A stretch of 64,000 bases of DNA, taken from contig NC_057712.1 in NCBI RefSeq assembly GCF_004010195.1, positions 93,986,256-94,050,255 of the forward strand, read 5' to 3'. Numbering within the stretch: position 1 is the stretch's first letter; every line of letters begins with the position of its first letter. The translations under genes and the position numbers were made by a program. The notes under the pieces were generated by a model. The model saw nothing but the letters and a program-made list of their open reading frames with translations. It made no database searches and was not told the DNA's origin. This document shows positions 1 to 64,000 of this stretch, one piece after another. This DNA is from Chiloscyllium plagiosum. Lineage: Eukaryota.

Positions 1-291
1 TCCCAGGGCAGAAATGACTAACACGAGGGGTCAGTTTTAAGCTGGTTGGAGGAAAGTATAGAGGGGATGTCAGAGGTGGGTTCTTTACACAGAGAGTTGT
101 GAGAGCATGGAATGCGTTGCCAGATGCAGTTGTGGAAGCAAGGTCATTGGGAACATTTAAGAGACTACTGGACATGCATATGGTCACAGAAATTTGAGGG
201 TGCATACATGAGGATCAGTGGTTGGCACAACATCGTGGGCTGAAGAGCCTGTTCTGTGCTGTACTGTTCTATGTTCTATGTTGTATGTTCT
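1..291 (+). mobile_element. CR1-type LINE 3' end
   Basis: CR1-like ORF2 C-terminal sequence (ttctttacacagagagttgtgagagcatggaatgcgttgcc = FFTQRVVRAWNALP), 3' UTR gggctgaagagcctgttctgtgctgta and a (tgttcta)n tail. Confidence 0.85.
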
Positions 292-899
292 ACACTCCCA
301 GGAGATTACCAGTTCAGTATGTGGTGCTATTCTCTCTTTTAGCTCTTTTGTCACCTCATCAGGTGTAATATTTTAGAGTTTCTCCCTCCACACAGCCATT
401 GAATTTACATCAACAGTTGGCTTTTTCTGTGTGTCCTATATTTAAAGAAAACACTGGAACTGAAGTTTGATATATCCATCTGTAATTAGGAGTTCTGTTC
501 CTTAATTGTGATGACGATTTCTAATGAACAACAAGTTTGGATCTGGAAATCTAATGTTATAAGTGTTCCTTCACAAGTTAATAAGTGTTAATAATGTTTT
601 TAGTTTCCTTTTATCCGTCTCTTTTATTTCTTTGTACATCCTACCTCTTTTTCTCAATCTTTCTGTTTTCTGTGCACAATTTAAATAAATTTCTATTTTT
701 ATTATTTTGGACATTTTGGTTTGGATTCTGTGAGCCAAATTTTAACTTCAAAAGATGGAAAGGGTGTGTGTTATACATGGGATTAAAGCAATAAAAAAAA
801 AAATCAGCATCCTGACATGAACCTTCCTGAAAATCTACCCAATTGTAGCATTAGCAGAGGCTCCTTGATGTGGATTGGCACATCAGACATGATCATGAA

Positions 900-1450
900 C
901 TTCTAAGGCTCATTGTTCATCAGCTTTCCCAATAGAACTTCTGATGTCATGTCTTCCTGTACCTCAAGAAAGCCACGCCCAGGCAATGACTGCCATATCA
1001 AGAAGGTAATGAACCTTTTTACCTACCTGTTGAGTCCAGTATGCCTGCCAAAGCAAATCTCATGATTCGGCATCTACCTACCTTCGTGCAAACTTTCCCA
1101 ACATAGTGTCTGCTCTCCAATCCCCTCTTGACACTTTAATTTTCTACTAGATCATCAATTGCCTCTCTTCCCAAAACTCCCCATCCATCAATGAAGCTCC
1201 CAAACGTGCTCTCAAAATCCCCTTGGCATATTGAGATTGGCATTTCCTCTTCTCCAATCCTGGCATTGACTCCCCTCTTCCAAGATCACACACCAACACC
1301 CCCACCTCACTTCCATTGCTTCCCTCTCCACTCTGTGATTGACTCACCACTCCCTCAAATCTGCTGTGTCTCCTTTCTCGCCCCTCTGAGCTCTCTCACG
1401 CAACGCACTGCTGTATGTAACCAGATCAACGCTTTATCCAGATGCCAGGT
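900..1450 (+). mobile_element. Old L2-like LINE remnant (endonuclease region)
   Basis: C/T-rich degenerate sequence resembling the 5' part of L2 ORF2; no intact motif; boundaries approximate. Confidence 0.35.
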
Positions 1451-1857
1451 GCACAGAAGCAGAGAGGCCGAAAGAGACTTATCACACATGAGGCTGAAGT
1501 CCAGTCTGCATATGGGGAAACATTCAATTTATAACGCTGGCCCGAACTGCCAGAAACAGCTGGATGGGGTACAGAAGAAGCTATTTGAGATGCTCAGGTA
1601 TTTTCTACTTTCTTCATAAATCCTTTCTACTTAGAGGCAGAACTTACACACAACCTCAGGGGGAATCACCATCTGTTAACAGCTCAGTTAATATTAGTAG
1701 ATGGCTCTCGTCCTTTTCAGAGTAAAGTTCATGGAAGAGATTAATGAGGGCATGTTTGTAGCTGCTGTGCCACCAGCCATGCTCTGATCAGTTGGCAGAC
1801 CTTTGCAAAATCTACCCTCTGAAGCTAGGCATTTCATGAAGCAGTCAAATTTTTGTT

Positions 1858-2166
1858 TTAGATTAGATTACTTACAGTGTGGAAACAGGCCCTTCGGCCC
1901 AACAGGTCCACACCGACCCTTCGAAGAGCAACCCACCCAGACCCATTCCCCTACATTTACCCTTTCACCTAACACTGTGGGCAGTTTAGCATGGTCAATT
2001 CACTTAACCTGGACTGTGGGAGGAAACTGGAGCACCCGGAGGAAACCCACGCAGACACGGGGAGAATGTGCAAACTCTACGCAGATAGTTGCCTGAGGCG
2101 GGAATTGAACCCAGGTCTCTGGCGCTGTGAGGCAGCAGTGCTAACCACTGTGCCATCGTGCCGCCC
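1858..2166 (-). mobile_element. HE1-type tRNA-derived V-SINE
   Basis: Minus strand begins gggcggcacgatggcacagtggttagcactgctgcctcacagcgcc (A box), has B box ggttcaattcc, V domain gggtttcctccgggtgctccagtttcctcccacagtcc, CR1-like tail gggccgaagggcctgtttccacactgta and (taatc)n. Confidence 0.92.
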
Positions 2167-3995
2167 TGGCCTGACCTTTATGGTGATAATAACAGTGAAA
2201 CTGCAAGTGAAGCTGCCACCAAATTCAGGAGGCCACACAAGTGCTGGAAAACTGGGAAAACTGGGAGCACCTGTTTCTACTCTCCTCCAGAAAGTGTGTC
2301 ACCAAGGCCCCATCAGATCACTTCACTCTCTAAGTTGTGCTGTATAAACTCTTGGAAATTGTTGTACCTCTTTGAAAATGCCGCTTTTATTTAAGTACTA
2401 AGATCATGTCACGAGCACAGGCACATTGGGCAGAATGACCACCTGTGGTGTAAGCATCCTTTCATTCAATAAAGCCCCTCACTAATCCTGAAAAACTCAT
2501 CTTCTGCTGCTAGACTGTCCAAGTTCTTCATTATGATTAGAAAGTTTTCCACATTTTTCTAATTTTCAAAACTTTCTGATCTTCACTTTAGCTTCTATTG
2601 CGATTCAATCATTGTCAGGGGATCCCGCTCCTATTTTCTATGTTATCTTCAGAAACATATTTCCAACCCCGAACAGATCATCAAAAAACACGCACTTACC
2701 TTCTTTGATTTTTCTGAACAATCTTCCAATTGGGAATGCTTTGCAATGGACTGTGCACAGAAATCCTTAGAGGGAGCAGTGCAGTGAATCAAATACCATG
2801 TCCTTTTAGGACAGTAGCTGTTGTGCTCCAGTAAGTAAAGAGGTGAAAAGATGCGGAGTGAATGCAAGTGTGTAATGGGTTGGGTTAGGCAAGGAGTCAG
2901 GTCGGTGAGGGGTAATAGGATGTGTAATTGAGTCGGGTGTCAGATGGGTAAAGGTGCAGGGTGGCACTGTAACAACTAGTGGGGTGGCAGGTGGCTGAGA
3001 GGGGAGTAAGGTGGATGTAGGAAGCTGGGTCATGTCAGGGATTACTCAGGTAAGATTGAGAGTTCGGGGGGAGATTTGTTGGGAGTTTGAAAGGGGAATG
3101 AGGGAGGCTAGTCATATAGTCATTGAGGAGGTAGACCTTCCCAAGCACCAAACGAAATGGGGATTGACAAGGAAGTTGGAAAATCACATGAGGTTGTCTG
3201 CAAGAAGATTATCAAGTTGAGAGAAATATAAAAAACTAATTTCCAAAATGTTGAACGGCGAGATGAGATTGTCACATGAGAGCAGCAAGTGTCCTTTTAA
3301 TATCCTCATGATAATGATATTTATCCTCCTTAATATGGAGACCCCCATTCTCCCACCTACCCAATAGAAACCTGACCCAACATGAAAATTATGGCAGTTT
3401 TTGGCAACTCGCTGTTTACTCCTTTGGCTTTCCATCTCAAAAACTGGGTACCAACATCCCCCAGGGCATGCTTCATGGGCAGTGACTGCCTGCAGCCCCC
3501 AATCTGCCAGTACTTCCAGGTCCCCATTGGCAAAGTGGGTGCCAATGTCCCTGTCTGACAGGTCTGGAGAAATTGGTAAAAACTGTGCAAAGCAACAGAA
3601 ACTTCCCAGTGCTTGACCGGGCGCATGACCCAGGCCATAAAGATGGCACTGGTGCCAAAAGTCCTAGGAGGTCGCAGTAGTTTCCCAGTCAGTACTTCTA
3701 CCTACGGTGAGAGGGAGAATACAATGGGTGGGACACGACTGGGGTGTAGTACAGAGGGAATAGGATGAGTTCGGGAACGTGGTATGAGAAACTCACAGGG
3801 CCTCGTGGAAAGAATCGATCCATGAAACTGACCAAAATTGACACTTAGCTAATTTCTGATATAATTCAGCCTTTGATTCTTTTTTCCTTGAAATTCGAAA
3901 GCTGTAGCAGTACAGGGTGCCATGTATAACCACATTGTTAAAAGCACAATTGGACAGTATTTACAGTGACTGAAATATCAGAATTCAGGAGTTTG

Positions 3996-4036
3996 CTTCC
4001 ATTTAATTAAGGGTCTGTCCCTTAATTAAATGGAAG
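3996..4036. repeat. Perfect 18-bp inverted repeat with 5-nt loop
   Basis: cttccatttaattaaggg (3996-4013), loop tctgt, cccttaattaaatggaag (4019-4036). Confidence 0.9.
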
Positions 4037-4857
4037 TCTGCCAGGGCCATAAATTGTGTAGGAAATAGACAAACTCGTTCTGCTGATTGCACCTGCAGGT
4101 GGGGAATTAAAATAAAATCATTTCTTTTCACTCCGACTGAGCTGCTCCAAGAGGGACAGTTCTCTTCAAGTCCTTGTGCTGGCCACTCTTGTTCTCTGCT
4201 GCTGCCTGGATCTTTACGACAGGAAATTTGACTCCTTTGATGAAACCATTTCTCTATTACATTGCAGCTTTTTTTTTGTAAAGAGTTGCACACAAAGGAT
4301 TATATTTTAACTCTATTATTTTAATGATTTGCACTTGCTTGGGCACATGCAAATCATGGCAAAATGTAAATGATCTGCTGGTAATAAACTTCTGAAAAAG
4401 GTATTTCCATCACCAAATTAAAACCAAGGGCAAACATCACTAGGATCAAATAAGCTATGGAAGCACTTCCAATATGAAGTATTTTCCCATGGTAGATGCT
4501 GTTTTGTACCTGAGTGTGTGTAAGCTGATTAGCGATATTCATTGACCTTTTAAGCCATTCCTTGCCCAGTAAACTGTGAAATGTCGTTAAATCTGTCATT
4601 GCTTTTACCATTGTCTTTGTACTATTTGTTACTGGGATGTCGGTGCTCTGAGTAAGTGTAACTGGGGCTGTTAATCTTTTTTCACCTTTCTTCACACACG
4701 TTTGCATACGTCTCTGATTTACTCATCTTCTCTTCCTTGGAAGTCTGTCACTTTCTGTGTACAGACGTGTCTGGACTCATTGCGATAACTCTGATTGTAT
4801 GGTACAGCAAGTCACTTGAGGTCAGGTCTTTGAAATTAATGGAAAAGAAAATTGAGA

Positions 4858-5613
4858 GGTATTGCATCTTAGTAAAACAAACAAAGGCAAGACATATACA
4901 ATTAAAAGTAGGGGCATGGGTAGAGTTGTAGAAAAGGGAGACCTAGGGGATCAGGTACATAATTCCTTGAAGTTTGCATCACATACAGATGGGGTGGTTA
5001 AGGAGGCATTTAGTATGTTTGCCTTCATTGCTCAGACCTTTGAGTATAGGAGACATTATATTGAAGTTGTACAGGATATTGCTGAGGCCTCTTCTGGAGT
5101 ACTCTGTACATTTTTGGTCTTGTAGCATATTGTTAAACTGAAGAGGGTTCAGGCAAGATTTACCAGGATGTTGCTGGGAATGGAGGGTTTGAGTTATAAG
5201 GGGAGGCTGGACCTTTTTTTGTACAGAAGTGTTGGAGGTTGAGAGGTGATCTTATAGAGGTTTATAAAATAATGAGGGGTATAGATAAAGTTAATGGTAG
5301 GTGTCTTTTCTGTACGGTGGGGATTTCAAGACTTGGGGGGCACATTTTTAAACTGAAAGGAGAAAGATAAAAAAAAAACATGGGGACAATTCTTTTTAAA
5401 AAACGCATAGTGATTCTTGTGGAATGAACTTGCAGAGGAAGTGGTGGAGGGGATTACAGTTAACTTTTAAAAGACAGTTGAATAGGTACGTGAGTAAGGA
5501 ATGTGCAGAGGGATATGGGCTAAGTGCAGGCATGTGGGATTAGTTTAATTTGGGATTACAGTCAGCATGGACTGGTTGGATTGAAGGGTCTGTTTCTGTG
5601 TCTTCTGACTCTG
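4858..5613 (+). mobile_element. CR1 LINE, 5'-truncated and decayed
   Basis: ORF 4862-5125 has CR1 RT C-terminal motifs (DLGDQVHNSLK...VVKEAF); 3' UTR ends gggtctgtttctgtg...tgactctg. Confidence 0.85.
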
Positions 5614-7142
5614 TGAGAGAGGTGCATAATGGACAATAGCTCTAATATTGTTCAGATTACTGTATCACACAAACAACGTCAAAATGACCCTCACTAACAC
5701 TAGGTTGGCACTTTAGATTAATAAATGAGGCAGGAACCCTTAGATTTAACCTGCTTTCAGAGCAGCAGTGTTTAGAGGACATCATCGGACAGAGGGTATA
5801 TGTCTTTACAGCATTGCTTATAGCACCTTCACCCCAAGTGTTTTGACTGTCTGACCCCTACCTGCCCACATAAACCACCCACAATCAGGGCATTAGATCA
5901 AGACTTCTGAACTTCCTGCACATTACCAGACATTGCCCACTCTCAATGCTTCAGCAAATAAAAACATTTCCTCAAGCAGCCAAAATGAGTCAGATTTTAC
6001 ATGAACAACACAACCCATCATTAACACCAGTCTACAGTTCAGTCTCGAATTTGAGGCAAAATTACATCATGGGTATGTAGAGGACTGGAATCAAGCTTTT
6101 ACAATAATAACAGTTCTCTCGATGGCTCGGGCTAAATGTAAACACTCTGTTAATGACTCCTATCTCCCTTCAGACCAGGACTCCAGTGCTGAATACCAAG
6201 CCATTACTTTCCAGACAGAAACTGATCACATCTCTTCCGGAGATGTTGTAATGGGACACAGATTGCTTCACTTTATTCCTGTGCCATCAAAGTGATTTCC
6301 TCTGAATGGGTTGATGGAGGCTGAAGGCTTCCTGTTCATTCCTTCTCCATCTGGTCGACATGGAAAGCTCAAAGAAGCTGATTTTCAGCAGTTAACCAGG
6401 CAGTTTGTTATTTCCTATCTCAGAATTGGAATCCTACAGTGGGTTCGATCACTGCTAAATGTATGTTGCAGCACTGACCTCTGTACTTGGCCTCAACATT
6501 TGAATATTAACTACACGTCTACCTGCCTTTTGTGAAACCTCATCAATGGTGTGTTTCATAAAACATGAGCACAAATGGAGTTAAATTGCTGCATCCCAAT
6601 ATTTTAATCCTACTAACCCTCTCATCCCCACTAGCGTGTGGGTGAAGTATGGGAATAACATTTAGGCAAGTTGCCTTTTAGCATTACTCATTACCCCAAT
6701 AAAAAGAGTCATCATGAAAATCCCTGCAGTTAATGTTAATGCCTGTTTCCTGGATATATATGGAACACATGTGTTTCAGAGGCCTCCTCCCTGACCATTC
6801 CTATAATGTACACACGATTCGATTGATGTTCCTTTCTACCTGCTCGGTTTCTGGATAGTTGCACTTCCCATTTTTCACCCAACATTCTCTACATCTGTCA
6901 TCCTTTCTTTGGAATCTTTGCATTTCTCAAGTTTTCCACATCTATCATGATTTATTGATGCCTATAATAATGTGTATTATTGTTTCTCTTGTGAAGCCAG
7001 CACTTGCTTCCCCCTTCTCCATCTTTGCTTTCAGCTGTTCTGATGAGCTTAGCTTTAGCATGAGAGCATCTGAACCTTCTACCATGGTCAACAGGACACC
7101 TGATCAGGTCCACCCCATTTCCAGTTTCTACTCTCACCCATT

Positions 7143-7330
7143 TCAGTGTCTTGTGGCTCAGTCGGTAGTACCCCTGTCTCTCAGGCAAAGTTTAGGTTCA
7201 AGTCCCACACCCAGGTCTCAATGCCCACCAGAGAGATGTTGTAACACAGCCAAACAGATTGAATATTAATCTGAAAATCCTTCCCAAACACCAACTGCAG
7301 GCAGCAAAAGCAGGAGTTTCCTAGTCAGCA
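7143..7330 (+). mobile_element. tRNA-derived SINE (head region)
   Basis: A box tggctcagtcgg and B box ggttcaagtcc at Pol III spacing; no cloverleaf completes. Confidence 0.55.
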
Positions 7331-7569
7331 AATGCAACAGCCTCCTTAAGTTAAAACTGTCCACACACATGCTCTTTCCATAAGTAAGTATCATTGTCAT
7401 TCTGAGGAATGATCATCCACATACACACATATTCTATCAAAACCAGGATAAAGTCTCCTTGCCTTTCATCATAGTCTGCCAGCACCTCCCCTTTGCATTA
7501 ATCCTCCTAACCATCAGCAGCCTTTCAACATAACTGCAGGATGAAAAACATATACCTCTAATACAAAGA

Positions 7570-7754
7570 GAAAAAGAACTCAAAGAACTGTCATTGTTGG
7601 AAATCTGAAACAAAAACTTGAAACTGCTGGAACAACTTCTTCTCCAATAGGTTTAGGGTTACTGGACTCTAACTTTCTCTCTGCATGTTAACTCTGCTTT
7701 CTCTCTACAGATGCTTCCGGAACTGCTGAGTTTCTCCAGCAATTTTGTTTTTGT
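7570..7754. mobile_element. Old fold-back PLE-terminus remnant (family C)
   Basis: aacaaaaacttgaaactgctgg on the left is inverted relative to ctccagcaattttgtttttgt on the right; the right half resembles 30260-30325. Confidence 0.55.
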
Positions 7755-8267
7755 GCCTGTAACCACGTCAGCCAAGTTCCCAAACACTCCTGTGTAAGAC
7801 AGTAACTTGTGTATTTTATTTAACCTAACGTACCATGTACATTGGTCATGATGTGGTCTCATTTGTATTAGGACATTAGGTGGCTACTTTGCTAAAAACC
7901 TTCATTCCATTTGCAAGTGTAAGCCAAAAGGACGTGTGGTTTGCCACCTCTGTGCTATCACTATCGTCTCAGTCATCACCCCTCTATTGAAATTCCATAG
8001 AGGCTACAACAATTGATAGATTTTCCATTCCTGTCCAATTGAGTGAGTTAATAATGCAGTGAGGTCAAGGCAGGTTTTTAAATGGTAAGTCGCTGGAAAT
8101 AAATCAAATAATTTATTCTTCTCATTCAGAAGATCACATAATACAGCTTTAAATTTCTGACTCTACATTGAGCCCTGCTTCTCCATTCATTTTCCAACGA
8201 GAATCAGGTTTCAGGGATCTAATCACAAATTCTGTCCACGGAGAAACCATTTGTTTGAGCCGCAAAG

Positions 8268-8375
8268 ACTGCCATTTGTATAGCACCTTTCATGATATTA
8301 CGGTGTTTCAGTTTACTTTACAGCCAAGGAAACACTTCTAACATGTAGCTGATGTTGAAACGCAGAATAAGGACT
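8268..8375 (-). mobile_element. Deu-type SINE 3' remnant
   Basis: gccatttgtatagcacctttca...ctttacagccaagga is the reverse of the common tail ...gtgaaaggygctatataaatgcaa; similar pieces near 27870, 36725, 42275 (+), 52075 and 52790. Confidence 0.5.
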
Positions 8376-9690
8376 GAATGTTAGTCCATTCGATTTTAAA
8401 TAAATGAAATATGAACATAACACTATCTTTTACCCTGTTCTTAAAGTGAACTGGCCTCAGGTTAAATATGCATGAGCAGATGAGATGCTTAGTAAGAAAA
8501 GCAGCTAAGAAACTGGTAAATAGACTGTTTAAGTTTAAAAACAAGGATTTGGAAAAATGTAATACAAAACAGATTTCTTAGAGTTAACATCATAAGGGAA
8601 ACCATTCAGCAGAATAAACAAGGAGAATTTACAACAGGAAGATCAACAATAATTTTAAAGTTGGAGAGTGAAATGGGGCAAAACAACCCACTGGTAGATA
8701 GAAAACCAATAATCAGTTGGTTCAGAAGAAACAAAAACCAGCTTGGAGGATGAAAACAAACCAGAGGCAAAAAAACACTTTCCTGCTCTCAATTGATAAC
8801 ATTTCACTGTCCGGATGAAAGGTTGTTATTGAAAAGCAAGGGAAAATATGGATTAATCCAATTATGAAGTTGCAAATCATCTGATAATCACTTCAATTTT
8901 CACTTGGCAAGACATTGTGGATTGTAGAAAATACGTATATTTTAAAAAAGATATTCTTGTTCATGTTTATATAAATGTAAGCTGACAGTGAATAATGTGG
9001 GATGAATTGATGAAAAGAGACTGACACTGAACAGTGCACTTCATGATATAATTTATTAAAACCAGAAGGTCTCTTGCCAAATAATTAAAGGGCAGCCTAA
9101 TTTCTGTCAGAAGGAGTAACCTTTGAACAGACATTTTCAATTCTGACTGCAGCCAGGATTTGTCTGGAAGCGGGCTCCTAAGGCCCATTATAAATGAGAT
9201 GTTATCTGTAGGAATTAAGGAAAATTGACTCATGATTGATGACTTGGGGGTCAGTAAATCACTACTATTTTCACTATGATTGAGACCAAGGGCACTGTCC
9301 ATCTCTGAGGGATTAGGGCTGTGACTGAAGATTAGGGAGAATATGTTTGGAGATCTAACATTTCAAGGCACAATTGTACTTGGGCTCTCTTTTTGTTTGA
9401 AAAAGAACGGACAAGTGTGTTGGGAGTATTGCTGATCATTTTATATTGGGATACGCTTCTGATAGGTAATGTTAACCAAAAGTGAATTGTAATGCTGTTT
9501 TGTTATAAAAAAGCAGCTGCTTCACACATTACTACTGAGGGGAGAATTGAGTATTCAGTTAAACTAGTCAACTGGATTTTTGTTAAGTCCTGAAGATGGG
9601 GAAGTTGTCATGGTGAGGCTAACAGAGCCTGTTTCAAATGTTGGTGTGTTGCTACCAACTTGAATGCAGGTGGGAACAGTTGAGATTGTA

Positions 9691-9909
9691 CAGGTCGTTC
9701 TGCTTTAATGTGCATTTTGTTAACGGGAATTTGCTATAACACGACTGATGAATTGGGAACACTGTTTCTAACATGTGAGGTTTTAAAGTGTACACTGTTT
9801 ATAATGCAATTCCAGCCCCATTAGTTTAAATGGTGCAGCTATGACTCAATTTTCTTATGACATGGGATTGCACAAGAACGGAACTATTGCGTTATAGCAG
9901 AACTGGCTG
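9691..9909. mobile_element. Tc1/mariner (Tigger-like) MITE
   Basis: TA on both sides (9689-9690, 9910-9911); imperfect TIRs CAGGTCGTTCTGCTTTAATG versus reverse-complemented end CAGCCAGTTCTGCTATAACG; 219 bp and non-coding. Confidence 0.8.
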
Positions 9910-10639
9910 TATGTTTCAGTCCAGTCTCCAAATTGAGCAATTTTAGCCTTTTATAAATGTTAGGAAATGCATTTTAACAAGGAATTTATTTTATTGAAGA
10001 AGCTGAGTGTTGCAGTTATTTTAGCTGAAAAGTTATGACGGGTTAAATCCCCCTCACAGGGCAATACTAGTAATGAAGCCACCATCAGGCCCTACAGCAC
10101 TGTGCTGTTTAAGGTGACCATAACAGACTGCTGAAGCAACAAACGACACATCTTCATTTATTCCAGTTGCTGTTCAGACAGCTTATGGCCAAGAATGTTT
10201 CTCCCTTAGGTTCCTTCTCTTCTGAAGGCACTGACTATTGCTTGGTCTCGTCATACAAAGTCTCCCTCATGTGGCCTATTCCTCAGGTCTCAGTCTAACT
10301 GTTGTGTGATGGTGTGTTTTAATTACACTGGAGGTGGGTGTAATAATCAAGCATGCAACTGCTGATCATTCAAGTTGCAGTGAACTGTACTGAAAGACCA
10401 GCTTTCAGGCTGGAGCTGGGGGGGAGGAAGCATGTCTTCATGCAGTACTTTTAGATGAGCTGGCTTTATGTCCTTCTCAGTGTTACATCAAAGCAAGAAT
10501 ATTCAGGAACTCTGCACATACAAAGAATTCAGCCTGGAAGCTCTGCTGCTGTATCCACAACCATTCGGCCCACTCCTTATTTCCATGACCTTATTATAAT
10601 TAAAACTGCAGAGTAAAGCAGACAGAGGCAAGTGGTTTT

Positions 10640-10922
10640 TGGCTTCCTTTTGCAAATTTCTTATGTAAATCAGAGGAGACAAATTTAAGATAATTGGCCC
10701 AAGTATGTGAGGCAAGATGAAAAATATTTTTATGCAACAATTCACTTGAAAAGCTAATGGAAGTAGTTTCAAATCAAAATTGATTAAAATCCTTGAAGTG
10801 GAGATATTTGCAGGATGATGAGGTGTGAACAGGGGAACGGACTAATTGGAAAGATCTTCTGATGACACTGCCTCAGTAAATGGTCTCTTTCATCCTGTAG
10901 TATTCCCTCATTCCATAATTCA
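10640..10922 (+). mobile_element. Old CR1 3' remnant
   Basis: ggagacaaatttaagataattggc...aaatatttttatgcaac resembles decayed CR1 RGHxxK...FFxQR coding sequence. Confidence 0.5.
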
Positions 10923-10936
10923 GTGCTTCCTTATTA

Positions 10937-11077
10937 GCTGTGAGTCAACACTGATCACTGGTAACACTTTTGTCCCTGAATCATCAGGATCTGGATTCAT
11001 TCTCACTCCAATGTTTGAATACAAGAATCAAGGCCAATACTTAAGTGCAGTACTGAGGGAGTGCTGCATTGTTGGGT
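10937..11077 (+). mobile_element. Deu-type SINE head remnant
   Basis: Degenerate tRNA-like head followed by gtgcagtactgagggagtgctgcattgttgg, typical of vertebrate DeuSINE-class elements. Confidence 0.5.
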
Positions 11078-11532
11078 GATAAATGTTTGGGGTAGAAAGG
11101 TAACACTGGTATCAGTTTTCCTCCAGACTTACTGTAGTTATGTCACCATGATCAATGAGGTTTCTATCTTAGAGCCAGTGTAATAAAGACATGGTACAAG
11201 TCACATAGTTGTCCTTTGAGATTGTACCAATGGATGGAATCTTACTGGGATCTGAGTGATATGGACTATGATGAGGAGTCTGGTGTGGTCTATCATGATG
11301 TTAGAAGCATTTCACTCCATTGTTTATGCTTTTCACAAGTGGTGTAGTGAATTTCTTGCTAGTTGGCAGTAAGTTGGCAATTGAAGAGGATTGTTGCTTG
11401 CTCAACCCTTTGTTACATCCCAATGTGCCTCATTAATATTCAATTGCTGATATAACTTAAAATGTTAAATCAGCCCGTAGTAAGGAAAACCCGACATGGA
11501 AATTAGAGCAGGAACCTGTCAGATTCAGCTTC

Positions 11533-12095
11533 AGAGTCTAGATTAGAGTGGTGCTGGAAAAGCACGGCAGGTTAGGCAGCATCCAAGGAGCAGGAAAATC
11601 AATGTTTCAGGCCTTCATCAGGAATGAGGCAGGGAGCCTCCAGGGTGGAGAGATAAATGGGAGGGGGTGGGGGGGTGTGGCTGGGGAGAAGGTACCCAAG
11701 AGTACAATAGGTAAATGGAGGTGGGGATGAAGGTGATAGGTCGGAGAGGAGGGTGGAGCTGATAGGTGAGAAGGAAGATTGGCAGGTAGGACAGGTCATG
11801 AGGATGGTGCTGAGCTGGAAGGTTGGAACTGGGCTAAGGTGGGGGTAAGGGAAATGAGGAAACTGGTGAAGTCCACATTGATGCCCTGGGGTTGAAGTGT
11901 TCCGAGGCGGAAGATGAGGCATTCTTCCTCCAGGCGTTGGGTGATGAGGGAGTGGCGGTGGAGGAGGCCCAGGACCTGCATGTCCTCGGCAGAGTGGGAG
12001 GGGGATTGAAATGTTGGGCTACAGGGCTGTGGGGTTAATTGGTGTGGGTGTCCCGGAGATGTTCCCTAGTGCGCTTTAGGGAACACCTCCAGGAC
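11533..12095 (-). mobile_element. Penelope-like element 3' part (GIY-YIG C-terminus plus terminal repeat, family B)
   Basis: ORF 11796-11981 (MQVLGLLH...QRLEEECLIFRLGTLQPQGINVDF) matches the PLE endonuclease C-terminus; the terminal sequence is shared with 15920-16094, 38181-38300 and 63738-63821. Confidence 0.88.
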
Positions 12096-12123
12096 AATTA
12101 TGCAAGGTGATAGATGCTGAAGA

Positions 12124-12209
12124 GTTTTGAGAAGATTTTTAGCTCAGGTTGAGGTTTGGGATGTAGGTTTGCTCGCTGAACTGTATGGTCAGCGAGCAAA
12201 CCTACATCC
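12124..12209. mobile_element. 86-bp fold-back insertion, probably a PLE terminus (family D)
   Basis: 12-bp TSD agatgctgaaga (12112-12123, 12210-12221); perfect 21-bp stem 12159-12179/12189-12209. Confidence 0.75.
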
Positions 12210-15200
12210 AGATGCTGAAGAACTGGGGAAACGGGAGCAGTCTTCTGAAGAGGAGGACAAGGACATTGGGCAGGAGGGAGCTGTCATTATCTATGACAGA
12301 CCCTAACGGCATTGAGTGAATCAAGCCAGACTGGACCACACTGATACCTGCTTCCAATATGGTGCAGCAGACCATCATGATGCTAGAATCTGGTTTACAG
12401 AGTGAGGGTGAACTTCAGCTTCTATTGTTTTGGATTTGTGTTTCTTTTTACTGTCTGTATATTAAAGCTCATGTTTGGAATTGTTTGACTGCCTGCCAGT
12501 AATTGATGTCCCCAACTGGGTAATGATAAGCTGCAGGTTTCCAGTGGGGATAGGGTAGTGCTGGTTTAGAGGGTGTTCACGTGGGATATACCTATGGACG
12601 GGTCAGCTGTGTGGTCTGGTGGATTCAACAGCAATGAGGGTGAGACAATGGGGTGGACTGTGTGAGGGGATGTCAGCCATGCCAGCTATGTGCGATGGGC
12701 AGTATGGATTTGTGGATGCTGTGCCACAATATTGCTGGTGAGGGGTCTATGCTAGTTTGCCAACGCTTGTCAAAGATGCCACTGGTGCAAAATTTTGAGA
12801 GTGTGATGGATTTAATTTTAAAAAATCAGGGCATCTAAAAGCAGCTTCACATTTACTATTGTTAGGAAGAAGTTACTTTAAAGAGTATTCCATCATAAAT
12901 CTTTCCAAAGAATAGAAGAAACAGACTATGGAAAGTTTGAAAGCCATGAAGGCATGCTTTTAAAACTCTAAGCAAATGTAACTTATGGATGGTATATGTT
13001 GTCAACATGTGACTTCCACACAGAATCCGGCAACACAAAGAATGATCTAATTAAAGACAGGGCTGCATCAGGCATAGGAAATCTGCAGTAAGAGAATGTC
13101 TATTGCGAGAGGAGAAACATACTCAGTGGAAAGACATCAAATTGTGCAGAAGGACTGATGTTGTAAATGATCAACTAAAACATATTCAAGAAGGGACAGA
13201 ACAGACCTATTGGTTTTACTGAGTAATTCAAGATCCAGGAGAATATGTATCAAGATGTTTGACTAGATCAACATGACTGGCAGAGTCATATGACTTTAGT
13301 TTTACCCTTAGTGAGATGCTGGGAGACCTTCTGGTATGTGGGATTGATGATGTAATCATGCAAAAGCGCCTCATGGCTGAAGGTGAACTGGACTTCAAAC
13401 AGGCACTACAACTGGCTTTATCATATGAAAATGCAGCAAGTGGAGCATATGAGTTGCAGGGTGATCCGATGGAAGTGGTGACCATCCCAAACCTGACTGA
13501 ATTTGGGAGTCTTGAGTGAAGGCAATTGCATAGCCTCACTCAGGGCATATCCTGAACAGAGAGACTCTCTAGGTCAGCCCACAGCAAAAACCCAAAACAA
13601 ATCCAAGCCTCGGCCAAGGAGTTAGAATTTTCCTCAGGATTTGGGCCAGCAAGCTAATGTAGTTGCAGCAAATGAGTCCCACCAAACCTGGATTGAGTAA
13701 GAGAACTCATAGGCTGGTATCCAAGACAGTGCCAATCCTGGAAAATACACCTACATCTGGTTTGGAACGGTTAAATTGCTTTGCACTGTCCAAATCAGAA
13801 CCAATCAAAATAAACGCCTGTTTAATAATAGTCACTTGGTTCTAATGGATGTTGATATCAGTGTAGCTGTTTCAGTGATCACTGAACCAGTCTTTGACAA
13901 AATTCATATTAGACTCCAGCTCTTCAGTTTGCTCCGCTAGACTGACAACCTATACTAGGGAACCTTTACAAATTAAGGGTAGAACTTTGGTTCCAGTCAC
14001 TTATGAGAAGCTGCTAGTTCAGTTGCCGCTGATTGTAGTAAAAGGTTCAGGCCCAAACTTGCTAGGGTGAAATTGGTTGAGAAAGATTCACCTGGATTGG
14101 CTCAACATTTTTCAATTAGAAAATGGCTGTCTGAATGAAGTCCTAATTAATTCTGGGAAGTTTTTCAGGAAGGTCTAGGGCCTATCAAAGGAGCCAAAGC
14201 CACCTTACATGTTCACCAGGAAACAATTCCACGATTCTGCAAGGCACTCCTAGTGCCTTATGGGCCAAAGTCAAACCAGTCTAGTTGTGTAATGGGCAAC
14301 ACTGGTGGAACCAATTGTGAAGCATGAAGGGTCAGTTTGCCTCTGTGGGGATTTTAAACAAATGGTAAACCACTTTTCCCAGCTGGATAAATACCCAAAT
14401 CTTTGCTTAGAGGATTCATACACAAAGCTGGCAGGGAACTGTCCTTCCCGAAGCTGGGTATGAGCCATGTGTACTTGCAATTGCAGTTAGATGAGGATTT
14501 CCAGAGGTATGCTGTAATTAATACCCATACAGGTTTGTACCAATATACAAGACTGCCATTTAGGGGTATCGTCAGCCTGTGCAATTTTTCAGCGGATGAT
14601 ATAGAAAACTTTACAAGTTTTCTACCCCAGGTCACCATTTAACTAGATGACTTGATAATAACAAGGAAGACCAAGAAAGAGCACTTAGAGAACTTGGTCA
14701 TAGTGCTTAGATGTTTCTCCCAGACAGGCGAAAGCCTTAGATGGGAAAAATGTGTGTTCCTATTTGGACTACACTATTGACAAGACTAGGTTACATCTGT
14801 TGGAAGATGATCAAAGGTGCCCTGGCTCCCACGTCTGTACTGGAGCTTAGATCTATCCTTGGGCTGGTGAATTATTATGGAAAGTTCATACATAACCTGG
14901 CCTCCATCCTGGCACCTACATGTCAACTCTTAAAAAAGGGTCAGCCTTGGAAATGGCCATGTAGCCAAGTCATAACTGTCAGGGAAGTGAAGAAACAGCT
15001 ATCATCGTCTATGGTGTTTGCACACTATGATTCCAAACAAGATCTGGTATTGATCTATGATGTCTCTCTGCATGGCAGCGGGGTAGTATTAGCTCATAAG
15101 TGGCCCAATTGAGAGGAATATCATTAGCATATGCATCCAGGACTTTGGCTAATGCAGAGTGTAAATATGCTCAGATAGCGAAGTAAGGTTTGGCTGTCAT

Positions 15201-15900
15201 ATTTGGAATCAGGAAGTGCCACTAATATCTTTACGGATGTAAATTTGTAATAATAACAGACCACAAACCCTTGATGGTCTACTTAAAGAGGGCAAAGCAG
15301 TCCTGCCCATAGCTTCGGGCTGAAATCAGTGGTGGGCTTTAATACTGAGTGCATATAATTACAAGTTGGAACACAGCCTGGGAGACCAAGTAGCAAATAG
15401 GGATGCCCTACCGGAGGAATCCATAACGGTTTTAAATTTTCTGGACACACTTCCAGTCACAGCTGACAATATCCGATTTTGGATGCAGAAAGATCCAGTC
15501 CAGGCAAAACTGAAACAGCTGGTGGTGATCGGGCAAACCAAAGAGCCGATACAATCAGAGTTGAAACCTTTTTAGACCCAGAGAGACCAGATCACAATAC
15601 AGGCTTATTATTATGGGAAGCAAGAGTGATTGTCCCAGGCAAAGACTCCACCCCAGGTTAAACCTGATCTTTATGGACCTGGGGGAGGGGGGTGGGGGAC
15701 GGGAGAGTGGGGGGGGGTGGGGGGTGGGATGCGGGCAAAACAACCTCAGGCATGCCAATGCCAGACAATGGCCCTGCATAGGTAAGAGGCATGGTTGACA
15801 CAAGATCAGATCATATACAGTTCGGGTGTTTCTGATAGTCCTGAACAAGGACGTGAAACATACGAAAGCTGCAAACTTGAAAACAGTGCGTGAACAAAAC

Positions 15901-16098
15901 CTAGGCCAAAATGAGGACTGCGGATGCTGGAGATAGAGTCTAGATTCGAGTGGGGCTGGAAAAGCACAGCAGGTCAGGCAGCATCCGAGGAGCAGGAAAA
16001 TCTGATTTCTGATGAAGGGCCTTTCCCCGAAACATCGATTTTCCTGCTCCTCGGAGGCTGCCTGACCTGCTGTGCTTTTCCAGCCCCACTCTAACTGC
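15901..16098. mobile_element. Fold-back PLE-terminus insertion (family B) nested in Gypsy
   Basis: Arms about 15948-16002 and 16037-16091 are reverse complements; 9-bp direct repeat gaacaaaac at 15892-15900 and 16099-16107. Confidence 0.85.
16006..16040 (+). ncRNA. Minimal hammerhead ribozyme-like motif (family B, partly decayed)
   Basis: CTGATGA (16009-16015), A, GGGC-CTTT-CCCC, GAA, ACAT, C, GA; ACAT is likely CpG-decayed ACGT. Confidence 0.6.
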
Positions 16099-16389
16099 GA
16101 ACAAAACATGCCCAACTCCTCGACAGCCTTTCCGACTACTCTGGAACCCATGGGTTCTCCCTCTCCATCAAGCGTTGAAGATACCTCAGAATCTGAGATA
16201 GACATGGTGGTTTGTTGCTGCCTCAATGATTTTTCCATCTGAAGAAGAGAATGAATTTCCTCTGAGATGCTCTGGACCAAGAGGCACACTTTTGTGTGTT
16301 ACAAACCGCTCATATCAGAGGCAGAGCTGGAGGAACCTGACCCAGTGCTAAAATGCCCAGGAGGAGCTACAGACGCAGAGTGGGGTGAA

Positions 16390-16626
16390 TGTAGTGATTG
16401 TAATCAGGCCAGCCAAGTGGACCTTAGAGAATCTGAGTTCCCTGATTGGACCAGATTAACAGCCCCAAACAGACAGCCCTGGCTGACAGATATAAACAGG
16501 AGTGTCAGAAGTTCTGCTCACTCTGAGAGCTGTGCCTGAGGGAGCTGGATGAGTGTCAAGTTCTATGCACACGTAAATAAAGGGTGACTTGGTGACCGGA
16601 TACCAGCCTATGGTTGGGTTATTTCA
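16390..16626 (+). repeat. 3' LTR of the Gypsy element
   Basis: Purine-rich tract gagtggggtgaa, then TG...CA ends, TATA-like gatataaa (about 16489) and AATAAA (about 16576). Confidence 0.75.
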
Positions 16627-16939
16627 ACTACCGGCACGAAAATCTGTCCTGATGGTTGTTCCCTTTGGTCATTGCCAGGATTAATCTCCTTAGATAGCTG
16701 CTGGATACATTACTTTGACTAGAGATTACCCCTTTCCTGCACTTTGCCGAGTAGTTTACAAAACTAAGAAATTTGTTTCTCTCTACTGAGCTCTGAAATT
16801 GTCTGTTTTGTTTGGCATATTCAACGATTTGTCAGCAAGTTTTCAAAACTGATTTCTTCCAAATTAGCCTAGCATCCAACAAGAAATGCTAATGACTATT
16901 CTTGACCTAACTCTCCTTCCTCTTAGAAGGAACTGGACA

Positions 16940-19075
16940 GTTGGAAGGGGTTCCAGTGATACTGAAGGAACAGTGATGTATTCCCGAGTCAGGATGATGA
17001 GCAGCTTGGGGGGGAGCTTGCGGGTGGTGGTGTTCCCATGTAGCTACTGCACTTGTACTTCTGGATGACATGGTCCTGGATTTGAAAGGTGCAGTTGGAT
17101 CTTTGGTGAATTTCTGCATTGCATCATGTTGATGGTACACACTGCTGCTACTGAGCATCAGTGGTGCAGGGAGTGAGTATTTGTGGGTGTGGTATCAATC
17201 AAGTGGGTTGCTTTGTCCTGGATGGTGTCAAGCTTCTTGAGTGTTGGTGAAGCTGCACCCATCCAGGCAACTGGGGAATATTCCATTAGACTCCTGATTT
17301 GTGCTCTATAGAATATGGACAGGCTTTGTGGGTGCAGGCTTGGAGTTGATTTTTGCAATATTCCCATCCGCTGACCTGCTTTTGTAGCCACTTATTTATA
17401 TAGCAAGGGGTAATCCCCAGGATATTGATTGTGGGCGATTCAGTGATAGTAATGCCATTGAATGGCAACAGATAATGGTTGGATTCTGTCTTATTGGAGA
17501 TAGTCATTACCTGGTGTGAATATTACCTGCCACTGGCAAGCCCGAGTCTTCATGTTGTCTCGGTCTTATTGCATTTAAGCAGGGACTGCTTCAGTTTCTG
17601 AGGAGTTGTGAATAATGCTGAATGACATAGCTCTTTTGTCCATGTTTGAATCAAGGCAGTAATGAGGTCAGGAGCTGAGTGGCTCGGGCAGAACCCAAAT
17701 TAGGCGCCATTGAGCAGGTTATTGCTGAGCAGGTGCTGCTTAATAGCACTGTTGATGACACTTTCCACCACTTTACTGATGATTCAAAGTAGACCGATAG
17801 GACGGTAATTGACCAAGTGGACTTGTCATAATTTTTGTGTCCGGGACATACCGCATTGTTCGGTAACTGTCAGTGCTGTAACCGTACTGGAACAGCTCGC
17901 TTAGGATTGTGGCAAGTTCTACAGCGCATGTCTTCAGTATTATTGCCAGAATGTTGTCAGGGCCCATAGCCTTTGCAGGTGAATGGCCTCTAACTGTTTA
18001 TTGATATAACATGGTATGAATCAGTTTGGCTGAAGACTAGCATCTGCAATGCTGGGTATCACTGGAGGATGCTGAGATGGAATATTTCCTCAGCACTTCT
18101 GGCTGGAGATTATTGCAATTGCTTCAGTGTACATCTTTTGCACTGATGTGCTGGGCTGTTTCATCATTGAGGATAGGGGTATTTGTGCAGTCTCTGTCTC
18201 CACTGAGTTGTTTAATTGTCCACTGCTGTTCATGACTGAATGTGGCAGGACTGCAGAGCTCACTGATAATATCATGGACAGATGTATCAGCAGCCAGCAG
18301 ATTGGTAAAGATGAAGCCAAGTATGTTTTTCCATCTTGGTTCCCTCAGACCTGCCACAGAGCCAGTCTAGCAGCCATGTCCTTTCAGGCCTGACCAATTC
18401 AGTCAGAATTGGTGCTATCAACTCACTTTTGGTGATGGACATTGGTTTCCCACCCAAATGCATTCTGGGTCTTTGGTGCTTCCTCATGTGATACTCAGCA
18501 TGAAGGAGAACTGATTCATCAACCCGGGGTGGGGGCGGTGGTGTATATGATATTCAATAGGAGGTTTCCAAGCCTATTGTGGGCGGCACGGTGGCACAGT
18601 GGTTAGCACTGCTGCCTCACAGCGCCTGAGACCCAGGTTCAATTCCCGCCTCAGGCGACTGACTGTGTGGAGTTTGCACGTTCTCCCCGTGTCTGCGTGG
18701 GTTTCCTCCGGGTGCTCCGGTTTCCTCCCACAGTCCAAAAATGTGCAGGTCAGGTGAATTGGCCATGCTAAATTGCCCGTAGTGTTAGGCAAGGGGTAAA
18801 TGTAGGGGTATGGGTGGGTTGCGCTTCAGCGGGTCGGTGTGGACTTGTTGGACCGAAGGGCCTGTTTCCACACTGTAATCGAACCTAATGTTCCACTTGA
18901 TGTTGTGGGCCTTCATGGGATCCTGAGTCAATGTTGTTGCCTCTCAGTGCACTTTGTTCTTGAATATGTATAACTTCCCATCATCTCTGGCCCACTGGCA
19001 GCACAGACCCAGTGATGGTATTGTCGGGGACATTGTGTATGAAATACAATCCTGTGAGGATGATGATCTCAGGCT
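16940..19075 (-). mobile_element. Non-LTR LINE (CR1/L2/RTE-X-like supergroup), decayed, interrupted by an HE1 SINE
   Basis: RT motifs GPDNILAIILKTCAVELA, INILGIT and YRAQIRSLMEYSPVAWMGA..LKKLDTIQDKA; endonuclease-like sequence toward 18300-19075. Confidence 0.85.
18581..18889 (+). mobile_element. HE1-type V-SINE, well preserved
   Basis: gggcggcacggtggcacagtggttagc, B box ggttcaattcc, V domain, CR1-like tail; CpGs largely retained. Confidence 0.93.
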
Positions 19076-19077
19076 GT

Positions 19078-19386
19078 TATAGAGATGTACAGCACAGAAA
19101 TAGACTGTTCAGTCCAATTCGTCCATGCTGACCAGATATCCTAAATTAATCTAGTCCCATTTGCCAGCATTTAGCCCATATCCCTCTAAACCCTTCCTAT
19201 CCATATACCCATCCAGATGCTGTTATTGTACCAGCTGTCACCACTTCCTCTGGCCACTCACTCCATACACGCAACACCCTTTGCGTGAATAAGTTGCCCC
19301 TTAGGTTCCGTTTATATCTTTCCCCTCTCACCCTAAACCTATACCCTCTAGTTTTGGACTCCCCGACCCCAGGGAAAAGACCTTGT
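19078..19386 (-). mobile_element. CR1 3' end
   Basis: atagagatgtacagcacagaaa...ccctaaacctataccctctagttttggactcccc is the reverse complement of the 22380-22700 type. Confidence 0.88.
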
Positions 19387-20403
19387 GTGCATGTGCATGT
19401 CCAGCAGTCGCTTAAATGTCCCTAATGAGTCTGCTTCCACCTCTACTGCGAGCAACGCATTCCATGCATTCACAACTCTCTGCGTAAAGACCCTACCTCT
19501 GACGTCTCCATTATACCTTCCTCCTAATATCTTAAAACCATGACCCCTTGTGCCAGTCAATCCTGCCCTGGGGAAAAGTCTCTGGCTATTGACTCTATCC
19601 ATGCCTCTCATTACCTTGTATACCTCGATCAAGTTACCTCTTTTCCTCCTTGTCTCCAGAGAGAAAAGTCCGAGCTTATAAACCTGTCTTCATAAGACAA
19701 GCCCTCCAGTCCAGGCAGCATCCTGGTAAACCTTCTTTGCACCCTCTCCAAAGCCTCTGTATCTTTCCTCTAATAGGGCGATCAGAACTGCACACAATAT
19801 TCCAAGTGTGGTCTCACCAGGATCTTGTAGAGCTGCAGCAAGACCTTGCAGCTCTTAAACTCAATCCCACTGTTAATAAAAGCCAAAACACCATGTGCTT
19901 TCTTAACAACCCTATCCACTTGGGTGGCAACTTTGAGGGATCTATGCACTTGAACGCTAAGATCCCTCTGTTCCTCCACACTGCCAAGAATCCTGTCTTT
20001 AATCCTATATTCAGCATTCAAATTTGACGTTCCAAAATGCATCGCTTCGCATTTATCCAGGTTGAACTCCATCTGCCATTTCTCAGCCCAGTTCTGCACC
20101 CTGTCTATGTTGCGCTGCAGCCTGCAATAGCTCTCGATACTATCAATGGCACCTCCAACCTTTGTGTCATCTGCAAATTTACTAACCCACCCCTCAACCT
20201 CTTCATCCAAGTCATTTATAAAAAATACAAAGAGCAGAGGCCCAAGAACAGAGCTCTGCGGGACACCACTCACCACTGACCTCCAGGCAGAATACTTTCC
20301 ATCTATAACTACTCTCTGCCTTTCTGTCAGGCAACCACTTCTGAATCCAGACAGCTAAATCTCCCTGTGTCCCATACCTCCTGGCTTTATGAATAAGCCT
20401 ATG
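19387..20403 (-). mobile_element. CR1 RT fragment of a different subfamily
   Basis: ORF 19782-20276 has SGVPQSSVLGPLLF..FINDL..KFADDTK..VRPHLEYCVQF; ORF 19348-19632 has the C-terminal FTQRVVNAWNAL. Confidence 0.92.
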
Positions 20404-21774
20404 TCACCTCCTTGGCCTTACCGCAGCACAAGCAGTAGCCACTGCCCCAGTGTGCTGAGCTATGAGAAGGAACATCCTACAGATAGACAGAAGTCCTGTC
20501 TTGTATGAGGTAAATGGCAATTGCTTGAACAATAGCAGAGTGTGGTGACAGAGCAGAGGCAGGGTCACCCCTGAAATTTGTGCTGGCAGTGCTGTGAGCA
20601 TGATCTCAGTATAAAATCCAATCCATCATACAAAACAGCAAGTTTTTTAAAAGCTCACAGTTGTAATATGATGCATCACAAAGACATTTATGAAACATGT
20701 GGTGGGTCTATTGGGGAATAAGCTGAACCAAATACTGCTTTTTTCCCAAATCTTATTGACCCTCAATATATTACTAATGTGTGCAGACTGAACTGGCTTT
20801 TGAATGGCCACAATCCCATTTCTCAGCTTTCCAACAGCTTACTCACACTTTATTTGGATCTACTGTACACCAACCAATACTCTAATTATACTTTAATAAG
20901 TTGACCCAGGAAACCCACATGTCTCTCTCAACCACAACTGGCATCACAGCAGCAGATGTTCCAAAATAGTTAACGTAATTCCACTTGCACCTCCTCATGA
21001 CCAGTTACAATATTACATCGACCAGGAACTGGCAGCTTCTGCCTATTGGCCCTATTACAGCATTCAAAAAAAGTGTTGAGGGAAATGTAAATGCAACAGC
21101 CTAAGGTTTTACATTTTGTAATGAAAATGTTTGTATTTACAGCAAAATTGTCATCGTACAAATCGTATAATATTTTTTCCCTATTGGCACAATGACCTGC
21201 AAAATGTAAATGATCTTCAGGAGGTGCTGTAGATCTAGCACAATCCTCAGTGACAGGAGCCTTTCCAATATTCAATATCTTTAGCCTGGAGCTGTGACAA
21301 CTGCAGCTAACTGACAAATAGTGTGGTAAAAAGATTGTACCAACAGGTTTTAGACACAGTAGTTATATCTTTTCTGAGTTCATTTTATTTTCCACAGGTG
21401 ATAAGTCTGGCTATTAACATCCGGGTGGGAAGCAAATGTAAAGATTTAAGGTGATAATAAACCTTAGTGTGGTGTAAGGATGAATACAATGTTCAACCAA
21501 CATTGTTTGAGACTATTGTAAGTCAAAGAACATTGAGGTGGGTTAACATATATTTAATACATTTTAAAAATAATAATTTTTTTATTAAAAAGATACTGAT
21601 ATTTTCTGCAAACTTAATCCATCAGAATTCGACAGGAACAGAGCTGGCAATTACCATCTTGTGTAACTGCACACTGACCATACTAAAAGTTCAAAGTACC
21701 TCTTCCTCACAAATATGAATGCTAGCAGAATGTGGCTTCACATGATCATCTTAACCCCTCAGATGAATGAACTG

Positions 21775-22713
21775 GTATAGTTAGTAAGCTTGCAGATGAT
21801 ACAGAAATTGGAGGTGTAGTGGACAGCGAAGAAGGTTACCTCAGATTACACCAGGATTTAGACCAGATGGGCCAATGGGCTGAGAAGTGGCAGATGGAGT
21901 TTAATTTAGATAAATGTGAGGTGCTGCATTTTGGGAAAGCAAATCTTAGCAGGACTTATACACTTAATGGTAAGGTCCTAGGGAGTGTTGCTGAACAAAG
22001 AGACCTTGGAGTGCAGCTTCATAGTTTCTTGAAAGTGGAGTTGCAGATAGATAGGATAGTGAAGAAGGCGTTTGGTATGCTTTCCTTTATTGGTCAGAAA
22101 TGGAGTACAGGAGTTGGGAGGTCATGTTGCAGCTGTACAGGACATTGGATAGGCCACTGTTGGAATATTGGGTGCAATTCTGGTCTCCTTCCTCTGAAAG
22201 ATGTTGTGAAACTTGAAAGGGTTTAGAGGGGATTTTCAAAAATATTGCCAGGATTGGAGGATTTGAGCTATAGGGAGATGCTGAACAGGCTGGGGCTGTT
22301 TTCCCTGGAATGTTGGAGGCTGAGGGATGACCTTCTAGAGGCTTACAAAATTATGAGGGGCATGGATAGGATAAATAGGCAAAGTCTTTTCCCTGGGGTG
22401 GGGGAGTCCAGAACTAGAGGGCATAGGTTTAGGGTGAGAGGGGAAAGATATAAACGAGACCTAAGGGGCAACTTTTTCATGCAGAGGGTGGTACGTGTAT
22501 GGAATGAGCTGCCAGAGAAAGTGGTGGAGGCTGGTACAATTGCAAGATTTAAGAGGCATTTGGATGGGTATATGAATAGGAAGGGTTTGGAGGGATATGG
22601 GCCGGGTGCTGGTAGGTGGGACTAGATTGGGTTGGGATATCTGTTCAGCATGGACAGGTTGGACCAAAGGGTCTGTTTCCATGCTATACATCTATATGAC
22701 TCTATGACTCTAT
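21775..22713 (+). mobile_element. CR1 (HER1-like) LINE, 5'-truncated
   Basis: ORFs 21819-22226 and 22245-22625 (WAEKWQMEFNLDKCEVLHFG; FFMQRVVRVWNELP); tail (atgactct)n. Confidence 0.93.
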
Positions 22714-23744
22714 AACTGACTTTGTCTCACTCATACAAAGTGAGTCACTTTCATACAGTTATCAACATTTTTAAACCAAAGAGGTATTATTACTTCTTCA
22801 AACAAGCTCCTCTGTAGAGTTTCTCCATATGATTATTTATCTAAAATAATGTACAGCTGTGACAGAGGTACAAGAATCAAAGCTGAAGCCATCATGGAAG
22901 TGAAAGCTCATGCATTTAAAAAAAAAACTGGTTTACAACATACAAAACAAAATGTAAATGGAATTCTGGAAGCCATTATAAAGTTATATATAATGCTGTT
23001 AAATATTGGGATGGCCCCAATAGAATTCACTTCACAACAGAAAAACATTTATGCCCTCTAAATGGCCAGAAATATGGAACTTCTAGCAGAACCAACCATG
23101 GAAATATATGTAAGAGTTAATCCAAAGCATCTGTTAATCATTTCTATTTTATTCTGTGACTAATTTTATGGTTTTGACCATTTTAAGAAGCGTAACATAA
23201 TTTCCATTGCGGTTTTAATGCTGTATTATGAGTCATTGCTATTTCTTGCAGACTTAATTTGTATTTCACAATACTGACCATTTCTGTACCATATTTTTTG
23301 TGCTATTTTGTTTCCAAATTTATATTTTTGAAAGATTCCTGATTTGAAAGTTTTGAACAGTACGTGATCACATGTAAAGTGCCTAGAAGGTGCTTGCATA
23401 GACTTCCAAAGATACCTGTCGCTACGACAGAGTTCTGTACAATTCCTGAGAACGCTTAGAAAGTGTGCCTGACTAATAACGTAAACTGTATCTATTGCTT
23501 TTTTGCAAGCATCTAACTTGTTATTAAAAGACGTGCATCTTCTGGTTATACTCACCATTGATGTATCCTCCACCAATTGCAATTCCACAGACCCTGGACT
23601 CAGCACAGACAAGGGTAGTTTGGTAGCAGAAGACTACCTAAAACAGAATGCTGGTGACAGTGATATCTGAAAATACAACCTGTCTCTCTTCTCAAATTTC
23701 CCTCCATCTCTCCTTTCACAAGAATGACAGGGTCCTTCTCAGAA

Positions 23745-24165
23745 TGCAGAAGCAATTAACAAGAATTGTTCCAGGAATGAGAAACTTCAGCTGTGAGGAC
23801 AGATTGAGGTAGGCACTGTTCTCCCTGGAGACAAGAGGTCTGCGATCTATGTAAGGTTTTCAAACTCATGAGCAGGCTGGACTGTGCAGATGAAGTGAAG
23901 CTGTTTCCATTTGTAAAACTAAAATAAGAGAGTTTAGATTTAAGGTGATGTGCATACAAAACAAAAATATTTGAGTAGTTGTGTATGAAAGACATTGCTT
24001 GAAAATGTGATGGGGGCAGGTTCAATTGAGACATTCAAATGGGCATTGGAAGGTTTTTTGGATAGCTATGGTATGCAAGGTTTGGGGCAAAGGCAGAATA
24101 GTAAAGCCAGTGCAGGCATGATGGGCCAAATAGCTGCCTTCTGCACTGTAATAATTCCATGGTCC
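23745..24165 (+). mobile_element. Old CR1 3' remnant
   Basis: gttctccctggag..., gcaggttcaattgagacattcaaa and gggccaaatagctgccttctgcactgta are CR1-type 3' motifs. Confidence 0.65.
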
Positions 24166-24429
24166 TCTACTTTTCATAATACAGCAGCAGCCCCACAACT
24201 GTGCAATGTCCCACTGTTTGAATGACTGAATCAACAAGTACGTCTTTTTATTTCCTTCACTTTCAGCAAAGGCTTTTCCTTTTGGGATACGCTTGGTTAT
24301 TCTTCCATTACTATGACCTCCAGTTGCACTTCCCCAATACCTTCCTGCTGAGCAGTGGGAGGATTTATTCACCTGTTAATACATTGCAATTCTGGGCTTC
24401 AATTATTACAAGGCAGGAAGTTCTATGTA

Positions 24430-24655
24430 CTTGATCACTTTAATAAACTATATTCATTGCTCAATCCAGAGGAGACCTAGCATAGATTAACAGAGTGTTT
24501 TGCTAAACACCTCCACACTTAAACTGTGACTCTGACCTGCTCGTTACACATCATTTCCCTTCCTGCTCTCAGAAATATCCTGCTAAATTGTCCAAAGGAA
24601 GCTCAATGCTAACTTTGAGAATTGTACTGGATCTGTCTTCTAGTTACAGTGTATT
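24430..24655 (+). mobile_element. Old PLE GIY-YIG remnant
   Basis: ggagacc...agattaacagagtgttttgctaaacacctc resembles GET..RL...FAEHL, followed by a DL.V..HF-like stretch. Confidence 0.45.
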
Positions 24656-24859
24656 CATCTGAATGTTATGTTTAATAACTAGAGACTATGGATGTTTAGT
24701 AGGCAGAAGGCAAATGGACATTTTTAAATGGACCCTTTGCAGAACCCAGTTGCTGCTGGCCATTGAACTGTCTGTCACTTTTGCAGCCTGGGGACACCTG
24801 CTACATGATTATACAGTTTGTTGTCTTTATTTCAGGTTTCTTCCATTTGAAATGCAGAA

Positions 24860-25175
24860 AGTGGTGGGAATGTTATTGGATTAATAATCCATCACCCAGG
24901 CTAATGTCTCAATAACATGGGTTTGAATATAATCATAACATATGAATTCATTAAAAAGCTGGCATAATAGTGATTATGTAATTACTATCAATTGTTGCAA
25001 AAGCCCATCTAATACCCTTTAGGAAAGGAAATCTGCTGTCTTTACACAGTCTGTTTTACATGTGGCTGTAGACTCACAACAACGTGGTCAACTCTTAACT
25101 GTCCTCTGGGCAATTAGGGATGCTCAGTGAATGTTGGTCTAGCAGTGATACCCTTATTCCACGAATTAATAAATA
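24860..25175 (+). mobile_element. MetaSINE-like element
   Basis: Central ccctttaggaaaggaaatctgctgtctttacacagtctg..acatgtggctgtagac resembles the Meta domain; tail gggcaattagggatg...gaattaataaa. Confidence 0.65.
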
Positions 25176-26029
25176 AATTAATTAATTTTCCTTTCATCAT
25201 ACATAAGGAGTTTGCTTTTCTTCCAGTTTCTGGTTCTGATGAAGGTTCAGTGAAGGAGTATTTTTATGAATGATGAATCATGATGTTGGCTTCTTGCTTT
25301 CTGTCTTGTGATCTATTTCACTGCTTTTCTGTCTGGGGTGATTCATGCAATCCACTCTTGCTGCCATGCTGATTGCATATATGCTGTGCAGCTCTGTCCT
25401 TAGCAGCATTAACCCAGCTTAAAGCATAGATATCCTGGAGCTCAATTCCACATCATGGTTCACTACAAAACAAAGAATCCTTTCTTTCCTTTAGATTGGA
25501 AGCTCAACCAACTATTGGATGTCAGTCAATTCCCAAACGTGCTTCCCTTCCACTTCCCCCATATAATTATTGATCAAGATTGTGCATAGCCGAGTGAAAT
25601 GGGAGTTAACCACTTATGACTTATCCTTTTGTGCTTTGAATATCTCATACTGTATACTATACTTGGTAAACATAATATATCTTCATCCTGGGAGATTGTG
25701 CAGACATTACATGCTAATCAAACTTGGAAAATCTCCTGTTCCTTATCTGTTGGGTATGTTTCATTGAGTTTAGTTATATCTTACTGAGTTTTAGAATAAT
25801 CCAGCTTTATTAATGAAGTGCTTTGGTTGCTACACATTGTGAAGAATCCCTGACTGCAGTTCATGGTGATTCTATAAACATTTTCATGAGTAATGCATTT
25901 ATAAGTTGTGCCAAAAGTAATGGAACAAGTGAACTTTGGCTTCATTACATTCATGAAAATATCTAAGTGGAGATCCTTGTCTGTTTTGAAAGTGGGAAAA
26001 AGTGTCAAGCACATTACAGAATTTATTTC

Positions 26030-26188
26030 TTATTCATTCATGGAACATGGGTGTCCTTATCTGGGCCAGCATTTATTGCCTGTCCCTAATTCCCCTTGAG
26101 AAGGTGGTGGTGAGCTGCCTTCTTGAAACGCTGCAGTCCAAGTGCTGTACGTAGACCCACAATGCCCTTAGGTAAGGAATTCCAGAAT
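26030..26188 (-). mobile_element. 3' terminus of a LINE, probably the 16940-19075 family
   Basis: ttattcattcatgg...atttattgcctgtccctaattccccttgagaaggtggtggtgagctgcc...ggaattccag; the last bases resemble ggggttccag near 16947. Confidence 0.6.
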
Positions 26189-26809
26189 CATGCATCATGT
26201 GGTGTACTGAGCTATGATGCTCATCACCAAACCCAGTCACAAAGTCTTCTCTTCACTGACTGGATGTGAACAATCTCCATGGGGAATGTATGAAAGGAAA
26301 GCAAGTACCAAGATACACGCACCCATAACTATTCTGATGCTTCGTCATCTGCTTAAGTTAATGAACAGCAAATTCTTTGGAATCCATTACTGACATGCAA
26401 TCCTCCTCATCTGAATTTCCTTGACATTGTCTGCCCAGTTGATTATTCACCTGCCCACATGAAAGAGGAAAATCTGCTGTCAAACGGTTAACAGTTGATG
26501 AAGCAGGTCTTCATGAAGAAGTACAGACAAGAGTAATGTAGGGGTGATGGGAGATGGTGGATTCTAACTACCTCTGCCTGGTGTTAAAAACCAAGCCAGC
26601 AGAATGTAAATGAGGTCCCAGTGTTGTAATAGCTCAGGGTTATGAACTGATCGTATTTGAGGGGATTTCTGAAATTCACCCTGACCATCTCCCTTCCCCT
26701 ATTCCACCATCATCCCCATCCCACTCACCCACTTCCATCTCCACTCCCTATATTACTGGCCACCAATCTCCCATGATCGAAATTTGCTTTCAGTTCAGAT
26801 CCCCACCAC

Positions 26810-27205
26810 CATAGAGTATTAGAGTCATAGAGTTGTACAGCATGGAAACAGATCCTTTGGTCCAACTTGTTCAAGTTAACCAGATATCCTAAATTAACAT
26901 AGTCCCATTTGCCACCATTTGCCCATATCCCTCTTTCCTATTCATATACCCATCCAGATGCCCTGCAATTGTACCCACTTTCACCACATCCTCTGGCAGC
27001 TCATTCCATACACGCACCACCCTCTGCGTGAAAAAGTTGCCCCTTTAGTCTCTTTTAAATTTTTTGCCTGCTCACCTGAAACCTATGCCCTCTGTTTTTG
27101 AATTCCCTTGCCCTGGGGAAATGACCTTGCCTATTCACCCTATCCATGCCCCTCATGATTTGATAAACCTCTATGAAGTCCCCCTTCGCCTCTGATGCCA
27201 AAGAG
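26810..27205 (-). mobile_element. CR1 3' end
   Basis: agagtcatagagttgtacagcatggaaacag...caccctctgcgtgaaaaagttgcccc is the reverse of the HER1-like 3' end. Confidence 0.88.
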
Positions 27206-30103
27206 AAATTAGTTGTTTGACTGGGAGAGAGAACATAGCAGGAAAATTCTCAGTGCTACCTTGCTGGGCAAATTATTTACCTTAGATGGGCAGATTACAT
27301 TTTCTTTCCTGTTGTATTTATTCTTTGATTGAGATTAGAGTCATTACACACAGCCTCAGAGATTGTGAATGCACTCGGCCGTAGACATTGTAACTTTCCA
27401 CTGCTTAGTGGCTCACTTCTATCAATGAACTTTTCAGTGGCCCTGTAATTGGAGAAGAGTCAGTTAGTTGCAGGACATTGAAGTAGTTAATAAAGATCTT
27501 CATTCAGAAATAAACCCTATATTCCACTGTTCCCTTGTCAGTTTCCACATAAATTAATTCTGTAACTGAGCAAGTAGTTTGGACACCTATCTTCTCCCTA
27601 GCTAAACAAAGAAAGTAAGACTCCATGGTAGCGATTAAACTATTACTTATTAACAACTATTTGTTTCAGTTATTTTAAAGAATGAAAATTGCTGACAATG
27701 GGAAAGAGAGAGATACACATCTTGCTTAGAAAAATTATCTGCTCCCAAATCCCATCTCTTTGAGCTTTTCTGAGGAAACATTGGTACATAACATGCCTGC
27801 AGTAAATTCTGCAGACCTGCAATATTCAAACAGGGCGACTGGGATTGTGTTGATTGAAGGGAAGAAGGAGCTTATAATTATATAATCACCTTCGTCACCT
27901 CAGGATGTCCCACTTTATATCCAATAAAATGTTTAGTACAAAATACATAATACCATGGATGCTGGAAGTCGGAAATGCAAGAACAAAATGCTGGAAAATA
28001 CACAGCAGGTCCATGAAGTGAGAAGCAAAAGCTGATGTCTCAACAGAAATATTGTTGAAGTCCAATCACGATTTAGTAGAGGGATAAATAGAAAGCAGGA
28101 TTCACATTTTCATTTCTTCAAAACAGTGCCATCTACAAGGTTCACTGAAGAAACAGATAGTATCATGGTTTAACAATTCCTCCAAAAGACCTCCAAGAGT
28201 GTCAAACACCCTCAGGAAAGCACTCTATAAACCTAAGATTATGTATTAGGTTGGAGTGGAACTTGAATTCATAAACTTCTGAATCAGACAATAATTTTGA
28301 CCACCAAACCACTTTGAGGCCCATTTTTGTCAAGCCAGCCTGGGTACTCAGAAAATCTTTCTAAGCTTTTAAAATCTTTTATATATTTCATAATTGTTAA
28401 AATAAAGAACTAATACGCCATTCTGCTGTTCTAAACCAATCACCTTATCCATCCTCACAGATAGTGACCCATTATTTTGAGTATGTTTTCTAAAAGCAAA
28501 ATGGTTTCCCTGGCATCAGGAAATAAGCATGTATTGTTTTCCATATACAATGATGGCTCTAAAATTGGATCATGGGATACTAATGGACATTACACACATA
28601 AACTCTTCTGAATCTTCTCTCTGTGCTATTTTAATGATGACCTGTTTCTTTCCAGTGAGTTCATGCCTCAACCACAATAATGAGAATTTTCGGTTGCTAA
28701 GGTCAAACATTAGTATCCCACGATATAATTTTAGGCTTCTTTCTAGTCATTAGTTTAATGCGGGTTTTGCATCATTACAACGTTCTACATTATGCATCAT
28801 TTCCTTCCTTCCCTTGTCTCCGCCCTTCAGCTTTAAGAGTCAAGTTAGCAATTGAACAGCAGAACCGCAAGCAAGTGAAGTGATTAAAGAGAGAGTGCAC
28901 TTTCTGGAAGTTGTACTTCTGTTAAATGATACATAATCCAATGGTTAAGAATCACTGGTGTTCATTTGTTCAGACCACATTATGCTTCGTTATGCACCAT
29001 ACAGGATATCTGAATCATGTGACTATAACATGATTTGATTTACGTCACAAGACATTAACAAACTCAATAAACCTGAGCAATTTATGGAGAAAAGGTCGAT
29101 GGAAACTGGTTAACAATCAATGAACTGAGGAAGGCTTGATACAAATATTAGCCACTAACACACTACATTAATTCTTTGAGTTAGCATGTGATGATTGAAA
29201 AGTAGTGGCAGCAGCTTTTTGATTGAAAGAAAAGTTGCAAAGTGGTAGGATTAGAAGCTCATGTTTATTGTAATATAATTTGAATTTAATTTATTGCGTT
29301 AACAAAATTTTAAATCATAAAAAGATTCATCCAAAGCAGGGCTTTTTTAGTCAGGGAAATGGCAAAAGTTAATTATTGCAAAACAAAAGTTTCTATTGAT
29401 CTATATAGATAGGGGTGCTTGCTGCCGTTTAAGAATAGGTCTCCTGACTCGCCACTGGAACTTTGGGTCAATTTAGGACTAGCTGTGTAACAGTGTAGTT
29501 GTGTAATCAAGTGTTCCCTGGTTTAAGTACGACCAGGCTTACCTTGTGGTCTATTTATAATTTATAAATTGACCATAAACTTAACGCCAGTGTTTCAATC
29601 CTGCAAGGTGAAAAGCTTTCAGCTGTTTGTTTTTTATTTAATGTTTAAGTTCTGTACTACCAAGCAATTAAAAGTTTAATCATTTGCGTCATTGACCTGT
29701 TAGGATAACTGTAAGCAAACATGTTCTAACCAGCAGTGCAAACCCAGGGTGAACGGTTAGCAATCATCTCTCACAACATCACTTCGCTTGAATGAAAGAG
29801 CCACTTTTGATTTGAAGTTTTCAGAATGACACCCTTATCTTCCCAACATAGTCCAGCAGTTTCTTAAGTGAATCCAGGCTTCATCCATTCTTCCTGGTGA
29901 CCCATTCCAATATCTGACCACCCTCTGTGCAAAGAAGTATTTCTGAGTGTCGTTTCTAATATTGCAAACCTGCATCTGTATCATCTTATCCTGCTGATTT
30001 TGTAATCCGTAAGAAATTTTTCAGGACTTACTTTCTGACTCCCATTTCTCTTTGGCATCCTTCTACCTTGTCCCTTGATGGACAATGTTTTATTTTGATA
30101 CAT

Positions 30104-30325
30104 AGCAAAGCAAAGTACTGCAGGTGATGGAAAACTGGAAGTGCTTAGGAAACTCAACAGGTCTGGCAACAACTATAGACAGAAAGACAGATAGTGTTTC
30201 GAGTCCAGTGACCTTTCACCAGAGGGGTCAAATGTAATGAAGAGTCACAGGATTCGAAACGTTAGTGCTGTTTTTCTCTCTACAGATGCTGCCAAATCTG
30301 GTGGTTTTCTCCATTGCTTTCTATC
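30104..30325. mobile_element. Fold-back PLE terminus (family C) with two decayed hammerhead-like cores
   Basis: gtttcgagtccagtgacctttca is inverted relative to tgaagagtcacaggattcgaaac; the plus arm retains GAA-ACGT. Confidence 0.65.
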
Positions 30326-31189
30326 TGTGTTATACATCGCCTTGAATTCCTCAGAATCTACATTGCAGTCTCTGCTACATTGCAGCAGGTGACAAGAAGC
30401 TGAGAAGGTTCCAAATACACGGGCTCCTGTTTTATTTGGCATTCCTCTCGTCCAGTTGAGCTTTTTGTTTATGCCCACTCCAATCAATTTGCTTCCATGT
30501 AGTCAGTCTTCAGAGGCCTTAGTGACTGTCTCTCAGTTTGGAGATAGTGAGGGACCGTAGATGTTGGAGAGTCAGATTCGATAAAGTATGAGTCAAACCA
30601 TTTTTGACCATACTGTGGATCTCAAAGGTGCCTTGCCATAGTTAGCCTTCTCTTGCTGTGACAATACAGTGGACAAGACCATATTGAAGTAATTGAAGAG
30701 AAACTGAGTGACAGTGACGTTAATGGGAGAGTGACAGAGGTGCCCAGAATGGCATTTAGTGGGACTTGGACATCTCAGCATCCCTGATGGTGCAGTCCTG
30801 GTCTTCTCCTGAAAGGGCTAGGATTCTCTCCTCATAGGGAATAAGGACATGGATGTCAGGCACATTCTCATGCTGCCCTGCAATAGGCTGTCTTCACCTG
30901 TAATGAGAAAAAAGGGTGGGGGGTGGTGATGATTTTTGATGGCAATAGATGGCCCGGCTGTTAGTGCTCATGTACATGAGAGAAAGATGGTGAGATGTAC
31001 TGAAGGACTAAGGTGGGATTATAAGGACTGTCAATTTTCTGTCAGATTTCCAATAACGGGCAGGTTTTTCTAGGAATTGCATGTGGTAAGGCTGTTTGAA
31101 AATTGAGAGTGAGAAACATCATAGGGAATGTGATAGCTCATTAATGAGGTGAGGTTGGTAATACACGGTGAGAAAATGTGCTTGGCTGT

Positions 31190-32027
31190 TTGGTTGGCTG
31201 ACAGGAATGGCAGGCAGTGACCAGTGAGGTACCGCAGGGATCAGTGCTGGGACCGCAGCTTTTTACAATATATATTAATGATATAGAAGATGGTATTAGT
31301 AATAACATTAGCAAATTTGCTGATGATACTAAGCTGGGTGGCAGGGTGAAATGTGAGGAGGAGGTTAGGAGATTACAGGGTGACCTGGACAAGTCAGGCG
31401 AGTGGTCAGATGCATAGCAGATGCAGTTTAATGTGGATAAATGTATGGTTATCCACTTTGGTGGCAAGAAAAGGAAAGCAGATTACTACCTAAATAGAAT
31501 CAATTTAGGTAAAGGGGCAGTACAAAGAGATATGGGTGTTCTTGTACACCAGTCAATAAAGGTAAGCATGCAGGTACAGCAGGAGTGAAGAAGGCTACAT
31601 GCTGGCCTTCATAACAAGAGGGACTGAGTANNNNNNNNNNNNNNNNNNNNNNNNNNNNNNNNNNNNNNNNNNNNNNNNNNNNNNNNNNNNNNNNNNNNNN
31701 NNNNNNNNNNNNNNNNNNNNNNNNNNNNNNNNNAGCTTAAAAATACGGGGTAGATCATTTAGGACAGAGATGAGGAGAAACTTGTTCACCCAGAGAGTGG
31801 TGGCTGTGTGGAATGCTCTTCCCCAGAGGGCAGTGGAGGCCCAGTCTCTGCAGTCATTTAAGAAAGAGTTGGATAGAGCTCTCAAAGATAGTGGAATCAA
31901 GGGTTATGGAGATAAGGCAGGAACAGGATACTGATTAAGGATGATCAGCCATGATCATATTGAATGGTGGTGCAGGCTCGAAGGGCAGAATGGCCTACCC
32001 CTGCACCTATTGTCTATTGTCTATTGC
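31190..32027 (+). mobile_element. CR1 LINE with (ctattgt)n tail; contains N gap 31631-31733
   Basis: VPQGSVLGPQLFTIYIND..KFADDTK and LFTQRVVAVWNALP. Confidence 0.92.
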
Positions 32028-33658
32028 CTCATTGTAAAAAACTTGCCCGAACGTTGGATGTAGCCAAAGCAGTGTAAAATTCAGCCCTGCAACATTAAAG
32101 GGCCTCCAATTCTAATACAGTGATACATGCAGCAGCTACAATCAAAAATCTATGCTGAGGACAGACACATTTCATCCAAATTCACATGATCACACACATC
32201 TGTCACTTTGCATTTACAAAATGTTGCAACCCATTTTCAACACCGATTTTATCACTGTTTTTCCTGACATTCCCTTTTACTTATGTGTTTGTTGCTTATC
32301 CCTGGTGGTGAGGCTGCCTTCAGAGGTCAATGACATATTGTTGACAGGGTCATGTGCAAACTCTTTTGATGTGTGTAACAGAGAGATGTATCATGTGAAC
32401 TAAGGCTTCACTGCACTCCTGTCAAAGTACAATAATCAGAGTGTACACAAAAACACTCCGGACGCACAATAATTATGTCCCTTGTACTGAGTCATGGCTT
32501 TTCTGTTGGTATGTTTATGTGTATGTATATCATGGATGTTGTGTTTTATTACCTATAATTCTGGAACTACAATGTTATATAACCTTCGTTTGCCAGTGTC
32601 TTTTTATTGCACCTCACCATTTCTCTCTCCTCATCCCTGCCCTTCCCCTCACTCAAACCCTCACTTGTTTCTCCCATCATTGTTGATTTTCACCTTCTCA
32701 TCATGCTTTCTCACTGTTGGTCTCATGGTATTTCCTGCTTTGATCCTCTGGTCTTAATGTCAACCATCTCCTTCCATGGTCTTCGATCTAGGCTCATTGA
32801 CTGCGATTTTGTCAGTAGGAAAACCAATGGCTGAATCTCATCAAGGAGACTAATACTATGTGAAACCACTTGGCAGAGAATCAGCTTCAGCCAGCGATGG
32901 GATCCGGGCAGGAATATTCCTGGTGGGAACTGCTGCCCTGCTCAACTCAACAACCTGTTCCCAAGAGGTACAACTTCAGTCAGAGGGCCAATAGTTCAGG
33001 CATCCTTGCGGGGTTACTGTTAATTATGGTCACTTCAGACCCAAACCCAAATGGTGGTAAGTGTGTTCTGGGGATGTCAGAGCCAGGTACGCAGTCCCTG
33101 GTGATCAGGTCAGGTGAGACGTTGCTGGAGGAAGGGGACACCATTACCGCAGAGGCAGCCATTGCCTCTACATGGAAAGGCATTCCAGCCATGGGCCATT
33201 GTCTGCCCAAAACAGGAAGTTCCCAAGCCCCATCATTGGGGCTGGCTGGGTGGATGCCAGGTTTCAATGAACAACCTGCACACATGGAGATAGGAATTAG
33301 CTTCAACTGAGATCTCAGTGGGTGAATGACACATTCCCCAAAATGTTCCAATGTTTTTTTCCAACCTTCCCAGCTGATCTCCAATGAACTGATAAAATTC
33401 TGGCCGGACTCTTCCTTTTTAAAGTATAGTAGAATTAAAACGAATAATGTACGGATGGCCAGCTGCTTTTGTAATGGCAAACAGCAGACAATGAGCTCAG
33501 GAAAGACAAAATGTTGGGGTGGAGTGAACTGTTAATGTTCTTCATGCTGAACAGTGAGTCAGGTCGACATTAAATATCCAGCTTCTCCCAGTGTCTTGAT
33601 CAATTAACCCTCAAGCTGTAGAATGAATGAGCTGTTTTTTCACTTCAATTCCAGTGTT

Positions 33659-34387
33659 ACAGGTTTATTCGGAAGCACTAGCTTTCAGAGCACTGCTCCT
33701 TCATCACATGGTTGTGGAGCAGGACCATATGACACAGAATCTATAACAAAAGATTACAGTGTCATGCAACTGAAATGATATATTGAACAGATTAGATTGC
33801 TGTTAAGTTTTTCATCTTTTATGCACGCACCACGCACATGTAAGTCTATGGGGTGAATTTGCATTGGCAGAATTATATTTGCAGATACACTGTATTTTGC
33901 TCAAAAAGCACACAGTCTGTTCACAGTCAATTCAGATAGTCAATCCATGTAATATTTTATAAATTCCACTTTGGAAATAAAATCAATCTGACTCAAGATT
34001 GGTATACAGACAGACTCTAACCTCACATCTTTAATGCATTGTCTGAGCTGAGATGTCACCTTTATTTTTACAAAACCTTAAGTTATCTTGAGAATTTGAC
34101 TTAAAAGAAGCTCTGGGATTTACATATTAATGAACCAAAACCTGAAACCCATTCTAAAAGATGAAAGACTTAACAGCAATCTAGATTTGTTCAATATTTT
34201 GTTTCAAATCCATGACACTGTAATCTTTCCTATAAATTCTGTATCTTATGATCCTGCTCCGCAACTACCTGATGAAGGAGCAGTGCTCTAAAAGCTAGTG
34301 CTTCCAAGTTAACCTGTTGGACTATAACTTGCTGTTGTGTGATTTTTAACTTTGTCCACCCCAGTCCAACACCGGCTCCTCCATTTC
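33659..34387. mobile_element. PLE-terminus element with inverted arms (family A)
   Basis: Arms about 33659-33820 and 34156-34317 are inverted around a spacer; degenerate TSD caattccagtgtt (33646-33658) / caatgccggtgtt (34388-34400); CTGATGAAGGAGC core near 34269 with GAAA mutated. Confidence 0.8.
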
Positions 34388-34840
34388 CAATGCCGGTGTT
34401 TGTGGTAACACTGTAAATTGGTTGCTGCAATTGTTATGTCTGATACATCCAGACCCCTGATGAAGTTCTCCAATTTGTTATGGGTCTGGGTAGGACACCC
34501 CAAATCATTGAACTTCTGGGTGAGGAGGGGTTAATTCCTCCCATTCTTTATTCCCCCTCACCCCCATAGCCGAGTGCAAAAAGATCAATTGTCACAGATC
34601 AAAGGTAGTCCTCATATAGCGGACAACGAAGCATGTGTTCTGGTAGCCAGCCAAGCCAAGAGTGACCAGCATATCTTGGATAGGGACGGGGCAGAGGAGG
34701 CAATGGAGTAGGAGGGGAGAGTGGGGCTGGGGTGGGGGAGGGGGTGGTATTGGGGGCAACTAATGTGGAGAACAAATGCTTTTCACTTGGTTTTCAGCCT
34801 AGATCCACCTGTTTCTCACTTTGCGTGATGCTGATGTTTT

Positions 34841-35292
34841 GTAAGATCATAAAACTGTAAGAAATAGGAACAGGAGTAGTGTTTGGTCGCGTCTGCTCCA
34901 CCATTCAATAGGATCGTGGTTAATTTTCCATTTTTCACATCCACTTTCCTGCCCTTTCCCTATAATACTTATTTCCCCCGACTGATCAATAATCTACCTC
35001 AGCCCTTAAATATACACGAAGACTGTGCTCCCACACGTGTCTGCAGCAAGGAATTCCAAAGACACACAGCCCTCTGAGAGAAGAAATTCCTTCTCATCTC
35101 AGTCTTAAATTGATAGGCCTTTCTTTGAGACTGTGTGCTCTGGTCCCAGACTCTCCCATGAGGGAAACAGCTTCTTAGTATTTACACTATCAGGTCATTT
35201 AGGAATTCTTCATGTTTCAATGAGATCACCTCTCATCCATCTAAATTCCTATCAGTAGAGTCCAAGCCTGTTTAAATTTTCTCTTGACACAT
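34841..35292 (-). mobile_element. CR1 3' end
   Basis: taagaaataggaacaggagtag...ccctctgagagaagaaattccttctcatctcagtcttaaa is reverse CR1 3' sequence. Confidence 0.8.
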
Positions 35293-36367
35293 GTCCTGCC
35301 AGTTTGAATTGTGTGGTTTCAGACAGTGGGCAGCTCTCTGTGCTGTTACACAAGGGTTTAGAAAACACTATCGACGACTGTATAGGGGTCAACACCATCC
35401 CCACTCTGTCTCCAGCCAAACCAACTATCTGCATCCAGACTGACGCACTGATAATTCAAACAGGTAGAACATGTTTAAAAATGACCCTGTAGTCAGCAGC
35501 ATTAGAAAAAGGAATCCCTTTTGAAAATTGATAAAGCAAGCGTTTTGTTTTCACAATATGACCACTCCTGAGCTCTGATATAACATGATAGGAAGGAAAG
35601 TTTCTCAGAGAGTCAGGGTTGATTAGGTTGTGGAGACACATGAGCTGTCCCAATGATCTGTATAATAATATTTTCTATGATGCCACAGCAGTGTGTCCAG
35701 GCAGATTAATTATATGGAATAGCTAATGATTATATCTAGTCACAACTTAATACCAGAAATGATAAATGTGTTTTTTATCTTATAATGATCTCAGCTTTTA
35801 AAGTGGAAGAGAAAGCACACAGTATTACTCACATTTGAACTCAACAACAAATCAGATACAAGCATTTTACTAAATATAGAGTGCAAGTTGCTTGAGCAGG
35901 GAATGGGATGAAGCACAACACTTTATAGGTGGAAGAGATGGAGGATATTGAAAGGTGACAGCTATAAGGTGGCGGTCCTGAAATTCCTTAGTTATCTTAG
36001 AATTTTCTTTTTTAAAATAATTAAAGCAGGAAAATCAGTTAACAATATCGTGCCTGAAAATATATGGAACTTAAAACAATTATTGATAATTTCAAATCTG
36101 ATTTTAAACAGGAGACAAAAGGGATAATAAAATCCTCATGGAGCTGTCTCTGTGAATAAATAGCCTGCTGCTGGTGGCAATGCTGTGAACTACTATCATC
36201 CTATTCTGCTGCTGCTTCCTGCTCTAATTCATGGTCAGACCTCTGGCCAGGTCAATACATTAAATTGCATTCAGTTACAATCCTACCCCCTTCACATGGG
36301 TATATTTCAAATATAGAGGAAGTCCTTGATTCTGGAAGATGTATGATGTCACTATTTGCAACAGTAA

Positions 36368-36660
36368 CAAGTTGCATTTATTTAGTACCTTTACTGATGT
36401 AAAACATCTTGGGGTGCTTTACAGTAACACCGTCAAATGATATTTCATATTAACCTGAAGATATTGAAATGGTAAGTTTTGAAGAACATCTTAAAGAAGA
36501 GAGAAACAGAGAGGTGGAGATGTTTAGGGAGAAAACTTTAGAGTTTAGGGTCTAGGTAGCTGAAAGAATGGCCAATGGTCTCCAGTAGTAACAGAAGTGT
36601 AAATGAGATTTTTACCAGCAGATGAGTGGACACAGAGGTGGAGCTAGACAACGTTAGCTC
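36368..36660 (-). mobile_element. L2-type LINE 3' remnant
   Basis: ttgcatttatttagtacctttac...ttaaagaagagagaaacagagaggtggagatgtttagggaga...ggtagctgaaag, the same type as 43640-44460. Confidence 0.55.
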
Positions 36661-36870
36661 TCAAAGTCTGAAAATCTGACCTGATTCCACTTTCACAGAT
36701 GTAAATAAGCAAGAGAAAGAAATGACTTACATTTATGAAGTGTCCTAAGGAAGTTCCACGCTCTTATAGAGCCATAAGGCAGTTTTAAAGAAGAGATGCC
36801 ACTACAATATAGGCAAAATAAGCAGCCAATGTATGTACCATAAGATCACAGAAGAAGCAACTAGTTAAAT

Positions 36871-38180
36871 AAAGGATAAGGCTGAAGCATTGCAGCAATG
36901 CTCCGCCCAGAAGTACCAAGTGGATGATCCATTTCAGCCTCCTCCAGTGGTCCCCAGCATTACAGATACCAGCCTTCACCCAAATGGATTCACTCCACTT
37001 GGTATCAAGGGATGATTGGAAGAAGTGGCTACTGCAAAGACTATGGGCCCTGACAACATTCCAGCATTAGTATCAGAGACTTATGTTCCAGAACTTGCTG
37101 CTGTCCGAGCCAAGCTCTTTCAATAAAGTTACAGCATCTACCTGACAATCTGAAACATTGCCCAGCTATGTCCAGTACACAAAAAGTGGACAAATGCAAC
37201 CCAACCAATTACTGCCAGCAGTCTGCTCTCGATCATCAGTAAAATGATGGATGGTGTTATCAACAATGCTATCAAGCAGCACCTGCTCAGCAATGCCCAG
37301 TTTGGGTTCTGCCAGAGTCACTCAGCTCCTGACCTCATTACAGCCTTGGTTCAAGGCTGAATTCCAGAGGTGAGGTGAGAATGACAGCCCTCGATATTAA
37401 GGCCACATTCAACTGAGGTGTGGTATCAAGGAGCCCAATGAAATTGGAATCAATAGATATCATGGGGGGAAACTCTCCATGACTTGGAGTCGTTTCTGGC
37501 ACGTAGGAAGATGGTTATGATTGCTGGAGGTTAGTCAGCTTAGCTCCAGGACAACTCTGCAGGAGGTCCTCAGGGTAATATCCTAGGCCCAACTATCTCC
37601 AGCTGCTTCATCAATGACTTTCCCTCCATTATCAGATCAGAACTGGGATGCTTGCCAATGATTGCATGATGTTCAGCACCATTCACAACACCTCTGATAC
37701 TGAGGCAGTCTATGTTCAAATGTAACAAGGTCTTCATGATATCCAGGTTTGGGCTGACAAGTGGCAAATAACATTCTTGCAACACAAATGCCAGTCAATG
37801 ACAATCTCCAATAAAGTCAATCTAATAACTACTCCTTGACATTCAGTGGTGTTACCATCACTGAATCCCTCATTATCAACATCCTTTGGGCTACATTGAC
37901 CAGAAACTCAACTGGACCCGCCACATAAACATGGTAGCTAAAAGAATTAGGAATGCTGTGGCTAGTAGTTCAACTCCTGATTCGCCAAAGCTTGTCTACC
38001 AACTACAAGGCACTAGCCATGAAGTGTGATGGAATACTTACACTTGCAGCTCCAACAAAACTCAAGAAGCTTGACACCATCCAGAATAAAGTAGCCTACT
38101 TAATTGGCAATACACCAACAAACATCTGCTCCCTCCAACACTGATGCTCAGTAGCAGCAGTTTGTACTATCTACAAGATG
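36871..38180 (+). mobile_element. LINE RT region, same family as 16940-19075
   Basis: atgggccctgacaacattccagca (GPDNIP), cctcagggtaatatcctaggccc (PQG..LGP), LKKLDTIQNKVA; ends at the Penelope junction. Confidence 0.85.
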
Positions 38181-39087
38181 CTGGATTAGTGGTGCTAGAA
38201 AAGCACAGCAGTTCAGGCAGCATCTGAGGAGCAGTAAAATCGATGTTTCGGGCAAAAGCCCTTCATCAGGAATACAGGCAGAGTGCCTGAAGGATGGAGA
38301 GATAAATGAGAGGAGGGGGGGGGTGGGGAGAAAGTAGCATAGANNNNNNNNNNNNNNNNNNNNNNNNNNNNNNNNNNNNNNNNNNNNNNNNNNNNNNNNN
38401 NNNNNNNNNNNNNNNNNNNNNNNNNNNNNNNNNNNNNNNNNNNNNNNNNNNNNNNNNNNNNNNNNNNNNNNNNNNNNNNNNNNNNNNNNNNNNNNNNNNN
38501 NNNNNNNNNNNNNNNNNNNNNNNNNNNNNNNNNNNNNNNNNNNNNNNNNNNNNNNNNNNNNNNNNNNNNNNNNNNNNNNNNNNNNNNNNNNNNNNNNNNN
38601 NNNNNNNNNNNNNNNNNNNNGAGGTGCGGGAGGAGGTGTGGGCGCAGGTTTTACAGTTCCTGCGGTGGCAGGGGAAAGTGGCAGGATGGGAGGGTGGGTC
38701 GTAGGGTGGGCATGGAGCTGTCCAGGTAGTCACGGAGGGAACGGTCTTTGCGGAAGGTGGAGAGGGGTGGGGAGGGAAATATATCCCTGGTGGTGGGGTC
38801 TTTTTGGAGGTGGCGGAAATGTCGGCGGATGATTTGGTTTATGCGGAGGTTTGTAGGGTGGAAGGTGAGCACCAGGGGCGTTCTGTCCTTGTTACGGTTG
38901 GAGGGGTGGGGTCTGAGGGCGGAGGTGCGGGATGTGGACGAGATGCGTTGGAGGGCATCTTTAACGACATGGGAAGGGAAATTGCGGTCTCTAAAGAAGG
39001 AGGCCATCCGGTGTGTTCTGTGGTGGAACTGGTCCTCCTGGGAGCAGATACGGCGGAGGCGGAGGAATTGGGAATACGGAATGGCAT
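38181..39087 (-). mobile_element. Penelope-like retroelement (Neptune-like), 5'-truncated; contains N gap 38344-38620
   Basis: ORF 38651-39094 (AIPYSQFLRLRRICS..FFRDRNFP..TPLVLTFHP) is the PLE RT thumb/linker; CHRRNCKTC zinc knuckle; family B terminus. Confidence 0.92.
38238..38273 (-). ncRNA. Minimal hammerhead ribozyme-like motif (family B)
   Basis: Minus strand reads uc-CUGAUGA-A-GGGC-UUUU-GCCC-GAA-ACAU-C-GA, with a perfect stem II. Confidence 0.68.
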
Positions 39088-41249
39088 AAACCAAAACCCC
39101 TGGTGCAAGTTGTTTGTGCTATTCCGATCATGATTTAAAATAATGTTTAGAAAATCATTGGGAATGTGTACTTGAATCAGCAATATCAATAAGTTGACAG
39201 AAATTGAGTCTTGTTCAAAGACAGCTTCAAATCATGATGCACAAGTGATTTTATTTTGGTCACTATGTTTTGTGAGGTGATATAAGCATCTATCTTTTGG
39301 AACCAGGAATTATATATCTGCAGACAAATGGTAAATCTGAACAGGAACACTTTCTTGCTGATCCTCTCATTTCTACAGCCGATTGTAGACCAGAACTCAA
39401 ACTCCCTGTCTCTGGGTCACCTGACCAGCTGTCTTAAAGGAATAGTATCCCAGCTAGATACATAACACATCCGACACCTTACATTTTGAATCGTTGACTA
39501 TAGCAGCATATGACAACTAGGTAATAATGTAGACCTGCACCCAGCACACACTAAGAGTGGAATCATCCCAATCCCATGTGGATGAGCTTCAAGTCGAGAC
39601 CAGGAAGAAAAGCAATGAATAGTCAATCTGCATAATCTAGCTAAGTGTCCAGTTGCAGGCACTTTCTGGTCGATGCTGTTTGTGAAGTAGCAGGAGATGG
39701 CTTGCCATGGTTCAGCCTTGAGTGCTTGCGGGACCTCCTGCTTGAACATCAATGGAACTACAGCCATCAATGGGCCATAGGCATGGCTGTCATCCACTTA
39801 GTTAGATTTGGCACCTCTCCACAGGGTGCTGCAAATTGGAGGCACCCTTGCAGTGCCCTCCCGCAGTGGTAGCAGCACCCATCTCCAGCAATGGGCTTGC
39901 ATTCTTCAACAGCTGCAAGCCTTCTGATTGGACCGACAACCTCCAGGTCCTGACTGCAGTCCTTAGCCAGAGGAGGATGTGGAGCCGTCCATTTAATTGG
40001 TTGCCTCTGGGGAAAATTTTCTCGGGCCCTGGCAGTGAAGACTGCAAGTTGGCACTCCTGCCAGCAGTCATTCCTAATAATATTTGTCTACTCAAATTTA
40101 ATGGTTTACAGCATTCCAAAAAGCTTGGAAGAGATCAAATTGTTTTAGGCATCATTGAGATTTGCTATTTACTGCGGATTTTTAATTGGATGAAATGTAT
40201 GCTGTTATATAGCTTTCCAAGCATTGTCCAATGAAAAGTTGGATCCTGTTACAAGGAACAAATATTGTATTTTGTGGACAGAGATCTAAAGCTTCATTTA
40301 AAGCTTCATTGTCAGCTGTGAGCAGAATTTAAAGATCGTCTGGTTTAGAAAGTGAAACCTTCATCTTAAATTAATTAACAAAATAATGCTCTATTTAGCA
40401 AAGGCACAATTCAGAAGTTGACTGATAGGGAGGTGAGATCCTCCTGAACAATGGCCACTAGTGTAATGCCTCTGCCAAGAATAATGCAATTGTATCTGTT
40501 GTTCTTACACAGGAGTTTCAGCAGCCCCTTGGAGACATCTTTCTAGATGGATGGGTCAAACTTGTACTTAACGCTGTTCTTGCAAAGCACTTGATAATTC
40601 AGCCAGTTAATTATCCCTTGCACACTCCTGTGTGAAATTTCTTACAACAGTTGAAGTCTTTCTGAAGTTGTGAAGTTGTCTTAGGAGATATTGTTTTATT
40701 CTTTACACAATAGCATTGAACCATAAGTCAGTGCATAGACACACATTGTTTAACTGTGTGAAGGTAAGTGCTTGGCTTTGGACTATTTCAGTTAGCAGAT
40801 TGATACTAAGGCCAAACTACCCCTCCAACTGAGTCCAACTTGCATTTCATGGGGCTAGCCAGCTGGATTAACAAAATCTATAGAGCACAGTAACATTCTC
40901 AGTTCCCTGAGGCCTCTGACCATATCGTAGCTTCTGCTGTCTCAAGACTGAAGAAAGTGTGATTTAATGAAAGAAATACATTATATTAAATTGTATATTA
41001 ATTTGAGATTATAAGTTGCTCAAGTTTAGGAGAGGAGATTAAACATTGAAATATTTTAAAATTCTCATTTCAATGTTTCCATGTTTGAGGGCGATTACCA
41101 TGTTGGCAAGACAGGCTCCGCACGCTAGGGGAGTTTGGCCGAGTCAATGTAAATGCATTTCAGCCAACAAACAGAATGAAACTGCTTCTCATCAATCCCC
41201 AGTTATCCCCAGTGTCCTGACAAATATTTATTTATTGAAAGTTCTATTG

Positions 41250-41350
41250 TAGAATACTTAGTCATAATCATGTTGTAATTGTGGGAGTTCGCTGTCTGCG
41301 TTTTGGCTGCTACATTATTACATCACAACAGTGACTACATTTTAAAAAGA
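41250..41350 (+). mobile_element. Deu-domain SINE remnant
   Basis: tgtgggagttcgctgtctgcgttttggctgct...acatcacaacagtgactacattttaaaa resembles the Deu core. Confidence 0.55.
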
Positions 41351-41655
41351 TAACTTACAACAAACTCCTGGGTGAACCCCCCCCCCACCAATTTATTATG
41401 GTTCCAGAAGGACATCGCAAACGTTTAAGCTCTCAGGTACAGAGGGACAAACTGGCTCCCCTTCTTTATTAAAAAAGAGTCCTCCTTGTAGATGTCTTTC
41501 GCTCAGACAGAATGGATTTATGTTTTCAAAGGAGCCAATTTAATCAGCCTTCCTCAACTTAACAAAAGAGTGAGTTTGTTAGTTACTCAATGCAAAAAGA
41601 ATTAATAACTCAACATACATTCACAGAGATTAGGAATCTTGAAGGGCAAAACACA

Positions 41656-42001
41656 ACAGGGTGGCACAGTGGCTAGCACTGCTGCCTCACAGCGCTAGGG
41701 ACCCAGGTTCGATTCCAGTCTTGGGCAACTATTTATGTGGAGTTTGCACATTCTCCCTGTGTCTGCATGGGTTTTCTCTGGGTGCTCTGGTTTCCACCCA
41801 CAATCCAAAGATGTGCAGGTTAAATGAATTGGCCATGCTAAATTGCCCATAGTGTTCAGGAATGTGTAGGTTAAGTGCATTAGTCAGGGGTAAATGTAGA
41901 GTAATAGGGTAGGGGAATGGGTCTGGGAGGGATACTCTTTGGAGAGTCAGTGTGGACTTGTTGGGCCAAATGGCCTGTTTCCACACTGTAGGATTCTATG
42001 A
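41656..42001 (+). mobile_element. HE1-type V-SINE
   Basis: gtggcacagtggctagcactgctgcctcacagcgc, B box ggttcgattcc, V domain, tail ggcctgtttccacactgtaggattctatg. Confidence 0.9.
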
Positions 42002-43214
42002 TAAACAAAAATCTGCAAGAGGTGGGCGTGATGGGAATAGTCAGTTCCCTTCTTATCTCTTCCAGTTACATTTCCCTTTATCTGTTTGAAGTTTCCTTGA
42101 CTCTGCAAATGTGACATTCCATGGATCCCACGCAGGACTCTGCCAGGCAGCACTGAATTTACATCTGCGGTTGTTTCCTTCTTCATAGAAGTGTATGTTA
42201 AAAATGTACATTTTAAAATTAAAAGTTAAAATGCCCATAGTATTTTGACATTCTGATTTGTCATCACAATAGCAGTACAGCACTTTGAGACATCCAGTGG
42301 TTGTGAAAAGTGCCATATAAATGCAAATCCTTCTTTCAAATATTCACAAATTTAAACCTCAGCATCCAGTGAAAACAACTCACAATTCTGTTATTGTGCA
42401 CCAGGGATTCATACAGTGGTCCCAATGGCATTTTAGCTGGCATCACTGAAGCAGGCTTTATATTCTTAAAGAAACAATGCTCCTTGCCCCTGAAAGGTAG
42501 CTTATTAATGTATGTTTGTTTTAGTTTTCTATGTCACGTTTCCACCCTTACAGCCAACAGGAATTCATTCATAAGTAACAAAAAGTCAAGTTTCACATTC
42601 TCAATTGTTTGAGGTTTGTGCGATTGACCTTTTGTGACTTGGCATTACCCTGAATTCAATGATGCTAGAACAACATGGCCTCCTGGGTACAGGGGACATT
42701 AATCTTCAGAATAGATTCTCCCTTGGTAGTAACCTGCTGGCTGTTCACTAATTGTTAAACTCATTAGCTCATGGTTGTTTTTTTATTTTTGCTACCTTTG
42801 CAGCAGTTCATTGTATCCCAGCTGTATCCTGAGTATTGTCGCAGTAATTACTTTTCTCCCTTATGCTTTCTGTGACACTTTGAAACTAAGCAGCTTTACA
42901 AAACTTTTGTACTATCACATTAGATTCATGTTCAATGCTGAGAATTGCATCTTTGAAGCTTGGTTGGTAGTATGCATAATCACTGCACAGTTCCCATCAA
43001 AATGTGAACTAGATATGGCAAAAAGTACATCTCAGGCATTGAGTCTTTGGATAATTAAACATTGTTGGTCTGGAGGTGATTTGGATAGTGGTGGTTGGAC
43101 ATGAGGATTAAATATTTGTTATGGGGCTGGCTATATTGGTCATTAAGGTTGGATTATGGTGTACCTAATTAAGTAGCTTATAGGCCAGGATGAAGAACCT
43201 CTGATTCTCCAGGC

Positions 43215-43423
43215 ATGGAAGGGGTATTAGGAAAATACTTACCAGAGGAAGTGGTGGGGGCTGGTACAATTACAACATTTAAAAGGCACATGGAAGGGTT
43301 TAGAGGGATATGGGCCAAATGCTGGCAAATGGGATTGGATTTATTTAGGCTTTCTGGTTGTCATGGACGGGTTGGACCAAAGGATGCATTTCTGTGCTAT
43401 ATATCTCTATGACTCTATGACTC
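43215..43423 (+). mobile_element. CR1 3' end
   Basis: LPEEVVGAGTITTFKRH and tail ctctatgactctatgactct. Confidence 0.85.
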
Positions 43424-43639
43424 TTCCATCAATCCTTTCTCTCCTTCATTCACCTGCCAGGCTTCCCAAGTCCAGGAAAATATATCTTTAATTGTCAAAT
43501 AAGTTCAATTTAAGAATTCCATTTGTCAGTGTAATTAACATGTTACAAGAATGATAATCGCCGTGATATATATACCTTCTTTACTGTAAAGATAAAAGGA
43601 CCTGACTGGAAACTTTAATCTCACTTCTGTTAGAAAAAA

Positions 43640-44460
43640 AAACTTGCATTTGTAAAGCACCTTTATTGTAGTGAAATTCCCAAGTTACTTTCCAGAGGCA
43701 TTGTAACACGATGTTCTGTCACATAAAGGCAATATTAGGTCAGGTGACCAAAAGATTGGGTCCACGTGGTAGGTTTAGTGAGAGTACTAAAGGAGGAAAA
43801 TGAGGTTATGAGGAGGAGGAGAGATTAGATTAGATTAGATTAGATTAACCCACCCATTCCCCTACATTTACCCCTTTACCTAACACTACGGGCAATTTAG
43901 CATGGCCAATTCACCTAACCTGCACATTTTTGGATTGTGGGAGGAAACCCACGCAGACACGGGGAGAACGTGCAAACTCCACACAGTCAGTCGCCTGAGT
44001 CGGGAATCGAACCCGGGTCTCTGGCGCTGTGAGGCAGCAGTGCTAACCACTGTGCCACCGTGCCGCCCACAAATGTAGGGACGATAGTCCAGCGCTTAGG
44101 GCCGAGATAGCTGAAAGCACACAACCAGCAGTGGAGAGATTAAAGTAGAATCTGACGCCAGAATCGGAGAAGGGCAGAGATTATTTTAGTCACTTGTGGG
44201 CATCGTTGCCTGGGCTAGAATTTATTGCCTGTCCATAGTTGTCAGCGCACTAAAACCTTCTCAAGGGCAACTAGGGGGTGGGCAAAAAATTAATGGCCCA
44301 GCCAATAATTTCCATAAGAGAATAGAACAAAGACTCTCAGAGTAGAGAAAGGGCAGTGGGGTTTTCACAGAGGGGTGAGGCTATCTCAAAATTTACAAAG
44401 GAAGATGAAAATTTTGAAACCAAAGTGTTTGCTGACTGTGAAACGATACAATTCAGTGAG
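43640..44460 (-). mobile_element. L2-type LINE 3' remnant with nested insertions
   Basis: aacttgcatttgtaaagcacctttatt...aaaggaggaaaatgagg, resuming after the SINE as tagggacgatagtccagcgcttagggccgagatagctgaaagcac. Confidence 0.55.
43822..44070 (-). mobile_element. HE1-type V-SINE, internally deleted
   Basis: (attag)n tail and ...gctaaccactgtgccaccgtgccgccc head; the CR1-like segment before the tail is missing. Confidence 0.92.
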
Positions 44461-44547
44461 TGCCTGAAAATGGAATTTTGGAGTTAGATTGAGATCCAGA
44501 TCCAAAAATGTCCATTTTCATTACTAACCAGGCTCCATTCTAGGGAG

Positions 44548-44608
44548 GTAAAAACAATGACTGCAGATGCTGGAAGCCAGATGCTCTTCCAGCACCACTG
44601 ATCCAGAA
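44548..44608. mobile_element. 61-bp PLE-terminus insertion with internal inversion (family B)
   Basis: 14-bp TSD tccattctagggag (44534-44547, 44609-44622); the two halves match 63738-63821 in opposite orientations. Confidence 0.85.
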
Positions 44609-44696
44609 TCCATTCTAGGGAGTTCAACTGTCCCTCTGTCCTCAGTCCATCCAATGTTTCTATCCTTATTAAGGAAAGTCATTTAACAAATAAGTC

Positions 44697-45025
44697 AGGG
44701 AGCAGCACCAGAGACTTGGGTTCGATTCCACCCTCAGGCGACGCTCCATGTGGAGTTTACATGTTCTCCCTGTGTCTGTGTGGATTTCCTCCGAATGCTC
44801 CGGTTTCCTCCAAAGATCTGCAGGCTGGGTTGATCGGCTATGTTAAATTGCCCATTGTGATCAGGGATGTACAGGCCAAGTGAATTAACCATGGGAAATT
44901 CAGGGTTACAGGGATTGGGTAGGGGGTGTGGGGCTAGGTGGGAAGCTGTTCAGAGGGTGGGTGTGGACTTGATGGATTGAATGACTTGCTTCTACATTGG
45001 AGGGATTCTATGAAACTCTATGAAA
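44697..45025 (+). mobile_element. Older HE1/V-SINE copy
   Basis: B box ggttcgattcc, V domain ggatttcctccgaatgctccggtttcctcc, tail gggattctatg. Confidence 0.8.
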
Positions 45026-45465
45026 TAAGCTAAATCAATCTTAGATATTTCATCAGTTTGTGCTGTATGATATTCTGAAAGACACTTCATGTCCTTTAAA
45101 TTCATTTATTGCATGTAACTATAATAATGATTGCAATATTCTGTCATCTTCAGAGGTTTGATGAATAACAATAAAAATATTTCAGTCTGTTGCATTGTGC
45201 TACAGTACCCTCAACTCTTGTTCTAGCTTGCACAATGAATACCTTATCATGCTAACACATAGCTCTACTGAGTTAGTGCAATTTTGCTTATTCACTCATG
45301 TTGATCAATATCTATTCTACAATTCTATTTGTCAGGCTGAACTACACCACCTCACACCCACTAACAGGTAGCAAATCATTTGTGTAAAAATCAATCTTAC
45401 TTGGCACAGAACATTATATGTCCAAAATGTGCATTCTAATGGCCATGACCTATTTTAGCCAACCT

Positions 45466-46075
45466 TTTTATTCATTCATGGGATGTGGTTGTCACTGGCA
45501 TTTGTTGACAATCCTTTATTGCCCTTGAAAAGATCAGTCACTTTCTTGAATGCAATTGAATGAGTTGCTATGTCTTTTCAAAGGGTTTGTTGTTTGTAAG
45601 TTATGATGTGGAGGAGCCAGTGTTGGACTGGAATGAACAAAGTTAAAAATCACACAACACCACGTTATAGTCCAACAGGTTTATTTGGAAGTACTAGCTT
45701 TCGGAGTACTGCTCCTTCAACAGGTAGCTGTGGGACAGGATCATAAGACACAGAATTTATAGTAAAAGATTTTGCTGTAAATTTTGTGTCTTATGATCCT
45801 TCTCACAGCTACCTGATAACGGAGCAGCGGTCCGAAAGCTAGTACTTCCAAATAAACTTGTTGGACTATAACCTGGTGTTGTGTGATTTCAACTTTGTAA
45901 GCTACACAGGGTAAGGATGCAGGTTTCCTTCTCTGGAGATACCAGTGAACCAGATGGAGTTCTATAATACTTTGACTGCCTTTACTGACACTAGCTTTGC
46001 ATTCTGTTTGATTGAATTTAAATTCCCCAGTTGCTTCGTGGAGTTGTTGCCACATCATTAGTCCAGACTTCTGCA
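45466..46075 (-). mobile_element. MetaSINE-like element split by a PLE palindrome
   Basis: Tail ttattcattcatgggatgtgg at 45468; reverse Meta-like core gggtaaggatgcaggtttccttctctggagataccagtgaaccagatgg from 45910. Confidence 0.6.
45601..45893. mobile_element. Fold-back PLE-terminus palindrome (family A)
   Basis: Arms of about 125 bp (about 45637-45765 and 45771-45898); 8-bp TSD tttgtaag (45593-45600, 45894-45901); decayed hammerhead cores on both arms. Confidence 0.88.
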
Positions 46076-46345
46076 AGTGCAAGTTTGCATGCTCTGATAC
46101 ATTAGAGTGAGATAACAACAGGGCACACAGTCTTATTTTAGCACTCGGTTTTCAAAACACTGTTGTTGCACACCTCTGACCCAATTGGATAATCTCTATT
46201 TGACCACACAAAGCAAGTTTCGAGACAGTTAGCAATGCACCTGGATGAATTGAGCAGGAACTAATTCAATTTGCATAAGGACAAAAGCAATGTTGAGTGT
46301 GACTCAGTCTGACACCTCTCAGCAATGAAATACATAATAGCACTG

Positions 46346-46546
46346 ATGATTTGGAGATGCCGGTGTTGGACTGGGGTGTACAAAGTTAAAAATCACGCAA
46401 CACCAGGTTATAGTCCAACAGGTTTAATTGGAAGCACACTAGCTTTCGGAGCGACACTCCTTCATCACAAGGAGCGTCGCTCCGAAAGCTAGTGTGTATC
46501 CAATTAAACCTGTTGGACTATAACCTGGTGTTGTGTGATTTTTAAC
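46346..46546. mobile_element. Fold-back PLE-terminus palindrome (family A)
   Basis: 10-bp TSD aatagcactg (46336-46345, 46547-46556); arms about 46385-46462 and 46469-46546. Confidence 0.92.
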
Positions 46547-47339
46547 AATAGCACTGGTAATCAATATCCCAATTTATATTGGTGCTACTGCTGATGAGAA
46601 TGTAACAGACTTGAGTGCGCAAAACCATCAAAACGGAACACCATGTTTCACGATTCCCACATAATCAAAATTCCAACAACAGTGTCTCCAGCTAATATAG
46701 TTAAAGGTTAGCTGCAGCCAATAGTGGCATTAGGTTATATCCAGCCTTTCCAAGCGGCCTGTAGGTGGACTAATGCTTCAGTCCACTTGTACAGATCAAC
46801 AATGCACTTTTGACCAGCATGATTCTGCTGACCTCTCTGTCATCAGAACAATTGTTGGCCAAACTGGCAAAGCTGTTAAAATAATTTTGCAATAAATCTC
46901 TACGACTCTATAACTCTAAATGTACATGTAGAAATTTTGGACGTACAAAGTTGGTTCAGTGTTATACTTGAAAAATGATCTATTACTATTAGATCCATTC
47001 CACAGTACAGGGCAGACGGAGTTCTCCAGCAAGGAGTTTGGTTTATATTTCAGAAACAATTCATGGTCAAGCCAGAGCCTTCCTTTTTTTAATTGCAGAA
47101 AATATCTTCAACCTGCTGATAATACACTGGTCCACCCTAAGTTTATAGTGCAAATACATTTTTAAAAATTGCCATCAACCTTTCATTTGTGTACTTATCA
47201 ATTTACTGTGCTCTTTGCAAATCAGATTAGATAAAGGTCACTGATAAATTTCATAGATATTATAAAGGTCACAGGGGTAGAAACATTTCAGAATGGATTT
47301 ACATAGAAGTCATACTTGATAAAATACACCGGAATTCTT

Positions 47340-48421
47340 CAAGGCTGCCATTTGGATACAGAACTGGCTCAAAGGTAGAAGACAGAGGGTGGTGGTGGAG
47401 GGTTGCTTTTCAGACTAGAGGCCTATGACCAGTGGTATGCCCTAAGGATTGGTGCTGGGTCCACTACTTTTCATCATTTATATAAATGATTTGGATGTGA
47501 ACATAGGAAGTATAGTTAATAAGTTTGCAGATGACAGCAAAATTGGAGGTGTGGCAGACAAGGAATAAGAGTACAATGGGATCTTGAACAGATGGGCTAA
47601 TGGGCCAAGGAGTGTCAGATGGAGTTTAATTTGATAAATGTGAGGTGCTACATTTTGGAAAGGCAAATCAGGGCAGGACTTATACACTTAATGGGAAGAT
47701 CCTGGGGAGTGTTGCTGAACAAAGAGACCTTGGAGTGCAAGTTCATAGTTCCTTGAAAGTGGAATCGCAGGGAGATAGGATAGGCATTTGGTATGCTTGC
47801 CTTCATTGATCAGTACATTGTGTATAGGAGTTGGGAGATCACGTTCCAGCTGTACAGGACATTGGTTACACCACTTTTGGAATATTGCATGCAATTCTGG
47901 TCTCCCTGCTCTAGGAAGGATGTTGTGAAACTTGAAAGGTTCAGAAAAGATTTACAAGTATGTTGCCAGGATTGGAGGATTTGAGCTATAGGGAGAGGCT
48001 GAACAGGCTGGGGCTATTTTCCCTCAAGTGTCGGTGGCTGAGGGGTGACCTTATAGAGGTTTATAAAATCATGAGGGGCATGGTTAGGATAAATAGACAA
48101 GGTCTTTTCCCTGGAGTGGGGAGTGCAGAACTAGAGGACATAGGTTTAGGGTGAGAGGGAAAAAATTAAAAGGGAACCTAATGGGCAACATTTTCACGCA
48201 GAGGGTGGTGTGTGTATGGAATGAGTTGCCTAAGGAAGTGGTAAAGGCTAATACAATAACAATGTTGAAAAAGGCATCTGGATGGGTTTTTGAATAGGAA
48301 TGGTTTAGAGGGAAATGGGCCAAATGCTGGCAAATGGGACTAGATTAATTTAAGATATCTAGTCAACATGGATGAGTTGGACTGAAGGATCTGTTTCCAT
48401 GCTGTACAACTCTATGACTCA
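47340..48421 (+). mobile_element. CR1 (HER1-like) LINE, 5'-truncated
   Basis: aagtttgcagatgac (KFADD), LEYCMQFWSP, YRERLNRLGLFSL, tail ctatgactc. Confidence 0.92.
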
Positions 48422-48440
48422 ATGAAAGTCAAGTTAGAAC

Positions 48441-49121
48441 TGAAGTGGGAGATGACACAGGGCAGGGTGATACTAGGCACACAAGATGGCCGCCGAGCCA
48501 TCAGTTGGCCAACTTGACACATAAGATGGCCGCTGGATCACAACATGGAGAGAAACAGCAGAGCAGATGCAGACACTGCCTGAGGCCACCAAAATGCCAG
48601 TACAATGCACTTGATTATTTTAAGGCGGGTGGGGGAGAGAATACACTTGAGTAATGAACACTGCCCGCTGAAGTGTGTGGGTACAGCCGGCGCCTCTCAT
48701 AGAAATGCTAACAACGTGGTACAGACTCAATACGAAGTGCTAATAGCTAGGACGGGAGTAATCATCCTTTTCAGGAAGAGTAATTAGCACCCATTACTAC
48801 AGCAATGGTATTCCATGCAGGCATTGAAACTGACATTTGTCTACCCTGAAACTGACAATGACTGTATCGAAACTATCAATGATTCTGTAATGATTACTAT
48901 AAACAAACCATGTACAAAGACAATAATCTCATCACTGACCTATTGTATCGCAAGATATATAAAAATTTCTCGACATGTGCTCCGGGTCGAGAGAAGACTC
49001 GCAGCTGACCACTGTGCTGTTGTTGTCTTTCGCTCCCTGGGGCTCCAGTATTTCCTTGTACAATAAACTCTGTCATTGAACCCTGACTCTGACTCCGAGA
49101 CTGGTGACTTTCCCCATAATA
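48441..49121 (+). mobile_element. Probable ERV-type solo LTR
   Basis: About 680 bp starting tgaagtgggaga and ending tttccccataata; near-TSD gaac/gaat; two aagatggccgc motifs; TATA gatatataaaaa about 48953; AATAAA about 49062. Confidence 0.6.
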
Positions 49122-49124
49122 GAA

Positions 49125-50295
49125 TTAATAGCGATGATTGGGAGAGCTAGTGGTTGTGGTTTATTTGGACTTTAAAAAGGCTTTCGATGAAGTGCCACAT
49201 GAGAGATTAATGTAACATTTGGGGTTAGTGTATTGAAACAGATAGAAAATTGGTTAACAGACAGGAAACAAAGGGTAATAAACAATAAATAATAAGGGGT
49301 CTTTTTCTGAATGGCAGGCAGTGACTGCAGGGATTGGCAAGAGGACGGCAGCTATTCACAACATATGTTAATGACTTAGATGAGGGAAATAAATGTAATA
49401 CCTCAAAATTTGGAGATGGCACAAAGCTGGGTGGAACGGTGAGCTGTGAGGAGGATGCAGAGATGTCGCAGTGTGATTTGGACAAGCTGAGTGAGTAGAC
49501 ATGGCAGGTACAGTATAGTGTGGATAAACATGAGACAATCCAAAAATACGAAGGCAGGTTATTATTTGAATGGCTGTAAATTGAGAGACGGTTATGTTCA
49601 ATGAGAATGGGGTGTTCTCATGCACGAGTCAGTGAAAGTAAGCAACAGGCAGTAAGCTGACAGCAAGAGAGTGAGAGTATAGGAACAAAGAAGTCTTGCT
49701 GCAATAATACAGGGCATTGATGAGGCTACACCTGAAATATTGTGTGCAGTTTTGGTCTCCTAATCAGAGGGAGGATGTTCTTGATATAGAGGGAGTGCAG
49801 TGAAGGTTTATCACATTGATTCCTGGGATGACAGGACAGATATACGAGGAGAGATTGAGTTGGTTAGGATTGTATTCCCTGAAGTTTAAAAAAATTGAGG
49901 GAGGATCTCATAGAAACCTAAAAATACCAACAAGACTGGACAGGTCCGATGCTGGAAGGATGTTCTGATGGTCGGGGTGTCTATAACCAGAGCTTATCAT
50001 TTAAGGATATAGAATAAACCTTTTAGAACTGAGATGAAGAGAAATTTTATCATCCAGAGAGTGATGAGCCTGTGAAATTCATTACTATAGAAAGTAGTTG
50101 AGGCCAGAACATTGTGTTTTTGAGAAGGAGGTAGATATAGTGTTTGTGGCTAAAGGGATCAAGGGATATGGGGGAGAGCAGGATTAGGATATTGAACTTG
50201 ATGATCAGCCATGATCATAATGAAAGGCTAGAGGGATTGAAAGGCCTACTCCTGCTCCTACCTTCTATATCTGTACCTACGATCTCTGTGTCTAT
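49125..50295 (+). mobile_element. Decayed CR1 LINE
   Basis: ttggactttaaaaaggctttcgatgaagtgccacat (LDFKKAFDEVPH), KFGDGTK, tattgtgtgcagttttggtctcct, and 3' UTR gatcagccatgatc. Confidence 0.88.
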
Positions 50296-52345
50296 GTGTT
50301 GTTTCTGTTTATGGCGCAAAAATGTGGGTGAAAATGAAATGTAAATAAACAGTTATTAAAACATTAAATAATTAAGAATAACTGTCAAAGTGTGTTGGTC
50401 CCTAATGAAGGTGAAATGTTTTTATCCTGCCTCTTAGTCAGAATGCTTTAAGTATAAGCTTCATTCTAGGAGTTGAGCTTCTATCCTTGCCTCAACAGTC
50501 TATGCAGTACTGAGGGAATGCAGAGGCAGAGTGTGGCCCTTACTCTGGGGGAATGGAGAAGGTCATTGACCTTGATTTTGGATTGCTGGCCATTTTGCTG
50601 CACTCTGGCTGTGGCATTGACCTGGGTAGAAACCTCAGATGAGGCTGGCAGGGATTGGCATGGTTGTATTCTTGGTCAGTGCCCTGGGAAGATCTCTGGA
50701 CTACCATGTCCACCTGGATCTCCAGGTGCTTGGCAGAGTCATCAGTGCCATCTTTTCCTTCTCTGGCATGTTCAGATTCTGTCAAGCAACAGACAGGACA
50801 GCTTCAGGATGCTAGTACAGCTGCACAACAGGGTCTTAAAGATGGCATGAACACGAGGGATTTCAGTGGATATCCACTGAGTGGCAAGTTATTATCAAAT
50901 GGCACATGGTAAGATGGTGCTGAAATCAAATGTTAGTGATGACATAGGGGTGGGGTTAAGTTTTTAATACAACGTGTTTGGCCAGATAGGCTGAGAAATC
51001 TCATTCGTCCTTGCAATGGGAAACCTTTCAACAAACCAAAGGTAGATTGGAGCCTAAAGAATGTAAGATTCATCGCATTGAAACAGTCATTTCTACCCAA
51101 AAGAGTGAATAAGATTGTTTTGAACAAAGGGACTTGGATCAAAATGTTTGACATGTGCCTGATGAACGGAAATTAGGCCTTAATGAGATTGATAGATCTT
51201 TCTGTAATACCTGGTTTTATAATAAATAACAAAAAGAATAAATATTTACAAAATTTTTATTCAAATTAAGAATGCAGATTTTCTGTTGTACCCATAACTG
51301 AGGCAAAACCGAAAGTGTAGGTTGGGTAGAATGAATTTCATTGAGGCCACAGCTGAGCAAAGAAATGTCATGTTGATTAACACTTAGTGGGACCTCGGGA
51401 CTTTAGCCTTCTTTGCACCTCAATCAGCAACTGGCAAGCTGACTTCAGATTTGTCATTATCCTGATCATTCAGTCTTACAAATGTGTTTGTTTCAATGAA
51501 CACAATATAATTACACCCAGAATCCATAAACTCTATAAGTTTAATAAACCAGAGTCAGCAGATTGTGATTTCCATAGTGCCTGTAAGTCATGGGTCAAAA
51601 TCTGGAAGCTCAGCTGGACTGCAAGCTGCTTTAGTGCAGTTATGTCCCACACATTTTGGAAGTTACCTCATGTCTGGTATGATTACTAAGGTCAGGTACA
51701 AACTGAAATACTAACGTGGCTGAATTAATAACAGGTGAAGTTAATACCATGAAAACAGTTTAAAGACTTTATAGGTAACAGGTTAATGAAAACATTATAA
51801 TTTCAGTTGTAATTTAAAAGATTAATTCCACTTCCAGATGAAAGTGGCTCTCACAAGAACAGAATTGCACACAGATTTTGTTTGTTCATTTTAATGCTTT
51901 TCTGAGATTTAACTCCTGTGATCACTGCTCCTGACTTGAGATTGCGGAATCACCTCTATTTTATTGCTGTGTACATCATATGTTTATAAGTTCATTCAGG
52001 ACAATGTAACCCAAACTCGCCTGTCTCAGGAGAGGGTGATACAATGTCCATGAAATGGGAAAGGTGGAAAGCCCTGAGCATTTACAAAGTGCCTTTCATT
52101 TCCCCTTGATATTCCAAAGAGCTTCACAGCAAGTGATCAGCTTATGAAGCACAATCATTATTGTTCTGTACCAAACCGATCAGAAGACTGATTGTCTATT
52201 TTTTTCCTCAACAAAAGAACAAATCTTCGGATTGATTGCAAGTAACAGAAAAGTCACTATCCAAGATTGTCTTGTCTTCCTCGTTGTAAATGGATGTGGA
52301 ATAGAGGCAAGGCACACACTTTGACAGTCACAAATCAACTTAACC

Positions 52346-52548
52346 TCGATTCGGAGATGCCGGTGTTGGACTGGGGTGTACAAAGTTGAAAATCACACAA
52401 CACCAGGTTATAGTCCAACAGGTTTATTTGGAAGCACACTAGCTTTCGGAGCGACGCTCCTACAATCACCTGATGAAGGAGCGTCGCTCCGAAAGCTAGT
52501 GTGCTTCCAATTAAACCTGTTGGACTATAACCTGGTGTTGTGTGATTT
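52346..52548. mobile_element. Fold-back PLE-terminus palindrome (family A), well preserved
   Basis: 11-bp direct repeat tcaacttaacc (52335-52345, 52549-52559); near-perfect arms about 52383-52461 and 52477-52555. Confidence 0.92.
52467..52501 (+). ncRNA. Minimal type I hammerhead ribozyme motif with apparently intact core
   Basis: CAC-CUGAUGA-A-GGAGC-GUC-GCUCC-GAA-AGCU-A-GUG: stem I CAC/GUG, 5-bp stem II, palindromic AGCU in place of stem III, CUA cleavage triplet. Confidence 0.75.
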
Positions 52549-53149
52549 TCAACTTAACCATTTTTTGATGCCAAGGTTAACGCATTTGAATTTAGCCATA
52601 GCTGAGAATCAAGCGTGTGACTGCAGCTAAGCAAACATTAGAACAATGAATGTCCTACAGAGCAAGTGCTTAACGGTCCTTTTCTCTGTTTGTCAAACAC
52701 TGCAAGCTGCAGTCACAGTTTGCATCAAAACATTTCACTACATCATTAAAACATCTTTACATAATATTATCACTCACAACAAAAAGAAAGAACGAGCATT
52801 TATAAAACATTTCATCACATGCTTAGACCTTCCCAAAATTATCCAGTCAATTCATTTTGAAGAAGTGTTAATATTGTTTGTAAGCAAACAAGGCAACTAA
52901 TCTGCAGTCCAGCAGGCTGGCCAATTCATCCTGTAGTTCTGCTGGTTCAATGGAATCTCCAACGTCAGCAAATGGTACTCCCAGTAGGACAGGTGCAGTG
53001 CTGGGCAAGATGCCCGCGCAGAGGTGCTGGAAACACTACTAGTCACAATGTTCTTCTGCTGTCCACATGTTTTGATGCATGGTTTTGAAGCTTGGACTGT
53101 GTGGGTCTACTGAACAATGACTGCTGGAAGCATTGTGGGTTGTATGGGA

Positions 53150-54340
53150 GGTGTGTGGTGAGTTGCTATTTTGATTCAGGAAAGGCAGGAAGTTTAGTCA
53201 TCTCGATCTATCGACCAAGTCTGCAAGGGATACTCTGTTGCATTATTGGTAGTGCTGGACCTGAGCAGCAGGCCAATGCAGCTGAGCCTGCAGAGAGGGG
53301 AAGATCTGCATTGAAGCAGGAAGAGAACAGGACTCTTAATTTCAAAGAGAATGCCTCCTTTCTCCATGAGAAGCAATGCCTGAGGCACCTCAGATTCAAC
53401 AAGGAGCTGGTCACAGAACTGTGGCACCTCCTTCAGCATGACCTTCAGCAACACAGCAAGGCAGGTATGGCACTGCCAATAGTCAGTAAGGTCACCATCA
53501 TTTAAAATTTCTGCATGATAGCAGGTGACATTGTGCGTGTCTCACATCTCACCATCCATCACTTCATGTGGAGGATTATGGGATGACCCGAATGTGAGAA
53601 GAGAAGATTTAATCATTTAACATCAACATAGAACATTCAAACTAGGAGCAGGCCGTTTGGCCCTTTGAGCCTGCTCTGCCATTCAGTATGATCAGGGATT
53701 ATCCTCAATTACTCCGCAGAATCCATTGATACCTTTGTTATCTAAAAATTCATCAATCTTTCTTGGCTATATTCAGTGACTTGGCCTCTCTAGCCTCTCT
53801 TTCGTGGGAGACAGTTCCACAGGTTCACTACCCTCTGAGTGAGTGAAAAATATTTCCTCAACTCAGTCCTCAGTCTCCCTTATCCTGAGGCTGTAACCCC
53901 AAGCTCTAAACTGCCCAGCCAGGGAAAACATGCTCCCTGTATCCAGTCTGTCCCATGCTGTTCTAGGTTATATGTTTTAATCTATTTTCTATTTAATCAG
54001 AGAGAAACCAGAGGATAGGGCACTTTGATTTGCCAGGATAGTGGGATTACCAATAACACAGAGATAAAGGAACTGCAAATGCCATCACTCCATTAATATG
54101 CAGCTGGGGTGCAACAACCATCAGTTTGGTGACACCTCACTGTCCTAGCAGCACACACAGTACCTTCATTCTGAGGTAGTCTGCTGTTTCCACCATCGCT
54201 GGGCCAACAAGAATAACAAGCTGCTTAAAGACAAACCTTGCCCTGTCTACGTACACTGGTGACCTCTCCACTGCCTGACCACACAAACACAACATGAGAT
54301 GTACAATGAAAGCCATGTTACTCTGTGTTCAGAGCATATC
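53150..54340 (+). mobile_element. PIF/Harbinger transposase fossil
   Basis: ORF 53092-53505 ends EKQCLRHLRFNKELVTELWHLLQHDLQ..ALPIVSKVT, like the HARBI1-type N-terminus; FARIVGLP-like sequence near 54030 and FILR near 54165; disrupted by stops. Confidence 0.7.
53625..53975 (-). mobile_element. CR1 3' end inserted in the Harbinger fossil
   Basis: aacatagaacattcaaactaggagcaggccgtttggccctttgagcctgctctgccattca...ttccacaggttcactaccctctgagtg. Confidence 0.8.
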
Positions 54341-56618
54341 AGTGACAGCGACTGTTCCATCCGACAGCACTGACAATATTAGGAATAGTATATCATCGCC
54401 TCATTACCTTTCTCTACTCCCACTGCACCCTCATCCTGATACCGTGCATGTTGAGCAAGTTCCTGATGGTATGATCACAGATATCTTGTTTCCTTCACTA
54501 AATCCTGTTCCCTTCCCCTTCAGCCCTTCCAATTCATTTCTGCTTCAGACAAAAGGAGTGGCACTTGCTCAGCTCTGGCAGATCAGGAAGATGGGAGTGA
54601 GCGACATGATGGTCTGGTGAACACACACTGCCATGTTATCTGGCCCCAGCTCAGACACTGCTCTGAGTGCTCCAATAGGAAAACAGTCAATGCAACAGTG
54701 AGGACAGGAGCTGTATGGTGGTTCTGTGCAGAGGTCCCAGTACAGCAGGGAATTATCCTCCAAATTCAAACTGCTGCTGGACAGATTACCAGAATGTAAG
54801 AGTTAGGAACTTTGCAGCGTTCTGCTTGACTGAGATTAATAATTATTCAGGAAAGGTCAGAAGAATTAAAACCTGCTCTAACTCCTGGATATCTATTGAG
54901 CTGACCATATGACCCGCTGACTGACCACTGACACCTTTTTGTCTCATCCCACGCTCAAAACACAAGGCATCCCAACCTGACCTGACCCCTGATTGAGCTG
55001 AGCACCTTCTACCATGACCTGACATGCCCCTCCACACTGCAGCCTCATCTTACCCAACCTTCAACTCCCTCCTAACCTTCCCTGAACCTGGCTCCCACAC
55101 CAGGTCTCACATCCCTTTGGTAGACCTGGACTGTCTGGAAGCTGGGCTGAGCAATACATACACATGCCACTGGGTCATGGTGCCACCTTTGTTTCTCTTC
55201 ATTCAACATCCCGAATAGTTGGTTCCCTTTGTGTATAAAGTGTAACTGTCAAAGACTCAGTCACCAGTAGTGTTGCGATGGGATGGCCAGGGAGTCAGCA
55301 GTCTGTAAGTGGTACATTGCATGGGTCTGTGACCAGTGTTCTTTCCCTTTAAAATCCCCAGGATAGATATTAGCCACAGTCCTGACCTCACAGGCTGATT
55401 GACTTACCCCTCCCACCAAGAGGGTGGCCGCAGCCACTTTCTCCCCTGTTGCTCACTTTTGATTTCCAGGACAATGGTAGATGACAATAAGCATTCCTCT
55501 GCTTCCAATCTCAGGCTGAATGTGGCAGTGAGTCTCCCTACATCCACATTCCCCTCCTTGTAAACCACTGGCTTCATACTTCTCCAAGTCTCCATGCACC
55601 TACATCCGCTTAACATTCCTAGCTAGCCCCTGGCCAATGAGGTGAACATGCCAGGGATGATCATTCATCACCTCTCTCACCCCTTGAAGCCAGCATGCCC
55701 CTCAACATTGATGAATCTCCCTTGTGTAAAAGGGAGATTCATGTGGCACTGATGACAGAAGATGAAGTGGACTTTCAAAAAAGGGAAGAGTTTCTTGTTC
55801 ACTGTGTGAGGGAGCACATGGAGCCACTGAGGTGCAGTGAAGGTATGAGTCTGGGATCTCCAACAATCCTGCATTTTGTAAAGATTCACTCCACTCTCAT
55901 GCAGCTGTCAGTTGTTCGTGAAGAAGGAACTGAAACTGGTTGCTGGAGAAAACAGGGCACTGGCATTGACCACTTGCTTTAACCACCTATGTGCAGATGG
56001 TTATGTTGCCAACATCCTACAGTGGTGGCCTGGAACAAACATCAAAGATTGAACATGAAGGACTTTTGACAGCTATTAGCAGTGATCTAAACGAGGACTG
56101 CAGGTCATCTTTAATCATAGGTTACAACTTTCTTATGATGTTCCTTAAAACAGTGTGTGTCTGTGTGTGTAAGAGAGAGTCACTCTGACACAATTGAAGC
56201 ATGTAGAATGAAGGTAGTAGTTCAGCAGTCTGTGTAAAATCTCCTGAACTCTAAGAGGCAGCAGCTGACAACAATGCAAACAACAGCTGAGAAATTACCT
56301 TTACATTTTGAGTTCTGTTGCAAATTTGATATGGCTATGTAGTACTATTACACATGAATATTTTAGTTTTGTGCTACTGGAATAGAACATCAGTTGTTAG
56401 AAGTTTGTATTGAAATATTGAGCCTGGAATATACTATGAACAGACAAGTTGTGTAATGCTGTTCCATCTCTAACAACTTGATATATATTCCCAAGGTGCA
56501 TCGAATTGGGTTGGGGGTATGAAAGTGAGCAATTAGCTTTTAAATGTTGTTACTGGTACTTCATTAAAACATTCAGATTAAGGTCTTTCCTGTTTCCAAC
56601 AAGAGCTTTCTGTGATCA

Positions 56619-56841
56619 CTAAATCTTATCAGGATGTGCAAAACTGGTAAAGTTCAGCTGTGATACATCCTCTGCCTCATTTTCTGACTGTAATCCTTCT
56701 GAAAATTGGGTTAAATCGAGTGGAAAATGAATGATTCTTTCAAATAGTTCTTTGGCTGCAGAAGGTTCACTCATCTTCTGACAAGTTCTGTGCTGGAGCA
56801 GACTGTAATTTTCAAGAAGTTGTTTGCTGCAGTCCCACTGT
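56619..56841 (-). CDS. Candidate terminal coding exon, product unknown
   Basis: Non-repetitive sequence; acceptor ttaatttatag; open frame QWDCSKQLLENYSLLQHRTCQKMSEPSAAKELFERIIHFPLDL...HPDKI-stop; no homolog recognised. Confidence 0.28.
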
Positions 56842-57571
56842 CTATAAATTAATCTGATGATGACAATTACTAGCCCCCTCACTTGTAATCCACCTGGCTC
56901 CTACGTCTTTTCATGGTTGCACTGGAGATCTGTTTACTGGAAGTGATAAGTCGATTTAATGTTTGTATAATCCCTGAGCCACTTTCATTTCTGGAATGTT
57001 ATTAGCTTAAAACCTGATTTACTCCCAGTGTGATACAGCTTTATTCACATGTGATCAAAGACTCTTGACTGTTCACTGGAAAAACCTCACGCACAAAAGT
57101 ATAATCTTACTTCAAACAGTGATGGAAGAAACTAAAGACGTATTCATAGGGCTTGAATCTAAAATAAGTCTGTTATTTAGGCTGCACACATAAGACATTA
57201 TCTTTCAGGGAAGGTGCAGTCTGTTAGTTCAACCTCCCAGCTGAAAGAGGTTGTTTAAAAGAGCAACAAAAATAGATTTGGTTCTGCAAAGCTGATTGTA
57301 ACTGGGGAATTGTTTTTTTAAAGAAGCTATACATGTTTACATGATCAATTCTGCTAGCTTCCTGGTATTTCACATGTTTCTTCTTAAACCCATGCTATTG
57401 TATAAAGTAGTTAAATTAGGAATATTTCAACGTGCCTCGAGACTTCCACTTACACTAAGTGAAGCAGACTTTGCCTATTTAAATTTGTTTTGGAGTCGCC
57501 CATCGGGCAAATATCTTACACTATTTACAAGGAATGGATGTTCGAGCTGTGGTTCATCACCTAAGAACCAT

Positions 57572-58261
57572 TGAGTACAGGGGTTGGGGGGTCATGGATG
57601 TTACAATTACAAGGATGTTAGCAGGGTTGGAGGATTTGAGCTATAGGGAGAGGCTGAAGAGGCTGGGGCTGCTTTCCCTGGAGCATCAGAAGCGGACCTT
57701 ATAAAGGTTTATAAAATCACGAGGGGCATGGATATGGTAAATAGACAAGGTCTTTTCCCTGGTTCTGAGTCCAGAAGTAGCGGTCATAGGTTTAGGGTGA
57801 GAGGGGAAACATTTAAAAGGGACCTAAGGGGCAACATTTTCATTCAGAAGGTGGTGGGTGAATGGAATGAGCTGCCAGAGGAAGTGGTGGAGGCTGGTGC
57901 AGTTACAGCATTAAAAAAACATCTGGATGGGTATACGAAAATGAAGGGTTTAGAGGGAAATGAGGGTTAGGCCACTGTTGGAATATTGTGTGCAATTCTG
58001 GTCTCCTTCCTATTGGAAAGATGTTGTGAAACTTGAAAGGGTTCAGAAAAGATTTACAAGGATGTTGGCAGGGTTGGAGGATTTGAGCTATAGGGAGAGG
58101 CTGAACAGGNNNNNNNNNNNNNNNNNNNNNNAAGGGTCTGTTTCCGTGCTGTACATCTCTATGACTCTATAAATGGGACGAGATTAATTAAGGATATCTG
58201 GTTGGCATGGGCGAGTTGGACCAAAAGATCTGTTTCCGTGCTGTACATCTCTATGACTCTA
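57572..58261 (+). mobile_element. Two nested CR1 3' fragments; N gap 58110-58131
   Basis: The first copy (FIQKVVGEWNELP) is interrupted at about 57962 by a second (VRPLLEYCVQFWSP) ending ctatgactctat, after which the first 3' UTR resumes. Confidence 0.85.
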
Positions 58262-58855
58262 AATATAATTATCCAAATAGAAAGCCAAATTTCCAATGTT
58301 GAATCTCATAAAGCAGAATTAGACAAATATCTCAAATAAGATTTCAGACTGTTCTTTGTGCCAGAAGTGAACATTCCAAGGAAGTCCCATATTAAATGTT
58401 TTATAATTTGTTCCTGGGGTGTGGAGTCACTGTCGATCTGTTTGAACTGCTGCAGTCGTTGTGCTGGTGAAAGTGTTCCCCTGCTGTTGTTCGATTAGGA
58501 GTTTACTGAGTTGCACAGAATTCTGGAATGTCAGGAATGTATAATCTCGCGCACACTAAGGAGCCTCGGTTTAAATTGAATTTGCCAGGCTGGTCAGGAA
58601 AGTGGCAAAGGGAAGTCTAAAATGTGTTATTGTTAAGGAAGGTGAGTTTATCATTGGCCATATTCTCATGGTTGATGAGAAAGATTCAGTTAAAAATTGC
58701 TAAAATGAGATACAGAGTCGAAGATTGCAGTCATGAGGATGCATTAAAATGCCAAAAATCAGCCCTGAGAAAGGAATACTGACTTAGACAATGTGAGAAG
58801 AGGTTGCTGATTGGTTTGGCTAGCTTTAGCATGGAGTTCAGCAAGAATAATTATT

Positions 58856-58930
58856 GTCCAGGTCTGGCAGCATCTATGGAGAGAAAACAGAGTTAAAGTT
58901 TCAGGTGCAGTGACTCTTCCTCAGAACTCA
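58856..58930 (-). mobile_element. PLE-terminus remnant (family C) with decayed hammerhead-like core
   Basis: Minus strand gttCTGAGGA-agagtcactgcacct-GAAActt; flank matches 30155-30220. Confidence 0.55.
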
Positions 58931-58989
58931 GTGGTTTCTAGCACAGGCAAAAACCTTAAATTGGTTTCCAGCGTAATTCTTTGCACAGT

Positions 58990-59600
58990 CCAGATTACTT
59001 AATACATGACATCCAGACTCACATCTAATGGTGGGTATGCTGTTTCAAAAGTTGCAAGCACAGGCTGGCACAGCATGATGAGCTTAATGCCCACACTGAA
59101 TGGTGAACAGGGCATGTTGTTTGTTAAGGTCTGCCAGTCATTTGGATGCTCAGCCTGCATAGCTGGCATCACACTGACACTGAATCTCAAATAGCACATG
59201 CATGACTTGAGCAGTAGTCAAAATGTCTTTTTGGTTTTCTTCCACCATCCTGATAGTAGAGAAAAAGACTCATATGTTTTCTGCAAAGTAGCAGCATAAG
59301 ACAGCTAGCTTCACTAAATGCTCAAAGTTTAGAGATAAATTCCAGGATAAACTCAGATAAGACTGGATTCTATTCAGAGTTAAATCTGGTGGCCGTAGAC
59401 CTTTTCATGAATTTGCATGATATATGCTGAGTGATGACTTGATCAGGGTAGCAATTATCATGCAAAATAATTTTGATATTCCCTGTCTCAGTATCAAGCT
59501 TACACAGTGACGAGATGGCTGGCAGCCTATTCAAAAATTGCCAATAAAATTGATCCTGTAACACTTAGATCTATAGAAATCCCAATGTATATATTGACTA
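58990..59600 (-). mobile_element. Old Penelope-like element (RT thumb and GIY-YIG remnants)
   Basis: KLDTETGNIKIILHDNCYPDQVI resembles the NGYP thumb motif; a frameshifted QCQCDASYAG-type GIY-YIG lies at about 59130-59195. Confidence 0.7.
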
Positions 59601-60430
59601 GTGAGTGTAGGCTTTTGGTAAGTAGTAGAGAATAGATTGGCAAATTTCTCAAGTAGTCCATTGAGGAAAGGGATTTTATTTGATCATTACATTTCAAATG
59701 TGAACGTATGGTATTATTTATCATACTGTGCAAAGAAATTTGTTGATATAGCCGGTGCATCTGCTGGACTGAGAACTAAGTTAGAATTATTTTTGTTTAT
59801 TTCCATGCCAAAGAATCAATTCAAATAATGCAACTATCTTTATATTGGGCATGTGAAAGGGGTTGGAGATGAGTGATCATTCCAGGGAAAACGGGATTCT
59901 CATGGTAACTATGGAAGATAATTGCAACAGCTGGGCTGAGATGGGTTATTTATACACTTCACCCTGTTTTATGTAGGAAAAAGGGATTCATACATAGATA
60001 GAACCTTTTTATTTGAGAAAGAGGAAATGAAAAATGCCAAACTCTGCTGCATCCCATAACAACACCCTGACAATGACACTGGGAAGAATAAGATTGACAG
60101 TTAACTGTTCCCGCTGCATGTCCATGTTAACTCTTTCATTATCTACCCAATTGCCCCACCTCCAAGCTCACCATCAATGAATCAGGAAAATTCAGACCAT
60201 GATTTCAGATCTTAGCCAAGGTGTATTTGTAAGGCTTCTGAGTTAAGGTATTGGAAAATGTTGATCAGGATTTTGATGCTAAAGGTGGAAAGTGATAACC
60301 AGAGAGCTTTAACCAATATGTGGTTTATAAACCCTGCAAAGATGTGGAAAGATACATGTCTTCATATGGTTCATAGAGTCATAGAGATGTACAGCACAGA
60401 AACAGACTGTTCAGTCCAAATTGTCCATGC

Positions 60431-60582
60431 ATTTAAGTGCATTTAAGTCGTCATTGGACAGGCATATGGACGTACATGGAATAGTGTTGGTAGGATGGGC
60501 TTCAGATTAGTATGACAGGGCGGCGCAACATCGAGAGCCGAAGGGCCTGTACTGCGCTGTAATGTTCTATGTTCTATGTTCT
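60431..60582 (+). mobile_element. Short CR1 3' fragment inserted antisense in a CR1 3' UTR
   Basis: gagccgaagggcctgtactgcgctgtaa followed by (tgttcta)n; atgc repeated at both junctions. Confidence 0.85.
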
Positions 60583-60900
60583 ATGCCGACCATATCCCAA
60601 TCCAATCCTAGTCCCACCTGCCAGCACCTGGCCCATATCCCCCCAAACCCTTCCTTTTCATATACCCATCTGGATGCCTCTTAAATGTTGCAATTGTACC
60701 AGCCTCTACTACTTCCTCGTGTAGCTAATTCCATACACGCACTACCCTCTGTGTGAAAACGTTGACTCTTAGGTCTCTTTTATATCTTTCCCCTCTCACC
60801 CTAAACCTATTCCCTCTAGTTCTGGACTCCCCACCCCAGGGAAAAGATCTTGTCTAGTTACCCTATCCATGCCCCTCATGATTTTACAAATCTCTATAAT

Positions 60901-61177
60901 GGGCGGCATGATGGCACAGTGGATAGCATCAGGGCTGCCTCACAATGCCAGAGACCTGGGTTTAATTCCTGCCTGGGTTTCCTCCGGGTGATCCGGTTGC
61001 CTCCCACAGTCCAAAAATGTGCAGGTTAGGTGAATTGGCCATGCTAAATTGCCCATAGTGTTAGGTGAAGGGTAAATGTAGGGGAATGGGTCTGGGTGGG
61101 TTGCTCTTCAGAGGGTCGGTGTGGACTTGTTGGGCAGAAAGGCCTGTTTCCACACTGTAAGTAATCTAATCTAATCT
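60901..61177 (+). mobile_element. HE1-type V-SINE nested in CR1
   Basis: gggcggcatgatggcacagtgg...ggcctgtttccacactgtaag(taatc)n; host CR1 is continuous across it (tctctataa|gatcacccctc). Confidence 0.92.
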
Positions 61178-63737
61178 AAGATCACCCCTCATCCTCCGAC
61201 ACTCCAGGGAAAACAGCCCCAGCCTATACAACCTCTCGCTATAGCTCAAATCCTCCAACCTTGGCAACATGCTTGTAAATTTTTTCTGAACCCTTTCAAG
61301 TTTCACAACATCATTCTTGGAGGAGGGAGACCAGAATTGCACACAATATTCCAAAAGTGGCCTAACCAATGTCCTGTACATGATGACCTCCCAACTCCTA
61401 TATTCAATATTCTGACCAAGAAAAGAAAGCATACCACACGCTTTCTTCACTATCCTATCTTCCTGCGACTCTACTTTCAAGGAGCTATGAACCTGTATGC
61501 CAAGGTCTCTTTGTTCCATCCCTAGGACCTTACCATCAAGTGTATAAGTCCTGCTAAGATTTGCTTTCCCACAATGCAACACTTCGCATTTATCTGAATT
61601 AAACTCCATCTGCCACTTCTCAGCCCATTGACCCATCTGGTCCAAATCCTGTTGTAATCTGAGGTAACCCTCTTCTTTGTCCACTACACCTCCATCTTTG
61701 GTGTAATCTGCAAACTTATTAACTATACCACCTATGTTCACATCCAGATCATTTATATAAATGATGAAAAGTCGTGGACCCAGCACTGATCCTTGTGGCA
61801 CTCTACTGGTCACAGGCTTCCAGTCTGAAAAACAACCCTCCAGTACCACTCTATGCTTTCTATCTTTGAGCCAATTCTGTACCCAAATGGCTAGTTCTCC
61901 CTGTATTCCATGAGATCTAACCTTGCTAACCAGTCTGCCATGGGGAACCTTGTTGATTGCCTTACTGAAGTCCATACAAATCATGTTCACTGCTCTGCCC
62001 TCATCAATCCTCTTTGTTACTTCTTCCAAAAACTCAATCAAGTTTGTGAGACATGATTTCCCACGCACAAAGCCATGTTGACTATCCCTAATCAGGCCTT
62101 GCCTTTCCAAATACATGTGAATCCTGTCCTCAGGATTTCCTCCAACAACTTGCCCACCACCAGTCTATAGTTCCCTGGCTTTTCCTTACTGCCTTTCTGT
62201 AATAGTGGCACCATTTTAGCCAACCTCCAGTCTGATGGCACCTCACCTGTGACTATTCATGATACAAATATCTCAACAAGGAGCCCAGCAATCACTTCCC
62301 TAGCTTGCCACAGAGTTGTAGGGTACACCTGATCAGGTCCTGGGGATTTTTCCACCTTTATGTGCCCCTTAATGATGTCCTGTTTCTTTCTTCGCCTTAA
62401 TATTAATTTGTTGTTTGTTTTACTGTTTTCTTTTGTCACTTCTTCCTTTTTTATGAATAAACTATTGCTTTAGAATTGATGTGATTGTTGGTGTCACCAT
62501 GTTATTTGGTAACTTTGGCCTCATCAATTATATCATTAATGGCATTAATAGCATCACAGTTAAACGCTTGTACAGGAATTGAAATGTAACACAAAAGGTA
62601 TTAGAGCAGTCTGACTCATGTTGCAACAGATAGTGCAGAAGACTTTCAACTTGAGAACTATTCAGTGACAATGTCCTCTTTTAAAAATAAAAGTATGTCA
62701 CATTGAGTTACAAGAGCTCAGCAGAATTCAACAAAGCTGCTATTAAAATGACAATTCCAATAACTGAACCTCTAATTGCTTGGTGGAACAGGACGTAAAC
62801 ATTGCCAAAGACATTTTGCATTCAATAGGAAACGACAAGGCTTGAGAAAAAGTACACCAATTTATACATCATGCTAAATTAAAAGAAAGAACTGCAGATG
62901 CTGGAAATCTGAAATAAAAACATATATTGTTTTTCTTGGTGGCAGAAAATTTCACAGGCTCACCACCCTCTGGCTGAAGAAATTCTCCTTATCTCAGTCA
63001 TAAGTAACCTGTCCTGAATCCTTATATTGTGTCCCCTAGTTCTGGAATGAATGAACAAAGGGAATAGGCAATAAATGAAGTAATGTAAACCTACTTCCAT
63101 TTCAAAATTCCTGTAATACATTCTTGCCAGAAGTAGTAAAATAGTTGCTAGGGATCAATTTCCCCCAGGCTTTGGTATGCTGAAGTACATACCTGGAACC
63201 TGCACTTGCCAGTGGCAAGATGAGCTGAGCAGGAATGACTCAAATGTAGGCCCATCATGTTCATCATCCTTGAAGATGCCTCTCCAACCAGAAGTCAAAA
63301 ACTCTGGAGCCTCATTAGCCTACCAGGACAGGTTAGCACTGCTTAGTGTCCATGAGTCTACCTCAGCATGGAGGCAGATTTGCTGGCCTGCACAACTGTG
63401 AAGAGATACATAAAATCTAAGTCAACAAGTCCATGGGGATGGAAGGCGTAACCTGCCCATTGGATTGGACTCATCCAAGGTTGCAGTCCTTCATACTGGC
63501 TCCTTTGTCAATGACACGTGATGACTTCCCCTCCAGCCTGCCACAGGTAGACAGTTTCTCTAATGGCAGCCCACTTGTGCCAAAATACCAACAAGGATGT
63601 GCAATAGGGTGATCGCCTCCATGGAATAAGAATCTGATCTAATTCCCAGCCCATCTCTACAAAAGTTCAGTCATGAAGCGTTAATCATCTGAGAGAAGGA
63701 ATCGTTCTCAGAGCACTTTACAGACGCTTCAATAGCT

Positions 63738-63821
63738 GCTCCTTGGATGCTGCCTGAACTGCTGTGCTCTCCCAGCACCACTAATCCTGGTTTCCAGCAT
63801 CTGCAGTCATTGTTTTTACCT
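63738..63821 (+). mobile_element. 84-bp PLE 3' terminus insertion (family B)
   Basis: 13-bp TSD cgcttcaatagct (63725-63737, 63822-63834); matches the reverse complement of 38183-38232. Confidence 0.88.
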
Positions 63822-64000
63822 CGCTTCAATAGCTACCAGTAATGAGGGCACATCAGCTGAATAGGCCAGTGGGCCCACTACGGGACTCAGACTTTTCAGA
63901 ACAATAGAGCATCACAAAGAGCCTCAATCCTACATGAAAGTTGCAATGTGTAAACACTTTCAACACAAGGCAGTGGGATAAAGATTGGAAGACAAAATTT

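Follow-up and report, generated by a model that had tools for sequence, protein, structure and literature searches.

Penelope-like elements (PLEs) are known to integrate in a characteristic layout. In their accounts of insertion structure, Arkhipova et al. 2013 (PMC3846280) describe an inverted pLTR, an optional 31-bp tail and a target-site duplication (TSD) of 8-10 bp, and Craig et al. 2021 (PMC8557442) describe a 5'-truncated copy in inverted orientation, with one end carrying a tail of 30-40 bp. For PAc (Poseidon of Anolis), the in vitro experiments of Frangieh et al. 2024 (PMC11167929) report that both target strands are cut and extended and that two reverse transcription start sites bracket the tail; completion of PLE integration is called unresolved in PMC8557442 and PMC11167929. 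Cervera and De la Pena (2014; PMC4209133) ascribe pairs of minimal hammerheads in Schistosoma, which lie 100-700 bp from each other on opposite strands, to truncated PLEs. According to Li et al. 2026 (10.64898/2026.07.22.740005), a non-LTR retrozyme repeats its unit head to tail at least twice, and every unit includes a complete type I hammerhead. L1 twin priming is mentioned in 10.1101/2024.12.14.628481. Our search of published papers returned nothing specific on palindromic PLE mini-elements or on shark PLE hammerheads.

The window, by which we mean the whole 64,000-nucleotide stretch of the Chiloscyllium plagiosum genome that was analysed, carries a series of short hairpin stubs that are real, very abundant in this shark genome and ordinary in kind. 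They are most likely ordinary truncated PLE insertion footprints whose layout has already been published, and not a new self-copying element. All ten loci listed in an earlier note on this DNA were confirmed at their coordinates, and two family C fragments were added (58858 and 62880). The features, assigned to families A to D, are as follows.

7570 to 7755: old family C fold-back with a weak arm match (22/26), without TSD
11533 to 12096, minus strand: broken coding PLE remnant, comprising the C-terminal part of the endonuclease region, the 3' UTR and a tail-less family B end
12124 to 12209, no single strand: family D stub with a 12-bp TSD at 12112/12210; the tailed arm, on the minus strand, consists of a 35-bp tail, 21 paired bp and 9 unpaired bp, and the tail-less arm occupies 12189 to 12209 on the plus strand
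15901 to 16098, no single strand: family B hairpin with a 9-bp TSD at 15892/16099; tailed arm at 15901 to 16002 on the minus strand, tail-less arm on the plus strand reaching about 34 bp further upstream, with a hammerhead-like core at 16009
30104 to 30330: old family C fold-back (arms 53/70) with decayed hammerhead-like sequence at its centre, without significant TSD
33659 to 34387, no single strand: older family A hairpin with a decayed 13-bp TSD; tail-less arm at 33659 to 33821 on the minus strand, tailed arm at 33822 to 34387 on the plus strand and 333 bp longer at the centre
38181 to 39085, minus strand: broken coding PLE remnant, comprising the region C-terminal of the RT core, the start of the endonuclease region, an assembly gap, the 3' UTR, a hammerhead-like core at 38269 and a tail-less family B end
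44548 to 44608, no single strand: family B inversion without paired arms, with a 14-bp TSD at 44534/44609; the reversed tail (about 34 bp) is followed by the direct 27 bp that precede the tail in the element
45601 to 45893: family A hairpin, near-symmetric with its centre at about 45768, with an 8-bp TSD at 45593/45894
46346 to 46546: family A hairpin with its centre at about 46468 and the tailed arm about 5 bp longer, with a 10-bp TSD at 46336/46547
52346 to 52548, no single strand: family A hairpin with the closest arms of all and an 11-bp TSD at 52335/52549; the tail-less arm exceeds the tailed one by about 15 bp and holds a hammerhead-like core at 52470, and the junction shows 5 bp of microhomology
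58858 to 58925, minus strand: family C fragment with a hammerhead-like core at 58924
62880 to 62921, minus strand: family C tail fragment
63738 to 63821, plus strand: family B simple 5'-truncated end with tail and without inverted arm, with a 13-bp TSD at 63725/63822

The ends of these insertions appear to correspond to the pLTR-plus-tail ends of PLEs. The earlier note had identified family B with the end of coding PLEs in the window, and this was borne out at 11533-12100 and 38181-39085, two coding remnants that terminate in family B sequence and match proteins with hits to reverse transcriptase (RT; PF00078, RVT_1) and GIY-YIG (PF01541) domains. Judging by sequence, the family B stubs are the ends of EN+ Penelope-like elements. 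The window itself holds no RT core, and a Pfam search with three of its own broken PLE frames gave nothing significant. Of the roughly four families previously distinguished, A and D score low against the other groups (10-19), whereas C proved to be a distant relative of B, with cross-scores of 30-42 through the 62880 fragment. Family A combines a PLE-like layout with a hammerhead-like motif, family D has the layout only, and family C resembles B. A 22-base pattern of family A had no match in either viral or metagenome contigs, and the only 63-codon open frame of the longest family A copy retrieved no protein among 5 candidates, which is weak evidence. Within these searches, no coding PLE ending in family A, C or D sequence turned up, the condition that the earlier note had set for its reading.

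Direct comparison of the flanks revealed exact TSDs of 8-14 bp at seven of the eight young insertions. The TSDs reported previously for all eight therefore stand with the exception of 33659-34387, which has only a decayed duplication (11/13 bases at 33646/34388, equalled by 3.4% of 2951 random boundary pairs). The two old copies at 7570 and 30104 had been described as lacking clear TSDs, in agreement with our control, in which 31% and 5.6% of random pairs, respectively, score as well, and a TSD was looked for but not found at the two coding remnants. Duplication length is variable, with seven different lengths among eight TSDs, and not the fixed length with a DNA transposase that had been named as evidence against a PLE origin; at 60% A+T against 58% in the window, the TSDs show no clear compositional bias. 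Being short, palindromic, numerous and TSD-bounded, the stubs look like MITEs moved by a DNA transposase, but this origin is extremely improbable given that the TSDs span 8-14 bp instead of one length, that the termini are unmatched (0-5 of 15 terminal bases agree, and no copy has matching termini) and that family B forms the terminus of an RT/GIY-YIG element. The tail is present at one end only, in line with the MITE-like yet asymmetric appearance described earlier.

Six of the eight young insertions are lopsided hairpins, with arm identities of 21/21, 56/58, 140/162, 108/120, 74/78 (46346) and 71/72 (52346). The earlier fold-back interpretation holds for these six, as does the uninverted state of 63738, but 44548 is inverted without pairing, its parts mapping to adjacent sense stretches of the 63738 copy (63787-63819 reversed, 63765-63787 direct). 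Fold-back structure exceeds chance: exact 14-bp inverted pairs within 600 bp occur at 8 loci, while of 30 block shuffles 26 contained no such locus and 4 contained one. For the old arms at 30104 (53/70) and 7570 (22/26), 5 of 984 and 10 of 983 randomly placed pairs of adjacent segments, respectively, did as well, in a control that may contain the real hairpins themselves. Another inverted pair, at 43940-44792, was considered as a PLE hairpin and set aside, since it reads as a pair of SINE-like copies. The one-sided extension, or tail, measures 34-44 bp in six of the seven young two-armed copies, close to the 35-45 bases first described, and about 70 bp in 33659-34387, which departs from that range.

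Base-level reading of the junctions in the seven young two-armed copies revealed that the centres differ in all four family A copies of the window, with tailed/tail-less reaches from the tail end of 566/233, 166/162, 118/113 and ~115/128 (the last read by eye, where local alignment gave 132). Four of the seven copies have their longer arm on the tailed side, and in the other three (15901, 44548 and 52346) the tail-less arm carries element sequence that the tailed arm lacks. Simple self-copying of a tailed cDNA cannot give this extra sequence, nor can self-copying of a tail-less cDNA give a tail on one arm, and the three copies therefore appear to favour two separately primed cDNAs. An alternative with the same PLE origin, in which one cDNA folds back to serve as its own template and the junction is varied afterwards by deletions at the unstable centre, seems unlikely to us. 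The near-perfect centre of 45601, with its 2-nt loop, suits it, as does the look of a 20-bp fold-back (18/20) within a coding remnant at its 5'-truncated end (12049-12096); it explains the four longer tailed arms equally well, and a relatively longer tail-less arm could likewise result from a later asymmetric deletion at the centre of the palindrome. However, it needs an extra deletion step in 3/7 copies, provides no reason for the second arm to stop at the inner site, where the two coding remnants also end, and leaves the adjacent unpaired parts of 44548 unexplained. Variants shared by both arms offer no test, because both arms derive from the same subfamily under every model.

Hammerhead-like sequence recurs among the features. 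The core pattern has five matches in the window, four of them at 16009, 38269, 52470 and 58924; a predicted stem II folds in 4/6 pieces, the whole fold is non-significant except at 38232-38280, and Rfam gave no match to a hammerhead family. Seven of the eight Rfam matches are to sub-threshold miRNA families, on three stubs. The junction of 52346 falls on a 5-bp sequence common to antisense stem II and to the sense-strand bases upstream of the core. Termination of the arms at the hammerhead cleavage site was considered and dropped, as it fits 1/7 copies (the tailed arm of 15901) and no family A arm.

In sequencing reads, family A tail ends were found in 6489 reads with varied flanks, which at 0.46-fold single-copy depth corresponds to about 14,000, and a second estimate gave about 30,000-42,000 stub equivalents. 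The flanks of the tails look A+T-rich in these reads. Elsewhere in the genome, the two parts of 44548 form one continuous sense stretch (2507 and 3468 opposite-strand joints in reads). As far as the joints listed go (15 out of 7599), the fold-back junction that connects 46396 with 52462 is a recurrent one: it appears in 20 reads with 12 starts, corresponding to about 40 copies, and contigs from each of the three contig runs contain it too. Copies whose centre coincides with that of a copy in the window yield no joint in this count.

Such abundance bears on the possibility of a self-propagating palindromic PLE derivative, in which a hairpin master would give rise to RNA that PLE protein inserts intact in trans, and which corresponds to the non-autonomous retrozyme-like class that the earlier note had put forward. 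Tens of thousands of family A ends, the shared junction in about 40 copies and the centres of 15901, 46346 and 52346 within about 20 bp of a hammerhead-like core are in its favour, and pLTRs can mobilise sequence in trans according to PMC3846280. Against these points, the centres differ in 4/4 family A copies, even between 46346 and 52346, which are 92% identical; the core pattern occurs once in 2/8 young copies and twice in none; and no tandem units exist at these loci, the four tandem arrays of the window lying elsewhere. The recurrent junction itself amounts to 0.3% of reads (20/6489) and lies where the arms share a short similar sequence, as judged by eye. We consider this reading quite improbable, and the proposal of a retrozyme-like class found no support, the layout being that of the published PLE unit. 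An equally slim chance attaches to a narrower version, in which a palindromic subset with a hammerhead centre, such as the copies sharing this junction, would yield a hairpin RNA that PLE protein puts back into the genome intact; if true, it would constitute a head-to-head counterpart of retrozymes and an RNA-mobilised MITE look-alike. Taken together, different centres, unmatched termini and the lack of tandems mean that neither a MITE nor a retrozyme fits.

Several of the insertions were compared with related organisms. The 52346 stub is present in organism B and has an empty site in organism C, a related species, where 17 letters stand against 230 in the window; the difference of 213 is within 1 bp of the 214 expected for a site with a single target copy. 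The 45601 insertion is present in organism B and 46346 in both B and C, while 44548 appears to be absent from both. For 52346 (71/72, absent in C) and 46346 (74/78, present in C), the relative ages deduced from arm identity agree with those deduced from the distribution among relatives, an agreement expected if the arms were identical at insertion.

We therefore favour, as very probable, the reading of the stubs as TSD-bounded pairs of oppositely oriented 5'-truncated PLE ends, each likely a fresh product of its own insertion event and likely immobile afterwards, which supports the earlier suggestion of systematic inversion products of PLE integration, the layout being that of the published insertion unit. 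Under this scheme, the PLE protein would nick both target strands 8-14 bp apart, and each 3' end at a nick would prime reverse transcription of PLE RNA, one cDNA starting from an outer site and including the tail and the other from an inner site 35-45 nt upstream and lacking it. Both cDNAs would stop early and independently. A head-to-head joint would then form between their 3' ends at 0-5 bp of microhomology, and the TSD would arise as the gaps are filled. Overlapping cDNAs would give a lopsided hairpin, a tailed cDNA that stops where the other began would give 44548, and a single cDNA would give 63738 or the two coding remnants.

Considered as a type of element, the stubs add little; their value lies in a natural library of PLE integration junctions, the Chiloscyllium plagiosum genome holding tens of thousands of them, short and datable. 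If the tail-less arm is often longer and junctions fall on microhomologies, this library would provide in vivo evidence that two cDNAs are primed separately at each insertion. The stubs are also an annotation hazard, being easily mistaken for MITEs or miRNA hairpins.

Among known systems, the EN+ PLE insertion units described in PMC3846280 and PMC8557442 resemble the shark stubs in their inverted arms of end sequence, one-sided tail, variable TSD of about 8-14 bp, strong 5' truncation and, for family B, a protein with RT and GIY-YIG domains. Whereas the units drawn in those papers enclose a long copy, the shark arms are truncated with no ORF left, and the stubs number tens of thousands. The PAc work, in its treatment of start sites and targets, predicts one tailed and one tail-less arm and A+T-rich targets, and the tail asymmetry is found in the shark stubs; the step proposed here, in which two cDNAs become linked as an inverted pair, goes beyond what PMC11167929 shows of the reaction. 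With the Schistosoma dual hammerheads, as presented in PMC4209133, the stubs share dispersed short opposite-strand pLTR pairs, and their motifs resemble the minimal hammerheads in having a long stem II and a helix III that is a 4-nt palindrome, but most shark copies have one intact core or none, and the main text of that paper appears to be without the junction and TSD analysis given here. Metazoan non-LTR retrozymes, as characterised in Li et al. 2026 (10.64898/2026.07.22.740005; see also Cervera and De la Pena 2020), are likewise non-coding and derived from PLE pLTRs, and their type I hammerheads recall the hammerhead-like cores of the stubs. The shark stubs differ from retrozymes in being head-to-head pairs, mostly without a complete ribozyme. 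In L1 twin priming, a second target nick primes a second cDNA. The shark stubs are comparable in the proposed priming at a second nick and, at 44548, in inverted adjacent parts that do not overlap; they differ in that the arms overlap in 6/7 two-armed copies, the same stretch of RNA having apparently been copied twice, and in that the second start is fixed.

The stubs, short insertions built of the terminal sequence of Penelope-like elements (PLEs), are real and abundant, and they represent a by-product of a known kind in new families (A at 33659, 45601, 46346 and 52346; B at 15901, 44548 and 63738; C at 7570 and 30104; D at 12124). All ten loci listed in the earlier note were found in place, and exact target-site duplications (TSDs) flank seven of the eight young insertions (12124, 12 bp; 15901, 9; 44548, 14; 45601, 8; 46346, 10; 52346, 11; 63738, 13). 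Among 2951 random boundary pairs, none equalled five of these seven, and 0.4% and 1.0% equalled 15901 and 45601, respectively. The eighth, at 33659-34387, retains a decayed 13-bp TSD (11/13 bases; 3.4% of the random pairs were as good), consistent with the 14% divergence between its arms, and the old copies at 7570 and 30104 lacked a TSD in this test, as previously described. An exact 14-bp inverted pair no more than 600 bp apart was present at eight loci, compared with zero to one in 30 shuffles that permuted base pairs inside 1-kb blocks. The proposed fold-back structure stood for six young copies, which form a lopsided hairpin, but 44548 is inverted without paired arms; 63738 is indeed a plain end without inversion. 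When mapped on the 63738 copy, the left part of 44548 aligns in reverse orientation with 63787-63819, and the right part aligns directly with 63765-63787. Other repeats observed in the window were short inverted repeats at 28559-28734 (27 bp at 89%; no similarity to families A-D found) and 59407-59471 (22 bp at 82%), high-copy LINE remnants with RT-like frames, presumably of CR1 type (19782-20354, 21771-22625, 47210-48664 and 61166-62164), and copies resembling SINEs (about 43870-44070 and about 44700-44900).

The suggestion that family B matches the end of coding PLEs here was borne out, as both broken coding remnants (11533-12096 and 38181-39085) continue via a 3' region into the B end. The closest protein matches of the frame at 38654-39085 (91-94% identity) bear the name of Chiloscyllium punctatum, followed by Rhincodon and Stegostoma, which assigns the window to a carpet shark; Pfam analysis of four of these proteins gave GIY-YIG only in one (just under the cut-off), RVT_1 only in one and both in two, and tblastn of all 42 proteins against the window matched 11747-12094 and 38620-39085 only. 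Over the last 60 bases, A, B/C and D are mutually unlike. Family C is a distant relative of family B and includes two fragments beyond those first listed:

58858-58925, additional family C fragment
62880-62921, additional family C fragment

By pattern match, families A, B and C contain a minimal-hammerhead-like core, for which there was no Rfam detection; folding of the putative hammerhead pieces supported mainly stem II, and the family D stub is too short to contain the core. No coding partner of A, C or D emerged from searches with a 22-base A pattern in viral and metagenome contigs, the longest A copy and its 63-codon frame; the PLE identity of these families rests on the layout in common, together with the motif for A and C. 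The family A tail (46346-46385, minus strand) resembles a splice acceptor, after which an ATG stands exactly at the outer terminus, and reads of other family A copies show four consistent bases past that terminus; by analogy with Drosophila Penelope, this tail may represent an ORF start behind a 5' intron. The family D arm at 12124-12188 (minus strand) has one frame open over 21 codons, possibly the N-terminus of an ORF.

Two-armed copies follow the order TSD, element end, junction, reversed element end and TSD, with the 5'-truncated sides meeting at the middle. The one-sided extra 35-45 bases reported earlier correspond to an inner end 34-44 bp inside the outer terminus, but this distance is about 70 bp in 33659; both coding remnants terminate at or near the inner site. 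The first and last 15 bases of copies are identical at 0-5 positions, and terminal inverted repeats are thus absent. For family A, the reach of the arm with the outer terminus (tailed) and of the arm stopping at the inner site (tail-less) was counted from the tail end, using the 33822-34387 copy as reference and reading the 52346 value by eye.

Reach of the tailed and tail-less arms in family A copies
33659: tailed 566 bases, tail-less 233 bases
45601: tailed 166 bases, tail-less 162 bases
46346: tailed 118 bases, tail-less 113 bases
52346: tailed about 115 bases, tail-less 128 bases

Centres, where the arms join, therefore differ in all four copies, including two that are 92% identical. In 12124, 33659, 45601 and 46346 it is the tailed arm that extends further, and extra element sequence lies in the tail-less arm in 15901, 44548 and 52346. 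The 52346 junction coincides with a stretch of five bases that occurs both in stem II in reversed orientation and, in sense orientation, upstream of the core; junction microhomology is one base in 44548, with none visible in 46346. At 44576-44610, the tail/pre-tail border of a short family B variant lies in a small stem-loop of 5 bp, which is reminiscent of the stem-loop at which synthesis reportedly starts in PAc, an Anolis PLE. In a single case, 15901, the tailed arm ends roughly where hammerhead cleavage is predicted (16002-16040).

Overall, it is very probable that the stubs arose during PLE integration; as their source, two cDNAs that were primed separately are somewhat favored. It is established that the Anolis PLE protein cleaves and extends each of the two target strands, starting at two RNA sites that flank the tail (PMC11167929). 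One nick would prime at the outer site and the other at the inner site, both cDNAs would halt early, and their ends would then be joined. Such a model accounts for a tail on one side only and for centres that vary, for the longer arm being sometimes the tailed and sometimes the tail-less one, and for 44548 with its unpaired parts and 63738 as a plain end; counted against it are the small number of junctions read and the later deletion at centres that may have shaped them. Synthesis of the second arm by snap-back, which we consider rather unlikely, is also compatible with four of the seven two-armed copies, and a snap-back-like 20-bp fold-back (18/20, 8-nt loop) occurs at 12049-12096, the 5'-truncated end of a coding remnant. 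This fold-back derives from the ORF instead of the element end, with the family D insertion following 15 bp beyond.

Four of 24 listed runs were compared over 44300-53000, comprising raw reads of organism A and contigs of A and of the related organisms B and C. The 52346 site is empty in organism C, where one contig links 52346 to 52577 with 17 letters between versus 230 in the window, i.e., 213 fewer against the 214 predicted for the insertion and one TSD; in organisms A and B, contigs enter both insertion ends. For 44548, the joint itself is absent among the 15 joints listed of 7599, and we infer an empty site in organisms B and C from contigs of the same depth on both sides (15.4 and 37.9, respectively); contig end distances indicate 44534 and 44608 in B, and a contig piece in C stops at 44533 with 170 letters left over. 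In B, contigs enter 46346 on both sides and 45601 on the right; in C, 46346 is entered on the right. Among the raw reads, 6489 stop at the family A tail with unlike flanks (agreement 0.36), which corresponds to about 14,000 ends if single-copy depth is taken as 0.46-fold, the mean over nine unique bins; from the total family A depth, an amount of 6.6-9.2 Mb is obtained, equal to about 30,000-42,000 stub equivalents, these copy numbers being lower bounds at 87% likeness; single-copy depth gives a genome of about 4.2 Gb. A recurrent family A fold-back junction, 46396 to 52462, supported by 20 reads with 12 starts and estimated at about 40 copies, was found in all four runs, with a short similar sequence common to both sides; such counts miss copies whose centre equals that of a window copy and which leave no joint. 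A self-propagating palindromic subset among the stubs has a low probability.

Non-LTR retrozymes, as outlined in part of 10.64898/2026.07.22.740005, are tandems with a complete ribozyme in every unit; the window contains no tandem of this type, and the retrozyme-like class proposed earlier was not upheld. Literature searches, with Repbase and Dfam outside their scope, returned no paper on PLE hairpin stubs in sharks, and such stubs may already be present in the supplementary alignments of PMC11167929 and PMC4209133. Passages of PMC4209133 describe minimal hammerheads paired on opposite strands 100-700 bp apart and attribute dispersed hammerhead motifs to truncated PLEs. PMC3846280 in part reports inversion of the pLTR, with a 31-bp tail optionally attached to one of the inverted pLTRs, and 8-10 bp TSDs, and an inverted 5'-truncated copy with a one-sided 30-40 bp tail is presented as typical of PLEs in a section of PMC8557442.

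Follow-up and report, generated by a model that had tools for sequence, protein, structure and literature searches.

A young head-to-head pLTR insertion of a likely Penelope-like family carries a minimal hammerhead motif, predicted to be inactive, in Chiloscyllium plagiosum

Penelope-like elements (PLEs) carry minimal type I hammerheads, for which a consensus of the form NNN CUGANGAH G..C GAAAN-palindrome-NU H NNN has been given (PMC4209133). According to the accessible part of that source and its supplement, these are mostly solo motifs of truncated PLEs, occur as opposite-strand pairs 100-700 bp apart, reach thousands per vertebrate genome, include a GAAA-GC-U variant in one turtle and one schistosome family, and show weak cleavage even in dimeric form. 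Inverted pLTRs with a 9-10-bp target-site duplication and a 31-bp tail are described in PMC3846280, tails of 30-40 bp in PMC8557442 as well as in PMC11167929 and PMC3846280, and short 3' extensions in PMC8969392, again in the portions available. The hammerhead of an Anolis element cut only with protein and was dispensable for insertion in vitro, according to the accessible text of PMC11167929. We analysed a stretch of 64,000 nucleotides from Chiloscyllium plagiosum (contig NC_057712.1, positions 93,986,256 to 94,050,255 of the forward strand; hereafter the window), in which a sequence-only reading had noticed an apparently intact hammerhead within a palindromic insertion. Very probably, the locus represents two truncated pLTRs of a likely PLE family of very high abundance, inserted head to head as a young unit of 203 bp, with the hammerhead as a passenger predicted to be inactive.

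The insertion consists of two pLTR copies joined head to head, with an 11-bp target-site duplication and a 37-nt 'tail' on one side only. The two copies of the duplication (52335-52345 and 52549-52559) match exactly, and this 11-mer occurs just these two times in the whole window. The left arm (52346-52461, minus strand, 116 nt) is an inverted copy, 5'-truncated at the extra A before stem II of the hammerhead and without CUGAUGA, but it retains stem II, GAAA, AGCU-A-GUG and AATAAA (52428-52423). It alone carries the tail (52346-52382, minus strand), a 3' extension of the element that matches sister copies at 46348, 45610 and 34382, as well as the loose-end consensus behind 52555 in the three contig runs X1, X5 and X7. 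The right arm (52462-52555, plus strand, 94 nt) is a direct copy that starts 8 nt upstream of hammerhead C3 and has no tail; loose ends ahead of 52462 reveal a family upstream sequence unlike the left arm. In the orientation of the element, the left arm begins with the extra A at 52461 and extends to the end of the tail at 52346, and the right arm stops 37 nt earlier, both 3' ends facing host DNA and the 5' ends abutting centrally. Right arm and right-hand duplication overlap by 7 nt (52549-52555), the end of the one being the start of the other, a microhomology between target and element. The fold-back arms 52383-52464 and 52474-52555 are 98% complementary, with a folding energy of -162.8 kcal/mol (z = -25). 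The fold-back, the 11-bp duplication and the absence of CUGAUGA from the opposite arm, as the sequence-only reading had described them, are all confirmed by these results. The 203 bp contain no ORF and are pLTR throughout. An assembly artefact is disfavoured on indirect grounds, namely the duplication, the tail and the existence of sister copies. A perfect 15-nt inverted repeat (50381-50395 and 52314-52328, 1.9 kb apart) ends just left of the insertion.

On the plus strand, positions 52467-52501 read CAC, CUGAUGA, A, a 5-bp stem II with a 3-nt loop, GAA, AGCU, A and GUG. Stem I (52467-52469 with 52499-52501) is paired at 3/3 positions and stem II (52478-52482 with 52486-52490) at 5/5; the conserved CUGAUGA occupies 52470-52476, A52477 is the extra nucleotide between 9 and 10.1, and the G10.1-C11.1 pair is G52478-C52490. 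The palindromic AGCU at 52494-52497 (15.2-16.2), which replaces helix III, is identical in 8/8 family arms in the window. The numbering and the cut predicted after A52498 follow established hammerhead knowledge, and G12 (52491) is, in hammerhead chemistry, the catalytic base. Using a strict descriptor on both strands (3-bp stem I, CUGANGAH, stem II of 4-8 bp, GAAA, palindromic A..U, H), we recovered this one site in the window and none in 500 dinucleotide shuffles, so that the motif proposed earlier, with all core nucleotides, a 3-bp stem I, the extra A and AGCU in place of stem III, is indeed present. Its assignment to the PLE-type minimal type I hammerheads also holds, as the sequence matches exactly the consensus in the accessible supplement of PMC4209133. 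Rfam gave no match at gathering threshold in the window, hammerhead families included; relaxing the limit to E<=10 brought up nothing but miRNA-type hairpin models and a single snoRNA model, all sub-threshold, and we set aside the weak miRNA-model matches as merely reflecting the perfect hairpin. Across seven window arms three pairs of stems I and II change on both sides, with values equalled in 39-248 of 500 shuffles and a MAFFT alignment that puts three rows out of register at the 3' side.

Three further loci of the same family lie in the window. The sister at 46346-46556 has the same layout, with a 10-bp duplication and a 39-nt tail, and a full core in neither arm, while that at 45593-45904 is older, with the same layout, an 11-bp duplication with one mismatch, a tail on one arm and a microhomology of about 5 nt. 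An older inverted insertion of about 725 bp at 33659-34383 includes a longer upstream region and has its tail on the right; scripted search found no duplication there, and a possible degenerate one was seen by eye only. In this older subfamily (34255-34285 and 33690-33722) the 5' strand of stem II has a 7-nt complement upstream of the core; the alternative hairpin would close over CUGAUGA, and only 4 nt of it are left in the young subfamily. A stem-loop in the tail had z = -0.2 to -1.8 in four copies and no significance. The family aligns with 45,254, 39,294 and 41,785 contigs from X1, X5 and X7, where contig depth is not copy number.

A second hammerhead family with a different stem II is found at 38269 (minus), 16009 (plus) and 11621 (minus). 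Directly 5' of the hammerhead at 38269 is an ORF fragment with 91-94% identity to Chiloscyllium punctatum proteins that in full length contain RVT_1 or GIY-YIG, and the genome therefore holds endonuclease-type PLEs. Pieces of this second family span 38183-39082 (minus), 15935-16094, 11533-11680 and 63736-63816; the 38-39 kb copy has a partial ORF spanning an N gap (38344-38620), the palindromic tetramer has decayed in all three core-bearing copies, and 15935-16094 also folds back. Fragments of LINE-type RT (RVT_1) and a weak match to RT_RNaseH_2 lie at 61166-62164, 19782-20354 and 14741-15109, and about 13 kb of the window is self-repeated. A Pfam search of 150 of the 175 non-repeat open frames of at least 62 aa, together with six long ORFs, returned no host-gene family above cut-off.

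For the family of the 52335-52559 locus we found no associated RT or GIY-YIG ORF; DNA-pattern scans of two viral, one metagenome and one prokaryote collection gave 0 loci, and a protein search with the translated left arm gave six candidates, none at E<=1. Its likely membership among Penelope-like elements therefore rests on motif and architecture, and the locus displays the features described for endonuclease-bearing (EN+) PLEs: an adjacent inverted, 5'-truncated pLTR, a 30-40-nt tail at one end and a short duplication. In the literature on sharks, Penelope and palindromes we found no paper on this family, which Repbase or Dfam may hold. We conclude that the insertion is real, lies well above chance expectation, and is ordinary for a PLE-rich genome.

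The two arms of the 52335-52559 locus differ at one of 79 bases (four of 78 in the 46 kb sister), which indicates that little time has passed since insertion. An intact hammerhead is found in only one of the eight tabulated hammerhead-bearing arms, the right arm discussed here, and its intact core is best explained by the youth of the copy. In the contig runs X1, X5 and X7, G12>A reaches 8.7, 7.7 and 9.7% of depth, compared with 9.7, 8.5 and 11.3% for C>T at the paired C and 9.0, 7.8 and 10.9% for the change of the loop CpG G. Given these similar rates, the loss of G12 reads as ordinary methyl-CpG decay, as at other CpG sites. Non-CpG core positions vary little in X1 (A14>G 0.02%, A15.1>G 0.12%, A17>G 0.6%, with downstream A's at 0.5-4.3%), which may reflect constraint on source elements or an alignment bias towards young copies, and is compatible with some selection at the level of copies. 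In run X5, unlike X1 and X7, A>G accounts for 8-15% of depth at several positions within 52493-52530, with no T>C excess. The single difference between the arms, at 52511, falls exactly where two common alleles coexist in the family (A in 33-42% of depth), while both arms have the C at 52550, which is rare in the family (about 3.5% of depth) and completes the match to the target duplication. This combination suggests either two templates or conversion from arm to arm.

We then considered reads placed on 52446-52745 from four runs, in which RNA is represented by about 2% of the poly(A) single-cell run X21. Of 2,456 X21 reads on this stretch 2,454 are partial and none lies on the right flank beyond 52565, which indicates that they come from other family copies; over the flank 52576-52745 depth is zero in all four runs. 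Across 52466-52525 first-mate-minus reads exceed the others about 4- to 9-fold, and then drop from 1,708 to 398. A-tails are present in 1,006 of the 2,456 reads about 30 nt past the cut site, 451 behind 52527 and 555 behind 52530. They start 12-15 nt after the hexamer ATTAAA (52510-52515) and are followed in the reference by a GU-rich stretch, and the reference is not A-rich there; among the 18 loose ends listed, none shows an A-run in DNA at 52527 or 52530. From these observations we infer a real poly(A) site, with a likely signal at 52510-52546 (plus strand) and tail addition at about 52527-52530. The repeat end is thus probably a working poly(A) site on the hammerhead strand. AATAAA makes up about a third of family depth, the ATTAAA allele accounts for 76% of sense-class reads, the hexamer A(A/T)TAAA is retained in 7/8 family arms in the window, and the palindrome offers such a signal on both strands. 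Polyadenylation in a pLTR beside a hammerhead was not found in the literature searched, which included the accessible part of PMC2377424 and few subscription papers.

Upstream of 52462, many of the X21 reads continue into native element sequence, in which at least three kinds are present. We accordingly interpret the A-tailed reads as the 3' termini of longer transcripts that span the ribozyme and have not been cut. Depth runs over the cut site without a step (1618, 1548 and 1668 in successive bins), and no pile-up of read beginnings or ends at the cut site is seen among the positions listed; this is weak evidence, as a 30-nt 3' product would be lost from such a library. We rejected opposite-strand joints at 52501, the cut site of a 2-nt-shorter subfamily, as a sign of in vivo cleavage, because the aligner breaks there too (494-583 loose ends per contig run). 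None of the eight window arms starts at the cut site. Among the listed places of 52493-52539 in X21, A>G is 6.0% in the sense class and 3.4% in the antisense class (7 places; 7.7 and 1.5% at A17, in 123 of 1594 reads), T>C is 7.0% in the antisense and 3.0% in the sense class (6 places), and G>A also differs between the classes (7.4 vs 4.6%), the reads being non-independent. The strand-biased A>G and T>C exceed DNA levels, and it is possible that fold-back RNA undergoes A-to-I (ADAR) editing, which would inactivate the cut site at A17.

The sequence-only reading had treated this copy as a plausible working ribozyme, able to cut after A52498 on meeting a second copy in trans. The core bases and both helices are intact and the isolated 35-mer forms its stems (predicted pair probability 0.99 for stem II and 0.84-0.89 for stem I), partners are abundant genome-wide, sense RNAs of the family exist, and PLE hammerheads have been found to cut as dimers in vitro (PMC4209133, and the review PMC6765202, as far as accessible). 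Yet any plus-strand read-through RNA would include the left arm, and both stems fall to a probability of 0.000 once at least 22 nt of that arm are folded along, in agreement with the sequestration by the opposite arm that had been proposed; in the full hairpin the hammerhead helices would cost 45 kcal/mol. Even for the right arm alone (52462-52559) stem I has a probability of 0.001, and for an RNA ending at 52530 of 0.16. The AGCU duplex is worth -2.5 kcal/mol, and in nearest-neighbour energies, which leave out tertiary contacts and Mg2+, the double hammerhead of two monomers (-16.3 kcal/mol) is less stable than two separate monomers (-18.2 kcal/mol) or a stem-II-swapped dimer (-30.3 kcal/mol), in which the partner's core would serve the cut site of this copy. 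The strict descriptor finds no second intact copy on either strand of the 64-kb window, the part of X21 covered (about 2%) yields no RNA read on the right flank, which weighs weakly in the same direction, and in vitro rates of such motifs are low. Since the other arm is predicted to abolish both helices and the window holds no intact partner, activity here is unlikely: we regard cleavage in trans by this copy as highly improbable, and give its activity in vivo equally little credence. The motif at 52467-52501 is thus predicted to be a passenger, sequestered and inactive in this place, and the earlier suggestion of a working copy is not supported.

We propose that the insertion began with nicks made by a PLE protein in the two strands, about 11 nt apart, and that reverse transcription was initiated at two internal positions of the element RNA separated by about 37 nt, as in vitro work has shown for the Anolis element, one priming probably being aided by the 7 nt of microhomology. 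Both short cDNAs would have stopped at the front of the hammerhead and then been joined head to head. The hammerhead would likely work, if at all, in source elements, with two pLTRs on one RNA and protein-assisted folding, whereas dispersed copies would decay neutrally; the same pLTR is also the probable source of the poly(A) site, about 30 nt past the cut. The short arm shows 7 nt of microhomology here, about 5 nt at 45.9 kb and none at 46.5 kb, and the 7 nt are awkward beside the RT starts at non-homologous sites reported for Anolis in the accessible part of PMC11167929. The inverted arm could instead have been made by self-primed fold-back synthesis on one template, as proposed in PMC3846280 (accessible portion), rather than by two primings. 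The rare C at 52550 common to both arms favours one source in this way, but the arms carry the two common 52511 alleles, which favours two templates and would require later mutation or conversion if only one had been used; the sister junctions at 46 kb and 45 kb overlap by only 0-2 nt, and two RT start sites explain the asymmetry of the tail directly. We consider fold-back priming on a single template unlikely. It is far less credible that the palindrome is itself mobile, MITE-like or retrozyme-like, and copied as a whole hairpin, even though several TSD-flanked palindromes of similar size occur in one window and non-LTR retrozymes are reported to derive from PLE pLTRs (bioRxiv 10.64898/2026.07.22.740005, accessible portion). 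The centres vary, with arm starts relative to C3 of -8/+7 here, +6/+1 at 46 kb and about -45 at 45 kb, and the reads contain many distinct opposite-strand joints and junction variants. The ends are asymmetric (37 nt), the duplications measure 10-11 bp, there is no tandem array, and 52335-52559 has neither the symmetric terminal inverted repeats nor the fixed common interior of a MITE.

Taken singly, this copy matters little, as stubs of this already described kind are very numerous. The family, in contrast, is a useful test bed for the in vivo role of PLE hammerheads, since it offers young intact copies, RNA reads and varied junctions in abundance. The poly(A) site beside the cut site is the one lead worth following: if confirmed, a poly(A) site past the cut would explain the presence of two hammerheads on one RNA, and would imply that cleavage strips the transcript of its tail. 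As a much more speculative extension, to which we assign little probability, the pLTR could resemble the R region of an LTR with a ribozyme inside, with RNA starting just before the hammerhead and poly(A) added about 30 nt after the cut. Every element mRNA would then carry exactly two hammerheads, forming an inherent dimer, and its cleavage would take off the cap as well as the poly(A). The very numerous dispersed stubs would be portable poly(A) sites for host transcripts (on both strands in palindromes) with a protein-switchable cut shortly before the tail, silenced by ADAR in fold-back copies.

Among described systems, the motif most resembles the minimal hammerheads of PLEs (Cervera and de la Pena 2014, PMC4209133), with which it shares type I topology, a short stem I, an extra base between 9 and 10.1, the G10.1-C11.1 pair, a palindromic 15.2-16.2 and the lack of stem III; it differs in its stem II of 5 bp with a 3-nt loop. 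The portion of that supplement available contains no shark entry, and 'shark', 'Callorhinchus' and 'Chiloscyllium' have no match in one of its files. Non-LTR retrozymes (bioRxiv 10.64898/2026.07.22.740005, accessible part) are likewise non-coding and pLTR-derived with a type I hammerhead, and have been reported from one chondrichthyan, but they form head-to-tail tandem arrays with a hammerhead in each unit, whereas the present locus has one inverted pair and a single complete motif, and lacks a second head-to-tail unit with a full hammerhead. Poseidon of Anolis, PAc (Frangieh et al. 2024, PMC11167929, accessible part), is similar in that two internal RT starts bound the tail, both strands are nicked and extended, the hammerhead lies upstream, and no RNA-seq ends fall at the cut site. 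The PAc ORF starts inside stem II, whereas the ATG in the core at 52467-52501 leads to a stop after seven codons, and PAc primes without homology in vitro, whereas two of the three palindromes here have 5-7 nt of short-arm microhomology. As regards the insertion as a whole, the inverted-pLTR units of EN+ PLEs (Arkhipova et al. 2013, PMC3846280; Craig et al. 2021, PMC8557442) differ, in the parts of these papers available, from 52335-52559, which is without ORF and all pLTR, but share with it the head-to-head pLTRs, a duplication of 8-11 bp, a 30-40-nt tail at one end and 5' truncation.
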